Positions 1 through 64,000 of a stretch of 64,000 nt of DNA are shown here, in pieces. The stretch comes from Armatimonadota bacterium. GTDB taxonomy: Bacteria > Armatimonadota > SYMT01. A program made the translations under genes and the position numbers. The notes below the pieces were generated by a model. That model saw only the letters and a list, made by a program, of their open reading frames with translations. It was not told the DNA's origin and searched no databases. Position 1 is the stretch's first letter; every line of letters starts with the position of its first letter. The DNA lies in NCBI GenBank assembly GCA_046292385.1, contig JBKBRF010000032.1, forward strand, positions 1-64,000. Reading direction: 5' to 3'.

Positions 1-145
1 ATTCACCGCGTGGCGGGCCAAATCATGCCCCCGCTCCCTGCTTCTTCATCAAGGGAGTTTGTTGCGCACAGCGCAACAAGCGATACCGTAACTCCATCTG
101 CGAAATGTGAGCGTACGGGGGGCGCGCTCGTTCGGAAGCGCCGGC

Positions 146-757
146 TTAAAGGAAGCGGACTTCTCGGAAGCCGAGCAGGGAGAGCTGCTGCCGCAGGGCG
201 CTCTGGGCGTTCTCCCGGGCGGTGGCCAGCACGCCGCTCTCCATGGCGGCGCTGCGGATGCGCTCTTCCGCTTCCTGGCGCACGCGCGTCTCGAGCTGCG
301 AGTCGGCCTTGGAGAAGAGGCCGGTCTGCCGCTCGAAGACCTGGCTGCCGTGGTTGTCCAGCCGGCTGTGGAAGATCTGCGGCTCCGGGAGGCGCACTAC
401 CACCTGCTCCCCTTCCACGCGCACGTCGTGAGACTGGAGGGAGCGGAGGTCGACTCCCGCCACCACCTCGCCGCGGCCGACGAAGAGGATCTTGTCTCCC
501 GCCAGCCAGCTCGGCACCCAGCCGGAGGTGTCGCCGCGGACGACCACCTGTCCGTTGTACCGGCAGGTCTCCAGCCGCTGCAGCGCCTGGACCTGGTCCA
601 GCACCACCGGACCGGTGGCGCGCGCCGCGCTGGTGAAGCCGAGCGGGTTCTTGAGCCAGGCACCGGTCGAGAGCGTGTCCCGCACTGACGCGAGCCCGCT
701 CCAGATCAGCGCGCCGGCGGCCAGGGTAGCGAGGGTGAAGAAAGTGGGTCGCTTCAT
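146..757 (-). CDS. DUF4230-like protein with N-terminal membrane anchor
   Basis: Hydrophobic N-terminus and the motif 'GEVVAGVDL...VVVRLPEPQI...A++SG+L..A+ENA...L' typical of DUF4230. An alternative start lies at 769. Confidence 0.8.
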   Translation of the reverse strand: MKRPTFFTLATLAAGALIWSGLASVRDTLSTGAWLKNPLGFTSAARATGPVVLDQVQALQRLETCRYNGQVVVRGDTSGWVPSWLAGDKILFVGRGEVVAGVDLRSLQSHDVRVEGEQVVVRLPEPQIFHSRLDNHGSQVFERQTGLFSKADSQLETRVRQEAEERIRSAAMESGVLATARENAQSALRQQLSLLGFREVRFL

Positions 758-860
758 AACACTAAGCATGATGCCAGAACGGGCGCGGAAGTTCCATCCC
801 CTGTATTCCCCCTTACGTAAGAGCGAACCAGTTTTAAGTGGCGCAGCCGAGGTGCGCTGC

Positions 861-1205
861 CTACTGGATCCCCCTCCGCTCCAGCCCCACCGAGAGTGCC
901 CAGCGGCGATACGCCCCCGCCACTATCTCGGGCTCAACCGTGAACCACTCTCGCCACTGCTCGTCCGAGATCGGCAGACCGTGGCAGACCTCGTTCAACG
1001 AGTTGTTCACTGCCAGGAAGTCCGGAGAGTCCCGATCCGCATCGGACAACTCCGGCCAGCGGGACAGGGCGTCCTCCAGCTCCGGACGATAGATCCCCAT
1101 CCGCGTGTGGAACTCCCACTCCTCCAACTCCGGCCCGCGGGCGACGAAGACCATCGCCTCGTAGACTGCCGTGCGGAACGGCTCCTCTAATTCAGTCACT
1201 GGCAT
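861..1205 (-). CDS. Small acidic hypothetical protein (possible orphan immunity-like protein)
   Basis: 114 aa ORF with an RBS-like GAGGAG upstream. Carries the motifs EFHTRMG and NNSLNEVCHG. Confidence 0.6.
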   Translation of the reverse strand: MPVTELEEPFRTAVYEAMVFVARGPELEEWEFHTRMGIYRPELEDALSRWPELSDADRDSPDFLAVNNSLNEVCHGLPISDEQWREWFTVEPEIVAGAYRRWALSVGLERRGIQ

Positions 1206-1217
1206 GAGTCGCTCTCC

Positions 1218-2411
1218 TCACTTAGGTCGAGCTCGAAGTCTGAGCCTCAGGACGATGTCGCCCGGCGAGATGGCGTAGGGAAACGGCGTCCGCTGCGGCT
1301 CTCCGCCGTCGTCGACGCCGTCCGGGCCGACGCTGTAGAGCCGCAGCCCGTCTGGGGCTCGGCGCACCCGGATCGGTCCGTCGGAGAATGGATCGCGCGG
1401 GAGCCGCTCGCCGGCGAGAGGGAGACCGGCCTGGTGGGTCAGCGCCGCGAGGAGGAGCGCGAGATAGGCATCACGGGCGCGAACTTGACCCTCCGAATAG
1501 AAGCCGTTGCAAATGTCAGCGAGGAGGTCGCCGGACCGTGGGTCCGCTTCCGGGCCCCACGGTCCAATGGCTCCTTCTCGCAGCCGCGCCTGGTGCTCCG
1601 TGATCAGACGGTACGTTCGCGGCTTGGGGTAGACCAGGAAGTAGGCGCGCCGAAACCAGCGTGGTGCCTGCTCTATCCAGCCCAGGCCGATCTGGTCGCG
1701 GAAGGTGATGCGAGCGCTCAGCAGTGCCTGGCGTTCCTCCACCGCGAGGATTTGCAGCGACGTCGGATACTGCGCCTCCAGCTTCCGGAGCCGCGCGAGT
1801 GCCCGCTGCGCCTGCATGGGGGAGAGGCGCGGGATGACCGACTGAGCACCGCGTACCGCCTCCCGTGTCAACGTGGACGACACACCATTCCCGATCCCAT
1901 CGCTGCCGTTGCCGATGCGGCTGGCGAGCGCGAGGACATCGAGCAAGTGGGCGACCGCAGCATCGGCGTCTCCGTCCGCGCCGGCGACCCGTGCCTCGGC
2001 CAACCATCGGGTCGCAGCCCTCCGGAACCGCGCGAGCTCCGGATTTCCTTCCCGTATCGGGTCGACCACCGCCGGTCGGACGCACTCCAGCTCCAGAGCC
2101 TGACGCATCGCCTCGAAGAGCGGCGCATCCGCCGCGGTACGCCGCAGCTCCCGCCGCAGGACAGCGATCTCGACGCGATCGATGCTCTCCAGCGGAACCT
2201 CCCGCATCGTCCCGGTGAGCCCCAATGCGGCGTTCACCAGCGCGGGGTATCCGTTCTCACGCGGCTCGGCGGGCGCGGGAGGCAGCGGCGGCGGGGGTGC
2301 GTTGGCCCAGCGGAGGTAGAGCGCCGGCCAGAGGATGAAGCAGCCCGCCAGGCTGCCGAGGAGCCACAGGCGCCTGCGGGTGGCGAGGGCGGAGGAAGGT
2401 ATCCGGCGCAT
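1218..2411 (-). CDS. Membrane-anchored helical protein with GspG/pseudopilin-like C-terminus (paralog 1)
   Basis: Single N-terminal TM segment and C-terminal 'DPFSDGP...LYSVGPDGVDDGG...GD'. Confidence 0.7.
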   Translation of the reverse strand: MRRIPSSALATRRRLWLLGSLAGCFILWPALYLRWANAPPPPLPPAPAEPRENGYPALVNAALGLTGTMREVPLESIDRVEIAVLRRELRRTAADAPLFEAMRQALELECVRPAVVDPIREGNPELARFRRAATRWLAEARVAGADGDADAAVAHLLDVLALASRIGNGSDGIGNGVSSTLTREAVRGAQSVIPRLSPMQAQRALARLRKLEAQYPTSLQILAVEERQALLSARITFRDQIGLGWIEQAPRWFRRAYFLVYPKPRTYRLITEHQARLREGAIGPWGPEADPRSGDLLADICNGFYSEGQVRARDAYLALLLAALTHQAGLPLAGERLPRDPFSDGPIRVRRAPDGLRLYSVGPDGVDDGGEPQRTPFPYAISPGDIVLRLRLRARPK

Positions 2412-2426
2412 CGGAGGAGACTTCCG

Positions 2427-3692
2427 TCACTTCCGGGGTGGGTAGAGGGAGCCCCAGAGCAGATCGCCGCGCGCCTCCTTCTTCGTGTCGCGCACCGCCA
2501 GCGGGCGCCCGCCGTCGTCGACACCATCCGGGCCGACGCTGTAGAGCAGGTAGTCGCCGTTCGTGCGCCGGTACCGCAGCGGCTGGCCGGTGAACGGGTC
2601 GGGCGCCAGGCTCACGCCGGTGACTTGCCCCAGCTCCGCCAGCGACTCCGGGTAGCGGCCGCGGCGCTGACGGAACTCCCGCAGAGCCAGCGCTCCCCGG
2701 GCGAGCGCCACGCTCGTCTCCCCACGGGTGAGAGCCAGGCCGGCTTCCTGGAAGACCGGCATCAGGAGGGACGCGAACATCTCCGTAGGCGGCTCGATCG
2801 GCACTCTCTGGACGTACGGCTTCTCCGCCTCCGCGGCCATCCGGTCGAAACCGGAGCTGATCGCCGCGTAGCTGAGCGGCTTCGGATAGAAGAAGAGGAA
2901 CCACCCCCGCGACTCGGTCGATGAGCCGGCGGTGGGTGCCCCGGGGTTGAGCGCAACCTTCCCACTGAACACCTGCGCCAGGCCGGTGAGCGCGGATCGT
3001 TTCTCTTCGCGGAACATGTCCGGGGCGCGGGAGAACTGCGCCATCACCCGGTCGAGGCGCTCCCCGGCGCGCCGGGCTTCGTCGGCGGACAGGTCGCTCT
3101 CCATCCCCTCCAGTGCGGCGACCCCGATGGAGGCGCAGGCAACCGCCACCAAGTGGTGAATGATCCCGCCGCCGGGGCTGCTCCGGCTGCCCAGCTCGAC
3201 CGCGTTGATGGCGCTCTGCGCCGCCCGGTTACTGTTTCCGTCGTGGTCCGCCACCCGTGACTCGGCGGCAAACCGCCGGGCCGCTTCGCGATATCTCGCC
3301 AGGTGTGGGTAAAGCTCTTCGAACCCGGTGGACGGCGGCGTCATCGCGTCGAGCTTGAGCGCCTGCCGCACCTCTTCCAGCGCCGCCCGCTGCGCCGGAT
3401 CCGCCGCGAGCGCGCGTCGGAGTGCCTCCGGATCTCCCTCCGCCGCCTTCGCCAGCGGCGAGTCGCCCTCGCTGGCGGTGAGCTTCATCGCGGCGGCGCG
3501 AAGCCGATCGTAGCCGTTCGGAGTGGGGTAGACGCGAGTGTCCGGCGGGATGGCGGGAGGGGTGTTCGCCCAGACGAGATAGGCGACCGGAATCAGGGCC
3601 AGCAGCAGCAGCGCGGCGCCGCACCCGGCGAGCGTGCGCCGGCGCGAGCCTCGCGGTTTTGAGCTCTCTTCCGTCGAATGCGCAACCCGCAT
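2427..3692 (-). CDS. Membrane-anchored helical protein with GspG/pseudopilin-like C-terminus (paralog 2)
   Basis: Single TM segment and 'G.YPESLAEL...DPFTGQPLRY...LYSVGPDGVDDGG...GD'. Aligns by eye with 1218-2411. Confidence 0.75.
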   Translation of the reverse strand: MRVAHSTEESSKPRGSRRRTLAGCGAALLLLALIPVAYLVWANTPPAIPPDTRVYPTPNGYDRLRAAAMKLTASEGDSPLAKAAEGDPEALRRALAADPAQRAALEEVRQALKLDAMTPPSTGFEELYPHLARYREAARRFAAESRVADHDGNSNRAAQSAINAVELGSRSSPGGGIIHHLVAVACASIGVAALEGMESDLSADEARRAGERLDRVMAQFSRAPDMFREEKRSALTGLAQVFSGKVALNPGAPTAGSSTESRGWFLFFYPKPLSYAAISSGFDRMAAEAEKPYVQRVPIEPPTEMFASLLMPVFQEAGLALTRGETSVALARGALALREFRQRRGRYPESLAELGQVTGVSLAPDPFTGQPLRYRRTNGDYLLYSVGPDGVDDGGRPLAVRDTKKEARGDLLWGSLYPPRK

Positions 3693-3749
3693 GCTCTCCC
3701 CTCTCGTATCTGCGGCGGACGGGCCTCTCCGCCAACCGGGCGGCGGTCC

Positions 3750-3778
3750 TTGACGGCCCCCCGGGGCTGCGTTAGAGT
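3750..3778 (+). promoter_or_regulatory. Putative sigma70 promoter of dinG
   Basis: TTGACG (3750-3755), a 17 bp spacer, then TAGAGT (3773-3778). Confidence 0.5.
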
Positions 3779-3832
3779 ACCGTGGCCCCTCCAGGGCCCT
3801 TCCCCCTCCGGCTCCACCACGGGTTCAACTGC

Positions 3833-5869
3833 GTGCCACCTATAGAACGGATTTTCGAAGAAATCGTCTCGCAGCTTCCCGGGTACGAGGTGCGCCCGCA
3901 GCAGCTCGAGATGGCGCGCACGATCCGGGCGGCGGTCGAGACGAAGAAGCACGCGCTGATCGAGGCGGGGACCGGGAGCGGGAAGTCGTTCGGCTACCTG
4001 ATCCCGGCGCTGGAGAGCGGCAAGAAGACGGTCATCTCCACCGGCACCATCGCCCTGCAGGAGCAGCTTCTCAACAAGGACCTGCCGTTCCTCTCCCAGG
4101 CGTACGGGCGGGAGATCAAGGTGGCGCTGGCGAAGGGCCGCTCCAACTACGCCTGCCTGCGCAAGCTGGACGAGGCGTTCCGCACCCTGCCGCCCTCCGA
4201 CCCGCTGCAGACGACGGTCAACGACCTGATCGAGCTTTCCCACTCCGGCGCCTGGGACGGCGACCGCCAGGAGCTGCCGTTCTCCGTGGAGCCGCGCTTC
4301 TGGCTCGACGCCCTGGCGTCGGACGCGGAGGACTGCCTGGGGCCGCGCTGCCCAAACTGGGGCTTCACCCCGCACCGGGTAGCGCGCGCGAAGGTGGAAG
4401 ACGCGCAGATCATCGTCGCCAACCACGCGCTCTACTTCACCGATCTCGCCCTCGGCGGCGGCGTGCTCCCGCATCACGAGCTGGTGATCTTCGACGAGGC
4501 GCACCACCTGGAGCGGGCGGCCCTGGGCGCGCTCTCCGTGCAGGTGAGCCGCTGGATGGGGAACAAGCTGCTCCAGCGGGTGCAGCGCCGCTTCCGCAGC
4601 GTGCCGCTGGAGCTGGTCCAGGACGTGACCGACGCCGAGACCGACCTGATGGAGCTGGTCTTCCGGCGGGGGCGAGGTCAGTTCAAGATCGAGCGGGACG
4701 CGCCGTTCGAAGAAGCCGCCGGAAAGATGCAGCGGTCGCTGGAGCGGCTCTCCACCTGGCTCAGCCAGGCCGACGTGGGCCAGATGACGCTGCTCGACGA
4801 GGACGCGGCCCAGGCGAAGCAGCGCGCGGAGACGGTGCGGGAGCAGATGACCTCCGTGACGGCCGACCTCGCGCGCCGGTGGGACTACTTCGCCACCCTG
4901 CGCGGCGGCGACGAGCGCGCGAGCTGGATGGTGCTCGACCCAAGCAAGGACACCTACGAGCTGCAGTCGGCCCCGCTCGACGTCGGCAAGGCGCTGGACG
5001 AGCTGCTCTGGTCCAAGCGCACCTGCGTGATGACCTCCGCCACGCTGGCGGTCGACGGCAAGTTCGACTTCCTGAAACGGGAGCTGGGACTGCCGGACGA
5101 GACGCTCGACTGCGTGCTGGGCTCCCCCTTCGATTTCAGCCGGCAGGCGCTGCTCTATATCCCGCGCCAGATGCCGATGCCGAACGACGCGGCATTCAGC
5201 GAGAAGGCGGCGGACGAGATCGAGCGGATCCTGCGGATGTCGCGCGGGCGCGCGTTCGTGCTCTGCACCTCCTACCGCTCGCTCCGGGAGATCTCCCAGC
5301 GCCTCGGCCCGAAGCTCCCCTACCCAAGCAAGACGCAGGAAGACCTGCCGCGCGCCCGCTTGGTGGAGTGGTTCAAGACGACGCCGAACGCGGTTCTCTT
5401 CGCGACCGGCACCTTCTGGGAAGGGGTCGACATCCCGGGGGACGCGCTCTCCTGCGTGATCATCGACAAGCTCCCGTTCGCCAATCCGGACGACCCGATC
5501 GTGCAGGCCCGCACCGAGCGCATGAAGCTCCGCAGCGAGGACTGGTTCGGCGGCTACATGCTCCCGAAGGCGGTGCTCTCGCTGAAGCAGGGCTTCGGAC
5601 GCCTGATCCGCACCCGCACCGACACCGGCATGGTCGCAATCCTCGACCGCCGCGTGCTCACGATGCGCTACGGCGAGATCGTGCTGCGGTCGCTGCCGCC
5701 GGCGCGGCGGGTGAGCGCCCTGGCCGGGAGCCTGGAAGAGGCGCTCGCCGCGCCGGCACAGGCGCCGCGTCCGCCGGGCGGGGAGTCGTGGCGGGGACGC
5801 TCGTACGATGGCGGGTGGAACCCACCGCCGCCGGACCTGGATGCGGTGCTCGGGGAGCCGAGGCCGTAA
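3833..5869 (+). CDS. dinG: ATP-dependent DNA helicase, DinG/YoaA family
   Basis: Q motif (YEVRPQQ), Walker A EAGTGSGKS, DEAH box, FWEGVD and QGFGRLIR. GTG start at 3833 is inferred; the ORF is open from 3782. Confidence 0.92.
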   Translation: MPPIERIFEEIVSQLPGYEVRPQQLEMARTIRAAVETKKHALIEAGTGSGKSFGYLIPALESGKKTVISTGTIALQEQLLNKDLPFLSQAYGREIKVALAKGRSNYACLRKLDEAFRTLPPSDPLQTTVNDLIELSHSGAWDGDRQELPFSVEPRFWLDALASDAEDCLGPRCPNWGFTPHRVARAKVEDAQIIVANHALYFTDLALGGGVLPHHELVIFDEAHHLERAALGALSVQVSRWMGNKLLQRVQRRFRSVPLELVQDVTDAETDLMELVFRRGRGQFKIERDAPFEEAAGKMQRSLERLSTWLSQADVGQMTLLDEDAAQAKQRAETVREQMTSVTADLARRWDYFATLRGGDERASWMVLDPSKDTYELQSAPLDVGKALDELLWSKRTCVMTSATLAVDGKFDFLKRELGLPDETLDCVLGSPFDFSRQALLYIPRQMPMPNDAAFSEKAADEIERILRMSRGRAFVLCTSYRSLREISQRLGPKLPYPSKTQEDLPRARLVEWFKTTPNAVLFATGTFWEGVDIPGDALSCVIIDKLPFANPDDPIVQARTERMKLRSEDWFGGYMLPKAVLSLKQGFGRLIRTRTDTGMVAILDRRVLTMRYGEIVLRSLPPARRVSALAGSLEEALAAPAQAPRPPGGESWRGRSYDGGWNPPPPDLDAVLGEPRP

Positions 5870-5979
5870 CGTGATGTTTGAAGGGCTACACGCTCCAGGT
5901 TTGCTGCGCCGAGTGGCCGTGTCGAACCCGCTCCGGCGGGCAGGCGGCGTGCCGATTGGCAACGTCGACACCGAGGGCG

Positions 5980-6558
5980 CGACCCCGCGCCCTTGTGCCG
6001 GGGGGCAGCCCTCCCGCGACAAATGCCCTCCGCGGCCCTTTCACGCGCCTTCGGCGCTAGCAGGCCGCTCCGGGAGTGCGCACCGCCGACCTCATCCCGC
6101 GCCACTGCCGGGATTGCACCATCAGCTGGGTTCACGGGCTGCCCCCCGGCCCTTCGAGCGAACCCCCCTGCGCCCAGGGGGGTTCACAAGTGGCGCCCTG
6201 CGGGCGCCCTGGTTTCTGGCTGCGATCCAACCGGAACTGCGCTTCCTCTTGAGATTAGACCCCGCAGAGGCTCGGGAGCTAGAAACTGTTGGAGCCCGGA
6301 GGACCTGCCGGAGGCAGGGCTGGAGGGTGCCAGTTGTGACCACCCCCGGGTGCCCGCGTGCGGGCGGTAGGGGTGGTTGCTTGAGCCGGACGGGGCGGCC
6401 CGTGAATCGCCGTCTCGGCGAAGCCGCAACTTACGGACGCGGAGCGCAGCCACACGGGGCGCACGCCCGCAGCAGCCCGCTAGCCCGAAGGGCGTGAAAG
6501 GGCCGCGGAGGGCCTCACTCGCGGGAGGGCCGCTCCGCTCGGTGAGGGCACGGGGTGG
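5980..6558. repeat. Long interrupted-palindrome element, copy 1
   Basis: Homologous to 9913-10470 and 38823-39404. Nested inverted blocks, e.g. 6025-6046 is the exact reverse complement of 6492-6513. Confidence 0.92.
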
Positions 6559-6663
6559 GCCACCGGGGAGATGATGCGGTCGCGAAAGGCGAAACTTTAG
6601 GTCCACGCACGCAGCGGGGCTGCAGAACGAATAGGCCTGAACGTACCAGGCCCGGGAGTCAGG

Positions 6664-7332
6664 ATGGACTGGATCAAAGACCTGTTGTCGAATCTCCACG
6701 GCGAGCACCTGGCGGAATTCATCCGCTGGGGCGGCTATCTGCTCCTGTTCGCCATCGTCTTCGCGGAGACCGGTCTCTTGATCGGGTTCTTCCTGCCGGG
6801 CGACTCGCTCCTCTTCACCGCGGGCGCCCTGGTCGGCTCGGGGCTGCTGAAGGCGCCGGCGCCGATCCCGCAGGATCCGCTCACCAGCATCGTGCTGCTG
6901 AACCTGCTGCTCATGATCGCCGCAATCGCCGGGGATACCTGCGGCTACTGGTTTGGAAAGAAGACCGGTCCCCGGATTTTCAACCGGCCCGATTCCCGCC
7001 TCTTCAAGCGGGAGCACCTGCTCGCCGCGCAGGCATTCTATGAGAAGCACGGCGGGCGCACGATCATCCTGGCGCGGTGGGTGCCGTTCGTCCGCACCTT
7101 CGCGCCGATCGTAGCGGGCGCGGCGGAGATGCCTTACGGCCGGTTCATGACGTACAACATCGTGGGCGGGATCTCCTGGGTGGCGATCTGCAGCCTGCTG
7201 GGTTACTTCCTCGGCAGCATCCCCTGGGTGAAGGCCCACAACGAGAAGGTGATCCTCACTATTATCGCGGTGTCGCTCCTGCCGGTGGCGTACCACTGGC
7301 TGCAGGAGCGCCGGCACGCGAAGAAGTCCTGA
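6664..7332 (+). CDS. dedA: DedA/VTT family membrane protein
   Basis: FAETGLLIGFFLPGDSLLF and ARWVPFVRTFAPIVAG motifs. Confidence 0.92.
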   Translation: MDWIKDLLSNLHGEHLAEFIRWGGYLLLFAIVFAETGLLIGFFLPGDSLLFTAGALVGSGLLKAPAPIPQDPLTSIVLLNLLLMIAAIAGDTCGYWFGKKTGPRIFNRPDSRLFKREHLLAAQAFYEKHGGRTIILARWVPFVRTFAPIVAGAAEMPYGRFMTYNIVGGISWVAICSLLGYFLGSIPWVKAHNEKVILTIIAVSLLPVAYHWLQERRHAKKS

Positions 7333-7343
7333 CGAGAGCGGAG

Positions 7344-8186
7344 ATGGCAGAACGCAAGCCGGTGACGGCTCCGGAGCTCGTGGCGATGAAGAGCCGCGGC
7401 GAGAAGGTGGTCGTGGTGACGGCGTACGACTATGCCGGCGCGCTCTACGCCGACCGTGCCGGCGTCGACGCCATCCTGGTGGGCGACACGCTCGGGATGG
7501 TGGTTCAGGGGCACGACACCACGCTGCCGGTCACGCCGGACGAGATCCTCTACCACGTGCGGGCGGTGGTCCGCGCCAGGCCCCGCGCGCTGGTGGTGGC
7601 CGACATGCCGTTCCTGAGCTACCAGGTGAGCGAGGAAGAGGCGATCCGCACCGCCGGCCGCTTCATCAAGGAAGGCGGGGCCGGCGCCGTGAAGCTGGAG
7701 GGCGGCGACGCGGTGGTGGCGCTCGTGCGGCGGATGGTCTCCATCGGCATCCCGGTGATGGCGCACCTGGGGCTCACGCCGCAGTCGGTGCATACGCTGG
7801 GCGGCTTCCGTGTGCAGGCCCGCTCCCCGGAGGCTGCGCGCCAGCTCCTGCGCGACGCGTGCGAGCTGGAAGAAGCCGGCGCCTTCAGCCTGGTCCTGGA
7901 AGGCGTGCCGACCGAAGTGGCGAAGGTGGTGAGCCAGAGCCTGCGCATCCCGACGATCGGCATCGGCGCCGGCGTGCACTGTGACGGCCAGGTGCAGGTG
8001 TTCCACGACATGCTCGGCCTCTACGATCCGTTCACGCCGAAGCACGCGAAGCGGTACGCGGAGCTGGGGCAGGCAGTGCACGATGCCATCGCGACCTACG
8101 CCGCCGAGGTGCGCGCGGGCCAGTTCCCGGAGGAGGCGCACAGCTACCATCAGCGCGACCTGGAGGATCCCTCCAAGTGGACGTAG
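7344..8186 (+). CDS. panB: 3-methyl-2-oxobutanoate hydroxymethyltransferase
   Basis: [24 protein letters not shown] and IGIGAG..CDGQVQV. ATG at 7344. Confidence 0.96.
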
Positions 8187-9025
8187 CGACCACCGTTTCC
8201 GAGCTGCGGGAGGCGGTGCGGCGCGCCCGCGCCGGCGGCGCGCGGGTCGGCCTGGTGCCGACGATGGGCGCGCTTCACGAGGGGCACCTCTCGTTGATCC
8301 GGCGGGCGCGCGCGGAGTGCGGGCTGGTGGTGGTGACGCTCTTCGTCAACCCGACCCAGTTCGCTCCCACCGAGGACCTGAGCCGCTATCCGCGCGACTT
8401 CGAAGGAGACTGCGCGAAGTCCCGGAGCGCGGGCGCCGACCTGATGTTCGCCCCCGGGGTAGACGAGGTCTACCCGGCAGGCGCCGCCACGTGGGTTACC
8501 GTGGAGGGTCCCCTCACCACCTGCCTGGAAGGCGCGCACCGGCCGACTCACTTCCGAGGCGTGACCACCGTCGTCGCCAAGCTGTTCAACATGGCGCAGC
8601 CGGACCGGGCCTACTTCGGCGAGAAAGACTACCAGCAGCTCCAGGTGATCCGAAAGATGACACGCGATCTCGACCTGCCGGTCGAGGTGGTCCCCTGCGC
8701 CACGGTCCGGGAAGCCGACGGCCTGGCGATGAGCAGCCGGAACCAGTACCTCTCGCCGGAGGAGCGGCGGCGGGCGCTCGCCCTCTCCGGCGGCCTCGCG
8801 CAGGCGCGCGCGCTCTTCGAGAGCGGAGAGCGCAGCCGGGAAGCGCTGGAAGCCGCAGCCCGCGCGCCGCTGGAGAGTGAGCGGGAGATCCGGATCGGCT
8901 ACGTGGCCCTCGCCGACGCGGAGACGCTGGAGCCGGTCGAGCGCGTGGAGCGGCCCGCCGTGTTAGCCGTCGCCGCCCGCGTGGGTACCACTCGCCTGAT
9001 CGACAACACGGTGCTGCGACCCTGA
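8177..9025 (+). CDS. panC: Pantoate--beta-alanine ligase
   Basis: [34 protein letters not shown] and RLIDN. Confidence 0.97.
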
Positions 9026-9030
9026 ACCCG

Positions 9031-9864
9031 ATGCTGAGCCCACGAGAGATCGACGAAGCGGTAGACCGCGCCCTGGCCGAAGATATCGGTCCGGGCGACA
9101 TCACCTCCCTCGCCACCCTGCCGCCGGATGCCCCGGGGCGCGCGGTCTTCCTGGCGAAGGACACCGGTGTGCTCGCCGGGATGCCGGTGCTGGAGCGGGT
9201 CTTCGCGCGGGTCGATCCGTCCGTCAGGCTGGAGCTGCTCCGCCACGACGGCGAGGACGTGACGCCCGGCACGGAGCTGGCGGTGGCGCGCGGCGCTGCC
9301 GCTTCGATTCTGACCGCGGAGCGCACCTCTCTCAACTTCCTGCAGTTTCTCTCCGGTATCGCGACGCGGACCGCACGGTTCGTGGCGCTGGTGCAGGGGA
9401 CCTCCGCGAGAGTGGTCGACACCCGCAAGACCGTCCCCGGCCTCCGCAGCCTCTCCAAGTACGCGGTGCGGGTGGGCGGCGGCACGAATCACCGCTTCGG
9501 CCTCTACGACGGCGTCTTGATCAAAGACAACCACATCCGCGCCGCCGGCGGGATTACGCCCGCCGTCCAGCAAGCCCGCCTCCGCGCCCACCACCTGCTC
9601 AAGGTGGAGGTGGAGACGGAGACGCTGGAGCAGGTGGAGGAGGCGCTCGACGCCGGCGCCGACATCGTGATGCTCGACAACATGGACCTGGCGACGCTGA
9701 CCCGCGCCGTCGACCTCTGCCGCGGCCGCGCCCTCACCGAGGCGTCGGGCGGCATCAACGAGCAGACGATCCGCTCCGTGGCGGAGACCGGGGTCGACCT
9801 GATCAGCGTGGGCGCGCTCACCCACTCCGTCACGGCGTTGGATATCAGCCTGGACTGGGACTGA
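9031..9864 (+). CDS. nadC: Nicotinate-nucleotide pyrophosphorylase (quinolinate phosphoribosyltransferase)
   Basis: DTRKTVPG, NHRFGLYD, IKDNHI, MLDN, EASGG and ISVGALTHS. Confidence 0.97.
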   Translation: MLSPREIDEAVDRALAEDIGPGDITSLATLPPDAPGRAVFLAKDTGVLAGMPVLERVFARVDPSVRLELLRHDGEDVTPGTELAVARGAAASILTAERTSLNFLQFLSGIATRTARFVALVQGTSARVVDTRKTVPGLRSLSKYAVRVGGGTNHRFGLYDGVLIKDNHIRAAGGITPAVQQARLRAHHLLKVEVETETLEQVEEALDAGADIVMLDNMDLATLTRAVDLCRGRALTEASGGINEQTIRSVAETGVDLISVGALTHSVTALDISLDWD

Positions 9865-9912
9865 GCTGGCGACCTGGCGCCTTTTTGCCAAGCAGCATCA
9901 GCCCCGAGAGCC

Positions 9913-10470
9913 CGACCCCGCGCCCTTGTGCCGGGAAGCAGCCCTCCCGCGACGAAGGCCCTCCGCGGCCTTTTCACACTCCGCTGCGCTCCGTTAGCAG
10001 GCCGCTGCGGGAGCTCACGTCGCGAGGCTCTTCCCGCGTCACAGACTTGATCGCTTCAACAGCCCAGTTCACGGGCTGCCTCCCGGCCCTTCGAGCGAAA
10101 CCCCCTGCGCCGCGGGGGGTTCACAGGTGGCACCCTCCGGTCCAGCCTACGGCTGCCCCTCCAGCCGCCTTTGAACACGGCCGCGCGCCCACAGACCATC
10201 GGAGCCTGGAGGCGCTGCCGGAGGCAGAGCCGGAGGGGTTCAATTGTGGCCACCCCCGGGTGCCCGCTTGCGGGCGGTAGGGGTGGCTGCTTGAGCCGGG
10301 CGGAGCGGCCCGTGAGACGCCGTCTTGTGGAAGCCGCCGTTCTCGATCGCGGAGCGCAGGCTGCCGGAGCGCACGCCCGGAGCAGCCCGCTAGCGCCGAA
10401 GGCGCGTGAAAGGGCGGCGGAGGGCCAAGCACGCGGGAGGGCCGCTCCGCCCGGGGAGGGCACGGGGTGG
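9913..10470. repeat. Long interrupted-palindrome element, copy 2
   Basis: Starts CGACCCCGCGCCCTTGTGCCGGG and ends GAGGGCACGGGGTGG, like copy 1. Confidence 0.92.
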
Positions 10471-10620
10471 ACCGCCGCAGAGATGGCGTTTCCGGAAAGT
10501 GGCAGATGCCTTGAGAGCAGCAGTCCGCAAGAGACTCTCACTCAACGCAGAGGATGTTTGGCCGCCTCCGCAGTAAGGAGAGTAGGTCTACTTCCCACCA
10601 GAGAGAGAGGTTGTTTGCAG

Positions 10621-11781
10621 ATGCCCGAACATCGAAGAATGCGCGTCGGGATGGTCGGCGGCGGCGGCCCGGCCAACTTCTTCGGCGGCCCGCACCGCAC
10701 CGCGATCCTGATGGACAACACCGCGGAGCTCACGGCGGGCGCGCTCCGCTCCAACCCGCAGGGCTCCATCGAGTCCGCGAAGGAGCTCTTCTTCACCCGC
10801 GGCTATCCCGACTACCAGTCGATGGCGTCGCAGGAGGCCGCACTGAGCGATGGGATCGACTACGTCACCATCGTGACGCCCAACGATCAGCACTACCCCG
10901 CCGCGAAGGCGTTCCTGGAGGCCGGCATCCCCGTCCTCTGCGAGAAGCCGCTCACCCTCACGCTGGAGGAGTCGCTCGACCTGATCCAGCTCACGAAAAA
11001 GACGGGGCTGCCGTTCATCGTGGCCTACACCTACACGGCGCTCCCGATGGTGATGCTCGCGCGGGAGTTCGTGCGCAACGGCGACATCGGCACGGTCCGC
11101 AAGGTGGAGGCCTGGTATCCGCAGGGCTGGCTCGCCGGCCGGACGGAGGACGCGGGCGTGCAGCAGGCGCAGTGGCGCGTCGATCCGAAGAAGTCGGGCG
11201 CCTCCGGCTGCGGCGGCGACATCGGCACCCACGCCTATGAGTTCGTCCGGTTCGTGGCGGGTCTCACCGCCGTCCAGGTGCAGGCGCGGCTTCACACCTT
11301 CGTCGGCGGCCGGAAGCTGGACGACGACTTCACCGTCCTTGCGCGGCTCAACAACGACGCGCTGGCGACGATCACCGCTTCCCAGGTGACGATCGGCGCG
11401 CAGAACGACAACGGCTTCCGCGTGGTGGGCGACAAGGGCACCGTGGAGTGGTCGATCACCGACCACACCTCGCTCAAGCTCTTCAAGGGCGGGCAGCCGG
11501 TGCAGATCTACCGCCTCGGCGCGGAGTACGACTACTTCCCCGCCAGCATCAAGCCGTATCTCCGCGTGCCCAGCGGTCACCCGGAAGGTTTCCACGAGGC
11601 GCTCGCCAACCTGCACAAGACGATCCAACTCCAGATCCGCAAGAAGAACGGCGAAGACGTTCCCGCGGCCTACCCCCACCCGGACGTGGTGGACGGCGCC
11701 GCCGGCATGGCGTTCATCGAAGCGGCCGTCGCCAGCAGCAACGACGACGGCAAGTGGACCGAGGTCCAGTCGGTGGACTAA
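10621..11781 (+). CDS. Gfo/Idh/MocA family oxidoreductase
   Basis: RVGMVGGG, IVTPN..H, CEKPL, DIGTH and PSGHPEGF. ATG at 10621. Confidence 0.92.
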   Translation: MPEHRRMRVGMVGGGGPANFFGGPHRTAILMDNTAELTAGALRSNPQGSIESAKELFFTRGYPDYQSMASQEAALSDGIDYVTIVTPNDQHYPAAKAFLEAGIPVLCEKPLTLTLEESLDLIQLTKKTGLPFIVAYTYTALPMVMLAREFVRNGDIGTVRKVEAWYPQGWLAGRTEDAGVQQAQWRVDPKKSGASGCGGDIGTHAYEFVRFVAGLTAVQVQARLHTFVGGRKLDDDFTVLARLNNDALATITASQVTIGAQNDNGFRVVGDKGTVEWSITDHTSLKLFKGGQPVQIYRLGAEYDYFPASIKPYLRVPSGHPEGFHEALANLHKTIQLQIRKKNGEDVPAAYPHPDVVDGAAGMAFIEAAVASSNDDGKWTEVQSVD

Positions 11782-11820
11782 GCCGCGGCGATTGGTGCGG
11801 TGATCTTGCAGGGCGGAGGG

Positions 11821-12369
11821 TTACCCCTCCGCCCTCGCTTCGTCTCGCTTGACACACCGGATCTCGAAGCTCCTTCCGCGGTAGAGATCCGCCCAGAACG
11901 TACTCGCCGCGCCCCGGTATTCCGCGAGCACCGCGCTTCCGAAGCACGCCTGCAGTACCGCGTGGGTCTCGCGAATGATCGTGTCGCTCCGGCTCTCGCC
12001 GAAATGCGGCAGGAGCACGGTTAGCTCCCCGCCGTCCCGCAGCACGCGGTGGCTCTCCGCGGCGAGCAGCTCCCTCAGCTCCAGGAAGAGGTGGAGCACG
12101 TACCCGCAGTGGACCCACGCCAGGCTGCCGCTGCGGAACGGCAGGTACGAAGCCTCTTTCCCCGGGTCCACCGACCCCGGCGGACGCAGTTCCGCTCCCA
12201 AGCGCAGCACGTCGGCCGGAAGCGGTGCCAGCGTCCCGGAGCGGACGCGGCCCGACGTGATCAGCGGGTCGAGCGCGATCCGGCGGACGCCGGGCGGCGC
12301 CGGTGTGGCGGCCCAGTGCTCCGCGTCGCTGCCCGCGCCGATGTCGAGCCAGAAGTCAGTCGGGGTCAT
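11821..12369 (-). CDS. Class I SAM-dependent methyltransferase-like protein
   Basis: WLDIGAG motif I, LPFRSGS and 'HRVLRDGG'. Start codon uncertain. Confidence 0.65.
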   Translation of the reverse strand: MTPTDFWLDIGAGSDAEHWAATPAPPGVRRIALDPLITSGRVRSGTLAPLPADVLRLGAELRPPGSVDPGKEASYLPFRSGSLAWVHCGYVLHLFLELRELLAAESHRVLRDGGELTVLLPHFGESRSDTIIRETHAVLQACFGSAVLAEYRGAASTFWADLYRGRSFEIRCVKRDEARAEG

Positions 12370-12490
12370 GATTGGCACCGTGGGATGTGTCTCGCACCGG
12401 TCGGCGGCCTGATTGGCTGCCGTAACCACCCTGCCGGCGGTGTGGTTTAATCAGGTGTGCGAGTCCCGTCTCCGGGCTGGCTCATCCCTT

Positions 12491-13240
12491 ATGAAAGATT
12501 ACTTCCGCATCACCCGGTCTCCCTGGCACTCGTTCGTTTTCGTGCTGCCGCTGCTGCTGCTGTACGAGGCGACGGTGCTCCTCGCGAACGCCGGTATGCG
12601 CTACCCGGTGGTAAACGGCGCCGACGCGCTGCTCTACGGGACGCTGCGGTCGCTCGGAGTGGGCGGCGTGCTGGGCAGCTCGCTGGTGCTGGCGGTGGTC
12701 GCCGGGATCGCGGTCTACTTCCTCGACCCGGAGGGCCGCCGCGGCGGCACCCGCTTCCGGCTGTTCCCGGGGGTGCTGGCGGAGAGCTCGGTCTACGCGC
12801 TCGTCCTCGGCACGCTGGTCGCGTTCCTCACGTCGCTGCTGCTCTCCGGCGGCGGGCTGCTCCAGATCGGCGGCGGCTCGCTCAACTTCGGGCAGCGACT
12901 CGCCCTCAGCCTCGGCGCGGGGCTCTACGAAGAGCTGGTCTTCCGCCTGCTGCTCACGGGCGGACTGGCCTGGCTCTTCCGCAAGCTCCTCCCGAAGAAG
13001 ACCGGGAGCGAGGCGGGACTCGGCACCCCGGTCGCCCTCGCCGTGTTGGTCTCCGCGCTCATCTTCTCCGGGTTTCACTACCTCGGAGCCTACGGCGACC
13101 CGTTCCAACTCGGGAGCTTTACGTTCCGGTTCATCGCCGGGCTGGTGCTCGCCGCCCTCTTCGCCGTGCGAGGCTTTGCCGTCGCGGCGTGGACCCACGC
13201 GCTCTACGACGTCTTTCTCGTTTTCGCCGGCCGGGCGTAG
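12491..13240 (+). CDS. CPBP (CAAX/Abi) family intramembrane protease
   Basis: EELVFR, FSGFHY and THALYD motifs, with several TM segments. Confidence 0.88.
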   Translation: MKDYFRITRSPWHSFVFVLPLLLLYEATVLLANAGMRYPVVNGADALLYGTLRSLGVGGVLGSSLVLAVVAGIAVYFLDPEGRRGGTRFRLFPGVLAESSVYALVLGTLVAFLTSLLLSGGGLLQIGGGSLNFGQRLALSLGAGLYEELVFRLLLTGGLAWLFRKLLPKKTGSEAGLGTPVALAVLVSALIFSGFHYLGAYGDPFQLGSFTFRFIAGLVLAALFAVRGFAVAAWTHALYDVFLVFAGRA

Positions 13241-13262
13241 GTCTGCGGGAGCCCGCACGTAC

Positions 13263-13294
13263 GCGAGGCCGGCGGAGCACTCCGCCGGCCTCGC
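13263..13294. terminator. GC-rich hairpin between convergent genes
   Basis: GCGAGGCCGGCGGAG-CA-CTCCGCCGGCCTCGC is a perfect 15 bp inverted repeat. There is no clear U tract. Confidence 0.5.
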
Positions 13295-13320
13295 CGCGCA
13301 TCACGTCTTCGCTGCTTCTC

Positions 13321-14238
13321 TTACTTCGGGACGCGGGTCGACTCGATCGTCACGTCGAGCTTCCCGGGGATCTGCATGCCCATCACGTCGAACGTCATCG
13401 GGCCTATCACCCGCATCTTGCTGGTGCGCTCCACCACCGCGCCGCGCTCGCGATCGATGAGGATGGCGCCGCCGGAGGAATCGATCTTCAGGTCGCTGTT
13501 GGCCACCTGGAGCGGCAGCGGCGAGTTCGGCTCGAGCTGGTACTTGACCGAGCCGACCGAGTAGGCGATGCGGTCCAGCGTCTTGCCGCCCTTCTCCACC
13601 GGTCCCTCGTATTCGTAGAACGCCTCCAGCACGAACTGCTGCCCGGCGCCCAGGTTCATCACCTCGGTGCGAGACCAGCGGTCGCCCTTCTTTACCGGCT
13701 CGGCCGGCAGCACGGAGTAGGCCTGCTCCGCCGCCTGCTTGACCTTCTCCGGCGAGTACTCGGATTTCAGCGACTCCGCCACGGCCGGCGGCAGGTTCTG
13801 AACCACCTTGTCCAGGCCTTCCACCCCCGCCACCTTGTTCTGCGGCGAGAGCAGGATGGTGTAGGAGACGCCCTTGGAAGCCTTCAGGCTCTCGATCACC
13901 TGGTCCAGCGGTCCGCCCACGGCGGGGGCCGGCTTGTCGGAGTCGAAGTCGACCTCGGAGCCCGGCACTTCCAGCCTGAGCTTGACGTGCTTGATCGTCT
14001 CGGTGATCGGCTGGTTTCCGTCCGGCCGGCGCGCCCCGTAGGCCACCTCCGTGGTGCTGGCACCTTCGGCGCGCGTCTCCACGTTCATCCCGGCGATGGT
14101 CAGCGTCTGCGCCACGCGCGTGGTCTCTACCACCGTGCGCTTCTCGCCCTCGGGGAACTTCAGCTCCAGCTTTACCTGGGCGCTCGCCGCGGTGACCAGT
14201 CCCACCGCCAGCAGTGTCGCGAATCCTACCCGTCGCAT
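13321..14238 (-). CDS. Secreted beta-rich protein (DUF6263-like)
   Basis: Signal peptide MRRVGFATLLAVGLVTAASA, followed by 'LELKFPEGE', 'FDSD' and 'LPAEPVKKGDRW'. Confidence 0.7.
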   Translation of the reverse strand: MRRVGFATLLAVGLVTAASAQVKLELKFPEGEKRTVVETTRVAQTLTIAGMNVETRAEGASTTEVAYGARRPDGNQPITETIKHVKLRLEVPGSEVDFDSDKPAPAVGGPLDQVIESLKASKGVSYTILLSPQNKVAGVEGLDKVVQNLPPAVAESLKSEYSPEKVKQAAEQAYSVLPAEPVKKGDRWSRTEVMNLGAGQQFVLEAFYEYEGPVEKGGKTLDRIAYSVGSVKYQLEPNSPLPLQVANSDLKIDSSGGAILIDRERGAVVERTSKMRVIGPMTFDVMGMQIPGKLDVTIESTRVPK

Positions 14239-14317
14239 CTCATCACTCCTCCCATTCCCCCGTCTCGCGGGAGATCCGTTGGTTGAACGTCCGGTATCCC
14301 GCCCGGTTACGGGAAGA

Positions 14318-15667
14318 CTACCGGACTCCTTCATCTTTGAGCCAGGTGACATGGCCATCGGCGAAGATCTGCGCCCGGCCGTTGGGTCCGACCACGTAGC
14401 CCAGTACCGTCTCGCCCGGCTTCTCGATGTCGGAGAGCTTGCCGCCCCCAAAAGTGTAGGTAAAGCCGGCGAAGAGGGCATCGTTCTTCACGTAGGGCGC
14501 TAGCAGGCCCGCCACGTCGGCGCCGCCGTCGGGAAGCGTCTCGTCATAGTCCTGCGCGTACATCATCAACGCTACCCCGAGCTGCTTTCCGTTCGACATC
14601 GCGACGGCCCGCTGCGCCGCCTCTCGCGCGGCGAGGTACGACTCCTTCGACATCCGCACGAGCGGAACCACGTAGACGGCGGCGTCGGTGGTGTAGAGCA
14701 CGGCATCCTCCCGCGGGGAGAGCGCGCTCCGCTCCGAGTCGGCCGCCACCATCACGCGGCTCGCGTCGCTCTTGAAGGCGCTCTGCAGCCAGAGGGATCG
14801 GATCGGGCGGGCACTCTCCTCTTTCCGGACCACCGAGTCCGCCACGACCAGAGAGAGCGGGCCCTGCTCCTCCGGCTTCTGGTACGGCGCCACCTCCCTT
14901 TCCGTCGGCTCCAGGCGCCCGCTCGTCACGTCGAGAAGGAGCTGCCGGGTCAGGAGCTTGTCCCCCTCCATCACGTGCCCGCGCACCAGCGCCCGTCCAT
15001 CCTGAGCCCAATGGACGAAGCCGAGTATGAAGCCCGGTGGCAGCCCGACCGCCCGGATCGTCCCCGTCGGCTGCACCACCCGGATGAGCTGCGGCTCCGA
15101 ATCCCAGACCACCGCCGCGGGCGCCACGGGCGAAACCGCGAGCTGGGAAGTCGGTGGAACCAGGATCAGCGGTCGGGCGGTCCCCCGGTCGGCGGAGGCG
15201 ATGTAGAGCACCCGGCGGAACGGCGGCGGCGGGGCACCCGGTTGGGCGGCAGGCGGCACGGCTCCCGCCGGCGGCGGGGGCAGCGGCTCGTCCGCCAGGA
15301 AGACCGCAACTTCCGTCCGGGGCATCCAGGCGGCGCGAAGCCCGCCGGCGGGACCGCGGGTGGACCAGACCGTCCGGCTCTTGCCGGTGTCCCGGTTCCA
15401 GAAGCTGACGCTGCTCTCCATCTCGGGGAGCTTGTCCGGCGAGATCTCCCTGCCCAGCCGCACGCTCTCTCGCGCAACCAGCACGTACCTTCCGGTGGGT
15501 GACCACTCCGCTTGCCGCACCATCGCCGACGAGACCGCTTCGACCGGACCCACCATCAGGGCCTCGGTTTCGGTCAGCAGGACCCGGTCCACGCCGAGCG
15601 GGACGGCAGCGGCGGGGGCGGCGGCGAGACCGGCCGCCAGGGCTAACAGTCGGAATGTGGAACGCAT
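14318..15667 (-). CDS. Secreted protein with propeller-like body and C-terminal DUF1559-like pilin domain
   Basis: Signal peptide and WSP/WAQDG repeats. C-terminus reads 'AREAAQRAVAMSNGKQLGVALMMYAQDYDETLP...FADGHV'. Confidence 0.7.
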   Translation of the reverse strand: MRSTFRLLALAAGLAAAPAAAVPLGVDRVLLTETEALMVGPVEAVSSAMVRQAEWSPTGRYVLVARESVRLGREISPDKLPEMESSVSFWNRDTGKSRTVWSTRGPAGGLRAAWMPRTEVAVFLADEPLPPPPAGAVPPAAQPGAPPPPFRRVLYIASADRGTARPLILVPPTSQLAVSPVAPAAVVWDSEPQLIRVVQPTGTIRAVGLPPGFILGFVHWAQDGRALVRGHVMEGDKLLTRQLLLDVTSGRLEPTEREVAPYQKPEEQGPLSLVVADSVVRKEESARPIRSLWLQSAFKSDASRVMVAADSERSALSPREDAVLYTTDAAVYVVPLVRMSKESYLAAREAAQRAVAMSNGKQLGVALMMYAQDYDETLPDGGADVAGLLAPYVKNDALFAGFTYTFGGGKLSDIEKPGETVLGYVVGPNGRAQIFADGHVTWLKDEGVR

Positions 15668-15721
15668 GAGCAGTCTCTCCGTCACGAGGTCGCAATATCA
15701 GACGAAGATCCTGCTTTGCCG

Positions 15722-16108
15722 TTACGGGCGAGTTCTCCGTCTGCGGCGCCAGGCGGCGGAGAGGACCGCGAGAAAGGCGATCAGCAGATAGCCAAAAAGC
15801 GCGCCGCAGTAGGCGACGGTCTGGAGCGTTCCGGCGCGGTCGTACCAGTAGAGGTCCGTCAGGCCGATCCGGCGCAGGAGGAAGTCGGCAGCGGCGAGCG
15901 CGGCGGCGAGGGTGAGCACCAGGCTCAGGCCCCACACCATCCGCTTCTGGCGCCAGTCCGCCCACACCCGGGATGCGGGGAGTCGCGGCGGCAGCCGCGT
16001 GGAGCCGAGGTGGATCAGCAGGGCGGCGAGCAGCGCGGCAAGCACGCCGGCCGCCACGCTGTACGCGGCGATTCGGAGCAGCGTTCCGGTTGGATCGAAA
16101 GGGAGCAA
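15722..16108 (-). CDS. Hypothetical membrane protein (3 TM)
   Basis: 128 aa with three hydrophobic segments, filling the gap between two minus-strand genes. Confidence 0.55.
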   Translation of the reverse strand: MLPFDPTGTLLRIAAYSVAAGVLAALLAALLIHLGSTRLPPRLPASRVWADWRQKRMVWGLSLVLTLAAALAAADFLLRRIGLTDLYWYDRAGTLQTVAYCGALFGYLLIAFLAVLSAAWRRRRRTRP

Positions 16109-16160
16109 CTCCGCTCCTTAACGGGCGAGGAAGCCGGAAGCTGACGCCGGCTGCTTGACT

Positions 16161-16991
16161 CTACTCCAGCCAGACGAGCATGCCCTGCCGCCCGGTGGCG
16201 GTGAGACCCTCCCGGGTGGCGCGCCGGTGGCTGAAGAAGAGCTCCGGGTGGCACGAAGTACAGAGCGGAAGCCCCGCCAGGTTCTCGTCGAGCAGCCCCG
16301 CCCCGCGGAGGCGGCGCCGCACCGCGTCCGGAAGGTCGAGATAGCTCCGGGCGCCGCCGTCCGGTGAGGGGGCGGTCGATTCCGGGAAGTTGCGCGCCAC
16401 CTCGGGTCCGACTTCGTAACAGCAGGGGCCGATCGCGGGACCGATCCAGGCGACCACGTCGCCGGCGGGGGTCCCGGCGGTGCGCTGCATCGCTCCCAGC
16501 GCGCTTTCCAGCACGCCCCCCGTCAGGCCGCGCCAGCCGGCGTGTACCGCTGCGGCGACCTTCCGGTATGGATCGACCAGCGCCACGGGAACGCAGTCCG
16601 CCACCAGCGTCACCAGCGGCAGGCGCGGAGTGGAGGTGACCAGCGCGTCGGTGGCGGCGAGCGCTGCCTCCTGCGCCTGCCAGCGAGTACCGGAGTGAAG
16701 GGCGCCGACCGCCGCGGCGTGGTGGCCGTGCACCTGGTCCCCCACCACCGGCTCGAGCAGGTGGCGTCCGAGCGCCTTCTGGAGCGCCAGCCGGTTGAGC
16801 CGCACCCGCTCGCCCACGTCGCCGACGTGCAAGCCGAGGTTGAGCGACTGGTACGGCTCCCGGCTTCCGCCGCCGATCCGAGTGGTCATGACGACGCGCG
16901 CCACGCCGCCGACCGGCTCCACCGGCTCGAACCAGCTCAGCCCACTCGCTTCCCGCCGCACGTGTCCGGCGGTCAGGGTCTCCATTGCCAT
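16161..16991 (-). CDS. pgeF: PgeF/YfiH family (peptidoglycan editing / purine nucleoside phosphorylase)
   Basis: SLNLG, QVHG, ADCVP, HAGWRG, GPAIGPCCYEVG and CT.C...FFSHRR. Confidence 0.92.
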   Translation of the reverse strand: MAMETLTAGHVRREASGLSWFEPVEPVGGVARVVMTTRIGGGSREPYQSLNLGLHVGDVGERVRLNRLALQKALGRHLLEPVVGDQVHGHHAAAVGALHSGTRWQAQEAALAATDALVTSTPRLPLVTLVADCVPVALVDPYRKVAAAVHAGWRGLTGGVLESALGAMQRTAGTPAGDVVAWIGPAIGPCCYEVGPEVARNFPESTAPSPDGGARSYLDLPDAVRRRLRGAGLLDENLAGLPLCTSCHPELFFSHRRATREGLTATGRQGMLVWLE

Positions 16992-17064
16992 CGTGCGTCC
17001 TACAGAGAAAGACGGGCGGTGCGCGGCGCAGCCGCGCGCCCGGTCGCTACCGCTGGGATCGAGA

Positions 17065-18849
17065 CTACCCCCAGTTGGCGTATTGCAGCTGCTTCCCGGC
17101 CTCGGCCGGGCTCGGCTCGGCGCCGTGGGCGCCGTAGCGCCAGTTCTCCACGTCCCGGGTCTCGCGGTCGAGCTCGATCGCGCGCTGCCACTCCCGCCAG
17201 AGATACTCCTTCTTCACTCCCAGGTGGATGTGCTCCCAGGGGAGGATCTCCTCGAACGGGCGTGGACGGCAGGCATACCACTCGCCGTCGATCCCGGCGT
17301 CCCGGAACGCCGCCTTCCAGTTCCCGCCGTTCCGGTGCGCCTCCAGCAGCGCCGCCGCCACCCGGCGGTCCGCCGTGGAGAGGACGGCCTGCACGAAGGA
17401 GCCGCGGACGCTGTCGACCGTAAACTCCAACTTCGGGTTCGCCTTCCGCACCGCCTTGCCCACCGCCTTGAGCCGCCGCTCCACTTCGGAGGGGGCAAAC
17501 GACCCCGCCCACTGGTAGGCGGTGTGCGGCTTCGGCACGAACGGGTGAAGGGTGAGCGTGACCTTGCGGAACTTGCCGGCCTGCTGCACCCGGTGCGAGA
17601 GCTCCGCGATCGCCAGGAGGTCGCTCTCCTGCTCGCACGGCAGCCCCACGATGTAGTAGAGCTTGATCCGCTCCACCCCCACGGCCGCGCTCCGCTCCGC
17701 CGCGACGACCACGTCGTCGTCGGTGACGTGCTTGCGAGCGACGTACCGCAGCCGCTCCGAGCCGGTCTCCGGCGCGATGGTGACCGTCTTCTGTCCCGCC
17801 TCGCCGATGGCGCACGCCACGTCCTCGCTCAGGTTGTCCGCGCGGAGGCTGCCGAGGGAGACACCCTCCGCCTTCTGCGCCAGGCCGCGGGTGATGTCGA
17901 CGATCTTCTTGTGGTCGGTCAGGGAGCTTCCCACCAGGCCGACGCGGAGCTGCACCAGCTCCTGCTCCTGCCGCTTCGCGAACTCCCGCTCCAACTGCTC
18001 CGGCGGCGTGTAGCGCACCGGGCGGTACGCGTAGCCGGCGAAGCAGAAGCGGCAGCCCTGTCCGCAGCCGCGGGCGGTCTCCGCGAGAAACAGGTTGCTG
18101 AACTCCGTGTTCGGCGTGAGGATCTGCGCGCTGGTGTTGTACTTGTGCAGATCCCGCGCCACCCAGCGGCGCACCGGCATCGGCGCGTCGTCCTGCGGGA
18201 CGATCTCCGCGATCGTCCCGTCCTCGTGGTAGCGGAACTCGTAGAGCGCCGGGACGTAGACGCCCTGGATCTGGCTGAGCCGGCGCAGCAGCGCGCGCTT
18301 GTCGTTCCAGCCGCCGGCCGCGTCCAGATGCTCCCGGATCGCCGGGATCAGGTGGTCGGTCAGGCCCTCTGCCTCCCCGATGATCACGGCGTCGACGAAC
18401 GGCGCCACCGCCTCCGGGTTCACCCAAGGCGCAGGACCGCCCATGATCACCAGCGGGTAGGTCTCGTCCCGCTCCTCCGCCAGCAGCGGCAGCCCGGAGA
18501 GCTCCAGCATCTTCAGGACGTTCAGGTAGTCCATCTCGAACGAGACGGAGAAGCCGAGCACGTCGAACTCCCCCACCGGCCGCTGGCTCTCCCAGGAGAG
18601 GAGCGGCGTGTGGCTGCGCGCGTGCTCCTGCTCCTCCGCCGGATCCGGCAGGAAGGTCCGCTCGCAAACGGTGTCGTCCCGCTCGTTCAGCAGCCGGTAG
18701 ACGAGCTGGTAGCCGAGGTTCGACATCCCCAGGCGGTAGCTGTTGGGGAAGGCGAGCGCGAACCGCAGCCGGTCGCCGTCCGGTTTATAGAGGGTGCCGC
18801 GCTCTTCCGAGAGCAGCTTCTTGATGTTCTGTGTAAGCTTGAATGACAT
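17065..18849 (-). CDS. B12-binding-domain radical SAM protein
   Basis: FPNSY..GMSNLG, the CxxxCxxC motif RGCGQGCRFC, APETGSERLR, PFVPKPHT and LPWEHI. Confidence 0.9.
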   Translation of the reverse strand: MSFKLTQNIKKLLSEERGTLYKPDGDRLRFALAFPNSYRLGMSNLGYQLVYRLLNERDDTVCERTFLPDPAEEQEHARSHTPLLSWESQRPVGEFDVLGFSVSFEMDYLNVLKMLELSGLPLLAEERDETYPLVIMGGPAPWVNPEAVAPFVDAVIIGEAEGLTDHLIPAIREHLDAAGGWNDKRALLRRLSQIQGVYVPALYEFRYHEDGTIAEIVPQDDAPMPVRRWVARDLHKYNTSAQILTPNTEFSNLFLAETARGCGQGCRFCFAGYAYRPVRYTPPEQLEREFAKRQEQELVQLRVGLVGSSLTDHKKIVDITRGLAQKAEGVSLGSLRADNLSEDVACAIGEAGQKTVTIAPETGSERLRYVARKHVTDDDVVVAAERSAAVGVERIKLYYIVGLPCEQESDLLAIAELSHRVQQAGKFRKVTLTLHPFVPKPHTAYQWAGSFAPSEVERRLKAVGKAVRKANPKLEFTVDSVRGSFVQAVLSTADRRVAAALLEAHRNGGNWKAAFRDAGIDGEWYACRPRPFEEILPWEHIHLGVKKEYLWREWQRAIELDRETRDVENWRYGAHGAEPSPAEAGKQLQYANWG

Positions 18850-19007
18850 CCGAAATGTGAGGCAGATTCGTAACTCTTCTAAGATTTTCCAGGGCTAAGT
18901 TAACCACGTGCCGCGGAGCAAGTCCAGCACGGGCGCCCGGCTCCCCGCGCGGCGAGTGAGCGACCGACAATCTTCCCGGCGCTCCCCTCTGCGGCAGCAG
19001 CAACCTC

Positions 19008-20177
19008 ATGAACCAGGTCAATCAGCGTCACGATTTCCTCGCGGTGGCCCGCGTGGCCCAGCACGTCTGGGTCGCCGCGGCGTTCGTCTTCGTCTGGCTC
19101 CACTTCTCCGTGGCGCGGGAGTACCAGTCGTGGGTCATCTACTCCCTCTACTTCCTCGCCATCGCGGGGGTGGCACTCCGCTATCTTACCGGCATCCGCC
19201 ACGGTCATGAGCGCTGGCACCGCGTACTCTTCGACGCCCTCTCGATCCTCTTCATCGCCCTGGGGGTGAACCAGACCGGCGGGATCCTGAGCGAGCTGTG
19301 GCTGCTCTACTTCATCTTCGTGATTGCGGAGACGCTGGCGGCGAGCGCGCGGGGCGTGGTCGTTACGGACGCCGCGGCGATCCTGAGCTACGTGGTCGCC
19401 ACCTGGCCGGTGCAGCCGAGCCAGCAGTACGTAGAGCTGCTCACCACGCGCGTCTTCTTCCTGGTGCTGGTCGCCTCGATCGCCCGCACCATCGCCCAGA
19501 ACGAGAGCCGGCGCCAGGCAGACCTCGCCGCGCTGCGGGAGGCGCTGAGTGTGAGCGAGGAGCGCCGCCGCCTCGCGCGCGACCTGCACGACGGCATCGG
19601 GCACATCCTGACCCGCGTGATCCTGAGCCTGGAGGTCGCCCGCCGGCAGTATGCCGCGGAGCCGGAAGCGGCGGAGACGGTGGCGCAGCAGACCACCGCG
19701 CTCCGGGGCGCGATGGAGGAGATGCGGCAGATCGTCGCCACGCTCCGCACCGATACCGGCGTGTTCGACATCCGCACCGCGCTCCGGGCGATGGCGGCGG
19801 AGCTGGGGGAGTCGGAATCGCTACACCTCCGGCTGGAGCTGCCGGAGGAGGCGCTGCCGCTCTCGCCGCACCGCCAGTACCACCTCTCCCGGGTGATGCA
19901 GGAGGCGATCACCAACTGCCTGCGGCACGCCGGCGTCGACGAGGCGTTCGTCTCGATCCGCGTAGAAGAGGCGCCGGTGGGGCCGGACCGGGTGGTCGCC
20001 GTGGTGGAGGACCATGGGCGCGGCTTCGATCCGGAGCACCTGGAGGGGCGGTCGCGTCACGGGCTGCAGGGCATGTCGGAGCGGCTGGTGCCGTATGGCG
20101 GGAAGGTAAGCGTCACCTCCCGTCCGGGACGCGGCACGCGAGTGATGGCCGAGCTTCCGGCCGACGCGGCGCAGTAG
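19008..20177 (+). CDS. Membrane sensor histidine kinase (HisKA_3, NarX/LiaS/DesK type)
   Basis: About five TM segments, ERRRLARDLHDGIGH, QEAITNCLRHA, DHGRGF and GLQGM.ER. Confidence 0.93.
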   Translation: MNQVNQRHDFLAVARVAQHVWVAAAFVFVWLHFSVAREYQSWVIYSLYFLAIAGVALRYLTGIRHGHERWHRVLFDALSILFIALGVNQTGGILSELWLLYFIFVIAETLAASARGVVVTDAAAILSYVVATWPVQPSQQYVELLTTRVFFLVLVASIARTIAQNESRRQADLAALREALSVSEERRRLARDLHDGIGHILTRVILSLEVARRQYAAEPEAAETVAQQTTALRGAMEEMRQIVATLRTDTGVFDIRTALRAMAAELGESESLHLRLELPEEALPLSPHRQYHLSRVMQEAITNCLRHAGVDEAFVSIRVEEAPVGPDRVVAVVEDHGRGFDPEHLEGRSRHGLQGMSERLVPYGGKVSVTSRPGRGTRVMAELPADAAQ

Positions 20178-20205
20178 CGAGACAATGGGAGTAACAGGAG
20201 GCGCG

Positions 20206-20856
20206 ATGGACAAGGTGCGGGTGCTGATTGCCGAAGATGAGGCGATGACACGCGAGCTGCTGGCGCGCCTGATCTCGATGGAGCCGGACATCGAGGTGGT
20301 AGGCCAGGCAGCGAACGGCAAAGAAGCGGTGGCGCTCTGCCGCAAGCTCCTGCCGGACGTGGTGCTGACCGACATCAAGATGCCGGAGATGAACGGCCTG
20401 GACGCCACCAAGCTGATCAAGACGGAGATGCCGAGCGTGCAGGTGGTGATCCTGACGATCCACCACGAGGATACGAACGTCTTCGAAGCGATCAAGGCGG
20501 GCGCCCGCGGCTACGTGCTCAAGGAGAGCCCGCCGGAGCAGACGGTCGCCGCCATCCGCGCCGTGGCGCGCGGCGAGGCGCTGCTCCACCCCTCCATCGC
20601 CAGCCGGGTGATCGCGGAGTTCAGCCGCTTGAGCGACCAGCACGAGGAGGACCTGCGGCTCTATACTCAGCTCACCGACCGCGAACGGGAGGTGCTGAAG
20701 CTGCTCGCCCAGGGCAAGCGCAACCGGGAGATCGCCGACGAGCTGTTCATCGCCGAGAAGACGGTGAAGAACCACGTGAGCAACATCCTCTGGAAGCTGG
20801 AGTGCAACGACCGCACCCAGGCCGCCCTGTTCGCCGCGCGGGTGAAGCTGAGTTGA
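20206..20856 (+). CDS. NarL/LuxR family response regulator
   Basis: Receiver domain (DIKMP) plus LuxR HTH 'LTDREREVL...NREIA..LFI..KTVKNH'. Confidence 0.95.
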   Translation: MDKVRVLIAEDEAMTRELLARLISMEPDIEVVGQAANGKEAVALCRKLLPDVVLTDIKMPEMNGLDATKLIKTEMPSVQVVILTIHHEDTNVFEAIKAGARGYVLKESPPEQTVAAIRAVARGEALLHPSIASRVIAEFSRLSDQHEEDLRLYTQLTDREREVLKLLAQGKRNREIADELFIAEKTVKNHVSNILWKLECNDRTQAALFAARVKLS

Positions 20857-20898
20857 CCCCCGGCACTTTTCATCGCCATCGGTCCGAGATGCCCATCG

Positions 20899-21474
20899 GT
20901 GACTGAGCACGACTCCGTTTCCAGACCCGCGGCCGCCGTAAAGACCGCGTATGCGATCCCGGCGGATGCCGAGGAGCTGTGCGAGCTGTACCTGGACGCG
21001 GTCTACCGCTATATCCGGCGGCGGGTCGAGAGCGAGGCGGACGCGGAGGACCTGACGAGCGACACGATGGCGGCGGCCTGCGCGCAGCTCTCCCGCTTCC
21101 GGGGCGACTGCCCGGTGGAGTACTGGCTCTACGGCATCGCGCGCCGGCAGATCTCCTCGCTTCGGCGCCGCTTCCGCCGCCGGCGCGAGGTTCCGATCGA
21201 CGCGCATTCGGTGGAAAGCACTCCCGCGCCTCCCTCCGCGGACCCGGCACACCGGGTGATCCAGGAGGAGCGGTATCACCGGATGCGGCAGCTCGTCGCC
21301 TCGCTCAAGTCGGACCACCGCGAGGTCCTGCTGCTGAAGTACCGAGAGGGCCTGAGCCTGGATCAGATCGCCGCGCTACTCGGGCGGTCCCACGCCGCCG
21401 TGAACAGCCTTCTCCAGCGCGCACGGAGCGCCGTCCGGGAAAAGGGCCGCGCCTACTTCCTCGATCTCGACTGA
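20899..21474 (+). CDS. ECF RNA polymerase sigma factor
   Basis: Region 2 'DAEDLT...WLYGIAR' and region 4 'HREVLLL...GLS..QIA..LG.S...V.S.L.RAR'. Confidence 0.9.
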   Translation: MTEHDSVSRPAAAVKTAYAIPADAEELCELYLDAVYRYIRRRVESEADAEDLTSDTMAAACAQLSRFRGDCPVEYWLYGIARRQISSLRRRFRRRREVPIDAHSVESTPAPPSADPAHRVIQEERYHRMRQLVASLKSDHREVLLLKYREGLSLDQIAALLGRSHAAVNSLLQRARSAVREKGRAYFLDLD

Positions 21475-21555
21475 TCCCGATGTTGCTTTCAAGATCACAA
21501 CCGCAGAACCGGCTCCAGCATCCCTACTTGTCGGCGGAGCCACCGAGGAACGCCG

Positions 21556-22389
21556 ATGCCGGATAACCCGCGCACGGGTGCTGCCGATGAGACGCGCTTC
21601 GAGCGGGAGCTACCGGAGCTGCTGGGCGGCGCCTTCCCGGACGAGGCCGCGCCGCCCGAGCTGCGGGCGCGGGTCCTGGCCCGCGTCCGAGCCCAGCAGC
21701 AGCCTGGTGTCCGGACTCCGGAGCGCCGGCGCCTGGTGGCGCGGATGGCACTCGCCCTGGTGGTGCTGGTGCTGGCAGCCATCGGCCTCGCCACCCTCGC
21801 CCCGCGCCACGTGGAGGCAGAGCTGTTCGAGGACATGGAGGCGTCACTCTCATCGGTGAAGAGCGCACACTTTACCACGTGGGAGCTGGAGGCCGGAAAA
21901 CGCCGCAACCGGACGCACGAGATCTGGTTTCAAGCCGGTCTGTGGCGCCTGGAAAGGGGCGAGGATACGCAGATTTTCCGCGACGGCACCCTGTGGATCT
22001 ACCACCATCAGCGGCGGAGCTGGACCCGAGAGAATCGCAAGAGCCCGTTTCACGTGGCGCCCACCGGCTTCTCTCCCGCCGCCATGGTCCACAGCTCTCT
22101 ACGGGCGGGGTACCAGCAGAGCGTTCACTTTCTGGAGCGCGGGCGCTGGGGTGGACGTGAAGTACACCTCTTCGCCCTCCAGGGAGGCTATGAGCGGGAA
22201 CGACTGGTGCTCGCCGTCAACCCCAAGACGCAACTCCCGGTCGGGTGGACCATACAGGCGCGGGATGGCGAGCAGTGGATCGATCGGTCGATCACCGAGG
22301 CCGAATTCGGCAGCGTGCTTCCGGACGAGCTGTTCCGCCTGCCTCCCTCCGCGAAGGACGCGAAGCTCCGCAAGCCCCAGCGGCCGTAG
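21556..22389 (+). CDS. Putative anti-sigma factor (TM plus LolA-like extracytoplasmic domain)
   Basis: Directly follows the ECF sigma gene. 'PPELRARVLARV', one TM segment, and a beta-rich C-terminus ending PDELFRLP. Confidence 0.65.
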   Translation: MPDNPRTGAADETRFERELPELLGGAFPDEAAPPELRARVLARVRAQQQPGVRTPERRRLVARMALALVVLVLAAIGLATLAPRHVEAELFEDMEASLSSVKSAHFTTWELEAGKRRNRTHEIWFQAGLWRLERGEDTQIFRDGTLWIYHHQRRSWTRENRKSPFHVAPTGFSPAAMVHSSLRAGYQQSVHFLERGRWGGREVHLFALQGGYERERLVLAVNPKTQLPVGWTIQARDGEQWIDRSITEAEFGSVLPDELFRLPPSAKDAKLRKPQRP

Positions 22390-22426
22390 CTCCGCGCTGC
22401 GACCGGAACACCCCCCGAGGCCGCAG

Positions 22427-23932
22427 CTACAGCCCGTAGATCTCGCCGAACTTCGTCTTGAGGTAGCCCAGGTAGGGAGCCGTCTGCAGTTCGCTGCCGG
22501 TGACCTGCCGCACCAGCTCCGCGGGGAGCAGCTTGCGGCCGTACTGGTGGACATTCTCCCGCAGCCAGCCGAGCAGCGGGCCGAACTCACCGCGATAGAT
22601 GTCGTCCGGGATCGAAGGCACGTCGGAAACCGCCTTCTCGAAGAGCTGGACCGAGAGGACGTTCCCCAGGGAGTAGGTTGGGAAGTAGCCGAGAATGCCG
22701 ATCGACCAGTGGACGTCCTGCAGGATGCCCTCCCGGTTGCTGGGCGGCGTGACGCCCAGGTACTCGCGGTACTTGGCGTTCCACGCGTCCGGGGCGTCCG
22801 CAACGGAGAGCCGCCCGTCCAGCAGCGCGTTCTCCATCTCGTAGCGGATGATGATGTGGAGGTTGTAGGTCACCTCGTCGGCCTCCACGCGGATCAGGGA
22901 CGGCTGCACCCGGTTGATCGCCCGGTAGAAGCTCTCCAGGTCGGCGCCGCCCAGCGCGTCCGGGAACGCCTCCTGCACCCGGGGGAAGTAGTGGCTCCAG
23001 AAGCCGCGGCTGCGGCCCACCAGGTTCTCCCAGAGGCGCGACTGGCTCTCATGCACCCCCAGCGACGCGCCGTTCGCCAGGAGCGTGCCCTCCAGCGACT
23101 GCGAGACGCCCTGCTCGTACATCGCGTGGCCCATCTCGTGCAGGCAGCCGAAGAACGCCTGCGGGAAGAACTTCTCGTCGTAGCGGGTCGTGATCCGCAC
23201 GTCGTTGATCGAAAAGCTGGTGCAGAACGGGTGCACCGAAGGGTCCATCCGGCCGCGCTCGAAGTCGTACCCGCACGCCTTCAGCACCTGCTCGGCGAGC
23301 TTCCGCTGCGTCTCCACCGGGTAATCGCGGTGAAGGATGCCGGCATCGACGCGCTCGACCCGCTCGAAGATCGCTCGGGAGAGCGGGATGATCTCCTGCT
23401 TCAGCTCTCCGAAGACCCGGTCGAGCTCCGCGGAGGTCATCCCCGCCTCGTACTGGTCCAGCAGCGCGTCGTAGAGCCGGTCGGTGTAGCCCAGCGCCTC
23501 CGCCAGCCGCCGCTCCAGCTCCAGGATCCGCTCCAGCCACGGCGCGAAGGCGGGGAAGTCATCCGCCGCGCGCGCCTTCGCCCACTCCTCCTGCGCCAGC
23601 GAGGTCACGCGCGAGATCTCGGTCACCAACTCGGTCGGGACCTTCGTCGCGTGGTCGAAGTCGCGCCGCGCCATCCGGACGTACGCCGCGTCGTCGCTCA
23701 CCAGCGGGGCACCCTGCACCTCCGCCTCCGCGTGCGAGAGGAGATCGCCGGTCTCGTCCGCCGTGAAGATCTGGTGCGACAGCTTCGCCAGCGCCGCCGT
23801 CTGCTCCGCCCGCGCCGCCACGCCGCCCGGCGGCATGTAGGTCTGCTGGTCCCAGCCGAGCACGGAGCCGGCCATGTTCAGGTGGTGGACGTCGGCAAGG
23901 CGGGACTTCAGCTGGGCGAGGGCGTCACTCAT
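22427..23932 (-). CDS. Carboxypeptidase, M32 family
   Basis: HPF, HEMGH, HESQSRLWEN, IRVEADE, QDVHW and GYFPTYSLG. Confidence 0.96.
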   Translation of the reverse strand: MSDALAQLKSRLADVHHLNMAGSVLGWDQQTYMPPGGVAARAEQTAALAKLSHQIFTADETGDLLSHAEAEVQGAPLVSDDAAYVRMARRDFDHATKVPTELVTEISRVTSLAQEEWAKARAADDFPAFAPWLERILELERRLAEALGYTDRLYDALLDQYEAGMTSAELDRVFGELKQEIIPLSRAIFERVERVDAGILHRDYPVETQRKLAEQVLKACGYDFERGRMDPSVHPFCTSFSINDVRITTRYDEKFFPQAFFGCLHEMGHAMYEQGVSQSLEGTLLANGASLGVHESQSRLWENLVGRSRGFWSHYFPRVQEAFPDALGGADLESFYRAINRVQPSLIRVEADEVTYNLHIIIRYEMENALLDGRLSVADAPDAWNAKYREYLGVTPPSNREGILQDVHWSIGILGYFPTYSLGNVLSVQLFEKAVSDVPSIPDDIYRGEFGPLLGWLRENVHQYGRKLLPAELVRQVTGSELQTAPYLGYLKTKFGEIYGL

Positions 23933-24018
23933 CGTTGGCTGCTCCAGAAGCGGGTGGTTGAGGGTGGCTTCCCTATTATACCGGGCCGCTCACGGGGCCT
24001 CGGCAGAGTGTAAGAAAA

Positions 24019-24326
24019 GGAGATAAGGGGATGGGGGACGGGGATGAGGGGGATGGGGAACCAACCGGACTTGGCCTCCTACTCCTTCTCGTTCTCCTTC
24101 TCTTTCTCAAGAGGCTGCCCGAAACCGAAAGCAGCCCAGCGTAAAGCGGGCGACTCGCGCCTGCCGGAGGTCCGGATTCATCCGTCATTCTTCCGCCTTC
24201 ATCCTTCTCAAGCACGCCGGAAACACGATGGTCGCCAGCGAGCAGGAGCAAGAGCAAGAGTAGGAGCAGGACCTGCTGTTCACGGAGGGTTCGGATTCAT
24301 CCCTCATCCCTCATCCTTCATCCCTC
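24019..24326. repeat. Composite heptamer/hexamer tandem-repeat element
   Basis: A (GGGGATG)n-like run, a (CTCCTW)n-like run, a (GAGCAR)n run and two (YTCATCC)n runs. Confidence 0.8.
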
Positions 24327-24414
24327 AGGTCTGGCCCTCTCCCGAGGCGTGCTATACTTCCTCGTCTTCGGCCGGCCTCCCGCGCCACGGCCGGCTCTCT
24401 TTCCTGCTCCTGCC

Positions 24415-25113
24415 ATGCGCGTGAAGATCGAGCTGTTCGGAAGAGCTTCCACCCAGACCGGCTGCCGCGAGGTCGAGCTCGATCTCCCCGCCGGGGCCAC
24501 CCTGCGCGACGCGGCCGGGGCGCTGGTGGAGCGGTTCCCGGTGCTGGACTGGATCCCTGGCCTCTGTCGGCCCGCGCGCAACCTGGAGTACGCGGCCTGG
24601 ACCGACCCGGTCGAGGAGGGCGACGAGTTGAGCTTCATTCCCCCGGTAAGCGGCGGCGCGCCCGGCGAGGAAAAGCCCCGGGTGCTGGTCGAGATCCTCG
24701 ATACCCCGCTCGACCCCGCGCCGCTGGTCCGGTTCGTCGACGCGCCGGAGATGGGGGCGGTGGTCACCTTCAGCGGCAACGTGCGGAACCACAACCGCGG
24801 CCGCGAGGTGGAGTACCTGGAGTACGACGCCTACCGCCCGATGGCGGAGCGGGAGCTGCGCAAGATCGCCGAAGAGGCCGCCGAGCGCTGGCAGGCGCGG
24901 ATCGCCATCCAGCACCGCCTGGGCCGCCTGGAGATCGGTGAGCCGAGCGTGCTGGTCGTCGCCGCCTGCGCCCACCGCGGCGATGCTTTCGAAGCCTGCC
25001 GCTATGTCATCGACACCCTGAAGGAGCGCGTCCCGATCTGGAAGCGCGAGGTGTGGGTCGGCGGCGAAGCCTGGATCGAAGGCGAGCGCGACGCGCCCGT
25101 CCACGGGGAGTGA
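24415..25113 (+). CDS. moaE: Molybdopterin synthase MoaD-MoaE fusion
   Basis: Ubiquitin-like N-domain ending 'GDELSFIPPVSGG', continuing in frame into MoaE (GAVVTFSGNVR, HRLGRL, LKERVPIWKRE). Confidence 0.92.
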   Translation: MRVKIELFGRASTQTGCREVELDLPAGATLRDAAGALVERFPVLDWIPGLCRPARNLEYAAWTDPVEEGDELSFIPPVSGGAPGEEKPRVLVEILDTPLDPAPLVRFVDAPEMGAVVTFSGNVRNHNRGREVEYLEYDAYRPMAERELRKIAEEAAERWQARIAIQHRLGRLEIGEPSVLVVAACAHRGDAFEACRYVIDTLKERVPIWKREVWVGGEAWIEGERDAPVHGE

Positions 25114-25119
25114 TGATCT

Positions 25120-25416
25120 AACCGCCAGGCACGCCAGGATTCCGAACCTGACTCACCACAGAGCGCACAGAGGGCACAGAGAGGAACCGAAACCAGGGGA
25201 GGAGCCTGACCCGCCTGTCGAGTCCGTACAGCGGCCGCGGCCCGAACCTGACTCACCGCAGAGAACGCGAAGAGCGCAGAGGGAACGCAGAGGGGAACCA
25301 GAGGCTGCGCGGATGGGCCTGATCCGCCTCACGAGTCCCGTACAGCGGCCCCGGCGTTTGTCCCTTCTGGTTCCTCTTTGCGTTCTTGGCGTCTTGGCGG
25401 TTCAATTCAGGTTCGG
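25120..25416. repeat. Nonamer-based inverted repeat element with duplicated left arm
   Basis: CCGAACCTGA at 25142 and 25242, with reverse complement TCAGGTTCGG at 25407-25416. Internal (GCACAGAGG)/(CTTGGCGT)-type periodic runs. Confidence 0.8.
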
Positions 25417-25424
25417 TAACCACG

Positions 25425-26090
25425 ATGTACTTCGCCCACGATACCCCTCCGCCCGGTCCTTTCCGGGCCGTCCTGTTCGACGTGGACGGGACGTTGATCG
25501 ACACGGCGGAACTGATTGCGGACGGGCTGGAGTACACCTGCCGGCTGCACCTGGGCCGCACCCACCCGCGCGAGGAGTACTACGCGCTGATCGGCAAGCC
25601 GGCGATCGTGCAGATGGAGATCCTGGGCGGGGACAAGGCGCCGGAGATGGTCGACACCGCCCTCGCCTACTACGAGGAGCACTCCGATCAGGAGAAGCCG
25701 TTCCCCGGGGCGCTGGACACGGTGGCGCGCCTCCACGAGCGCGGGATCCGCATCGGCCTGGTCACGAGTAAGCTGCGGATCGAACTCGATCCGACTCTCT
25801 CCCGGTTCCCGATCCACCCGTTCGTGCGGGTGGTCGTCACGGCGGAGCAGACAACCCGCCCCAAGCCCTACCCGGACCCGGTCTACCTGGCGCTCCAGAC
25901 GCTGCAGATCGGCGCGGAGGAAGTGCTCTTCATCGGGGACAGCCCGTACGACCTGCAGTCCGGCCGGGCCGCGGGGGTGAAGACCGGCGCCGCCACCTGG
26001 GGTCCGCACCCGCGCGCCACGCTGGAGGCGGAGGCGCCGGATTACACGTTCACGAGCTTCGGAGAGATCCTGCGGGTCTGCGGGATCTAG
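25425..26090 (+). CDS. HAD-IA hydrolase (PpaX/Gph-like)
   Basis: FDVDGTLID, VTSK, KPYPDP and IGDSPYD...GRAAG. Confidence 0.9.
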   Translation: MYFAHDTPPPGPFRAVLFDVDGTLIDTAELIADGLEYTCRLHLGRTHPREEYYALIGKPAIVQMEILGGDKAPEMVDTALAYYEEHSDQEKPFPGALDTVARLHERGIRIGLVTSKLRIELDPTLSRFPIHPFVRVVVTAEQTTRPKPYPDPVYLALQTLQIGAEEVLFIGDSPYDLQSGRAAGVKTGAATWGPHPRATLEAEAPDYTFTSFGEILRVCGI

Positions 26091-26127
26091 CTCTCAAGAG
26101 GGAAGACGGAAGAGGAAAGAAGGAAGA

Positions 26128-26225
26128 TCCGCCGCCCGTACCGGGGCGGGTGTCTCCGGCGGCAGGAGCCCGGGGGCTGCGCTGCGTTTCACCCCCGGCT
26201 AATCTCCCACGCCCCTCCCGGGCGG
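26128..26225. repeat. REP-like three-hairpin element, copy A
   Basis: Its reverse complement aligns with 28665-28762. Confidence 0.8.
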
Positions 26226-26269
26226 TTGTCGAGGAGAGGTAGAGGGCTTCGGACTCATCCCGTTCGGAA

Positions 26270-26313
26270 TTCATCCCTCATCCCTCATCCCTCACCCTTC
26301 CGCCCTCATCCCT
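26270..26313. repeat. (CTCATCC)n heptamer run
   Basis: Same unit as 24296-24326. Confidence 0.75.
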
Positions 26314-27369
26314 CTACTCGACCGGCACCTCCCGGCCCATCTCGCTGGAGCGGTAGATCGCGTCGATGATCTGCTGCGTCATCAGCGCCTGCTCGCCGGT
26401 GACCGGGACCTCGGTGTCGTCCAGGATCGCGTCGACGAACGCCTTGACCTCTTCCTCGTGCGTTTTCACTGCGGGAAGGAAGGCGGGCGTGGCGTCGATC
26501 AGCGTGCGGTGCTTCTCGAAGAACATCTTGCACGGGTTGTAGCTGCAGCCGCCTTCCGTGCCGTAGAGCTCCGTATCGAAGTGGTCCCGCGCCTCCTGGT
26601 TGGCGACGAATGCGGACTGCAGCGTGAGAGTGGCGCCGTTCTCGAAGCGGATCAGGCCGATGGCGAAGTCCTCCACGCTGAAGGTCGACGGATCCCACTG
26701 GCCGAGCAGCCCGAGAACGTCGCTGCGGTGCCCGAACTTGGCGTAGGTCTGCCCGGAGCAGTAGGTCGGCTTGGGGTGACCCATCAGCCAGAGGGTGAGG
26801 TCGAGGATGTGGACCCCGATGTCGATCAGCGGCCCGCCGCCCTGCTTGTCCTTCTGCGTGAAGACGCCCCAGCCGGGAATGCCGCGCCGGCGCATCGCCT
26901 GGGCACGCGCGAAGTAGATCTCCCCCATCTCTCCGGCGTCGATGAACCGCTTCAGCGCCTGGGCGGCCGAGTTGAAGCGGGTCATGAAGCCGACCTGCAG
27001 CTTCTTGCCGCTGCGCCGGCCCGCCTCGACCATCGCCTTGCCCTCGATGGAGTTCATCGCGAGCGGCTTCTCGACCAGCACGTGCTTCCCCGCTTCCAGG
27101 GCGTCGATGGTCGGCTGCATGTGCAGGTAGTTCGGGGTGCAGATGCTTACCGCGTCGACCTCGTCCATCGCGAGGAGCTGCGTGTAGTCGTCGAAGACGT
27201 GCGGGATCCCGAACTCGTCCGCGGTCCGCTGCGCCACTTCCCGGTTGATGTCCGCGCACGCCACGATCTCCACGCCGCGGTCCGCGCAGGCCTGATAACC
27301 CGGGAGGTGCGCCCCGCGCGCGATCCCCCCACTCCCGATGATGCCGATCCCTAGCTTCGCCAACTCCAT
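26314..27369 (-). CDS. Gfo/Idh/MocA family oxidoreductase
   Basis: GIIGSGGIA, CTPNYLH, VEKPLA and GGGPLIDIGVH. Confidence 0.93.
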   Translation of the reverse strand: MELAKLGIGIIGSGGIARGAHLPGYQACADRGVEIVACADINREVAQRTADEFGIPHVFDDYTQLLAMDEVDAVSICTPNYLHMQPTIDALEAGKHVLVEKPLAMNSIEGKAMVEAGRRSGKKLQVGFMTRFNSAAQALKRFIDAGEMGEIYFARAQAMRRRGIPGWGVFTQKDKQGGGPLIDIGVHILDLTLWLMGHPKPTYCSGQTYAKFGHRSDVLGLLGQWDPSTFSVEDFAIGLIRFENGATLTLQSAFVANQEARDHFDTELYGTEGGCSYNPCKMFFEKHRTLIDATPAFLPAVKTHEEEVKAFVDAILDDTEVPVTGEQALMTQQIIDAIYRSSEMGREVPVE

Positions 27370-27402
27370 CCCCTCCCGCGAGTACGTGGTGCATCGAAAC
27401 GG

Positions 27403-27524
27403 GCGAGGGATTGAAATCCCTCGCTAGACGGCCTGCGGCCACGCGTCCTCCGGACGCCCGAACCTGAATAGACGGGAAGTCCCCGCAGGGGACTTCGTGC
27501 GGTTGTTGCCGCGGTTTCAACCGC
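27403..27524. repeat. REP-like cluster of four short hairpins
   Basis: GCGAGGGATTGAAATCCCTCGC, GCGTCCTCCGGACGC, GAAGTCCCCGCAGGGGACTTC and GCGGTTTCAACCGC. Confidence 0.7.
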
Positions 27525-27530
27525 CGGGGC

Positions 27531-28544
27531 CTATGCCAACGAAACTTCCCGCCCCGATTGGGCGCTCTCCAGCCCCCGCTGCAGGATCTCCTGCGCGATC
27601 AGGCTCGTCTCCGCGCTGCACATGCCTTCCACCGGCGTGCCGGCTCGCAGGCAGCTCACCAGGTACTCGGCGCCGTTGCGGCGGCCGGGCTGCGGGCGGT
27701 CGAAGTCGATCCATTCCGGCTCGCGGTCCAGCCGGCCGAGGCGGACGCGGTTGCCGACCACCGAAAGCGTGCCGGTAGCGCCGTAGAGCGCCGGGTTGGC
27801 GCCGCCGTCCGGCGCCTGCTGGGTCCACGACGCCTCGGCGATGCCGAACGCGTGCGGGTACTTCATCAGGATCACGGCGTTGTCATCGACCGGGAAGTCC
27901 GGCTTCACCAGCGTGCCCATGATCCCGACCACGCTCTCCGGCCGGCCCAGCCAGTGGGCTGCCATGTTGGCGCCGTAGCAGCAGTAGTCCATCAGCGCCC
28001 CCGCGCCGTTCCGCTGCGCGTCGTAGAGCCACTCGTAGAAGTAGGGCGTGCAGCCGATCTCCTTCGGCCCCTGGTGCGCGGCGAGGTACTTCGTCTTGTG
28101 CACCGCGCCGATCGCGCCTTCCCGCACCAGGCGGTCGACCGTCTGGATCGCCGGGCTCCAGGCGGTGGGCCAGTTGATCATCAGCTCCACCCGCGCGCGG
28201 CGGCAGGCGTCGACCATCCGCTGCGCCTGCTCCAGCGTGGCCGACATCGGCTTCTCGGACATCACGTGCACGCCGGCCGCCGCGGCAGCCTCCACGATCT
28301 CGACGGTCCCGGCGTTGTCGGTGGCGACGGTGACGATGTCGAGCCGCTCCCGCTCGAACATCTCCCGGTAGGAGGCGTAGACGTTCTGCGCCCCGTACTC
28401 AGACCGCACTTTCTCCAGCAGCGGCGCGTTCTCGTCGGACGCGGCCACCAGTTCCGCGCCCTCGAGCTCCTTCCACCACCGGAGCATGCCCCAGACGTGG
28501 TCGTGGATCAACCCGGCCACGCCAACGCGGTAAGTCTCAGCCAT
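27531..28544 (-). CDS. Gfo/Idh/MocA family oxidoreductase
   Basis: SEKPM and GAGALMDYCCYG. ATG at 28544 with AGGAG upstream. Confidence 0.9.
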   Translation of the reverse strand: MAETYRVGVAGLIHDHVWGMLRWWKELEGAELVAASDENAPLLEKVRSEYGAQNVYASYREMFERERLDIVTVATDNAGTVEIVEAAAAAGVHVMSEKPMSATLEQAQRMVDACRRARVELMINWPTAWSPAIQTVDRLVREGAIGAVHKTKYLAAHQGPKEIGCTPYFYEWLYDAQRNGAGALMDYCCYGANMAAHWLGRPESVVGIMGTLVKPDFPVDDNAVILMKYPHAFGIAEASWTQQAPDGGANPALYGATGTLSVVGNRVRLGRLDREPEWIDFDRPQPGRRNGAEYLVSCLRAGTPVEGMCSAETSLIAQEILQRGLESAQSGREVSLA

Positions 28545-28664
28545 GTAAATCGGTCTCCTCGCAGCACGATCGACGGTCCGGTCAGGTCGCCCAGACAGTT
28601 GGGCACGCAGGCAGGCGGGACCTTCCTTTCGGAGACGGAGAGACCTTCGGGGACAGAGGGGACG

Positions 28665-28762
28665 GCGCCCCGGAGGGGCGCGAGACGATAGCCGGGGTGC
28701 AAGCGCAGCGCAGCCCCCGGACTCACGCCGGCCCAACAGATCCGCCCCGGAGGGGCGGCGGA
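28665..28762. repeat. REP-like three-hairpin element, copy B
   Basis: CGCCCCGGAGGGGCG occurs twice (28666, 28743), flanking CCGGGG..GCGCAGCGC..CCCCGG. Confidence 0.8.
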
Positions 28763-28788
28763 ACCGCCTCGCGGCTGAGGCAGCGCGG

Positions 28789-29619
28789 CTACAGCCCCGC
28801 GTAACCGTTGCCTTCCAGCCGCTGGAGGATCTGGAGGAGCCCTTCCACGACCTCCGCGTCGGCGTAGTAGTGAAGGTCCCGCAGGAACGGCCGGCCGTTG
28901 GCGGGGGCGGCGCGGTGGCCGACCACCTGGAGCCAGGCCTCGTCCGCGGCAGTGTCACCCACCCCGAGCACCTCTTCCGGCGCGAGGCCGGTCCATTCGA
29001 GCAGGAGGCGGACCGCGGAGGCCTTGCTGACGCCGCGAGGGGTGATGTCGATGGCGGAGAGGCTGTGCTTCACCTCCACCACGTCGGCAAGCGGTGCCAC
29101 GGCCGCCTCCACCCGGGGGCGGAACTCGGCGGTCGACTGCCGCTCTCCCGTACCGGGGTCGAGAAGCGGAGGGTTCAGCGACAGGGAGAAGTCCTTTCCC
29201 GCCTCCAGCAGCGCGCCGGTTTCCCGCACCAACGGCTGGATCGCCTCGGCGCGGACCCGCTGGATCGTCTCGATCCACTCCGGCGTGAGGGCGGGATGGG
29301 CGTAGGGCGTCTTGGCAACCGGATCGTAGAAGTACGCCCCGTTCTCCAGGATCGAGGGCCAGGAGACGAGCGGCGGGCCGCCGGCCGCGCGCACCCGCTT
29401 CCGCACGTCGTCCGGCAGCGGCCGGAAGAGGCTCAGCGCCTGGACGATCGCCTCCCCGTACGGCTCCTGCCGTCCGGTGCAGAGCCCGCACGCGTACGGC
29501 GCCGCCGCGAGCACACTCCGCAGCCGCAGCATCGTCTCCAGCGGCCACGGGTGCTGCGACCCGCCCGGCAGCGCGATCACGCCTTCGACGTCCAGGATCA
29601 GCAGTCGGACCATCGCCAT
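28789..29619 (-). CDS. HAD-IIB (Cof-like) hydrolase
   Basis: LDVEG, CTGR, ENGA, 'IDITPRGVSKASA' and VGD...D. Its start lies immediately after the uvrA stop. Confidence 0.85.
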   Translation of the reverse strand: MAMVRLLILDVEGVIALPGGSQHPWPLETMLRLRSVLAAAPYACGLCTGRQEPYGEAIVQALSLFRPLPDDVRKRVRAAGGPPLVSWPSILENGAYFYDPVAKTPYAHPALTPEWIETIQRVRAEAIQPLVRETGALLEAGKDFSLSLNPPLLDPGTGERQSTAEFRPRVEAAVAPLADVVEVKHSLSAIDITPRGVSKASAVRLLLEWTGLAPEEVLGVGDTAADEAWLQVVGHRAAPANGRPFLRDLHYYADAEVVEGLLQILQRLEGNGYAGL

Positions 29620-29620
29620 C

Positions 29621-32600
29621 TCAGCTCGCGGAAGAGGCGGTATTGCGGGGGCGCTTCGGCTTGGCGGCGGCTTTGCCGTCGGCCTTCTTGCCATTCTCCG
29701 ACGGAGAGGATTCCAGCGGGAGCGTGGTGGCGCCGGCGGCGTACTCTGCCTCGCCGCGCTCCAGGTAGCCGCGCTGGGCGAGGACCGTCTTCAGGAAGCG
29801 CCCGGTGTGGCTCGCCGGGATCTCCGCGATCTGCTCCGGGGTGCCGACGCCGACCACCGTCCCGCCGCCGTCGCCGCCTTCCGGACCCATGTCGATGATC
29901 CAGTCGGCGGTCTTGATCACGTCGAGGTTGTGCTCGATCACCAGGACGGTGTTGCCGGTCTCGACCAGCCGCGTCAGCACGCCGAGCAGCTTCTGGATGT
30001 CCCGGAAGTGGAGGCCGGTGGTCGGCTCGTCCAGGATGTAGAGCGTGCGGCCGGTGGAGCGGCGGCTCAGCTCGGAGGCGAGCTTCACGCGCTGCGCCTC
30101 CCCGCCGGAGAGGGTGGTGGCGGGCTGTCCCAGGCGGATATACTCCAGCCCCACGTCGCGGATCGTCGCCAGCTTGCGCGCGATCGGCGGGATGTTCTCG
30201 AAGAGCTGGTGCGCCTCCGCGACCGTCATCTCCAGCACCTCGGAGATGTTCTTGCCGCGGTAGCGGACCTCCAGCGTCTCCCGGTTGTAGCGCTTGCCCT
30301 TGCAGACCTCGCACGGCACGTAGACGTCCGGCAGGAAGTGCATCTCGATTTTGATGATGCCGTCGCCCTTGCACGCCTCGCAGCGCCCGCCCTTCACGTT
30401 GAAGCTGAAGCGGCCCGGCTTGTAGCCGCGCACCTTCGCTTCCGGCGTGGCGGCGAAGAGGTCGCGGATCAGGTCGAACACCCCGGTATAGGTCGCCGGG
30501 TTGGAGCGCGGAGTGCGGCCGATCGGCGACTGGTCGATGTCGATCACCTTGTCGAGGTGCTCCGCTCCGAGCAGCTCGTCGTGCTCCCCCCAGACGGTGC
30601 GGGTGCCGAACAGCTTCTGCAGCAGGCGCGGATAGAGCGTCTCCTGGAGGAGGGTCGACTTGCCGGAGCCGGAGACGCCGGTGATCGCCACGAAGCAGCC
30701 GAGCGGGATCTTGATGTCGACGTTCTTCAGGTTGTGGGCCCGCGCGCCCTTCAACTCCAGGCACTTGCCGTTCGGCGCGCGGCGCTGGGCCGGCACGTCG
30801 ATGCGGGCCAGGCCGGAGAGGAACATCCCGGTCACCGACTCGGGGTTCTCCGAGACCTCCTGCGGCGTGCCGGCGGCGACCAACTGCCCGCCCCCCTCGC
30901 CCGCGCCGGGTCCGATGTCGATCACCCAGTCGGCGGCCGCGATCGTCTCTTCGTCGTGCTCCACCACGATGATCGTGTTGCCAAGGTCGCGCAGCCGGAC
31001 CAGCGTCTCGATGAGGCGGCGGTTGTCCCGCTGGTGGAGCCCGATGGAGGGCTCGTCCAGGATGTAGAGCACGCCCATCAGCCCGGAGCCGATCTGCGTG
31101 GCGAGGCGGATGCGCTGCGCCTCTCCTCCCGCCAGCGTGGCCGCGGTGCGGTCGAGCGTGAGGTAGTGCAGGCCGACGTCGTTCAGGAAGCCGAGGCGGG
31201 TCTGGATCTCCTTCAGGATCTGGCGCCCGATGATCTGCTCCCGCTCGGAGAGCTCCAGCCCGGAGAGCCAGGCGAGCGATTTCCCGATCGAGAAGTGGGT
31301 GACCTGCGAGACGTTGAGGCCGCCGACCTTCACCGCCAGCGACTCCGGCTTCAGGCGCGCCCCGCCGCACGCCTCGCAGGGGCGCGTCGACATATACCGC
31401 TCCAGGTCGTCCCGGATCATCTGGGAGCCGGTCTCCTGGTGCCGGCGCTGGAGCATCCCGATGACGCCCTCGAACTGCGCGTTGTAGCTTCGGCGGCGCC
31501 CGTGCGGGTTCAGGTAGGTGACCGCGACCGGCTCCGGCGCCCCGTGCAACAGGATCTCCCGCGCGCGCTCCGGCCACTTGCCGAGCTTCGTTTTCTCATC
31601 CGCGCCGTACTTGCGCGCCACGGAGCGCAGGATCTGCGTCACGTAGTCGCTGGTGGTCGAGGCGAACGGGATCACGCCGCCCTGGTCCAGACTCTTCTCC
31701 GGGTCGAGCACCAGGTTGGCGTCGAACTCGGTGTGGGTGCCGAGGCCGTGGCAGGAGGGGCAGGCGCCGTAGGGACTGTTGAACGAGAAGTTGCGCGGCG
31801 CGATCTCGTCCAGGCTGATCCCGCACTCGATGCAGGAGAAGTGCTCCGAGAAGGTCAGCTCCCCGCTCTGCGCCAGCGGCGTCCCGTCCCGCCGGGGCGG
31901 CTCCACCCCTTCCGGCACCTCGTAGAGGACCCCGAGGATGCCGGAGCTCAGGCGCAGCGCCGTCTCCACGCTCTCCGCCAGGCGGCTGCCGACGTCGTCC
32001 CGCCGCACCAGGCGGTCGACCACCACCTCGATCGTGTGCTGCTTGTACCGGTCGAGCTGGATGTCGTCAGTCACCTCGTGCATGGTGCCGTCGACCCGCA
32101 CGCGGACGAAGCCCTGCTTGCGGATATCCTCCAGCACGCTCCGGTACTCCCCCTTCCGGCCGCGTACCACCGGTGCCAGCACCTGCAGCCGGGTGCGCTC
32201 CGGGAGCTCCATCAGGGTATCGACCATCTGCTCCACGCTCTGCTGCGCGATGCGGCGGCCGCACTGCGGGCAGTGCGGGATGCCGATGCGGGCGAAGAGG
32301 AGGCGGAGGTAGTCGTAGATCTCCGTCACCGTGGCGACGGTGGAGCGCGGGTTGCGGGAGGTCGACTTCTGGTCGATCGAGACGGCCGGCGAGAGGCCCT
32401 CGATGTAGTCGACGTCCGGCTTGTCCATCTGCCCGAGGAACTGCCGCGCGTACGCCGAAAGGCTCTCCACGTAGCGGCGCTGCCCCTCCGCGTAGATCGT
32501 GTCGAACGCCAGGCTCGACTTCCCGGAGCCGGAGACGCCGGTGATGACGACCAGCTTATCCCGGGGGATCTCCAGGCTGATGTTCTTCAGGTTGTGCTGG

Positions 32601-32635
32601 CGAGCGCCCTGGATGGAGATGCGGTCGAGCGGCAT
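29621..32635 (-). CDS. uvrA: Excinuclease ABC subunit A
   Basis: GARQHNLKN, two Walker A motifs (GVSGSGKS), zinc fingers, LSGGEAQR and LDEPTTGLH. Confidence 0.98.
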
Positions 32636-32822
32636 GACGGCGAGCCCCGGTAGATCGAAAATCCGTTTGCGGTACGGCACTCGATTCTAACACAAGCGTC
32701 CCCGGCCCTATGCAGTGCGACCGTCTCTCCCGTGACTCGTTCTGCGGAGGATTCCCGCCCGCCAGGATCGTAAGATTTCCTTTCAGGACAGATTTCTCCC
32801 GAAGCGTTCCAGGAGTACCCCC

Positions 32823-35036
32823 ATGGCGATGGAGATGGCACCCTCGCCCACCGGCGCGCCGGTGGTGCCGCCGAAGCTGACCCAGCCCAGCCCCGCTTAC
32901 CGGCTCTGGGTGGGCCTGGTCCTGGCGAGTCTGTTCCTGTTCCTGGTCTTCTACGTGGGCCTGGTGGCAGGGACCGGCTACCTGCTCTATCTCTCGGTCG
33001 TCTTCCCGATCGACCCTTCGGAGCGAGGGCAGATCTTCCTTAAGCTCGCCGTCATTGCCTCCGCGGCGATGCTCTTTCTCTTCCTGCTCAAGGGGTTGTT
33101 CAAGCGGCAGGAGCGCAGCCAGGACGGGATGGTGGAGATCACCGAGGCGGAGCAGCCGGAGCTGTACGCTTTCATCCGCCAGCTCTGCGCGGAGACGCGC
33201 GCCCCATTTCCGCACCGGGTCTTCCTGAGCCCGGAGGTCAACGCCGCCGTCTTCTACGATACCTCCCTGCTCAACCTGATCCTGCCGGTCAAGAAGAACC
33301 TGCTGATCGGCCTGGGGCTGGTGAACGTGCTGCCGATGACCGAGTTCCGCGCGGTGCTGGCCCACGAATTCGGGCACTTCTCTCAGAGCAGCATGGCGTT
33401 GGGGAGCTACGTCTACGTGGTGAACCGGATCATCGCGGACATGGTCTACGGCCGCGACTTCTGGGACGACTGGCTCCACCAGGCCAAGAAGCTCGACATC
33501 CGCCTCGCAATCATCGCCTGGATCCTCGCCGGCCTGGTCTGGGTGGTGCGCCTCCTCCTGACCGGCGCCTTCCGCGTCATCAACCTGGCGGAGTCGGCGC
33601 TCTCCCGGCAGATGGAGTTCCACGCCGACCTGGTGGCGGTGAGCGTGACCGGCAGCGACGCGCTGGTGCATGCCCTCTCGCGCCTCGAACTCGCCTCGCA
33701 CGCCCTGGGGCAGGCGCAGCACGACCTTTCCGCTGCGCTGTCGCAAGGGCTCTACAGCCGCGACCTCTTCCATCACCACTCGCGCGCCATCGAGTACCTG
33801 CGGGCGCAGGCGAAGGACCCGAGCCTCGGCACGCCGCCGCCGCTGCCGGACGATCCGGCGCAGAAGTCGCGGGTCTTCGAGCCGGGCCAGGGCGAGCCGC
33901 CCTCCATGTGGGCCTCTCACCCCCCGAACTCCGACCGCGAGGAGAACGCCAAGCGGGACTACCTCCGCAGCGTGCTGGACGAGCGGTCGTCCTGGCTCCT
34001 CTTCCGGGACCCGGAGAAGCTGCGCGAGCGGGTTACCTCGGAGGCGTACCGCACCGGCCCCGGCCTGCCGGACGGCACGCAGCTCCGCGAGCCCTCCGAG
34101 GTACAGGCGTTCATCGACGAGGAGCACGGCGAGACGACCTACGACGAGCGCTACCACGGCCTCTACGACGGCCGCTATCTCACACCCGGCAACGTGGACG
34201 AAGTGGTGGCCGCGATCCGCGCCACGCCGTGGCCGCGGGAGCGGATCGGCCAGGTCTACACCGCGCTCTACGCGGAAACCCTGAAGGAGCGGGCGGAGCA
34301 GCACTACCGCCGCATGAGCGAGCACCAGATGCTGGCGGGCCTGGACGACGGGGAGTACAAGCTCCGCGGCAAGGACTTCGAGTTCCGGGACGCCCGCTAT
34401 CGAAAGGGGGACGTCAAGCGGCTCCGCGAGCAGGTGGAGAAGGAGCTGGAGCAGGACTCCCTGTGGCTGGAGAAGTTCGACCGCGAGGTCTTTCTGGTCC
34501 ACTTCCAGATGTCGTGCTACCTGGGCGGATCCGAGTCCGGCGAACTGCTCTCCCGCTACCGCTTCCACACCGGCGCGCAGGAGATCCTCCGGAACCTCGC
34601 CGGGGAGATGGCGCGCATGGAGCACGTGCTCGGCTACCTCCAGACACGCCCGGACATCGACGAGGCGACGCACAACGAAGTGATGGGACACTTCCGGACC
34701 GCCCGGGAGACCTACGGCACGGCGATACGGCAGGCGGCCGCACTGCCGCTCCCCCCGCTCAAGAACATGCAGGCGGGGATGCCGCTGAGCAGCTACCTCG
34801 CGGTCGGCGCCCCGGTGGCCGCGATCGCTCCCGACCAGAAGAACATCAATGGCGAGTGGATCGGCGCCTTCATGGAGCAGCTCGGCCAGGCGATCCACCG
34901 GGTCAAGCGGGTCCACTTCAAGAGCCTCGGCGGGATTCTCTCGCTCCAGGAGCGGATCGCCGCGGAGTGGCGCGAGGTGACCGGCACCCCGAAGCCGCCT
35001 GCCGCCCCCGGGGCCGATCCGTCGCCGGCAAGCTGA
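32823..35036 (+). CDS. M48 family zinc metalloprotease with long C-terminal extension
   Basis: TM segments, VNAAV, LAHEFGH, SRQMEFHAD and SHPPNSDR. Confidence 0.9.
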   Translation: MAMEMAPSPTGAPVVPPKLTQPSPAYRLWVGLVLASLFLFLVFYVGLVAGTGYLLYLSVVFPIDPSERGQIFLKLAVIASAAMLFLFLLKGLFKRQERSQDGMVEITEAEQPELYAFIRQLCAETRAPFPHRVFLSPEVNAAVFYDTSLLNLILPVKKNLLIGLGLVNVLPMTEFRAVLAHEFGHFSQSSMALGSYVYVVNRIIADMVYGRDFWDDWLHQAKKLDIRLAIIAWILAGLVWVVRLLLTGAFRVINLAESALSRQMEFHADLVAVSVTGSDALVHALSRLELASHALGQAQHDLSAALSQGLYSRDLFHHHSRAIEYLRAQAKDPSLGTPPPLPDDPAQKSRVFEPGQGEPPSMWASHPPNSDREENAKRDYLRSVLDERSSWLLFRDPEKLRERVTSEAYRTGPGLPDGTQLREPSEVQAFIDEEHGETTYDERYHGLYDGRYLTPGNVDEVVAAIRATPWPRERIGQVYTALYAETLKERAEQHYRRMSEHQMLAGLDDGEYKLRGKDFEFRDARYRKGDVKRLREQVEKELEQDSLWLEKFDREVFLVHFQMSCYLGGSESGELLSRYRFHTGAQEILRNLAGEMARMEHVLGYLQTRPDIDEATHNEVMGHFRTARETYGTAIRQAAALPLPPLKNMQAGMPLSSYLAVGAPVAAIAPDQKNINGEWIGAFMEQLGQAIHRVKRVHFKSLGGILSLQERIAAEWREVTGTPKPPAAPGADPSPAS

Positions 35037-35098
35037 TCCAACCCTCGGCCCTCGCCCGGCATTCTACGGATAGGGAGTACCGATCGGGAGAGGGCCGA

Positions 35099-35770
35099 AT
35101 GCAGACCTGGGGACGGTTCGACTGGCTGCTGATTGTAATCGGGTATGTCGTTCCGGCGCTCGGGATTGGGTGGGTCGCCGTCCGCCTCTCCCGTGGTAAG
35201 GAAGCGCCATCCCGGCGAGAGCTCTGGCGGCGGCGGGCGCTGTTGGCCCTGGGAGCGGTTGCCGCCTATCCGGTGGCCCTGTTCGTCTTCACCTCCTTCT
35301 TCATCAAGCCGTACTTCGGCAGCCTGGCGAAGATGCGGGCGGTCATCTGCCATTCCCACCTCAAACAGCTCTCGACCGCCCTGGCGCTTTATTTGGAGGA
35401 GTGGGACGAGACCTACCCACCGGCCGACCGCTGGGGTGACCGGATCGCGACGTTCCTGCCGAATGAGGAACGCGAGGCCGCATTTCGCTGCCTGGGTACG
35501 CGCAGTCCCTACGGTTACGCTCTCAACCGCGCGGTGGCGGGCCGCCCAGTGCGCGAGATCGCGGATCCGGAAACGGTGATCCTGGTAGAGCATGACGCTC
35601 GTACCCGGAACGAGACCGTCGAGCCGGGCACGACCCTCCCGAGCGATCGGCATGGCCGGTCGAAAGTCGCCCGCATGGATGGAAGCGTCCGGTCTATCAC
35701 ACCGACAGGTGAGGGGTCGCTGGTGTGGGACTCCCGCATTGCTCCGGCGGAGCTCGAGCCCTCCGACTGA
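35099..35770 (+). CDS. Membrane protein with DUF1559-like pilin domain
   Basis: Two TM segments, then 'C.SHLKQL..AL.LY..EWDETYP...FRC...YGYALN...DG.V'. ATG at 35099. Confidence 0.65.
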   Translation: MQTWGRFDWLLIVIGYVVPALGIGWVAVRLSRGKEAPSRRELWRRRALLALGAVAAYPVALFVFTSFFIKPYFGSLAKMRAVICHSHLKQLSTALALYLEEWDETYPPADRWGDRIATFLPNEEREAAFRCLGTRSPYGYALNRAVAGRPVREIADPETVILVEHDARTRNETVEPGTTLPSDRHGRSKVARMDGSVRSITPTGEGSLVWDSRIAPAELEPSD

Positions 35771-35875
35771 CGCCGCGCCACCGCAGGGCGTTCCACGTAG
35801 ACTCCGACCCGCGCTGCTCCGTAGAATGCGGGGGCGGGCAGCGTGGCCTGCAAGCGCCTTCGCGGAGACACGACG

Positions 35876-36322
35876 ATGTGCCGGTATGCAATGTACCCCT
35901 ACATGGAGCACTACGCCTGCTTCGCCTGCCGGCGGATGTTCCGGCGGCCGTGGCGGGAGGGCGAGGTGCCCTGCCCCCGCTGCGCCGGACCGATGCACGA
36001 CCTGGGAAAGGACTTCAAGCCGCCGCAGCACCGGGACCGGGAGCAGTGGGCGAAGGTGGGGCTGCTCTTCCGGAAGGGGGTTACGTTCCACTCCTGCGGG
36101 TGCGGCGGACCGGGACCCCGCCCGGCCCGGCTGCGGGACGTGGAGCCGTTTCTCATGGAGCAGGCCACGGCGGCGGATCGCCGCGAGCGGGAGCGGCGGT
36201 GGATCGACCAGGAGATCCGCTGGAAACAGATCCGGAACCGCACGGTGCGGCACCGCCGGGAGAAGGCGTTCGCGGAGCTGATCCGGGGGCAGCGGCTTGA
36301 GGTGAGCGCCGTCGAGGCATAA
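35876..36322 (+). CDS. Small Cys-rich (Zn-binding) hypothetical protein
   Basis: CFAC, CPRC, 'GKDFKPP...D..QW' and SCGC. Confidence 0.7.
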   Translation: MCRYAMYPYMEHYACFACRRMFRRPWREGEVPCPRCAGPMHDLGKDFKPPQHRDREQWAKVGLLFRKGVTFHSCGCGGPGPRPARLRDVEPFLMEQATAADRRERERRWIDQEIRWKQIRNRTVRHRREKAFAELIRGQRLEVSAVEA

Positions 36323-36363
36323 CGCCCTGGAGTTTGGCACGGCCGCTTCCGCCGCCCACCCCG

Positions 36364-36522
36364 GTCATCCTGAACGCCAGTGAGGAGGTACGTCACTCCA
36401 CTCTGCGGGAACCCGATGAGCCCCCACGTTCGGAAGCGTCTCGCCTGGCCGACACCTCGTCACGCTGGTGCGTGCCCCGGTCTAGGACGGCTGCCGAGAT
36501 TCTTCCCTGCGGTCAGAATGAC
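36364..36522. repeat. REP-like element with GTCATCCTGA...TCAGAATGAC ends
   Basis: 10 bp imperfect terminal inverted repeat between convergent genes. Confidence 0.55.
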
Positions 36523-36608
36523 GAATTCGGTAACTGGGTCGCTGTTCCGCTGGAGTCGGCGCGGGGGCGGCAGCGGCGCCGCCCCCGGCTGTCGTGTCCC
36601 GTCTCTGT

Positions 36609-37934
36609 CTACTGCACCACGCGGATCGAGTTGACGAACTCGCCCTCCCCCTCCCGCTCCGGGTTGGCGGGGTCGACCATCCACCGGCCGTCGACCACGA
36701 ACTTGTAGGCGTGGCGGCCCGGCTCGACCAGCACCTCGGCGGTCCAGGCGTCGCCCTTCCGGACGAGGGGGGACAGCTCCGGGGTCCAGGAGTTGAACGT
36801 CCCGGCCACGCGGACCTCCCGGGCTTCCGGATAGCCTTCCAGGCGGAAGGTGACCTTCTTGAGCGCGGGGGCGCTTCGCTCCACCTCGGCCAGGAGATTC
36901 TGCGTCCACTCCTTGCGAGGACCCGCCTCCATCGCCTCGACCACCTTCCGCAGGGCCAGCGTGTGGGCGCGGTGGAGCGCGGCGGCGACCGGCACCTCGA
37001 CGTCCGGCTTCACGCCGACGCCTTCCCAGTTCGTCTTGCTGATCGGGTTGATGGCGCGCCCCACCGGCACCCAGACGGTGAAGTGGTCGTCCGCGCGGCG
37101 GTCTCCGCCCGGGTTCGCGCCGCCGCCGGTCGTCTCTCCCACCACCACGGCGCGCTTCAGGTTCTGGAGGTCGTAGGCCAGCTCTTCCGCGCCGGAGAAG
37201 GTGGCGGGGCTGGTGAGGATGTAGATCGGCTTCCCCAGGTACCGCTTGCCCGGCACGTGCGCCCAGGTCCAGAACTGCCGCATGGTGTTCTCCGGCCGCC
37301 AATAGATGTCGTTCAGGTGGGTCGGCTTCTCGAAGAAGTAGGTGCAGAGCATCGGGATCGCATCCGGAGAGATGCTCCCGCCGCAGCGGCGGAGGTCGAT
37401 GATCAGCGCGTCGGTGTTCGTGAGGTAGGTCATCGCCGCCGCGTAGGTCTCCGCGGCCACCTCCGGCGGCGCCAGCAGCCGGAAGCTCAGGTAGCCGACG
37501 TTGCCCTTCAGGATGTCGAGCTTCTCCAGCCCGAAGTTGTCCCGGGCCATCTGCTTCCGCAGCTCCTCGGCCATCTCCGGCGTCAGGCTGTCCGGCCGCT
37601 CCGGCTCCGGCGGCAGCACCTCCGCGGAGTAGCCGACCCGCACATGCTTGTCATTGCTCACGGCGCGGAGGTCCGCCGTCAGCGCCTGCGCGAGGCCGGG
37701 GCCGTCGAGCTTGTCGTAAGCGCCGTTCGCGGCGCGCTCCCGCACTGACTTCTCCATCTTCTCCGCGACTTCCGGAAAGACGTAGCCCTCGCGCAGCCGG
37801 AGCAGCACGCCGTCGATGGCGCGGGCGCGGGCGGCGGCATCGAGCGGGGCGGGGGTCTCCCCCTGGGCGTAAGCGCCGCCTCCCGCCGCGAGGGCGGTGG
37901 AGACGGCCAGGAGCCATGCGTATCGCGCTTTCAT
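36609..37934 (-). CDS. Secreted S41 family peptidase with C-terminal CBM48/AMPK-type glycogen-binding domain
   Basis: Signal peptide, LIIDLR..GG, TFSGAE, VGETTGG and WEGVGVKPD, then 'V.VAGTFNSW...YKFVVDG.W..DP.NP'. Confidence 0.88.
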   Translation of the reverse strand: MKARYAWLLAVSTALAAGGGAYAQGETPAPLDAAARARAIDGVLLRLREGYVFPEVAEKMEKSVRERAANGAYDKLDGPGLAQALTADLRAVSNDKHVRVGYSAEVLPPEPERPDSLTPEMAEELRKQMARDNFGLEKLDILKGNVGYLSFRLLAPPEVAAETYAAAMTYLTNTDALIIDLRRCGGSISPDAIPMLCTYFFEKPTHLNDIYWRPENTMRQFWTWAHVPGKRYLGKPIYILTSPATFSGAEELAYDLQNLKRAVVVGETTGGGANPGGDRRADDHFTVWVPVGRAINPISKTNWEGVGVKPDVEVPVAAALHRAHTLALRKVVEAMEAGPRKEWTQNLLAEVERSAPALKKVTFRLEGYPEAREVRVAGTFNSWTPELSPLVRKGDAWTAEVLVEPGRHAYKFVVDGRWMVDPANPEREGEGEFVNSIRVVQ

Positions 37935-37986
37935 CGCTTCTCTCTCCGTTGAGTGGACTGCAAACCGTTTGCGGGGTTGACCGCGA

Positions 37987-38535
37987 CTAAGGCGTCAGCG
38001 GCGGATCTTCGCGGTCCGGGATCATCAGGTGCGCGAAGACGAGCCGGCGGCGGTCGCCTCCCGGCTCCTGCGCCCCCCATCGCTCCAGGAGCTCGCGCAG
38101 CTCCTCCATGAACTCCCGGTACTCCCCGGGGCTCAGGTGGAGTGAGCCCATCAGGGCGTGGAACGGGTCGTGAGCTGGATCGGTACCCTCCTGTGCGAGA
38201 TAGCTGCGGAAGAGCTCCGCCAGCAGGTTCTGAAAGGTCCCGAAGTGGCCCAGGTGCTCGGCGGCGGAGATCCCCCCCGTGTCGTCCGGTCCGATGCGCG
38301 TCTCGCCCGTGCGGACGGCGTACACCCTGGTCAGCGCGCCGTTGACCCGCACCTCCTCCACCGGCTCCACGATCCCGCCTTCCACCAGCAGGCGCAGGTG
38401 GCGGTAGATCGAGGAGAGCGCCACGTCCGGCAGCAGATGCCCGATCTGGTAGGTCGTGAGCCGCCTCCCCATCAACGCCGTGAGGATGCGGGAGCGGACC
38501 GGATGGCTGATGAGAGTGGCTCTACGACTGGACAT
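37987..38535 (-). CDS. ArsR-like winged-HTH transcriptional regulator
   Basis: HPVRSRIL, 'SIYRHLRLL..GG' and the C-terminal 'LSP.EY.EF..EL' helix. Confidence 0.85.
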   Translation of the reverse strand: MSSRRATLISHPVRSRILTALMGRRLTTYQIGHLLPDVALSSIYRHLRLLVEGGIVEPVEEVRVNGALTRVYAVRTGETRIGPDDTGGISAAEHLGHFGTFQNLLAELFRSYLAQEGTDPAHDPFHALMGSLHLSPGEYREFMEELRELLERWGAQEPGGDRRRLVFAHLMIPDREDPPLTP

Positions 38536-38556
38536 GCTGCGGCTGTACGGAGAGTG

Positions 38557-38572
38557 TTCTCATTATTGAGAA
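38557..38572. promoter_or_regulatory. Palindromic operator upstream of the HTH regulator
   Basis: TTCTCA-TTAT-TGAGAA in an AT-rich patch about 20 bp before the start codon. Confidence 0.6.
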
Positions 38573-38822
38573 TAATAATAGGACGGGGTGGTACCGACAA
38601 CCCCCTGTGGGGAGAACAAAGGAGAATTCTTCGCGGGGCCTTGGAAACGAGGGGGGAGAGCCCCGGAAGAGCTCCCCCACCCTTCTGTACTACTTACTAC
38701 GAGAATCTTGCCGGGAGGCGCAGATCCGCCGGCGGTCATCGCGCGTGGGCCGTGCGAAGCGGGAGGGGCCAGTCTTGAGGCGTCTTTGCTTCTCTTTAAG
38801 ATGCAGCATCGATCCCGCGATC

Positions 38823-39404
38823 CGACCCCGCGCCCTTGTGCCGGGAGGCAGCCCTCCCGCGACGCAGGCCCTCCGCGGCCCTTTCACACTCCGCTGCGCT
38901 CCGTTGGCAGGCAGCTGCGGGAGCTCCCGTCGAGAAGCTCTTCCCGCGCCAGGAAGCGTAACCCGTGCCGGCAGGGGAGCTCACGGGCTGCCTCCCGACC
39001 CTTCGAGCTACCACCCCTCCGCCCAGGGGTGGTCACAACTGGCGCCCTCCGGGCGCCTCGGGTCTGGGCACGGTCGGCCGCCGGCGGGCTACCGCGAGCC
39101 GGTCCAGCACGCCTGGGCTTCGCGCCCACGGGGCGTCGGGATCTGCGAAGCCCGGAAGCGCTGCCGGAGGCAGAGCTGGAGGGGTTCACCTGTGACCACC
39201 CCTGGTAGGGGTGGTCGCTTGAGCCGCCCGGAGCGGCCCGTGAGTCGTCATCTCGCTGCAGGCGCCGGCTGCGGACGCGGAACGCAGCCAACCGATGGGC
39301 ACGCCCGCAGCGCCCGCTAGCGGAGGCGCAGCCGGAGCGTGAAAGGGCCGCGGAGGGGCCACCCACGCGCGAGGGCCGCTCCGGGTGGTGAGGGCGCGGG
39401 GTGG
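38823..39404. repeat. Long interrupted-palindrome element, copy 3
   Basis: Same termini and block order as copies 1 and 2. The outer stem ACCCCGCGCCCT/AGGGCGCGGGGT is perfect. Confidence 0.92.
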
Positions 39405-39498
39405 ACTCTCGGAGCGATGACGGCCTCGACGAGAGAATCCTGACTTTCGCCGCCTTGAGTTCGGTTGCGGCATCAGCCGAGCCGTGCAGGCTGGCTTG

Positions 39499-40935
39499 CT
39501 AGAGCCCGATCGAGACGTACTTCGTCTCCAGGTATGCTTCCAGGCCTTCGCGGCTGCCCTCGCGGCCGACGCCGCTCTCCTTCATGCCTCCGAACGGCGC
39601 CTGTGCGGTGGCGGGGACGGTGTCGTTGACGCCGATGATCCCGTACTCCAGCCCCTCCGCCATGCGGATGGCGGTGCCGAGGTCGTTCGTCATCACGTAG
39701 GCGGCCAGGCCGTAGGTGGGATGGTTCGCCTGCCGGATCACCTCGTCGAGGTTGTCGAAGTCCATGATCGGCATGATCGGGCCGAACGTCTCCTCACAGG
39801 TCAGGCGCATGTCGGGGTTGATGTCGGTCAGGACGGTCGGCTCCCACCAGTAGCCCTTCTGGAACCGCTCCGGGCGCTTGCCGCCGGTGAGGACGCGAGC
39901 GCCGTGGGCCTTCGCGTCCTCGATGAAGCCGATCGTGTTCTCCAGCGACCGCTGCTCGAAGAGCGGGCCGATGTCGGTCCCCTCTTCCCAGCCGTAGCCG
40001 AGCTTCAGATTGCGGGTGTGCTCCACCGCCGCCTCGGTGAACTCCTTCCGGATCGCCTGGTGGACGTAGATCCGCGTCGGCGAGATGCAGACCTGGCCGT
40101 TGTTGCGGAACTTGCCGATGGCGGTCACCTTCGCCGCCTGCTCCGGGCTCACGTCCGGAAAGATCACCACCGGCGCGTGCCCGCCCAGCTCCAGGGAGAT
40201 CCGCTTCATCTGGTCTGCGGCCTGCCGGGCGAGCTGCTTGCCGACCTCCGTCGACCCGGTGAAGCTGATCTTCCGGATGATCCGGTTCTCCATGATCTCC
40301 GGGGTGAAGTCGCCCGGCGCGGCGAGCACCAGGTTGGCGACCCCCGCCGGCACTCCGGCGTCCTCCAGGCACTGGAAGAGGAGCATGGTGGCGAGCGGCG
40401 TCTGGCTGGCGGGCCGCGCCACGATGGTGCAGCCGGCCGCCAGCGCGGGGGCGATCTTCCGCGCCTGCAGGAGCACCGGGAAGTTCCACGGGGCGATCGA
40501 GGCGACCGGTCCCACCGGGTGCTTCAGGGTCCAGTGTCGCTTGTTCGGCAGGTTCTGCGGGATGATCTGGCCGTAGGCGCGCTTGCACTCCTCCGCCATC
40601 CACTCGAAGTTGGCGGCGCTCTGCGCCATCTCCGCGCGGGACTCCGGCAGCGTCTTCCCCTGCTCGCGGGTGAGCTGCTGCGCCATCGGCTCCGTCCGCT
40701 CGCGGATCAGCTCCGCCACCCGCTTCAGGATCGCCGCGCGCTCGTAGGCGGTCGTCTTCGACCACGTCTCGAACGCCGCCCCCGCCGCTTCCACCGCCTC
40801 CCGCACGTCCTCGCGACCGCCGTACGGCACGTCGAGGATCACCTCTTCGGTCGCCGGGTTGATGATTCCGAGGGTCTTCCCGGAGCGCGCGGCCGTCCAC
40901 CGGCCGTTGATGTACATCTGCATTCGGTCTGCCAT
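39499..40935 (-). CDS. gabD: NAD(P)-dependent succinate-semialdehyde dehydrogenase (aldehyde dehydrogenase family)
   Basis: PWNFP, FTGSTEVG, LELGGHAP, FRNNGQVC, EETFGP and PFGGMKESG. Confidence 0.85.
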   Translation of the reverse strand: MADRMQMYINGRWTAARSGKTLGIINPATEEVILDVPYGGREDVREAVEAAGAAFETWSKTTAYERAAILKRVAELIRERTEPMAQQLTREQGKTLPESRAEMAQSAANFEWMAEECKRAYGQIIPQNLPNKRHWTLKHPVGPVASIAPWNFPVLLQARKIAPALAAGCTIVARPASQTPLATMLLFQCLEDAGVPAGVANLVLAAPGDFTPEIMENRIIRKISFTGSTEVGKQLARQAADQMKRISLELGGHAPVVIFPDVSPEQAAKVTAIGKFRNNGQVCISPTRIYVHQAIRKEFTEAAVEHTRNLKLGYGWEEGTDIGPLFEQRSLENTIGFIEDAKAHGARVLTGGKRPERFQKGYWWEPTVLTDINPDMRLTCEETFGPIMPIMDFDNLDEVIRQANHPTYGLAAYVMTNDLGTAIRMAEGLEYGIIGVNDTVPATAQAPFGGMKESGVGREGSREGLEAYLETKYVSIGL

Positions 40936-41089
40936 GGGAGCCTCCACCTGAAAACACCGCGAAGCGGTCCTGAAGGGCCATTTACCGTGGATGGACGAGG
41001 GTCCTCGGCAATCTGTTCGGAAGGAGAGCCGGGCCTCGAGCGCCAACGGGGGGCGTGAGAGGGAGAGGCTTGCTCGGAGGGAGAGCCAC

Positions 41090-41440
41090 GTGGACACGGA
41101 TGAGAACCGATACCGCGCGCGGATGCGGCAGCACTGCGCGGCGAAGCCGGACGCGGTGGAAGACCACCCGTGGGGGCCGGACGACAGCGTCTACAAGATC
41201 CGCGGCAAAGGCTTTGCCTTCATCGGGCCGCCGGACCGCGCGACGGTGAGCGTCAAGCCGCACCCGGACGAGCGCGAGGCGCTGCTCGCCCTCCCCTGCG
41301 TGCAGCCCGCCCCGTACATCGGCCGCTACGGCTGGGTGCTCGTCACCGTCTCCGATGAGGACTCCCTGGCACTCGCACTGGAGCAGATCGACTACACCTA
41401 CGACCAGCTTGCCGCCCGGGGGCGGAAGTCGAAGAAGTAG
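41090..41440 (+). CDS. MmcQ/YjbR family protein
   Basis: 'EDHPWG...VYKIRGK.FA' and 'PAPY.GR.GWV'. GTG start inferred. Confidence 0.85.
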   Translation: MDTDENRYRARMRQHCAAKPDAVEDHPWGPDDSVYKIRGKGFAFIGPPDRATVSVKPHPDEREALLALPCVQPAPYIGRYGWVLVTVSDEDSLALALEQIDYTYDQLAARGRKSKK

Positions 41441-41482
41441 AGGAAGCAGCAGCGCGCGCTCCGAACGCGATACCAAACGCGA

Positions 41483-41734
41483 TCCGAACGAACGCGAAGG
41501 CGCGAAGTGAGGGAAGAACGCGAAGGGAACCTGGGCACGCCTGCACGCGAGGACCAATGGGAGCGAGGTGATCGCCGCACTCCGCGAGCCCGCGCTCGAG
41601 TAAACTCGGCGCTACTGAGAGCGAAGCCCGCCTTCACGGGCTGCCGAACCCGGTGAAACGGAGAGCCGGGATTAATCACTCTGGGTTCCGTTCGCGTCCT
41701 TCGCGTGAGCTTCGCGCCTTCGCGTTCGTTCGGA
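41483..41734. repeat. Element with perfect 25 bp terminal inverted repeats
   Basis: TCCGAACGAACGCGAAGGCGCGAAG (41483-41507) is the exact reverse complement of 41710-41734. Confidence 0.85.
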
Positions 41735-41764
41735 GAGCTCGGAGAGATCCCCCTGGAGGAGCGT

Positions 41765-43120
41765 ATGTCGATGAACCGTCGCACCGTACTCATGGGAGCC
41801 GCCGCCGGACTGGGCGCCGCGGCGCTGCAGCGCGCCGCCGCCTCGCAGCCGGCCCCGGGCACACCGGGCACCGTTCCCACGCCGGCGCCGCGCATCGCGC
41901 GGTTTGAGCGGATGGGGTTCGGGATGTTCGTCCACTGGGGCCTCTACTCGCAGCTCGGTCGCGGAGAGTGGGCGAAGCACTTCCAGAAGCTGCCGACCGA
42001 CGAGTACATGAAGCTCATGAAGACCTTCACGGCGAAGGACTTCCGGGGCCGCGACTACGCGCGGCTGGCGAAGCAGGCGGGGATGAAGTACATCACCCTC
42101 ACCAGCCGCCACCACGACGGCTTCTCCCTGTACGACACCCGCGGCCTCTCCCCGTACGACGTCACCCACACCCCGGCGAAGCGCGACCTGGTGCGCGACT
42201 TCGTGGAGGGCTGCCGCGCGGAGGGCGTCATGCCGATGCTCTACCACACCACGCTCGACTGGACCGAGCCGCGCTTCGAGAAAGACTTTCCCGCCTATCT
42301 CCAGTACCTCCGGGACAGCATCGAGCTGCTCTGCACGCGGTACGGCAAGCTGGGCGGCCTCTGGTTCGACGGCAACTGGAGCAAGCAGAACACGGACTGG
42401 CAGGAGAGCCAGCTCTACGCCCTCATCCGCAAGCACCAGCCGGAGGCGCTGATCATCAACAACACCGGCATCAGCGAGGGCGGACGCGTGGGGCACCCGG
42501 AGATCGACAGCGTCACCTTCGAGCGCGGCCGGCCGAAGCCGCTCGACCGGCGCGGTCACCCGAAGTACGTGGCGGCCGAGATGTGCCACACGATGAACTT
42601 CCACTGGGGCCTCGCGCAGAACGACTTCAACATGCTCTCCCCCGCGCACGTGATCGAGGAGCTCTGCCTCGCCCGCCGCGCCGGCGCCAACCTGCTGATG
42701 AACCTGGGGCCGGAGGCGCAGGGCAAGCTGCCGGAGTACGAGTCGGCCGCGTTCCGGCGGGTCGGCGAGTGGATCCGCCTCCACGGCGGCGACGCGGGCC
42801 CGATCTACCAGGGACGCGCCACCCGCATCTCCGGCGACGGCGACGACTTTGCCCTGGAGCTGGACGGCGACCTCTACCTCTTCGTGCTGCATCTCACCGC
42901 TACGGCCAATACCCAGGCGCACGACTCCGGCGCGCGCGGCCCGGGCAAGCGGACCTTTCGCGGCGTGGAAGGCAGCTACGGCTCGGCCGAGTGGATCGAC
43001 AACGGGGAGAAGCTGAAGCTGGAGCAGGATTCCGGCGCGAAGCAGCTCACGCTCCACGCCACCGCCTACCCCTACGGCACCAACACCGTCGTCCGTGTGG
43101 CGCGCCTCCGCAAGAGTTAG
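41765..43120 (+). CDS. Alpha-L-fucosidase (GH29) with Tat signal
   Basis: NRRTVL twin-arginine leader, FGMFVHWGLYS, SRHHDGF, LWFDG and NLLMNLGP. Confidence 0.9.
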   Translation: MSMNRRTVLMGAAAGLGAAALQRAAASQPAPGTPGTVPTPAPRIARFERMGFGMFVHWGLYSQLGRGEWAKHFQKLPTDEYMKLMKTFTAKDFRGRDYARLAKQAGMKYITLTSRHHDGFSLYDTRGLSPYDVTHTPAKRDLVRDFVEGCRAEGVMPMLYHTTLDWTEPRFEKDFPAYLQYLRDSIELLCTRYGKLGGLWFDGNWSKQNTDWQESQLYALIRKHQPEALIINNTGISEGGRVGHPEIDSVTFERGRPKPLDRRGHPKYVAAEMCHTMNFHWGLAQNDFNMLSPAHVIEELCLARRAGANLLMNLGPEAQGKLPEYESAAFRRVGEWIRLHGGDAGPIYQGRATRISGDGDDFALELDGDLYLFVLHLTATANTQAHDSGARGPGKRTFRGVEGSYGSAEWIDNGEKLKLEQDSGAKQLTLHATAYPYGTNTVVRVARLRKS

Positions 43121-43150
43121 CTGCGGCGCGCACTCTTCGGCTCCCTCACG

Positions 43151-44890
43151 CTACCGGCTCCGGTTGGCGGCGAGCGTGAGGGGCGCCAGTAGCAGCCGCG
43201 CGAGCGGTACGAAGAGCGCGGCGAGGGTGAAGAGGTACGGGGGCGTGCGGAGCCCGGAGGGTGCCGCGCCGGTGAGGAACGGCGCGTAGACCCCGGTGAA
43301 GAACGCCGCGGGGCGGCTCCATTCCGCATTCTCGGCAATCCAGGTCAGGCCGGCGCCGAGCGCGACCACCACCACGATCCACGCGCCTCCGGCGAGCAGC
43401 AGCGCCCGCCGGCTGAGCAGCTCCTCCCGCCGTAGCCGGCAGCCGGCCCAGGCGGCGAGGGCGAGCTTGAGGGCGAGTCCCGCGCCAAGCAGCCACGGCA
43501 GCTCCTGCGGGAGCGCGGCGTACTGGGGGTCGACCTCCCGCGCCTGTCCCAGCGAGTTGACGACCCACAGGAACGCTGCCACCGTGAGCGAGTGCGCCAG
43601 CAGCGGCGTGCCGTACACCAGGGCCGGCTTGCCGCTCACGTCGGCGAAGAGGCCCTGCACCAGGTTCTTCCAGGTCCAGAACACGAGCGCCGCCACCAGG
43701 AGACACAGCAGCAAGCCGGTTCTCGCATCTCCGTAGCGGGCCATAAGGAGCGCGAGCGGCGCCGTCTCGCCGCGATCGACCGCCGGGAGCAGCAGCCAGG
43801 CCGAGAAGACGGCGAGCGCGATCAGCCAGGCCAGGGCGGTGCTTCCGGCCGCGATCCAGAGGCGCGCCGCGATGAAGCGGCCGGTTTCCAGCGGACGCGC
43901 GGCGATCAGCGGATGCAGCGACAGCTCGTGTCGCCGCGTGTCCCACTTCCTCCGCCCGCACCCGATAATCGCGGCGAGCAGGGGCGGCCAGAGGAGCGAG
44001 GAGAAGAGCAGCGAGAGCCAGAGGTTGACCTGGATGTTGCCGAACTCGGACCGGGGCGGGTTCGGCTCCAGGGGGACGCGGTCGGCAACCCACAGGAACG
44101 GGACGGAGAGCAGCGCCAGGACCAGGCCGGTGAAGGCGGGCAGGGTGAGGCCGTGAGCGCGCCACTCGAGCCAGAGCTGGGCCCGCAAGGCGGAGGCGAA
44201 GGGCGCGCTCCCTCTGGCGACGCGGCTGCTGGGCCGGAGCCGCGGCGACCGCCACGCGGGCACCTCCCCGCGGCGGGAGAGGGCGAGCGCGCGGGTCGCC
44301 GCTGCGGACGCCGCCGCGGCGGCGCCCAGGTAGGCGGCAGCCAGAGCGACCGCCGGCACTCCGCTCGCATCCGCGATGACCCCGGCGGAGACCATCACCG
44401 GGAGAACGACCGCGGCGGTGACGGCACGGACGTACGGCACGCCCGGCGACCACCAGAGGATCGCCTGCAGCGCCGCCGCCATCGCGCACAGCAGACACGC
44501 CGGCCAGAGCAGCGGCGCCTGGACGCCGAGGGGACGAAGCACCAGGAGTGCCGGCGCCACCCAGCAGAGCGCGGCGATCGCCATTCCGGAGAGCAGCGGC
44601 CACAGGACCAGCCGCCCGGTAGAGACCGGCAGGATCAGCAGGTGCGGCGGAAAGCTGGAGCCCGGCCCCAGCACGTCTCCCTCCGGGAAGGCCGCCGCCG
44701 CGATCAGGAAGACGGAGCTGAACGCGAGTGGAATGGCGAGCATGAACAGCAGCTCCCGGTGGGCCGCGGCGCCGGGAAGGCGGGCCGCCGCCCCGAGGAG
44801 GAGCAGGTACCCGAGGACCGCCGCCGCGAACCCGCGGTACCGGGAGAGGCTGTGGAGGCAGAGCGTCAGCGAAGCGGAGCTCGGGATCAT
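43151..44890 (-). CDS. ABC transporter permease-like membrane protein
   Basis: Many TM segments. Its start overlaps the ATPase stop (ATGA). Confidence 0.75.
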   Translation of the reverse strand: MIPSSASLTLCLHSLSRYRGFAAAVLGYLLLLGAAARLPGAAAHRELLFMLAIPLAFSSVFLIAAAAFPEGDVLGPGSSFPPHLLILPVSTGRLVLWPLLSGMAIAALCWVAPALLVLRPLGVQAPLLWPACLLCAMAAALQAILWWSPGVPYVRAVTAAVVLPVMVSAGVIADASGVPAVALAAAYLGAAAAASAAATRALALSRRGEVPAWRSPRLRPSSRVARGSAPFASALRAQLWLEWRAHGLTLPAFTGLVLALLSVPFLWVADRVPLEPNPPRSEFGNIQVNLWLSLLFSSLLWPPLLAAIIGCGRRKWDTRRHELSLHPLIAARPLETGRFIAARLWIAAGSTALAWLIALAVFSAWLLLPAVDRGETAPLALLMARYGDARTGLLLCLLVAALVFWTWKNLVQGLFADVSGKPALVYGTPLLAHSLTVAAFLWVVNSLGQAREVDPQYAALPQELPWLLGAGLALKLALAAWAGCRLRREELLSRRALLLAGGAWIVVVVALGAGLTWIAENAEWSRPAAFFTGVYAPFLTGAAPSGLRTPPYLFTLAALFVPLARLLLAPLTLAANRSR

Positions 44891-45834
44891 GACGGAGCCT
44901 CCGCGTACGACGGTGCGGCCGAATAGGCGACGAAGATCTCGTCGAGCGATGGCTGGTCGTGATGAACCACCCGGCCCCCGAGGAGCGCCGCCTCCGCCTC
45001 CGCCGGGGCGATTCCGCAGCGGCAGATCGCCGTCCACTCCCGCCCCGAGCCGTCCCAGCGCAGCGCGGAGGCCAGGGCCGGGGCCGTCGGCCGCGGCTCC
45101 GGGAAGCGGAGCGTTACACGGCAGTGCACTTCCTGAACCTCGTCCAGCGGAGCGCAGAAGAGGATCCGCCCGTGCCGGACCATGGCGATCGAGTCCGCTA
45201 CCCGCTCCACCTCGCTCAGCAGGTGCGAGGAAAAGAGGACGGTCCGCCCCTCGTCGGCGACGCTCCGGATGATCGCCGTGAGGATGTCCCGCCGCGCGAT
45301 CGGGTCGAGACCGGAGGACGGCTCATCCAGCACCAGCAGCTCCGGGCGATAGGCGAGCGCCGCCATCAGCCCCGCCCGGGCCCGCTGCCCCTTGGAGAGG
45401 GTCCGGATGGCGGCGCCGGCGTCGAGTCCGAACTCCTGCCGGAGGCGCTCCGCCAGGCAATCGTCCCACGTCGGGTAGAACGCGCGCGTGTACCGCATCA
45501 GCTCGCCCACCCGCATCCAGCCGGGGAGATCGGCGTCTTCCTGGAGATAGCCGATCCGGGAGAGGACCCCCTCCGGATCGGTCACCGGGTCGCGGCCGAA
45601 GACGCGCACCGAGCCCTGCTGGGCCCGCAGCAGACCCAGGAGGTGACGGATGAGCGTCGTCTTTCCCGCCCCGTTCTCTCCCACCAACCCCATCACGGTG
45701 CCGCGTGGGATGGTGAGGTCGACCGCGTCGAGTGCAACGCGGCTTCCGAACCGCCGGGTCAACCCGCGGATCTCGACCACCGGCTCCTCCACCGCGCCGG
45801 CGGGTGCCGCCTGCCGCTCCAGGAGCTGGCTCAT
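44887..45834 (-). CDS. ABC transporter ATP-binding protein (YtrB/CcmA-like)
   Basis: GENGAGKTT, LSKGQ, LDEPSSGLD and SSH. Confidence 0.93.
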   Translation of the reverse strand: MSQLLERQAAPAGAVEEPVVEIRGLTRRFGSRVALDAVDLTIPRGTVMGLVGENGAGKTTLIRHLLGLLRAQQGSVRVFGRDPVTDPEGVLSRIGYLQEDADLPGWMRVGELMRYTRAFYPTWDDCLAERLRQEFGLDAGAAIRTLSKGQRARAGLMAALAYRPELLVLDEPSSGLDPIARRDILTAIIRSVADEGRTVLFSSHLLSEVERVADSIAMVRHGRILFCAPLDEVQEVHCRVTLRFPEPRPTAPALASALRWDGSGREWTAICRCGIAPAEAEAALLGGRVVHHDQPSLDEIFVAYSAAPSYAEAPS

Positions 45835-47270
45835 GGTTGTCCTCCTCCCCCACGCTCCTGCGCCTGCCGCGGGAGCCAGGTCGCCATCATCGCGGCCGTG
45901 AGCGGCAGGTCCATGACCCGGGCCCGCTGCTCCGGCGGGAGCGCGTCGAACCCTTCGAAGAGCTGGTCGAGCGAGCGCTCCAACTCGTCCGGGCTCATCC
46001 GCCGCAGGAGCTCTAGCTGAGCCCGCTGGAGCCCCGCCAGCCGCTCCTCCGCCGTGTCCCCGCTGGCTGCCGGCCAGGTGCTGTAGACCAGGTAAACCGG
46101 CTCGGCCTCCAACCCGGCATCCCGCGCCGCGCGCTCGGCAGCCCCGGGCGCCGCCGGCAGCCGCTCGAAGCGGCGCGCGGGGCCCGCCTCCCCTTCGGCG
46201 ACCCGGACCTGCTCTACTTCGACCTCCTGGAGCGCCCGCACGGTCGCGCCCAGCCGCCCGGCGTGCTCCCGTCGCCCCAGCGCCAGCCGCGGAACCTTGC
46301 GAAGAAAGATGCGGCACCAGTCGACTCCCGGCAGCGCCGCGGTGAGGCGTTCCAGTGCCTCCTCGATCGGCAGGTGGTTCGGGCCGGTTTCGGAGAGCTG
46401 GAGCGAAAGCAGCGCGGGTTCCACCACGACGCGGGCACCGGTCTGCCGCGAGATTCGCCCCGCCGCTTCCTGCAGCGTCCCGCCTCGCATCCGGCTAGCC
46501 GGATCGGCTGGCGCGGCTCCACCCGGGGGCGCTCCGCCCGGCACCAGGCCGGACCGCTCCAGGAGCGTCGAGACGCCTGCCATCATCGCGCCGCGCTCCG
46601 CCGGCGGCGTGGCGTCCCAACGGCGCATCCCGGCGGCGTGCATTGCCCGCCCGAACCGCTCCCTCTCCGCCGGCTCCAGTCCCATGAAGTGCTTCGCCGT
46701 CTCCGCATACGCCGATCCGAGCCGGTCACGGCCGCCCTGCCACGCCAGCTGCTGCCGCTGCAGGCTCCGCAACTGCGCTTCCGGAGGGCCGCCGTCCTCC
46801 GCCGGCGACCTGCTGTAAAGGACGACCACTTCGCGCCCGCGCTCCACCCCAGCATCTCTCCGGGGAACCTCCAGCCAGAGCGTGAGAGTCCGCGGAGTGC
46901 CGCCCTCCAGCACCAGCGGATGCGTCTCACTCGCCGCGAGCCGGCGCGCCGTCGCGGCGAGGCTGGGGCTGCCGGTGGCCCCGTTCGGGTGCTCCGGAAC
47001 CCGGAGCCGCCGCCAGGCCGTTCCGGGGAGGACCTCGCACAGGCGCTTCATCGCCTCCGGCAGCGAGAGCGCGGCCGGGGGAGAGACCGGTACCGGAGTG
47101 CCGGCGAGCTCCGGGTCCGGAACGATCGGCAGCCGGTATCGCTCCGAGAGCGTGCGGCAGAGCTCCTCCAGCGACTCCGGAGGCGCCGCCTGGGAAGCCC
47201 CGCCCAGCGCCAGGGCGGCTCCCGCGAGCAGCGCCAGGTATTGCATCCCGCGTCTCTTCGTGTCGTTCAT
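45831..47270 (-). CDS. Secreted hypothetical protein with internal duplication
   Basis: Signal peptide and two homologous halves. ATGA overlaps couple it to both neighbours. Confidence 0.7.
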   Translation of the reverse strand: MNDTKRRGMQYLALLAGAALALGGASQAAPPESLEELCRTLSERYRLPIVPDPELAGTPVPVSPPAALSLPEAMKRLCEVLPGTAWRRLRVPEHPNGATGSPSLAATARRLAASETHPLVLEGGTPRTLTLWLEVPRRDAGVERGREVVVLYSRSPAEDGGPPEAQLRSLQRQQLAWQGGRDRLGSAYAETAKHFMGLEPAERERFGRAMHAAGMRRWDATPPAERGAMMAGVSTLLERSGLVPGGAPPGGAAPADPASRMRGGTLQEAAGRISRQTGARVVVEPALLSLQLSETGPNHLPIEEALERLTAALPGVDWCRIFLRKVPRLALGRREHAGRLGATVRALQEVEVEQVRVAEGEAGPARRFERLPAAPGAAERAARDAGLEAEPVYLVYSTWPAASGDTAEERLAGLQRAQLELLRRMSPDELERSLDQLFEGFDALPPEQRARVMDLPLTAAMMATWLPRQAQERGGGGQP

Positions 47271-47671
47271 CGCACCCCCTCCTTCGCCGGCTCTTCCCGC
47301 CGGCAGGCGTCCCGCTCGCGCAGGTAGCCGGCCAGGGCTTCCACGTCGAGGCCGAGCTGCTCCGCGTCGGCGAGAAGCGCGTCGATCCGGTCCGCGAGCA
47401 GCGCCAGCCGTTCCGAGCGAGGCATCGGCGCCGCTCCGCTGGAGACGTACGTCCCGGACGTGCGGCGCTTGGCGACCACCCCGGCCACCTCCAGCTCGCG
47501 GTAGGCGCGGGCCACGGTGTTCGGATTGATCGTCAGCCGCTCCGCCAGCACCCGGATCGGCGGCAGCTCCTCTCCTGGCGCGAGCCGCCCCGATGCCACC
47601 AGGTGCCGGACCTGGTTCACGATCTGCTGGTAGATGGGCACTCCCTCCTGGGGAGAGATCTGGATCTGCAC
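47267..47671 (-). CDS. GntR family regulator, YtrA subfamily
   Basis: PIYQQI, 'LPPIRVLAERLTINPNTVARAYRELE' and a short C-terminus. Confidence 0.93.
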   Translation of the reverse strand: MQIQISPQEGVPIYQQIVNQVRHLVASGRLAPGEELPPIRVLAERLTINPNTVARAYRELEVAGVVAKRRTSGTYVSSGAAPMPRSERLALLADRIDALLADAEQLGLDVEALAGYLRERDACRREEPAKEGVR

Positions 47672-47685
47672 GGGCTGCTCCTGTC

Positions 47686-47711
47686 TCTTGTATTAGATCA
47701 GCAATACAAGA
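47686..47711. promoter_or_regulatory. YtrA-type operator palindrome
   Basis: TCTTGTATT-N8-AATACAAGA directly upstream of the GntR start. Confidence 0.75.
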
Positions 47712-47870
47712 CGCGTCAGAGCCTCGGAAGGTTTCGCCCGGAATTTGGAGATCCGCCGCCGGCCTCGGGTGGCGCCGCGCGCCTCCCGTTCTCACGCGGT
47801 GCTGCTATAACTTCCAGGCGCGCTTCTCCCCCCGCGCCGGTGGCGCACACCGCGCGAGCGATCCTGATTG

Positions 47871-49157
47871 ATGAGCACCCTGGACCTCCTGGTAGTCGGA
47901 AGCGGCGGACGCGAGCACGCGCTCGCCTGGAAGCTGCGGCAGTCGCCGCGCTGTGGACGGATCTTTGCCGCGCCGGGAAACCCGGGGATTGCCGAGATCG
48001 CGGAGTGCCTGCCGGCGGGGGTGAGTGACCTCGACGAGCTGGTGCGGATCGCGGTCGACCGCAAGATCGGGCTCGCCGTGATCGGGCCGGAGGTGCCGCT
48101 CGCCGCCGGGCTGGCGGACCGGCTGCGCGCCGCCGGCATCCGTGTCTTCGGACCCTCCGCCGCCGCGGCGCGGATCGAGAGCAGCAAGGCCTACGCTCGC
48201 GAGCTGATGCAGCGGAAGCGCGTCCCGCAGCCCTCCTTCGCCTCCGTCACGACTTTCGAGCGCGCGACCTTCGTCCTCGCCCAGTTGGAGAAGCAGGGCG
48301 CCGCGGGCGTGGTGGTCAAGGCGAGCGGGCTCGCCGCCGGCAAGGGCGCCATCGTCTGCGATACCTTCGAGCAGGCTCGCGAGGTCGCCCGCGCGATGCT
48401 GGAAGGCGGCGAATTCGGCGAGGCCGGCCAGGAAGTCGTGATCGAGGAGCGGCTGGTCGGCGAGGAGGCGAGTCTCTTCGTGCTGACCGACGGCGTCCGT
48501 GTGGCGCCGCTGCTCCCGGCCCAGGACTACAAGCGCGCTCTCGACGGCGACGAAGGCCCGAACACCGGCGGGATGGGCGCCTACGCCCCGGCGCCGCTCA
48601 TCTCTCCCGCGCTCTACGAGCAGGCGGTGGAGACGATCGTCCGCCCCACCCTTCGCGCCCTGCGGGAAGACGGCGCGCCGTTCAGCGGGTGCCTCTACGC
48701 CGGCCTGATGAAGACCGGCAGCGGACTGCGCGTGATCGAGTTCAACTGCCGCTTCGGCGATCCGGAGACGCAGGTGGTGCTGCCGCTGATCGACGAGGAC
48801 CTGCTGGAGCTGATGCTCGCCGTCGCGGAGGAGCGCCTGGAAGACCACCTCGTTCCCCGGAAGCCGGGCGTGGGCGTCACGGTGGTACTCGCGAGCGGCG
48901 GTTACCCCGGCAGTTACGAGAACGGCAAGCCGATTCACGGCCTGGAAGCCGCCGCCGCGCGCGAAGGGGTGCAGGTCTTCCACGCCGGCACCGCGCGCCG
49001 CGAGGGTGAGGTCGTCACCGCGGGAGGCCGCGTGCTGAACGTGACCGCGCTCGGCGCCAGCTTCGCGGAAGCGCGGGAGCGGGCCTACGGGGCGGCGGAG
49101 CTGATCCAGTTCGAGGGGAAGCAGCTCCGCACCGACATCGCCGCCCGCGTGGCGTAG
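47871..49157 (+). CDS. purD: Phosphoribosylamine--glycine ligase
   Basis: GSGGREHAL, GPEVPL, KASGLAAGKG, GPNTGGMGAY and EFNCRFGDPE. Confidence 0.98.
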   Translation: MSTLDLLVVGSGGREHALAWKLRQSPRCGRIFAAPGNPGIAEIAECLPAGVSDLDELVRIAVDRKIGLAVIGPEVPLAAGLADRLRAAGIRVFGPSAAAARIESSKAYARELMQRKRVPQPSFASVTTFERATFVLAQLEKQGAAGVVVKASGLAAGKGAIVCDTFEQAREVARAMLEGGEFGEAGQEVVIEERLVGEEASLFVLTDGVRVAPLLPAQDYKRALDGDEGPNTGGMGAYAPAPLISPALYEQAVETIVRPTLRALREDGAPFSGCLYAGLMKTGSGLRVIEFNCRFGDPETQVVLPLIDEDLLELMLAVAEERLEDHLVPRKPGVGVTVVLASGGYPGSYENGKPIHGLEAAAAREGVQVFHAGTARREGEVVTAGGRVLNVTALGASFAEARERAYGAAELIQFEGKQLRTDIAARVA

Positions 49158-49213
49158 CAGCGCGAGCATCGACCACCGCGCCCTTTCCGGCACGGGCAGA
49201 AGGAGCTTACAGC

Positions 49214-51004
49214 ATGGCGACCGGCGCGCTCCCCCACTGGGACATGACCCCTATCTTCCCCGGGCTCGACTCGCCGGAGCTCGCCGCCGCGCTGGAGCGC
49301 GCCCGCGAAGACGTGGCCGACCTCGGCCGGCTCTTCGACCGGCACCAGGTCCGCGGGACGGATGACGGCGCCGTGACGCCGGAGATCGCCGCGGCGTTCG
49401 ACGAGGTGACGGGGCGGCTGAACGCCCGGCTCCAGGAGAACCGGGTCCTGGGCGCCTACCTCAACTGCTTCGTCAGCATCGACGCGGCGGACGATCGGGC
49501 ACAGTCGCTCCTCTCCGAGCTCCGCGCGCTCAGCGTGCCGCTCAACCAGCTCGGCACCCGCTACACCGCCTGGGCCGGCACGCTCGACACCGACGCGCTG
49601 CTCCAGGCCTCGCAGACGGCGCGCGACCACGAGCACGCCGTCCGCCGGGCCGGCTACCTGGCGCGGCATCAGATGCCGGAAGGCGAGGAAGCCCTGGCTG
49701 CGGAGCTGCAGCCCGCGGGGCTGAACGGCTGGGCGCGGCTTCATAACGACGTCACGTCGCTGCTTACCGTTACGCTGACCCTCCGCGGGGAGGAGCAGAC
49801 GCTGCCGATGAGCTCCGTTCGCGCCCTGGCGAACGACCCGGATCGCTCCGTTCGCCAGGGCGCGTATGAAGCGGAGCTTCGCGCGTGGGACGAGGTAACC
49901 GTCCCCCTCGCGGCCGCGCTGAACGGGATCAAGGGCTTCCAGCGAAGTCTGCGCGCGCGCCGCGGCTATGGGGACGACGTGGAGCCGACGCTGATCGTGA
50001 ACGGCATCGACCGCGAGATCCTCGAGGCGATGCAGGCCGCCTGCGTGGAGTCGTTCCCGGACTTCCGCCGCTACATGGGGGCGAAGGCCCGCGCGCTCGG
50101 CGTGGAGCGGCTCGCCTGGTTCGACCTCCACGCGCCGCTCGGCACCGCCTCCCGCGAGTACACCTGGGACGACGCGGAAGCGTTCATCCGGGAGCAGTTC
50201 GGGCGCTACTCGGAGCGGTTGGCCGGCTTCGCCGACCGCAGCTTCCGGGAGCGCTGGATCGACGCGGAGCCGCGCCCCGGCAAAGAAGGCGGCGCCTACT
50301 GCACCGGCCTTCGTCCCGGCGAATCGCGCGTGCTGATGAACTATGACAACTCGTTCAACAGCGTCAGCACCCTCGCCCACGAGCTGGGCCACGCCTACCA
50401 CAACCTGAACCTGGCGGAGCGGACCCCGCTGCAGCGGCAGACGCCGATGACCCTGGCCGAGACCGCCAGCATCTTCTGCGAGACGCTCGCGTTCGAAGCG
50501 GCGCTGAAAGACGCCGGCCCGGAAGAGCGGCTCGGGCTCCTCGAGACCTCTCTGCAGCGGGACCTGATGGTGGTGGTCGACATCCACTCCCGCTTCCTCT
50601 TCGAGAAGGGCGTCTTCGAGCGCCGCGGACGCCGCGAGCTGACTGCCGCCGAATTCTCCGAGCTGATGCTGGAGACTCAGGCGCAGACCTACGGCGACGG
50701 CCTCGAGCCGGAGCGGCGCCACCCCTACATGTGGGCGGTGAAGGGGCACTACTACGGCCCCACGTTCTACAACTACCCGTACACCTTCGGACTGCTCTTC
50801 GGGCTGGGGCTCTACGCCCGGTACCAGGGCGATCCGGACGGGTTCCGCCAGGGCTACGACGACCTGCTCTCCAGCACCGGGCTGGCGGACGCGGCGACCC
50901 TGGCACAGCGGTTCGGGATCGACGTGCGGAGCATCGACTTCTGGCGCTCCAGCCTCGACGTGATCCGCGGCAACATTAGCGAATTCGAAAAGCTGGTCGG
51001 CTAG
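49214..51004 (+). CDS. pepF: M3 family oligoendopeptidase F
   Basis: GK.GGAYC, TLAHELGHAYH, AETAS and FYNYPYTFG. Confidence 0.9.
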   Translation: MATGALPHWDMTPIFPGLDSPELAAALERAREDVADLGRLFDRHQVRGTDDGAVTPEIAAAFDEVTGRLNARLQENRVLGAYLNCFVSIDAADDRAQSLLSELRALSVPLNQLGTRYTAWAGTLDTDALLQASQTARDHEHAVRRAGYLARHQMPEGEEALAAELQPAGLNGWARLHNDVTSLLTVTLTLRGEEQTLPMSSVRALANDPDRSVRQGAYEAELRAWDEVTVPLAAALNGIKGFQRSLRARRGYGDDVEPTLIVNGIDREILEAMQAACVESFPDFRRYMGAKARALGVERLAWFDLHAPLGTASREYTWDDAEAFIREQFGRYSERLAGFADRSFRERWIDAEPRPGKEGGAYCTGLRPGESRVLMNYDNSFNSVSTLAHELGHAYHNLNLAERTPLQRQTPMTLAETASIFCETLAFEAALKDAGPEERLGLLETSLQRDLMVVVDIHSRFLFEKGVFERRGRRELTAAEFSELMLETQAQTYGDGLEPERRHPYMWAVKGHYYGPTFYNYPYTFGLLFGLGLYARYQGDPDGFRQGYDDLLSSTGLADAATLAQRFGIDVRSIDFWRSSLDVIRGNISEFEKLVG

Positions 51005-51047
51005 CCCACCGCGGCTCCACCGGCACGACAGGAACGAGAGAGAAGCG

Positions 51048-52337
51048 ATGATCGAGCGTTACAGCCTTCCGGAGATGCAGTCTCTCTGGTCGCTGCAGAA
51101 CAAGTACGACAACTGGCTCAAGGTCGAGCTCGCGGTGGTCCAGGCGCAGGCGGAAGTCGGCCGCATCCCGCGGGAAGAGGCCGACCTGATCGTGAAGAAT
51201 GCCCGGTTCGAGCTGGAGCGGGCGCTGGAGATCGAGAAGACGACCCGCCACGACCTCCTCGGCTTCGTCGGCGCGGTGCTGGAGAACCTGGGGCCGGAGG
51301 GGCGCTACTTCCACTACGGCGTTACTTCCTACGACATCGAGGACCCGGCTCTCTCCCTGCAGATGATCCAGGCGCTCGACCTGATCCTGGAGAAGCTGGA
51401 CGGCCTGATCGAGGCGATCCGCGGCCGGGCGCGCGAGCACAAGTGGACCATCATGATGGGCCGCACGCACGCGATTCACGCGGAGCCGATCACCCTCGGC
51501 TTCAAGCTGGCGGTCTGGCTGGCGGAGTTCCTCCGCAACCGCGAGCGGGTGGTGCGTGCGAAGGAGAACATCGCCTGGGGCAAGATCTCCGGGGCGGTCG
51601 GCACCCACGCCAACATCCCGCCGCAGGTGGAAGCCCGCGTCTGCGAGATGCTCGGCCTGAAGCCAGACCCCGCCTCCACCCAGATCCTGCAGCGCGACCG
51701 ACACGCGGAGGTGCTCCTCACCCTCTCGCTGCTCTCCGCGTCGCTGGAGAAGTACGCCACGGAGATCCGCAACCTGCAGCGGACCGAGATCCGGGAGCTG
51801 GAAGAGCCGTTCGCGAAGGGCCAGCGCGGCTCCAGCGCCATGCCGCACAAGCGCAATCCGTGGGTCTGCGAGCAGATCTCCGGCCTGGCGCGCGTGGTCC
51901 GCGGCAACGCGATCCCCGCGCTGGAGAACGTGATCACCTGGCACGAGCGCGACCTGGCCAACTCCTCCGTGGAGCGCGTCATCATCCCGGACACCACCAC
52001 GCTGGTCCACTACCAGCTCCACCGCTTCACCACGATCGTGGCGGGGATGGAGGTCTATCCGGAGAACATGGCCGCCAACCTGGAGAAGATGCACGGCCTC
52101 ATCTTCAGCCAGCAGGTGATGCTCTCGCTCGTCGAGAAGGGCGCCTCCCGCGACGACGCCTACAAGCTCTCCCAGCAGCTCGCGATGGACGGCTGGGCCG
52201 GCTCCGACTTCCGCAAGGCGGTCCGCGAGAACCAGGCCGTCCGCCAGTACCTGAGCGAGGAAGAGATCGAGCGCTGCTTCGACGTGCGCTACCACCTGAA
52301 GCACCTGGAGCACACGTTCGAGCAGCTGGGAATCTGA
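51048..52337 (+). CDS. purB: Adenylosuccinate lyase
   Basis: MIERY, TRHD, GRTHAIHAEP, GSSAMPHKRNP and WHERD. Confidence 0.97.
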   Translation: MIERYSLPEMQSLWSLQNKYDNWLKVELAVVQAQAEVGRIPREEADLIVKNARFELERALEIEKTTRHDLLGFVGAVLENLGPEGRYFHYGVTSYDIEDPALSLQMIQALDLILEKLDGLIEAIRGRAREHKWTIMMGRTHAIHAEPITLGFKLAVWLAEFLRNRERVVRAKENIAWGKISGAVGTHANIPPQVEARVCEMLGLKPDPASTQILQRDRHAEVLLTLSLLSASLEKYATEIRNLQRTEIRELEEPFAKGQRGSSAMPHKRNPWVCEQISGLARVVRGNAIPALENVITWHERDLANSSVERVIIPDTTTLVHYQLHRFTTIVAGMEVYPENMAANLEKMHGLIFSQQVMLSLVEKGASRDDAYKLSQQLAMDGWAGSDFRKAVRENQAVRQYLSEEEIERCFDVRYHLKHLEHTFEQLGI

Positions 52338-52345
52338 GGGTTTTC

Positions 52346-52580
52346 AGGAGATGGGGGGATGTGGGAACGGGGATTGGGGGATGACAACCTCCCGAACCTA
52401 GCTCCTACTCGTTCTCTTACTCCTACTCTTACTCGAGAGCCTCGCGAGGCGGGATAGGCCTGCGACGAGAGGGTGTACCCGCTCGTCGGAGCCTATCCCC
52501 CAGCCCCGGCTCTACACCGATAGCTCCCCTCTCTTCTCAGGAGCGGGGCCGGGGGTGAGGCCGCGTCAGAAGCAGCCGTC
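52346..52580. repeat. Intergenic repeat cluster (heptamer run, hexamer run, hairpin, REP-like unit)
   Basis: GGGGATG-like run, (CTCYTA)n run, hairpin at 52451-52499, and unit 52526-52580, which is inverted relative to 56063-56117. Confidence 0.75.
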
Positions 52581-52701
52581 TCCGCTCTCGCATCAGCTCC
52601 CCCTATCCGTCCCCAAAGCCCCATCGATACTTTCCATCTGATCCGCCCCAGCGCCGGACGTAAAATTCCTGGCGAGCCCGGCAGTCTCAGCGCCGGGCGG
52701 G

Positions 52702-53376
52702 ATGGAGAGACTTTTGGCTGATCAGGGTCCCCGCTGGGGCATGGTGCTGGACGTGGAGCGCTGCACCGGCTGCCACGCTTGCTCCGTGGCGTGCAAGGTG
52801 GAGAACGACGTCCCCCTCGGCAACTTCCGCACCAAGGTCTACTACCACGACCGCGGCACTTTCCCGCAGGCGCGGCGCGACTTCCTCCCGGTCGTCTGTA
52901 TGCAGTGCGCCGACGCCCCCTGCATGAAGTCCTGCCCCACCCAGTCGATCGTGCGGCTGGAGAACGGGATCGTCCACATCAACCAGGAGACGTGCCAGGG
53001 CTTCGGCAAGTGCGAGGACGCCTGCCCCTACGGCGCGATTTACGTCGACCCGCAGCGAAACGTCGCGGACAAGTGCAACTTCTGCGAGCACCGGCTCGAA
53101 GCGGGCATGGAGCCGGCCTGCGTGGAGACCTGCCCGGGCGAGGTCTTCGTCTTCGGCGACCTCAACGACCCGAACAGCCGCATCTCCCGCTTCGCCGCGG
53201 AGCACGCGGACGAGTTGAAGGTGCTCAAGCCGGGCGAGAAGACGCAGCCGCAGGTGCGGTACCGCGGCCACCGGCGGGAGATGGAGCGGAAGGTCCCCAA
53301 AGGCCGCAACCACGATCCCCGCTCCTACGAGATCCAGACCTGGGCCACGCTCCGGCCGACCTTCGACGAGGACTAG
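52702..53376 (+). CDS. 4Fe-4S four-cluster electron-transfer subunit (DmsB/PsrB/NrfC type)
   Basis: CTGCHACSVAC, CMQCADAPC...CP, CQGFGKCEDACPY and KCNFC...PACVETCP. Confidence 0.93.
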   Translation: MERLLADQGPRWGMVLDVERCTGCHACSVACKVENDVPLGNFRTKVYYHDRGTFPQARRDFLPVVCMQCADAPCMKSCPTQSIVRLENGIVHINQETCQGFGKCEDACPYGAIYVDPQRNVADKCNFCEHRLEAGMEPACVETCPGEVFVFGDLNDPNSRISRFAAEHADELKVLKPGEKTQPQVRYRGHRREMERKVPKGRNHDPRSYEIQTWATLRPTFDED

Positions 53377-55983
53377 ATGGACCGCAGAGACTTCATCAAG
53401 GTCGGGATCGGCGCCCTGGCGACTCTCGAGGTGGGCGAGGTGATCCGCCTCTTTCCCGGAGCGATCGCGGAGGCCACCGCGCCGGCGCCGCGCGTGAAGC
53501 GGCGGCCGGGTGAGAAGGCGATCCCGAAGGTCCCGAATGACTACTCCCGCGCGCAGCGCGTGCCGAGCGTCTGCCTCAACTGCTCCACCGTCTGCGGGAT
53601 CGTGGGGTACGTGATCGACGGGAAGCTGGTGAAGGTCGGCGGCAACCCGGAAGACCCGAACAACGGCAAGACGCTCTGCGCCAAGGGGCAGTCCGGACCC
53701 ACCATCAACGATTACCCCGAGCGGCTCCTCTACCCTCTCAAGCGCGTGGGGAAGCGCGGCGAGGGGCTCTGGCAGCGGATCACCTGGGACGAGGCGTACG
53801 AGGAGATCGCGCGGCGGGTCCGCAAGTGCCTCGACGAGGGGCACCCGGAGCAGGTGGCGATCCACTACGGCCGCTCCCGTATCAGCGACGTGGTGGAGCG
53901 CTTCCAGAACGCCATCGGCTCGCCCGTGATCCTGAACCACCGCGCGCTTTGCTCGCTCAACAAGCGCGCGGCCAACTACGCCTGCATCGGGGATACCGAC
54001 TGGGAGACGGTCGACGCCGAGCACTCGAAGTACCTGCTGAACTTTGGCTCCAACTTCTACGAGGCGCACCAGGGCTCCATCCACTTCCTGCGCCGGGTCG
54101 TCCGCGGCCGCTTCGACAACGGCGCCAAGCTGGTGACGTTCGACGTCCGCCTCTCCAACACGGCCGGCCGCAGCGACGAGTGGCACGCCCCCTTCCCCGG
54201 CACCGAGGGGGCGGTCGCCCTCGCCATGGCCCACACGATGATGAAGGAGGGCGAGTACGACCGGGAGTGGATCACCAAGTGGACCAACGTCACCCCGGAC
54301 GCGCTCTGGAAGTTCCTGGAGCAGTACCCGCCGGAGTGGGCGGCGAAGGTGAGCGGCATCCCGGCCAGGGAGATCCGCCGGATCGCCCTGGATTTCGCGC
54401 GGGCGCGGCCGCACTGCGCGGCGTGGACCAACCGCGGCAGCCACGCGCACTACAACGGGTTCAACAACGACCGCGCGGTGGTGCTGCTCAACGCCCTCGC
54501 CGGCAACATCGGCAAGCGGGGAGGCTACTGCTACGGCGAGGCGGAGCGGGTCGACCCGGTCAAGTTCCCCCCACCGGCTCCCCTGCCCCCGCGCCCCAAG
54601 ATCCGCACCGACCTGGAAGATCCGCCGGAGTGGCCCATCGCCAACCTCTGGCAGAAGATGCGGGTCGGGCAGATCGTCTACGACTACATCCAGCAGCGGC
54701 GGGCGCTGGTGCAGGTCTACCTCTCCTACACCCTCGGCTCCCCGCTCACCTGGCCGGAAGGACGCAGCCTGGCGGTGGAGGTGCTGAAGGACGAGGAGCT
54801 GATCCCGTTCCACGCCTGCTCGGACATCGTATACTCCGAGATGGCGCACTACGCGGACCTGATCCTGCCGGACGCCAGCTACATGGAGCGGTGGGGCCTC
54901 GACACCCGCAACAACTACGAGCTGCGGCCCTACGTCACCCTGCGCCAGCCGATCGTTCCGCCGCCCGCGGAGTGCGTCCACTTCGCCGACGTCCTGATCG
55001 AGCTCGGCCGCCGGTGCGGCCCCGACGTGGCGAAGTACTTCCCGTTCAAGAGCCACGAGGAGTACGTGGCGCACCAGTGCCGCAACGTGCCGCCCGGCGA
55101 CGCCGAGAGCGGCTTCGAATACATGAAGAAGCACGGCGTCTACATGGACGAGAGCCAGCCGAAGACCTACGAGCTCTACTCCCGCCCGTTGACGCCCGAG
55201 GAGCTGAAGGAGGCGACCGACGCGCGCACCGGGACGGACGAGCAGCTCCGCGACGTCTACTACCGCAAGAACGTAGCGAACGGGCAGATGGAAGCGGTCG
55301 GCGTGAAAGTCGACGGGGAGGTCCGCCGCGGCTTCAAGACTCCCTCCCGCAAGTTCGAGGTCTGGAGCAAGCCGGTGGTTGAGCAGTCGAAGAAGGTCGG
55401 CATCGAGGACGACGGCTGGCCGCACTACGTCCCGATCCCCGCGCACGAGGAGCTGCCGGAAGACCGGTTCATCTTCACCACCTTCAAGTGGAACGTCCAC
55501 ACGCAGGCGCGCACCGCTCCGCAGAAGTACCTCTCGGAGATCGTCCACAGCAACCCGATGTGGATCAACACCCGGACCGCGCGGAAGCTGGGGATCAAGA
55601 CCGGGGACTGGGTGGAGGTGACCACCTACCGCCCCAGGGGCAAGACCCACCGGGCCACCGGCGAGAAGCTCGGCAGCGTGCGCGTACAGGCGTTCGTGAC
55701 GGAGGGCATCCACCCGCGCGTGCTCGCCGTCAGCAACAGCCTCGGCTTCGAGCACGGCGGCCGCGCCGCCACCGCGGAGCGCGGTCCGCGTCCGGAAGGG
55801 CCCGGCTACGACCCGGCCGTCCTCCCTGAAGACCCGGACCTGTCCGAGAATCTCTGGTGGGACCGCGACCACCGCGGCGTCGGCCCCGGCTTCAACGTGA
55901 ACGCCGTCCTCCCGATCCAGCCCTCCCCCGTCACCGGCATGCAGGCCTGGTTCGACACCGTCTGCACGATCCGCAAGGTGTAG
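53377..55983 (+). CDS. Mo/W-bisPGD oxidoreductase catalytic subunit (Psr/Ttr/Arr-like clade)
   Basis: Tat-like DRRDFIK, Fe-S motif CLNCSTVC...LCAKG, ERLLYPLKR, ADLILPD and a molydop-binding C-domain. Confidence 0.9.
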   Translation: MDRRDFIKVGIGALATLEVGEVIRLFPGAIAEATAPAPRVKRRPGEKAIPKVPNDYSRAQRVPSVCLNCSTVCGIVGYVIDGKLVKVGGNPEDPNNGKTLCAKGQSGPTINDYPERLLYPLKRVGKRGEGLWQRITWDEAYEEIARRVRKCLDEGHPEQVAIHYGRSRISDVVERFQNAIGSPVILNHRALCSLNKRAANYACIGDTDWETVDAEHSKYLLNFGSNFYEAHQGSIHFLRRVVRGRFDNGAKLVTFDVRLSNTAGRSDEWHAPFPGTEGAVALAMAHTMMKEGEYDREWITKWTNVTPDALWKFLEQYPPEWAAKVSGIPAREIRRIALDFARARPHCAAWTNRGSHAHYNGFNNDRAVVLLNALAGNIGKRGGYCYGEAERVDPVKFPPPAPLPPRPKIRTDLEDPPEWPIANLWQKMRVGQIVYDYIQQRRALVQVYLSYTLGSPLTWPEGRSLAVEVLKDEELIPFHACSDIVYSEMAHYADLILPDASYMERWGLDTRNNYELRPYVTLRQPIVPPPAECVHFADVLIELGRRCGPDVAKYFPFKSHEEYVAHQCRNVPPGDAESGFEYMKKHGVYMDESQPKTYELYSRPLTPEELKEATDARTGTDEQLRDVYYRKNVANGQMEAVGVKVDGEVRRGFKTPSRKFEVWSKPVVEQSKKVGIEDDGWPHYVPIPAHEELPEDRFIFTTFKWNVHTQARTAPQKYLSEIVHSNPMWINTRTARKLGIKTGDWVEVTTYRPRGKTHRATGEKLGSVRVQAFVTEGIHPRVLAVSNSLGFEHGGRAATAERGPRPEGPGYDPAVLPEDPDLSENLWWDRDHRGVGPGFNVNAVLPIQPSPVTGMQAWFDTVCTIRKV

Positions 55984-56062
55984 AGGAGGCCGGGGACACG
56001 CCGAGCGGGAGCGAGAGTCATCGCTATGACCCACAGGGTCACCCACCGCGATCAAGTGCGAC

Positions 56063-56306
56063 GGCGGCTACGTCTCACGCGGCCTCACCCTCGGTCCCTC
56101 TCCTGAGAGGAGAGGGACCGAGGGTGGAGGTTTAGCCTACTCCCCCTTCCACTTTAGGGAAGGGGGTCGGGGGGTTAGGCCGCGCCGGAGCGCTAACCTG
56201 TCGTCCTATGTCCCCGAGGGGCTGGTTGCGATGCAGCGACCTCCGAGTGGCGCACCCGCCCCACACAGACCTGAACCCTAGACCCTAACCCCAAGACCCT
56301 AACCCT
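56063..56306. repeat. Intergenic repeat cluster (two CCCTCTCC/CCCCTTCC-type palindromes and an (ACCCTRR)n run)
   Basis: CCCTCGGTCCCTCTCCT-GAG-AGGAGAGGGACCGAGGG hairpin, CCCCCTTCC..GGAAGGGGG hairpin, and a heptamer run at 56267-56306. Confidence 0.75.
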
Positions 56307-56537
56307 GGGTCCGCCCGCTTGACACTCCCCTCCAGCCGGGATGAAAATAAGAGGCTTGTCAATCCCGGCAAGCGCGACCCTGGAGGGCCGACTGATGGGG
56401 ATCTGAGAGCTTCAACCGAACCCGTTTCCTGCCCGGAGCCTGCCCCCGGCAACCCCCCTCGCCCGCAGGACCCGGCGTCCGCGGCGTTGCCCGCTCCACC
56501 TGGCACCTCTACTCCTACCCTGATGCCGGCAAAGCCC

Positions 56538-59345
56538 ATGAACTACCGCGAGACCCTGAACCTGCCCAAAGACACGCTGAACATCCGCGCGAACCTGCCG
56601 CAGCGTGAGCCCGAGCTCCAGCGCTTCTGGGACGAGACCCAGATCTACCGCAAGTCGGTGGAGCGTGAGGCGCCGAAAGGCACGTTCATCCTCCATGACG
56701 GACCACCGTACTCCAACGGCGACATCCACATGGGCCACGCCATCAACAAGATTCTGAAGGACGTCATCACCCGGCACCGCACGATGCAGGGCTACTATTC
56801 GCCCTACGTGCCCGGGTGGGACAACCACGGCATGCCGATCGAGTACGCCGTCTCGCAGGCCGCGCGGGAGAAGGGCGAGACGCCCAGCCGCGTGGAGCTG
56901 CGGCGCCGCTGCCGCGAGTATGCCGCGGGGTGGATCGATATCCAGCGGGAGCAGTTCAAGCGCCTGGGCGTGCGCGGCGACTGGGAGAATCCGTACCTCA
57001 CGATGTCGCACGAGTTCGAGGCGCGCATCGTGGAGGTCTTCGCGCAGCTCGCGCTCGAGGGCTACGTCTACCGCGGTCTGAAGCCGATCCTCTGGTGCCC
57101 GTACGACGAGACGGCGCTGGCGGAGGCGGAGGTGGAGTACGACGAGAAGACCTCGCCCTCCATCTACGTGCGCTTCCCGCTGCTGCAGGACCCGAACCAG
57201 CTGCTCCCCGCCGGGGCGCAGAGTTACACGATCATCTGGACCACCACGCCGTGGACCATCCCCGCGAACCTGGCGGTGGCGTTCCATCCGGAGCTGGAGT
57301 ACGTCGTCGCTCGCGTCGGGGACGCCCAGTACTTGGTGGCGCAGGGGCTGCTCGAGTCGACGATGGAATCGGTGGGTGTGGGCGACTACGAGATCGTGGC
57401 GCGCTACCCGGGGCGGGACCTGCAGGGCATGCAGTTCCGGCACCCGCTCCACGCGCTCGACCCGGTCTTCGACCGCCCGGCGCCGGTGGTGCTGGCCGAC
57501 TACGTCACGCTCGACGCCGGGACCGGCGTGGTGCATACCGCCCCGGGCCACGGCGAAGAGGACTTCGCCACCGGCCGGAAGTACGGGCTGGAGATCCTCT
57601 CTCCCGTCGACGCGCAGGGCCGCTACACGGCGGAAGCCGGACCGTTCCAGGGCAAGGCGATCCGCCCCGGCGAGGCCGACGCGGCGGTGCTGACGGCGCT
57701 GCACGAGAGCGGCAACCTGCTCAAGCGGGCGCCCTACAAGCACAACTACCCGCACTGCTGGCGCTGTCACGGACCGCTGATCTTCCGGACGACGGTGCAG
57801 TGGTTCATGGCGATCGACCACCAGCTCCAAGGCGGCAAGACGCTGCGCGACCGGATGCTCCAGCAGATCGGTCAGGTGAGCTGGGTTCCGGCGGAGAGCG
57901 TGAACCGTATCCAGGCGATGGCGGGCGGTCGGCCGGACTGGTGCCTCTCCCGGCAGCGCGCCTGGGGGGTCGGCATCCCGGTCTTCTACTGTGACGCCTG
58001 TACCGAGCCGATCCTGTCGCGGGAAAGCCTCGACGCGGCGATCAAGCTGGTGCGAGAGCAGAGCGCGGACGCCTGGTTCAGCGAGCCGGCGGAGAAGATC
58101 CTGCCGGAGGGCTTCCGCTGCCCGCACTGCCAGTCGGCGGGCCCGTTCAGCAAGGAGACCGACGTCCTCGACGTCTGGTTCGACTCCGGCTCCACCTGGT
58201 CGGCGGTCCTGGAAGCGCGGCCGGAGCTGCGGTTCCCCGCCGAGCTGTACGTGGAGGGGTCGGACCAGCACCGCGGGTGGTTCAACAGCTCGCTCACCAT
58301 CGCCACGGCGGCCCGCGGCACCGCTCCTTACAAGGGAGTGGTGACGCACGGCTTCGTGCTGGACCCGAACGGGCAGAAGATGTCCAAGAGCCTGGGGAAC
58401 GTCGTCTCGCCGCTGGACGAGATGCAGACCTCCGGCGCGGATATCCTGCGCCTCTGGGTGGCGAGCGTCGACTACTTCGACGACGTTCGCATCGGTAAGG
58501 AGATCCTGGACCACGTCCGGAGCGTCTTCCTGCGGATCCGGAACACCCTGCGGTTCCTCGTGGGCAACCTGTCCGACTTCGACCCGTCCCGCGACTGGGT
58601 GGAAGAGGCAGACCGCGAAGAACTGGACCGCTGGGCGCTCCACCGGCTCCACCAGGTGCTCGCGGAGTGCAACGACGCGTACGAGCGGTACGTCTACCAC
58701 GACGTCTTCCACCAGGTGCAGAACTTCTGCTCCGTCGACCTGGGAGGCTTCTACCTGGACGTGCTGAAGGACCGGCTCTACTGCTCGCCGGCGGACAGCC
58801 AACTGCGGCGCAGCGCGCAGAGTACGCTCTACCAGATCGCGGACCACCTGGTGCGGCTCCTCGCGCCGATCATGGTCCACGTCTCGGAAGAGGTGTGGCA
58901 GGTGCTGCCGGGAGCGAGGGAGCGGCACGAGAGCGTGCACCTGGCCCGCTTCCCGGACGCGCACGGCCTCTGGCGGGACGACGCGCTCGGTGCCCGCTGG
59001 GCGCGCCTGCGCGAGGTGCGGTCCCGCGTGAATGCCGCCATCGAGCCGCTCAAGCCGAAGCAAAAGAACGATCCGAACTTCGTGCTGAAGAGCAGCCTGG
59101 AGGCGGTCGTTACGCTCACCGCCGGTCCGGACTGGCAGGAGCTGCTCCAGCAGTACGCGGCGGAGCTTCCGACGGTGCTGATGGTGCCGGTCGTGCACCT
59201 GGAGAGCCGGGACGAAGCCGGCCTCGACGTGCGCGTGGACAAGGCACCCGGTCCGCGGTGCGAGCGCTGCTGGCTGGTCTTTCCCAGCGTCGGCTCCGTG
59301 CCGGAGCATCCGGACCTCTGCCAGCGCTGCGCGGAGGCGATCTGA
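56538..59345 (+). CDS. ileS: Isoleucine--tRNA ligase (type 1)
   Basis: HDGPPY...HMGH, WTTTPWT, EGSDQHRGWF, KMSKS and a C-terminal CERC...CQRC zinc finger. Confidence 0.98.
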   Translation: MNYRETLNLPKDTLNIRANLPQREPELQRFWDETQIYRKSVEREAPKGTFILHDGPPYSNGDIHMGHAINKILKDVITRHRTMQGYYSPYVPGWDNHGMPIEYAVSQAAREKGETPSRVELRRRCREYAAGWIDIQREQFKRLGVRGDWENPYLTMSHEFEARIVEVFAQLALEGYVYRGLKPILWCPYDETALAEAEVEYDEKTSPSIYVRFPLLQDPNQLLPAGAQSYTIIWTTTPWTIPANLAVAFHPELEYVVARVGDAQYLVAQGLLESTMESVGVGDYEIVARYPGRDLQGMQFRHPLHALDPVFDRPAPVVLADYVTLDAGTGVVHTAPGHGEEDFATGRKYGLEILSPVDAQGRYTAEAGPFQGKAIRPGEADAAVLTALHESGNLLKRAPYKHNYPHCWRCHGPLIFRTTVQWFMAIDHQLQGGKTLRDRMLQQIGQVSWVPAESVNRIQAMAGGRPDWCLSRQRAWGVGIPVFYCDACTEPILSRESLDAAIKLVREQSADAWFSEPAEKILPEGFRCPHCQSAGPFSKETDVLDVWFDSGSTWSAVLEARPELRFPAELYVEGSDQHRGWFNSSLTIATAARGTAPYKGVVTHGFVLDPNGQKMSKSLGNVVSPLDEMQTSGADILRLWVASVDYFDDVRIGKEILDHVRSVFLRIRNTLRFLVGNLSDFDPSRDWVEEADREELDRWALHRLHQVLAECNDAYERYVYHDVFHQVQNFCSVDLGGFYLDVLKDRLYCSPADSQLRRSAQSTLYQIADHLVRLLAPIMVHVSEEVWQVLPGARERHESVHLARFPDAHGLWRDDALGARWARLREVRSRVNAAIEPLKPKQKNDPNFVLKSSLEAVVTLTAGPDWQELLQQYAAELPTVLMVPVVHLESRDEAGLDVRVDKAPGPRCERCWLVFPSVGSVPEHPDLCQRCAEAI

Positions 59346-59352
59346 TCCCGGT

Positions 59353-59427
59353 GTTAGCAGGTAGCAGGTTGTCAGGTTGTCAGGTTAGGCCACCCGCATA
59401 CGGGAGCTAACCTGCAACCTGCTACCT
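59353..59427. repeat. Inverted tandem (GCAGGTT)n element, copy A
   Basis: GTTAGCAGGTAGCAGGTTGTCAGG... faces ...CTAACCTGCAACCTGCTACC. Confidence 0.75.
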
Positions 59428-59452
59428 CACGGATCCGTGTCGGGGTCCGGGA

Positions 59453-59559
59453 GTCGCCAGCGAGCAAGAGTAAGAGCAGGAGCAGGACCTCCCGTGCACG
59501 GGGGGCCCACTTTAGCCTTCTGCCTTTAGCCTTTTGCCTTTAAAGGCCTTCTGCCTTTG
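59453..59559. repeat. Hexamer (GAGCAR)n plus heptamer (CTTTAGC/CTTCTGC)n element
   Basis: Shares the flanks GTCGCCAGCGAGCA and GAGCAGGACCT with 24231-24274. Confidence 0.75.
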
Positions 59560-59780
59560 CGATCCCACTCTCCGCTCTTCCCCTCGCGAGGCGCGGCGCG
59601 TAGCGCTGTGTCCCTGCGGGTATACAGAAACCGGAAGCGGGCAGGCGGAGCTTGCACTGCTTTCCCGGCGGCCCGGTGGCAGGAGACGGGGAGCGCTGAC
59701 CGTGGTCGCGCCCCCGTCTCTGTTTACGCCGCCCGGAAAGGCGACCGGACCTGTGAACGGACGTAAAGGGGGAGGAAGAG

Positions 59781-60179
59781 ATGCCAGCGATGCCTGCGAA
59801 TGCGAGGACCGACCTGGACCTGGGGAAGTTCCGCCGCCAGCTCGAAGAGGAGCGGAAGCGCCTGGTGTATGAAGTCGAGTCGCTCGACGAGAACGTGGAG
59901 CACCAGCACGGGCAGTTTGAGGGCGCCGAGCTTTCTCACTACGACCAGCACCAGGCCGACGCCGGGACGGAGACGTTCCTGGAGGAGCGAGACCTCTCCA
60001 TGGAAGCGAACGCCCGGACCCTGCTGGAGAGCGTCGACAACGCGATGGCCCGCCTGGAGAAGGGCACCTTCGGGCTCTGCTCCCGCTGCGAGAAGCCGAT
60101 CGCGGCCGAGCGCCTGGAAGCGCTCCCCTGGACGCCCTACTGCATCGAGTGCGCCTCCGACGTGGAGATGCGCATCTAA
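59781..60179 (+). CDS. TraR/DksA C4-type zinc finger protein (YteA-like)
   Basis: 'ELSHYDQHQADAGTETF', 'GTFGLCSRCEKPI..ERLEALP...CIEC' and a strong RBS. Confidence 0.9.
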   Translation: MPAMPANARTDLDLGKFRRQLEEERKRLVYEVESLDENVEHQHGQFEGAELSHYDQHQADAGTETFLEERDLSMEANARTLLESVDNAMARLEKGTFGLCSRCEKPIAAERLEALPWTPYCIECASDVEMRI

Positions 60180-60187
60180 ACCTTTCG

Positions 60188-60283
60188 GGTTAGCAGGTCG
60201 GCAGGTTTACAGATTGCAGGTTTCCGGCCCACCGCGCGCCCGGACTAACTTGCAACCTGAAACTTGCCAACCTGCAACTGCTA
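60188..60283. repeat. Inverted tandem (GCAGGTT)n element, copy B
   Basis: Same architecture as 59353-59427 with a related spacer (GGCCCACCGC...CGGACTAAC). Confidence 0.75.
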
Positions 60284-60880
60284 TTTGACCCGGCAGGCGG
60301 GGCAGACATCGGCGGCGCTGCGGTGGGCGGCTCCACAGGTGGTGCAGGCCTTGGCGCCGTGTTCCAGGTGCCACTGGCGGATCTGAGCCTCGCGGGTAAG
60401 GGCGCGGCGGATCGCCTGGGCCAGTTCCGGGTCTTCCGTGTCTTCCGCGGCGGCGCGGATGCGGGCGTTCTCCGTTTCCGAGAGCTGGATACGCCGGACC
60501 TCTTCCGTCGGAGGCCGCATCGTCGCGTGCGGGTCGGCGACACCTCGGACGGCTCCGACCACGAACCGCAGGTCCTTCACCAGCTCCTTCCCGAGCCGCT
60601 CTCGCAGCTTGCGCAGGATGAAGCTCTTCTGGAACGCGAACTCCTGGCTCCAGGCGCTGTTTCGGACGGTGACCACCAGCGCGCCTCCCTGGATCTTGCG
60701 CGCCTCGCTCGCCTTCGCCATCTGCTCGCCGACGATCTCCGGCCAGAGCATCAGCGCCTTTGCTTCGAGCGCGGCGTCTTCCAGCTCCAGGCGCCGGAGG
60801 GTGCCGGAGAGCACCTCCGCCAGCGGGTTCATTCCCGATCGTCCGGATCGGCGCATCCACTCACCTCTACCTGGTCTCAC
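60281..60880 (-). CDS. DUF721/DciA family protein with C-terminal Zn ribbon
   Basis: 'W.EIVG..MA...L.V.V.NSAW.QE...K..I' and CTTC...CPAC. Start codon uncertain. Confidence 0.85.
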   Translation of the reverse strand: MRPGRGEWMRRSGRSGMNPLAEVLSGTLRRLELEDAALEAKALMLWPEIVGEQMAKASEARKIQGGALVVTVRNSAWSQEFAFQKSFILRKLRERLGKELVKDLRFVVGAVRGVADPHATMRPPTEEVRRIQLSETENARIRAAAEDTEDPELAQAIRRALTREAQIRQWHLEHGAKACTTCGAAHRSAADVCPACRVK

Positions 60881-60999
60881 TGCGATACACAGAGTCTACC
60901 GCGAGGCGGAGGTAGGCGGTCGCAAACGGTCGTAGCTATTCGGAGGCGAGCGGCGGCTCGCCGAATCACCGTCCGGACCGCCACTTCCGGTTTCCCTCC

Positions 61000-62535
61000 A
61001 TGCTACCGTTCGAGTCTCCGTTCGACGCTCCTCATCCCGGCGCGGCCCTGGTCGCAGCGGCGTTCTTCCTGACCGCCGGCGTGCTGGCGCGCGCCCTGCC
61101 GAAGGAGCGGCGCAGCATCCTGGCGGCCTCCGGGCTCTTCGTGGTGTCGCTGGTGGTGGGGCTCTCCGCCGGCGCACTTCACGCGCTGGGCCACCCGGGG
61201 GCTGCGCAGGCCCTGCTGAACGCCGGCATCCTGCTGGAGGGCCTCTGCGGGATCCTGCTGGTCGGGATGGCGGTGTTTCGCGTCGCGCTCCCGTCGCTGG
61301 GAGTCCAGCAGCCGCGCATTCTGCAGGACGTGGTGGTCACGGTCGCCAGCATGGTGTGGGGTCTCACCTGGCTCCGCTTGCACGGGGTCGATCTTACCTC
61401 CCTGCTCGCCACGTCGGCGGTCCTCACGGCGGTGATCGGCTTTGCGATGCAGGACACGCTCGGCAACATCCTGGGCGGAATGGCGGTGCAGCTCGACCAG
61501 TCGGTCCGGGTCGGCGACTGGGTGCGGATCGGCGACGTGGAAGGGCGAGTGGTCGAGATCCACTGGCGGCAGACCGCGCTGGAGACGCGCGATTGGGAGA
61601 CGGTGATCATCCCGAACAGCGTGCTCTCCAAGAACCAGTTCAAGATCCTCGGGCGGCGCCAGGGAGAGCCGGTCCAGCTTCGCCGGACCGTGCGCTTCTT
61701 CGTCGACTACCGGCAGTCGCCGACTCAGGTGATCGAGGTGGTGACCCAGACCCTCCGGGCTGCCAGAATCCCGGGGGTAGCGCTGGAGCCGCAGCCGGAC
61801 TGCGTCCTGACGGAGATCGTGCAGAGCGAGGCAGGCTTCGCGGTACGCTACTGGCTCACAAACCTCGCGGTCGACGAACCGACCGACTCGGAAGTCCGCA
61901 TCCGGATCTGGACCGCGCTCGATCGCGCCGGGATACCCCTTTCGATCCCGGCGCAGGCGGTCTTTCTTACGCAGGAGACCAGCGCGCGCAAGAGCCGCAA
62001 GGCCGCGGCCGCCCTCGACGAGCGCGCGGCGGCGCTGCAGTCGGTCGATCTCTTCCGCGCGCTCCAGCCGGACGAGCTAATCCGGCTCGCCGAGGGACTG
62101 GAGCGCGCGCCCTTCGCCGCGGGCGAGCGGTTGATGCGCCAGGGTGAGGAGGCGGACTGCCTGTACCTGATCCTGTCGGGCCAGGTGGAGGTGCTGGTGG
62201 AGGACGGCAGCGGTCACTCCACGCCGGTGGCAGAGCTCGGCCCCGGAAGCTTCCTGGGAGAGATGGGGCTGATCACCGGCGAGCCCCGGAGCGCCACCGC
62301 CCTCGCGCTGACGCGCGTCTCCGCGCTGCGGCTCGGCCACCGCGCTTTCGAGGAGCTGCTGCAGTCTCGACCGGAAGTCGCAGAGGAGGTGGCGACGGCG
62401 CTCGCAGTGCGGAAGGTCGGGCTCGCCGAGGCGCGCGAGCAGCTGAGCCGCGAAGCGCGCCGCCGGGCGGTCGAGAGCACGCGCGGGGATCTGCTCCGCA
62501 GCATGCGCGCCTTCTTCAACCTGGACCGGCCGTAG
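61000..62535 (+). CDS. MscS-family mechanosensitive channel with C-terminal cNMP-binding domain
   Basis: 'IGFAMQDTLGN..GG...VGDWV...G.V.EI.WR.T...IPN', followed by 'GEMGLITGEPRSATA'. Confidence 0.92.
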   Translation: MLPFESPFDAPHPGAALVAAAFFLTAGVLARALPKERRSILAASGLFVVSLVVGLSAGALHALGHPGAAQALLNAGILLEGLCGILLVGMAVFRVALPSLGVQQPRILQDVVVTVASMVWGLTWLRLHGVDLTSLLATSAVLTAVIGFAMQDTLGNILGGMAVQLDQSVRVGDWVRIGDVEGRVVEIHWRQTALETRDWETVIIPNSVLSKNQFKILGRRQGEPVQLRRTVRFFVDYRQSPTQVIEVVTQTLRAARIPGVALEPQPDCVLTEIVQSEAGFAVRYWLTNLAVDEPTDSEVRIRIWTALDRAGIPLSIPAQAVFLTQETSARKSRKAAAALDERAAALQSVDLFRALQPDELIRLAEGLERAPFAAGERLMRQGEEADCLYLILSGQVEVLVEDGSGHSTPVAELGPGSFLGEMGLITGEPRSATALALTRVSALRLGHRAFEELLQSRPEVAEEVATALAVRKVGLAEAREQLSREARRRAVESTRGDLLRSMRAFFNLDRP

Positions 62536-62542
62536 CCGCGGG

Positions 62543-63715
62543 CTACGCGGGCGACTGCTCGGGGGCCGCCGGCTCCCGGTCGAAGAGCACCCGCGTGAGG
62601 AGGAGCTGGTAGACGCCCATCAGGCACTTGCTGCCGTCGTGCGGGAACGACTCCGACTCCGCGATGCGCCAGCGGTTCGGATCGAGCGCCTCCTGCAGCT
62701 CGATCGCCAGTGTCCGCGCCTGCCGTTCATCCTCCGCCAGCACCACGAACGGCCGGAAGTAGGACTGGCTGCCGCACTCCACTTCCATCAGGATGCGGTA
62801 GGCGCGGCATGGTGCCTCTATCCCTCGCAGCTCCCGCAGAGTCGCGAGGGCGCGATCGACGGCCTGGTCGGAGGGCGGCCCGGCGATCCGCAGCGTCTCC
62901 AGCGCCAGCTCCCGGGCGGCTTCGGGCGCGCCTGCGCGGCGAGCGATCTCCGCCCGGAGCGCCAGTACCAGACGGCCGGTCTCCGGCAGCGCCGCCAGCT
63001 CGTCGATCTGCCGCTCAGCGCTGCGGGTGTCGCCGCGGTCGAGTGCCAGCCCCAGCCGGAACTGCCGGTAGAGCACCGAGCGCGGGTCGAGGCAGACGGC
63101 ACGGTTGGCCAGGCGGTCGGCGGCGTCCACGTCTCCCCCGCGCGCGGAGAGCAGTGCCCAGCGGTAGAAGACCCGCGCGTCGTCCGGAGAGAGCAGGCAG
63201 GCGCGCTCGTAAGCGCGGTCCGCCGCTTCCAGGTCGCCGCGCTCGGCCTCCGCGTCTCCCAGGGCAATCAGGATCTGGGTATCGGTGACGGCGCGCTCCT
63301 CCATCTCGAGCGCTTTGCGGTAGTGGGAGACCGCCTCGTCGAAATCGCCCACGTCGAAGCAGCACTGCCCCAGCCGGTAGGCGATCAGCCGCTCCCGCGG
63401 GGCTCGCCGCGCCGCTTCGCGAAGCCACCGGCACGCCTCGGCCAGCTCGCCGGCGCGATGCAGCGCGGCGCCCCAGTTGTAGCGGCTGCGCCAGCCGTTG
63501 CGGTCCAGCCGCATCGCGCGGGCGGAGCACTCGCCCGCGCGCTCCAGGTCGCCGTCCGCCTCGTGGCAGCCGGCCAGACCGTCCCAGGCGGGGGCGAACC
63601 GGGGATCGTCCAGCAAGATCAGCTCGAAGAGGCGGCGCGCGCGCTCGGTGTCGCCGCGCTCCAGCGCCGCCACCGCTGTCAGATACTGGTGCTCCGGTCC
63701 CTCTGCATCCAACAT
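62543..63715 (-). CDS. Tetratricopeptide repeat protein
   Basis: Multiple TPR-like repeats ('AW..LA.C....GD...A...') and a non-TPR C-terminal domain. Confidence 0.85.
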   Translation of the reverse strand: MLDAEGPEHQYLTAVAALERGDTERARRLFELILLDDPRFAPAWDGLAGCHEADGDLERAGECSARAMRLDRNGWRSRYNWGAALHRAGELAEACRWLREAARRAPRERLIAYRLGQCCFDVGDFDEAVSHYRKALEMEERAVTDTQILIALGDAEAERGDLEAADRAYERACLLSPDDARVFYRWALLSARGGDVDAADRLANRAVCLDPRSVLYRQFRLGLALDRGDTRSAERQIDELAALPETGRLVLALRAEIARRAGAPEAARELALETLRIAGPPSDQAVDRALATLRELRGIEAPCRAYRILMEVECGSQSYFRPFVVLAEDERQARTLAIELQEALDPNRWRIAESESFPHDGSKCLMGVYQLLLTRVLFDREPAAPEQSPA

Positions 63716-63841
63716 CCCGTTCTCCCCGTTACAAGCTGTCAGCTGGAAGATGGAAGAAGAGGGACGCCATTCGCCGTTCCGTCCGCCTCTTCTCCGGTGT
63801 TCCCGAACCTGCACGCCGCTACACAGGGATTGCTCGACGGC

Positions 63842-64000
63842 TCAGACCGCTCCCGCGATGGCGACCGCGAAGCAGTCCGGATCGAGGTAGCGGACCGCGG
63901 CCTGCCGCAGCGACTCCCGCGTCTCCCGCCGGATCAGCTCCGGATAGCGCCAGAGGTAGTCGAGTCCGAGCCCGTAGTACTCCGTGTTGAGCATGTAAGC
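63842..64000 (-). CDS. 3' end of an M16 (pitrilysin) family peptidase, partial
   Basis: Minus-strand translation AYMLNTEYYGLGLDYLWRYPELIRRETRESLRQAAVRYLDPDCFAVAIAGAV* resembles M16 C-termini. Confidence 0.7.
   Translation of the reverse strand, partial: AYMLNTEYYGLGLDYLWRYPELIRRETRESLRQAAVRYLDPDCFAVAIAGAV

Follow-up and report, generated by a model that had tools for sequence, protein, structure and literature searches.

The 64,000-nt window, that is the whole stretch of DNA analysed here, holds three copies of an element that the original prediction described as a 580-nt giant hairpin. This element is a back-to-back pair of two modules, each 220-260 nt (roughly 250 nt) long, of two sequence types, L and R, which occur either alone or as an L+R pair facing outward from a short core. 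The modules form a dispersed family restricted to one bacterial family, have a strand-specific fold of their own and have spread from site to site. We regard it as an even chance that they are non-autonomous mobile elements of a single lineage-restricted family, non-coding and intergenic, composed of one module and moved as single-stranded DNA by a HUH enzyme.

All three copies (5980-6558, 9913-10470 and 38823-39404) were found in + orientation between called genes and with the predicted common start and end motifs, and show a mean column identity of 82% in a three-way alignment. The inverted arms are likewise real: in copy 1, positions 5982-6055 and 6483-6556 (74 nt each) are 76% complementary, and the block 6131-6145 pairs with 6392-6406 at 93%. 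Every arm also pairs with itself, as in copy 1, where 5997-6011 and 6136-6150 are 100% complementary over 15 nt. The claim that the window has no transposase holds for the 15 ORFs near the copies, which are the part that the check covered. Copy 3 turned out to be the core of a longer form of about 825 nt (38679-39503), matching positions 15-839 of 856 of the long-form HMM with 865 bits. The parts of the copies, with matches to the module covariance model R1 and with a slash marking element junctions, are as follows.

5980..6247, - (folded strand): L-type module of copy 1; R1 match 5980-6196 (-), 186 bits; limits from the 117-unit alignment
6248..6294, no strand: variable core of copy 1 between two outward-facing modules; columns poorly conserved in the 3-copy and 26-copy alignments
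6295..6558, + (folded strand): R-type module of copy 1; R1 match 6327-6558 (+), 159 bits; limits from the module alignment
9913..10168, -: L-type module of copy 2; R1 match 9913-10133 (-), 196 bits; the orthologous nadC-GFO spacer is module-free in the related genomes G004, G001 and G005
10205..10470, +: R-type module of copy 2; R1 match 10237-10470 (+), 159 bits
38679..38822, +: left extension of the long form of copy 3; contains the left end ...TTCTGT/ACTACTTACT, which has a subterminal hairpin; a spacer follows
38823..39085, -: L-type module of copy 3, inner limit approximate; R1 match 38823-39045 (-), 183 bits
39146..39404, +: R-type module of copy 3; R1 match 39183-39404 (+), 175 bits; start taken from repeat family D7
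39405..39503, +: right extension of copy 3; ends ...GGCATCAGCCGAGCCGTG/ directly after a small hairpin

The expected multi-copy nature was confirmed genome-wide. In the 7.04-Mb source genome G000 (98% complete, 91 contigs), the family comprises 115 loci, namely 26 inverted dimers including the three window copies, 81 solo half-elements (42 L, 39 R) and 8 fragments or other forms, and R1 gives 142 module matches at E<=0.001. The element is non-coding, as foreseen. Called genes make up 79% of the genome, yet not one of the 115 loci shares more than 30 nt with any of them. Every close pair of modules in this genome is arranged (-,+), with L to the left. Twelve dimers are of the long form, with common extensions and core; in the short forms the ends are ragged, not sharp, and dimer cores are GC-rich. 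As anticipated, no Rfam family matched at its gathering score in the 64-kb window; at E<=10, the only hit in 38500-39600 was mir-3150, which scored 16.7 bits where the gathering score is 100.

Covariation strongly supports a fold within each arm. In 66 aligned modules, 96.9% of the cells at 44 pairs are paired, compared to 83.7 +/- 0.4% in shuffles, and 392 cells are compensatory, compared to 134 +/- 12; none of 500 shuffles reached either value, and slid controls gave 35-46% paired. The 117-module alignment yields the same intra-module picture. Three other genomes of the bacterial family, G004, G005 and G006, also keep the fold: for their 23 modules, an alignment fitted to the model shows 92.6% pairing against 79.0%, with compensatory changes at 26 of the 44 pairs. 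In R1, the 44 pairs form 11 helices with three branch points. The fold consists of a 5' hairpin, closing helices of 4 and 15 bp, a sequence-variable hairpin and stacked short helices with a C(GNA)G three-base loop at their tip. By reading the alignment, we counted this apical loop in 66/66 rows (GAA 42, GCA 17, GGA 6, GTA 1). Joining segments are strongly conserved, and some such as CUUGUGA, CCCGUGAA, GCUAGCG, GUGAAAGG and CGCGGGAGGGC are kept across genera; the stems and one whole hairpin vary in sequence while pairing is kept.

The fold is strand-specific: on the L-forward strand, its paired sites hold 408 A.C/C.A and 31 G.T/T.G combinations. The original prediction had left the functional strand undecided; the wobble asymmetry settles it arm by arm, with the R arm folding on + and the L arm on -. 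A single module folded as DNA was no better than its shuffles (z -0.78 and -1.08). Rare variants, which were counted as equally frequent, number 0.72 per paired column and 1.15 per conserved unpaired column, and at paired sites 26 keep and 38 break the pair; resident copies thus look neutral.

Across seven genomes of the bacterial family, R1 matches number 142, 16, 8, 1, 0, 0 and 0, and the module is present in 3 of 151 sampled genomes of the phylum, all in this one bacterial family. The spacer between nadC and GFO measures about 750 nt in the source genome, where it contains copy 2; in G004 and G001, where synteny is preserved, it measures about 165 nt and about 140 nt, respectively. A dimer lies between PfkB and NIF3 in G005 where the source genome has a module-free spacer of about 150 nt. 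One internal deletion junction is common to five monomers with unrelated flanks. Because orthologous sites are occupied in some relatives and empty in others, copy numbers are uneven and one deletion variant sits at five loci, we conclude that the module spreads from site to site, which is the behaviour foreseen for a non-autonomous mobile element. G005 carries four (-,+) pairs. Same-direction tandem sets occur in low-copy relatives, with two triples in G006 and a pair at one metagenome locus.

Target-site duplications are absent, as had been noted. Of 17 related copies with sharp ends, 16 allowed the ends to be located; they show neither terminal inverted repeats nor target duplication, the two flanks differ and the two ends are unrelated to each other. 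Left junctions mostly read ...CTGT/ACTAC and right ends ...GCGCTGTG/. Among 15 copies with a readable left flank, we counted CTGT as its last four bases in 11 and CTGC, CTGG or CTAC in the rest, and no precise empty site separates target from element. Read by eye, the long form begins with CT/GTAC, 8 nt and a hairpin and ends with a hairpin and GCT/GTG, so that a hairpin lies near each end; the two ends are not inverted repeats of each other, and the module is not a short palindrome. One monomer, also by reading, is inserted in the loop of a different palindromic repeat.

At 10 kb, the folded strand coincides with the locally C-rich one in 51 of the 81 solo modules (mean signed skew -0.014, t-test p 0.0007), and at 25 kb it does so in 49 of 81. 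As 59% of coding bases are on the G-rich strand, this strand is probably the leading-strand sequence, serving as lagging-strand template; the contigs are unordered, and replication direction is taken from skew only. In the portion of PMC5027513 available to us, the active strand of IS200/IS605 elements is favoured on the lagging-strand template. The orientation bias of the modules runs opposite to this IS608-type rule.

The source genome has five Y1-like genes, two IS200-like and three RAYT-like. Searches with the HMM and R1 over about 2 kb around each gene found no module and no long-form end, and every Y1 gene is flanked by its own distinct REP/REPIN family; the flanks and ends of the IS200-like genes C51 and C22 are unlike those of the module. 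At least three further REP/REPIN families are present. The distribution of IS200-like Y1 genes matches that of the module in only six of the seven genomes, G002 having Y1 genes and no module. TnpB (PF07282 and PF01385) gave no matches in the genome with working controls; the IscB RRXRR domain (PF14239) gave none either, and its control search was equally silent. The reverse transcriptase profile RVT_1 (PF00078) had no match with a working control, and a retro-copied element (SINE-like or an ORF-less group II intron) was rejected on this ground.

According to an excerpt of PMC8266576, TnpA-REP acts on one REP strand only and cuts at CT beside GTAG and a hairpin. We suggest that the module is probably moved as single-stranded DNA. 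A HUH enzyme (Y1, RAYT/IS200-type) would copy it in trans, cutting next to CT/GT at both ends, and the fold would be needed in propagating copies rather than maintained in each resident copy. Several results weaken this reading. None of the five Y1 genes is flanked by the module and no partner was found, the Y1 distribution fits only six of seven genomes, and the orientation bias runs counter to the IS608 rule. A one-strand mechanism does not account for the two folds of a dimer, which lie on opposite strands; the ends of the short forms are ragged; and a single module folds as DNA no better than shuffles. Finally, the elaborate fold with conserved joins, kept across genera, looks RNA-like. 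We know of no HUH enzyme that needs a fold this large (220 nt, eight helices).

In bacteria, dispersed repeats mostly take the form of short palindromes or simple hairpins. The module resembles REP/REPIN-RAYT and BIME systems in being intergenic, high-copy and lineage-restricted, in folding that matters on one strand, in a hairpin kept by compensatory change and in two types paired in inverted orientation; the CT beside a GTAC/GTAG-like motif and a hairpin, read by eye at the left end, may add to the likeness, and RAYT-like genes are present in the genome. It differs in that REPs are 20-40-nt palindromes and REPINs simple hairpins, whereas the module has 220-260 nt, about eight helices and conserved junctions, and no Y1 gene is flanked by it. 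As far as the available part of PMC5027513 describes IS200/IS605 elements, the module shares with them the lack of terminal inverted repeats and target duplication, probable insertion beside a short motif, subterminal hairpins and strand specificity. It departs from IS200/IS605 elements in that the two resident IS200-like genes have different ends, the orientation bias is opposite and dimers fold on both strands. The comparison extends to the protein-less derivatives of that family, known as PATEs. Bacterial MITEs, e.g., Correia, ERIC and Nezha, are short, non-coding, dispersed and intergenic, as are our elements, and the dimers also have inverted arms. Unlike in MITEs, however, there is no target duplication, the arms do not co-evolve and are far larger, and half-elements spread alone.

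A serious rival, which we consider possible though distinctly less probable than movement as single-stranded DNA, is that the module represents a new non-coding RNA, structured, about 220 nt long and outside any Rfam family, which mobile DNA carries and multiplies; selection would then act on the fold through the function of the RNA. A guide-type scaffold, a ribozyme and a protein-binding RNA are conceivable, with the dimer RNAs reading outward from the core. The complexity of the fold, with 44 pairs in 11 helices and three branch points in R1, the joins conserved across genera, the stems and hairpin that change sequence and keep pairing, and the 408 to 31 wobble asymmetry all speak for RNA, and the same-direction tandem sets resemble sRNA gene clusters. 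The monomer may also be comparable to TnpB/IscB guide scaffolds, as its structured, covarying stretch of about 200 nt lies at a transposon end and would read toward the right end and into the flank. The genome yielded no gene for TnpB or reverse transcriptase, however, nor one for IscB, whose control was silent, and no Rfam family matched. Copies 1 and 2 have no sigma-70-like promoter in or beside them, and the cores are GC-rich. Solo modules show no consistent direction relative to the upstream gene (40 co-directional, 35 divergent, tallied from per-locus rows), and the adjoining genes are functionally unrelated. Among rare variants, those that break a pair are as common as those that keep it. 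The invariant C(GNA)G apex is a motif known for the stability of DNA rather than RNA, d(GNA) loops closed by C-G being described as very stable DNA mini-hairpins in excerpts of two reports (PMC13037366, PMC3201870). More tentatively still, the family may be a large structured nucleic acid not previously described, spreading as a protein-less selfish element in which the fold itself is active, be it an RNA class (guide-type scaffold or ribozyme) that serves an unrecognised enzyme or a single-stranded DNA substrate much more elaborate than the HUH recognition sites known to us.

It is unlikely that the whole dimer is the working unit, either as a MITE with terminal inverted arms of about 250 bp (several transposase-binding blocks) moved by a DDE enzyme or as a 580-nt hairpin RNA or cruciform, with the solos as deletion remnants. 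Dimers do spread as units, as the 12 long-form copies show, their layout is invariably (-,+) with L on the left in the source genome and in the four pairs of G005, and their folds are very stable. The 580-nt element reaches a minimum free energy of -391.9 kcal/mol on + and -391.4 on - (shuffle mean -302, z -10.98 and -11.35, 0 of 100 shuffles as good), and each of the three copies lies far below its shuffles (z about -11). The giant hairpin proposed as the functional structure nevertheless failed the covariation test: 188 L-R pairs are 86.3% paired, against 86.1% with partners shuffled among copies, a value that 88 of 500 shuffles reach. An L arm pairs no better with its own R arm (-290.5 kcal/mol) than with foreign ones (-286.4, sd 23), and identity is 0.656 for L with its own R and 0.641 for any L-R pair. 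The selected fold is the intra-arm one, and the long L-R pairing is a by-product of the inverted module arrangement. Solos outnumber dimers by 81 to 26 and monomers spread alone, target duplication is absent, and the long-form ends are not mutual inverted repeats. Membership among DDE-type MITEs was rejected, since the dimers have inverted arms and no duplication, and monomers spread without inverted ends.

Equally improbable is that these are host-domesticated REP/BIME-like elements (nucleoid or topoisomerase binding, transcript-end stabilisers or insulators) kept for host benefit: their strictly intergenic placement (0/115 loci in genes), persistence within one bacterial family and inverted alternation of L and R, like that of the two REP types in BIMEs in the excerpt of PMC3333891, are set against copy numbers of 142 to 0 among related genera, unshared orthologous sites, rare variants without a sign of purifying selection on resident copies, and no preference for convergent gene ends (27 convergent, 20 divergent, about 54 tandem by tally).

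The family presents about 140 copies of an ornate, strand-specific, covarying fold that matches no described RNA family and has no visible protein partner. Should the fold act as single-stranded DNA, HUH-type systems would be able to recognise, or at any rate to carry, far more than is known; should it act as RNA, a little-studied phylum would have a new class of multi-copy RNA. The gene families next to the copies tentatively point to Planctomycetota. In either case, 142 copies in one genome, together with the low-copy relatives, provide a natural data set on how structure is kept up in propagating sequences.

Copies 1-3, which the original prediction read as three giant hairpins representing either a mobile element or a structured RNA, align over their full length with a mean column identity of 82%, and all three are intergenic, as it had stated, with housekeeping genes on either side:

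5980-6558, copy 1, between helicase and VTT-domain protein genes
9913-10470, copy 2, between nadC and a GFO-type oxidoreductase gene
38823-39404, copy 3, between ArsR-type regulator and aldehyde dehydrogenase genes

The inverted blocks listed for copy 1 are present, and this copy folds as a single long hairpin (-391.9 kcal/mol on +, -391.4 kcal/mol on -; shuffle mean about -302; z = -11.0 and -11.4), an energy reached by none of 100 shuffles. Each copy is a dimer of two modules, i.e., folded units of 220-260 nt belonging to types L and R, which face outward from a short core. The long pairing between L and R, however, does not behave as a conserved structure. The duplex energy of an L arm with its own R arm (-290.5 kcal/mol) was close to that with the R arms of other copies (-286.4 kcal/mol, sd 23), and the ranks of the own partner were evenly spread. 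Over the 188 L-R pairs of the consensus fold, 86.3% of cells are paired versus 86.1% when the R arms are shuffled, with 88 of 500 shuffles reaching the observed value. Compensatory cells across these pairs number 64 versus 47 ± 6 in shuffles (4/500), a small excess as shared subfamily history would give. The long pairing is broken outright at many variable positions, and RNAalifold applied to 26 full-length copies returned local pairs instead of long-range ones. Thus, the giant hairpin is not what is conserved. A search of the whole window against Rfam gave no match at the gathering score, and at E<=10 copy 3 yielded only a chance microRNA match.

What is conserved lies within each arm. With 117 arms aligned in a single orientation, nested helices appear within the arm, with abundant compensatory change. 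RNAalifold on A2, an alignment of 66 diverse modules, gave 44 pairs, 21 of them with double changes; 96.9% of cells are paired versus 83.7 ± 0.4 in shuffles (0/500), and compensatory cells number 392 versus 134 ± 12 (0/500). As a control, sliding the partners by 1-3 columns left only 35-46% paired. In the 15-bp closing helix, double changes affect 10 pairs, several of which show three or four pair types, and between the conserved CCCGUGAA and CGCGGG lies a hairpin of variable sequence in which pairing is kept. By reading, the apex in all 66 rows is a three-base loop closed by C-G (GAA 42, GCA 17, GGA 6, GTA 1), on a stem that differs completely from copy to copy. The C(GNA)G cap is a motif described as unusually stable in DNA (PMC13037366, PMC3201870).

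On the L-forward strand, paired sites hold A.C/C.A 408 times versus G.T/T.G 31 times; therefore, the wobble-compatible strand is the complement of L-forward, so that in the window + is the folding strand of the R arms and - that of the L arms. The functional strand, previously left undecided, is thereby defined arm by arm. Both folded modules of every dimer point outward from the core, and the same layout is found in all close module pairs of G000, the genome assembly to which the window belongs. The module is a conserved, folded, strand-specific unit and the element is a module pair; the original prediction was right that the repeat is real and unusual, and misjudged its unit.

G000 comprises 7.04 Mb in 91 contigs with 69% G+C. 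An HMM built from the three copies gave 214 matches, merging into 115 loci, and R1, a covariance model built from A2, gave 142 module matches.

Composition of the 115 loci in G000
Full dimers: 26
Solo left-arm type (L): 42
Solo right-arm type (R): 39
Fragments: 8

L is related to, yet consistently distinct from, the reverse complement of R (median identity 0.76 for L-L, 0.78 for R-R and 0.64 for L-R). Although 79% of G000 is called coding, no locus among the 115 extends more than 30 nt into a called gene. Twelve of the 26 dimers, including copy 3, are long forms whose conserved extensions (left, about 150 nt; right, about 100 nt) end sharply on the outside. Loci are clustered, with 14 of the 115 on the 159-kb contig C8 and eight on the 63-kb contig C40; the latter are all solo modules and, by reading, all share one folded-strand direction. 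An R-type module at C2:197940-198212 and an L-type module at C23:52906-53198 share the same additional hairpin (CUUGUCCCCCGAACGGGGG-like, about 20 nt), which sits at one common position, after GUGAAAGG, despite the different module types. The long-form dimer C8:6870-7687 has direct copies of about 50 nt (TAGCGAGGGGTAGCTCCCTTGC...GTGCCGGGCGAGA) on both flanks, and a related motif lies just past a RAYT-like gene on C40.

The elements have moved. Copy number among related genera ranges from 142 down to 0. The order panC-nadC-GFO is kept in three other genomes of the same bacterial family (G005, G004 and G001); the nadC-GFO spacer spans about 750 nt in the window, where it holds copy 2. In G001 and G004 it measures about 140 and about 165 nt, respectively, and in G005 about 510 nt, occupied by other repeats; R1 found no match in the spacers of these three relatives. 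The reverse case is seen in G005, where PfkB and NIF3 have a dimer between them; in G000 these genes are about 150 nt apart without a module, the spacer being filled by a palindromic repeat of AACCTG/CAGGTT-like units (C55:5960-6110). Among several deletion forms, one of about 410 nt, made up of the left end, an R module and the right extension, is found at five loci that share an identical internal junction but have unrelated flanks, and was thus copied after the deletion arose. Contigs of four DNA runs over window positions 3800-12000 were short pieces breaking at repeats and gave no clean empty-site joint.

Within the same bacterial family, three other genera yielded 16, 8 and 1 R1 matches and another three genomes yielded none; across 151 sampled genomes of the phylum R1 matched three, all belonging to this family. 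The 23 modules of other genera retain the fold and are 92.6% paired versus 79.0 ± 0.7, a figure favored by fitting their alignment to the model, with double changes in 26 of the 44 pairs. G005 has four outward-facing module pairs and G006 two same-direction triples. A gapped module pattern hit 68 metagenome stretches, in seven of which R1 confirmed eight modules; no coding partner was found in the confirmed stretches, one module lies 25 nt past an IS3-type integrase fragment, and the long-form left end used as a pattern hit no metagenome stretch. A 20-nt conserved block found three stretches in a species genome collection, of which, by HMM, two match nothing and one matches only at the pattern. 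Wherever modules occur, the functions of neighboring genes are unrelated; families noted include PSCyt1, PSD3, PSD5 and numerous sulfatases, a set suggestive of Planctomycetota. A type I-E CRISPR-Cas locus (Cse2, Cas7, Cas5, Cas1, Cas2) with two arrays lies at C3:826000-842000 of G005, with two modules at the trailer end of each array, four in all, along the direction of array transcription. A CRISPR link was rejected, as G000 has an unrelated repeat of its own, with arrays located elsewhere. Overall, the modules form a large, mobile family that is restricted to a single bacterial family.

Ends were analyzed in 16 sharp-ended copies in which they could be placed. The two ends are unrelated to each other and the flanks differ between sides, so there are neither terminal inverted repeats nor, in agreement with the original prediction, a target-site duplication. 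The left junction is mostly ...CTGT|ACTACTCACC, with a hairpin about 10 nt inside; at the right end, a small hairpin precedes GCGCTGTG| (both hairpins by reading). The flanks repeatedly contain short TCTGTGT-like motifs. By reading, another palindromic repeat on C16 carries one monomer in its loop. When short words were used to look for this palindrome in uninterrupted form, no adjacent pair was found, so the insertion site rests on reading. The monomers C16:77358-77772 and C14:58418-58841 lie in or beside AACCTG/CAGGTT-like palindromic repeats.

These ends and insertion features resemble those of elements handled as single strands by HUH enzymes of the Y1 class. Five Y1 proteins with HxH and Y...NPV motifs are encoded in G000, two IS200-like (contigs C51 and C22) and three RAYT-like, the latter each among their own repeats:

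C83:9670-10395, RAYT-like ORF
C40:61900-62787, RAYT-like ORF
C5:162858-163676, RAYT-like ORF

No Y1 gene of G000 is flanked by the module or by a long-form end, and the REP/REPIN family beside each of them is a different one. Genes of the C83/C40 type are flanked by a REPIN of about 180 nt (TGTGGAGTGCG...CGCACTCCACA), which occurs at many contig ends and abuts truncated modules, e.g., at C40:35339, C23:108825 and C22:111750. A different REP/REPIN-like family of about 100 nt, seen at window 28663-28735 and on many contigs, flanks the IS200-like Y1 gene C22:55537-55983. Other repeats in the window are two copies of a 44-nt GAGCAAGAG-rich repeat (24246-24289 and 59462-59505, 86% identity) and a 40-nt unit repeated 100 nt apart (25142-25281, 80% identity). 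Reverse transcriptase and TnpB were not found in G000, nor was IscB, for which the control search was also silent. An IS110-type partner was dismissed, both such genes in G000 lying away from modules. IS200-like genes occur in G000, G002, G004, G005 and G006 and fit the module distribution in only six of seven genomes; RAYT-like types fit worse. In G004 (5.1 Mb, 1140 contigs), the sole module (6340-6562) lies on the same 6.6-kb contig, C207, as the sole IS200-like Y1 gene (3249-3644), 2.7 kb away from it, with one gene and the Y1 gene's own REP cluster (CTGTAG, then a hairpin) between them, which is suggestive but a single case.

A single-stranded-DNA element mobilized in trans is the reading we favor, at about even odds. 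In its behavior, the element comes closest to a REPIN or to an IS200/IS605-derived non-autonomous element. TnpA-REP binds one REP strand only and cuts at CT beside GTAG plus hairpin (PMC8266576), and IS200/IS605 elements are excised as a single-strand circle and inserted beside a short specific sequence (PMC5027513). In solo modules, it is the locally C-rich strand that forms the fold in 51 of 81 cases at 10 kb and 49 of 81 at 25 kb, with a mean signed skew of -0.014 at 10 kb (t-test p 0.0007); a cruder first count gave 49/81 (binomial p 0.075). As the G-rich strand holds 59% of coding bases, this orientation is opposite to the IS608 rule (PMC5027513). Because of this and because no cognate flanked transposase gene was found, the element fails membership of both REPINs and IS200/IS605. 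We speculate that the opposite orientation may instead arise because copies are lost when their structure-prone strand becomes exposed in replication. Against an HUH mechanism also stand the placement of a dimer's two folds on opposite strands and the energy of single modules folded as DNA, which is no better than that of shuffles. A further objection is the module fold, which to our knowledge greatly exceeds any described HUH recognition site in complexity.

Covariation and wobble asymmetry fit RNA or DNA alike, and a new structured RNA carried by mobile DNA is a possible, if less probable, explanation. The number of helices, the conserved junctions and the same-direction tandem sets in low-copy genomes speak for RNA, but a consensus promoter scan found no promoter-like site inside copies 1 and 2, the cores are GC-rich, and module direction relative to neighboring genes is random in a tally over loci. 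Furthermore, rare variants that break a pair (38) are about as common as those that keep one (26), and rare variants are equally frequent in paired or conserved columns and elsewhere. That the dimer is the working unit, or that the elements are host-domesticated, we consider improbable in either case. The behavior of the rare variants suggests that the fold is required in propagating copies and is not maintained in each resident copy.
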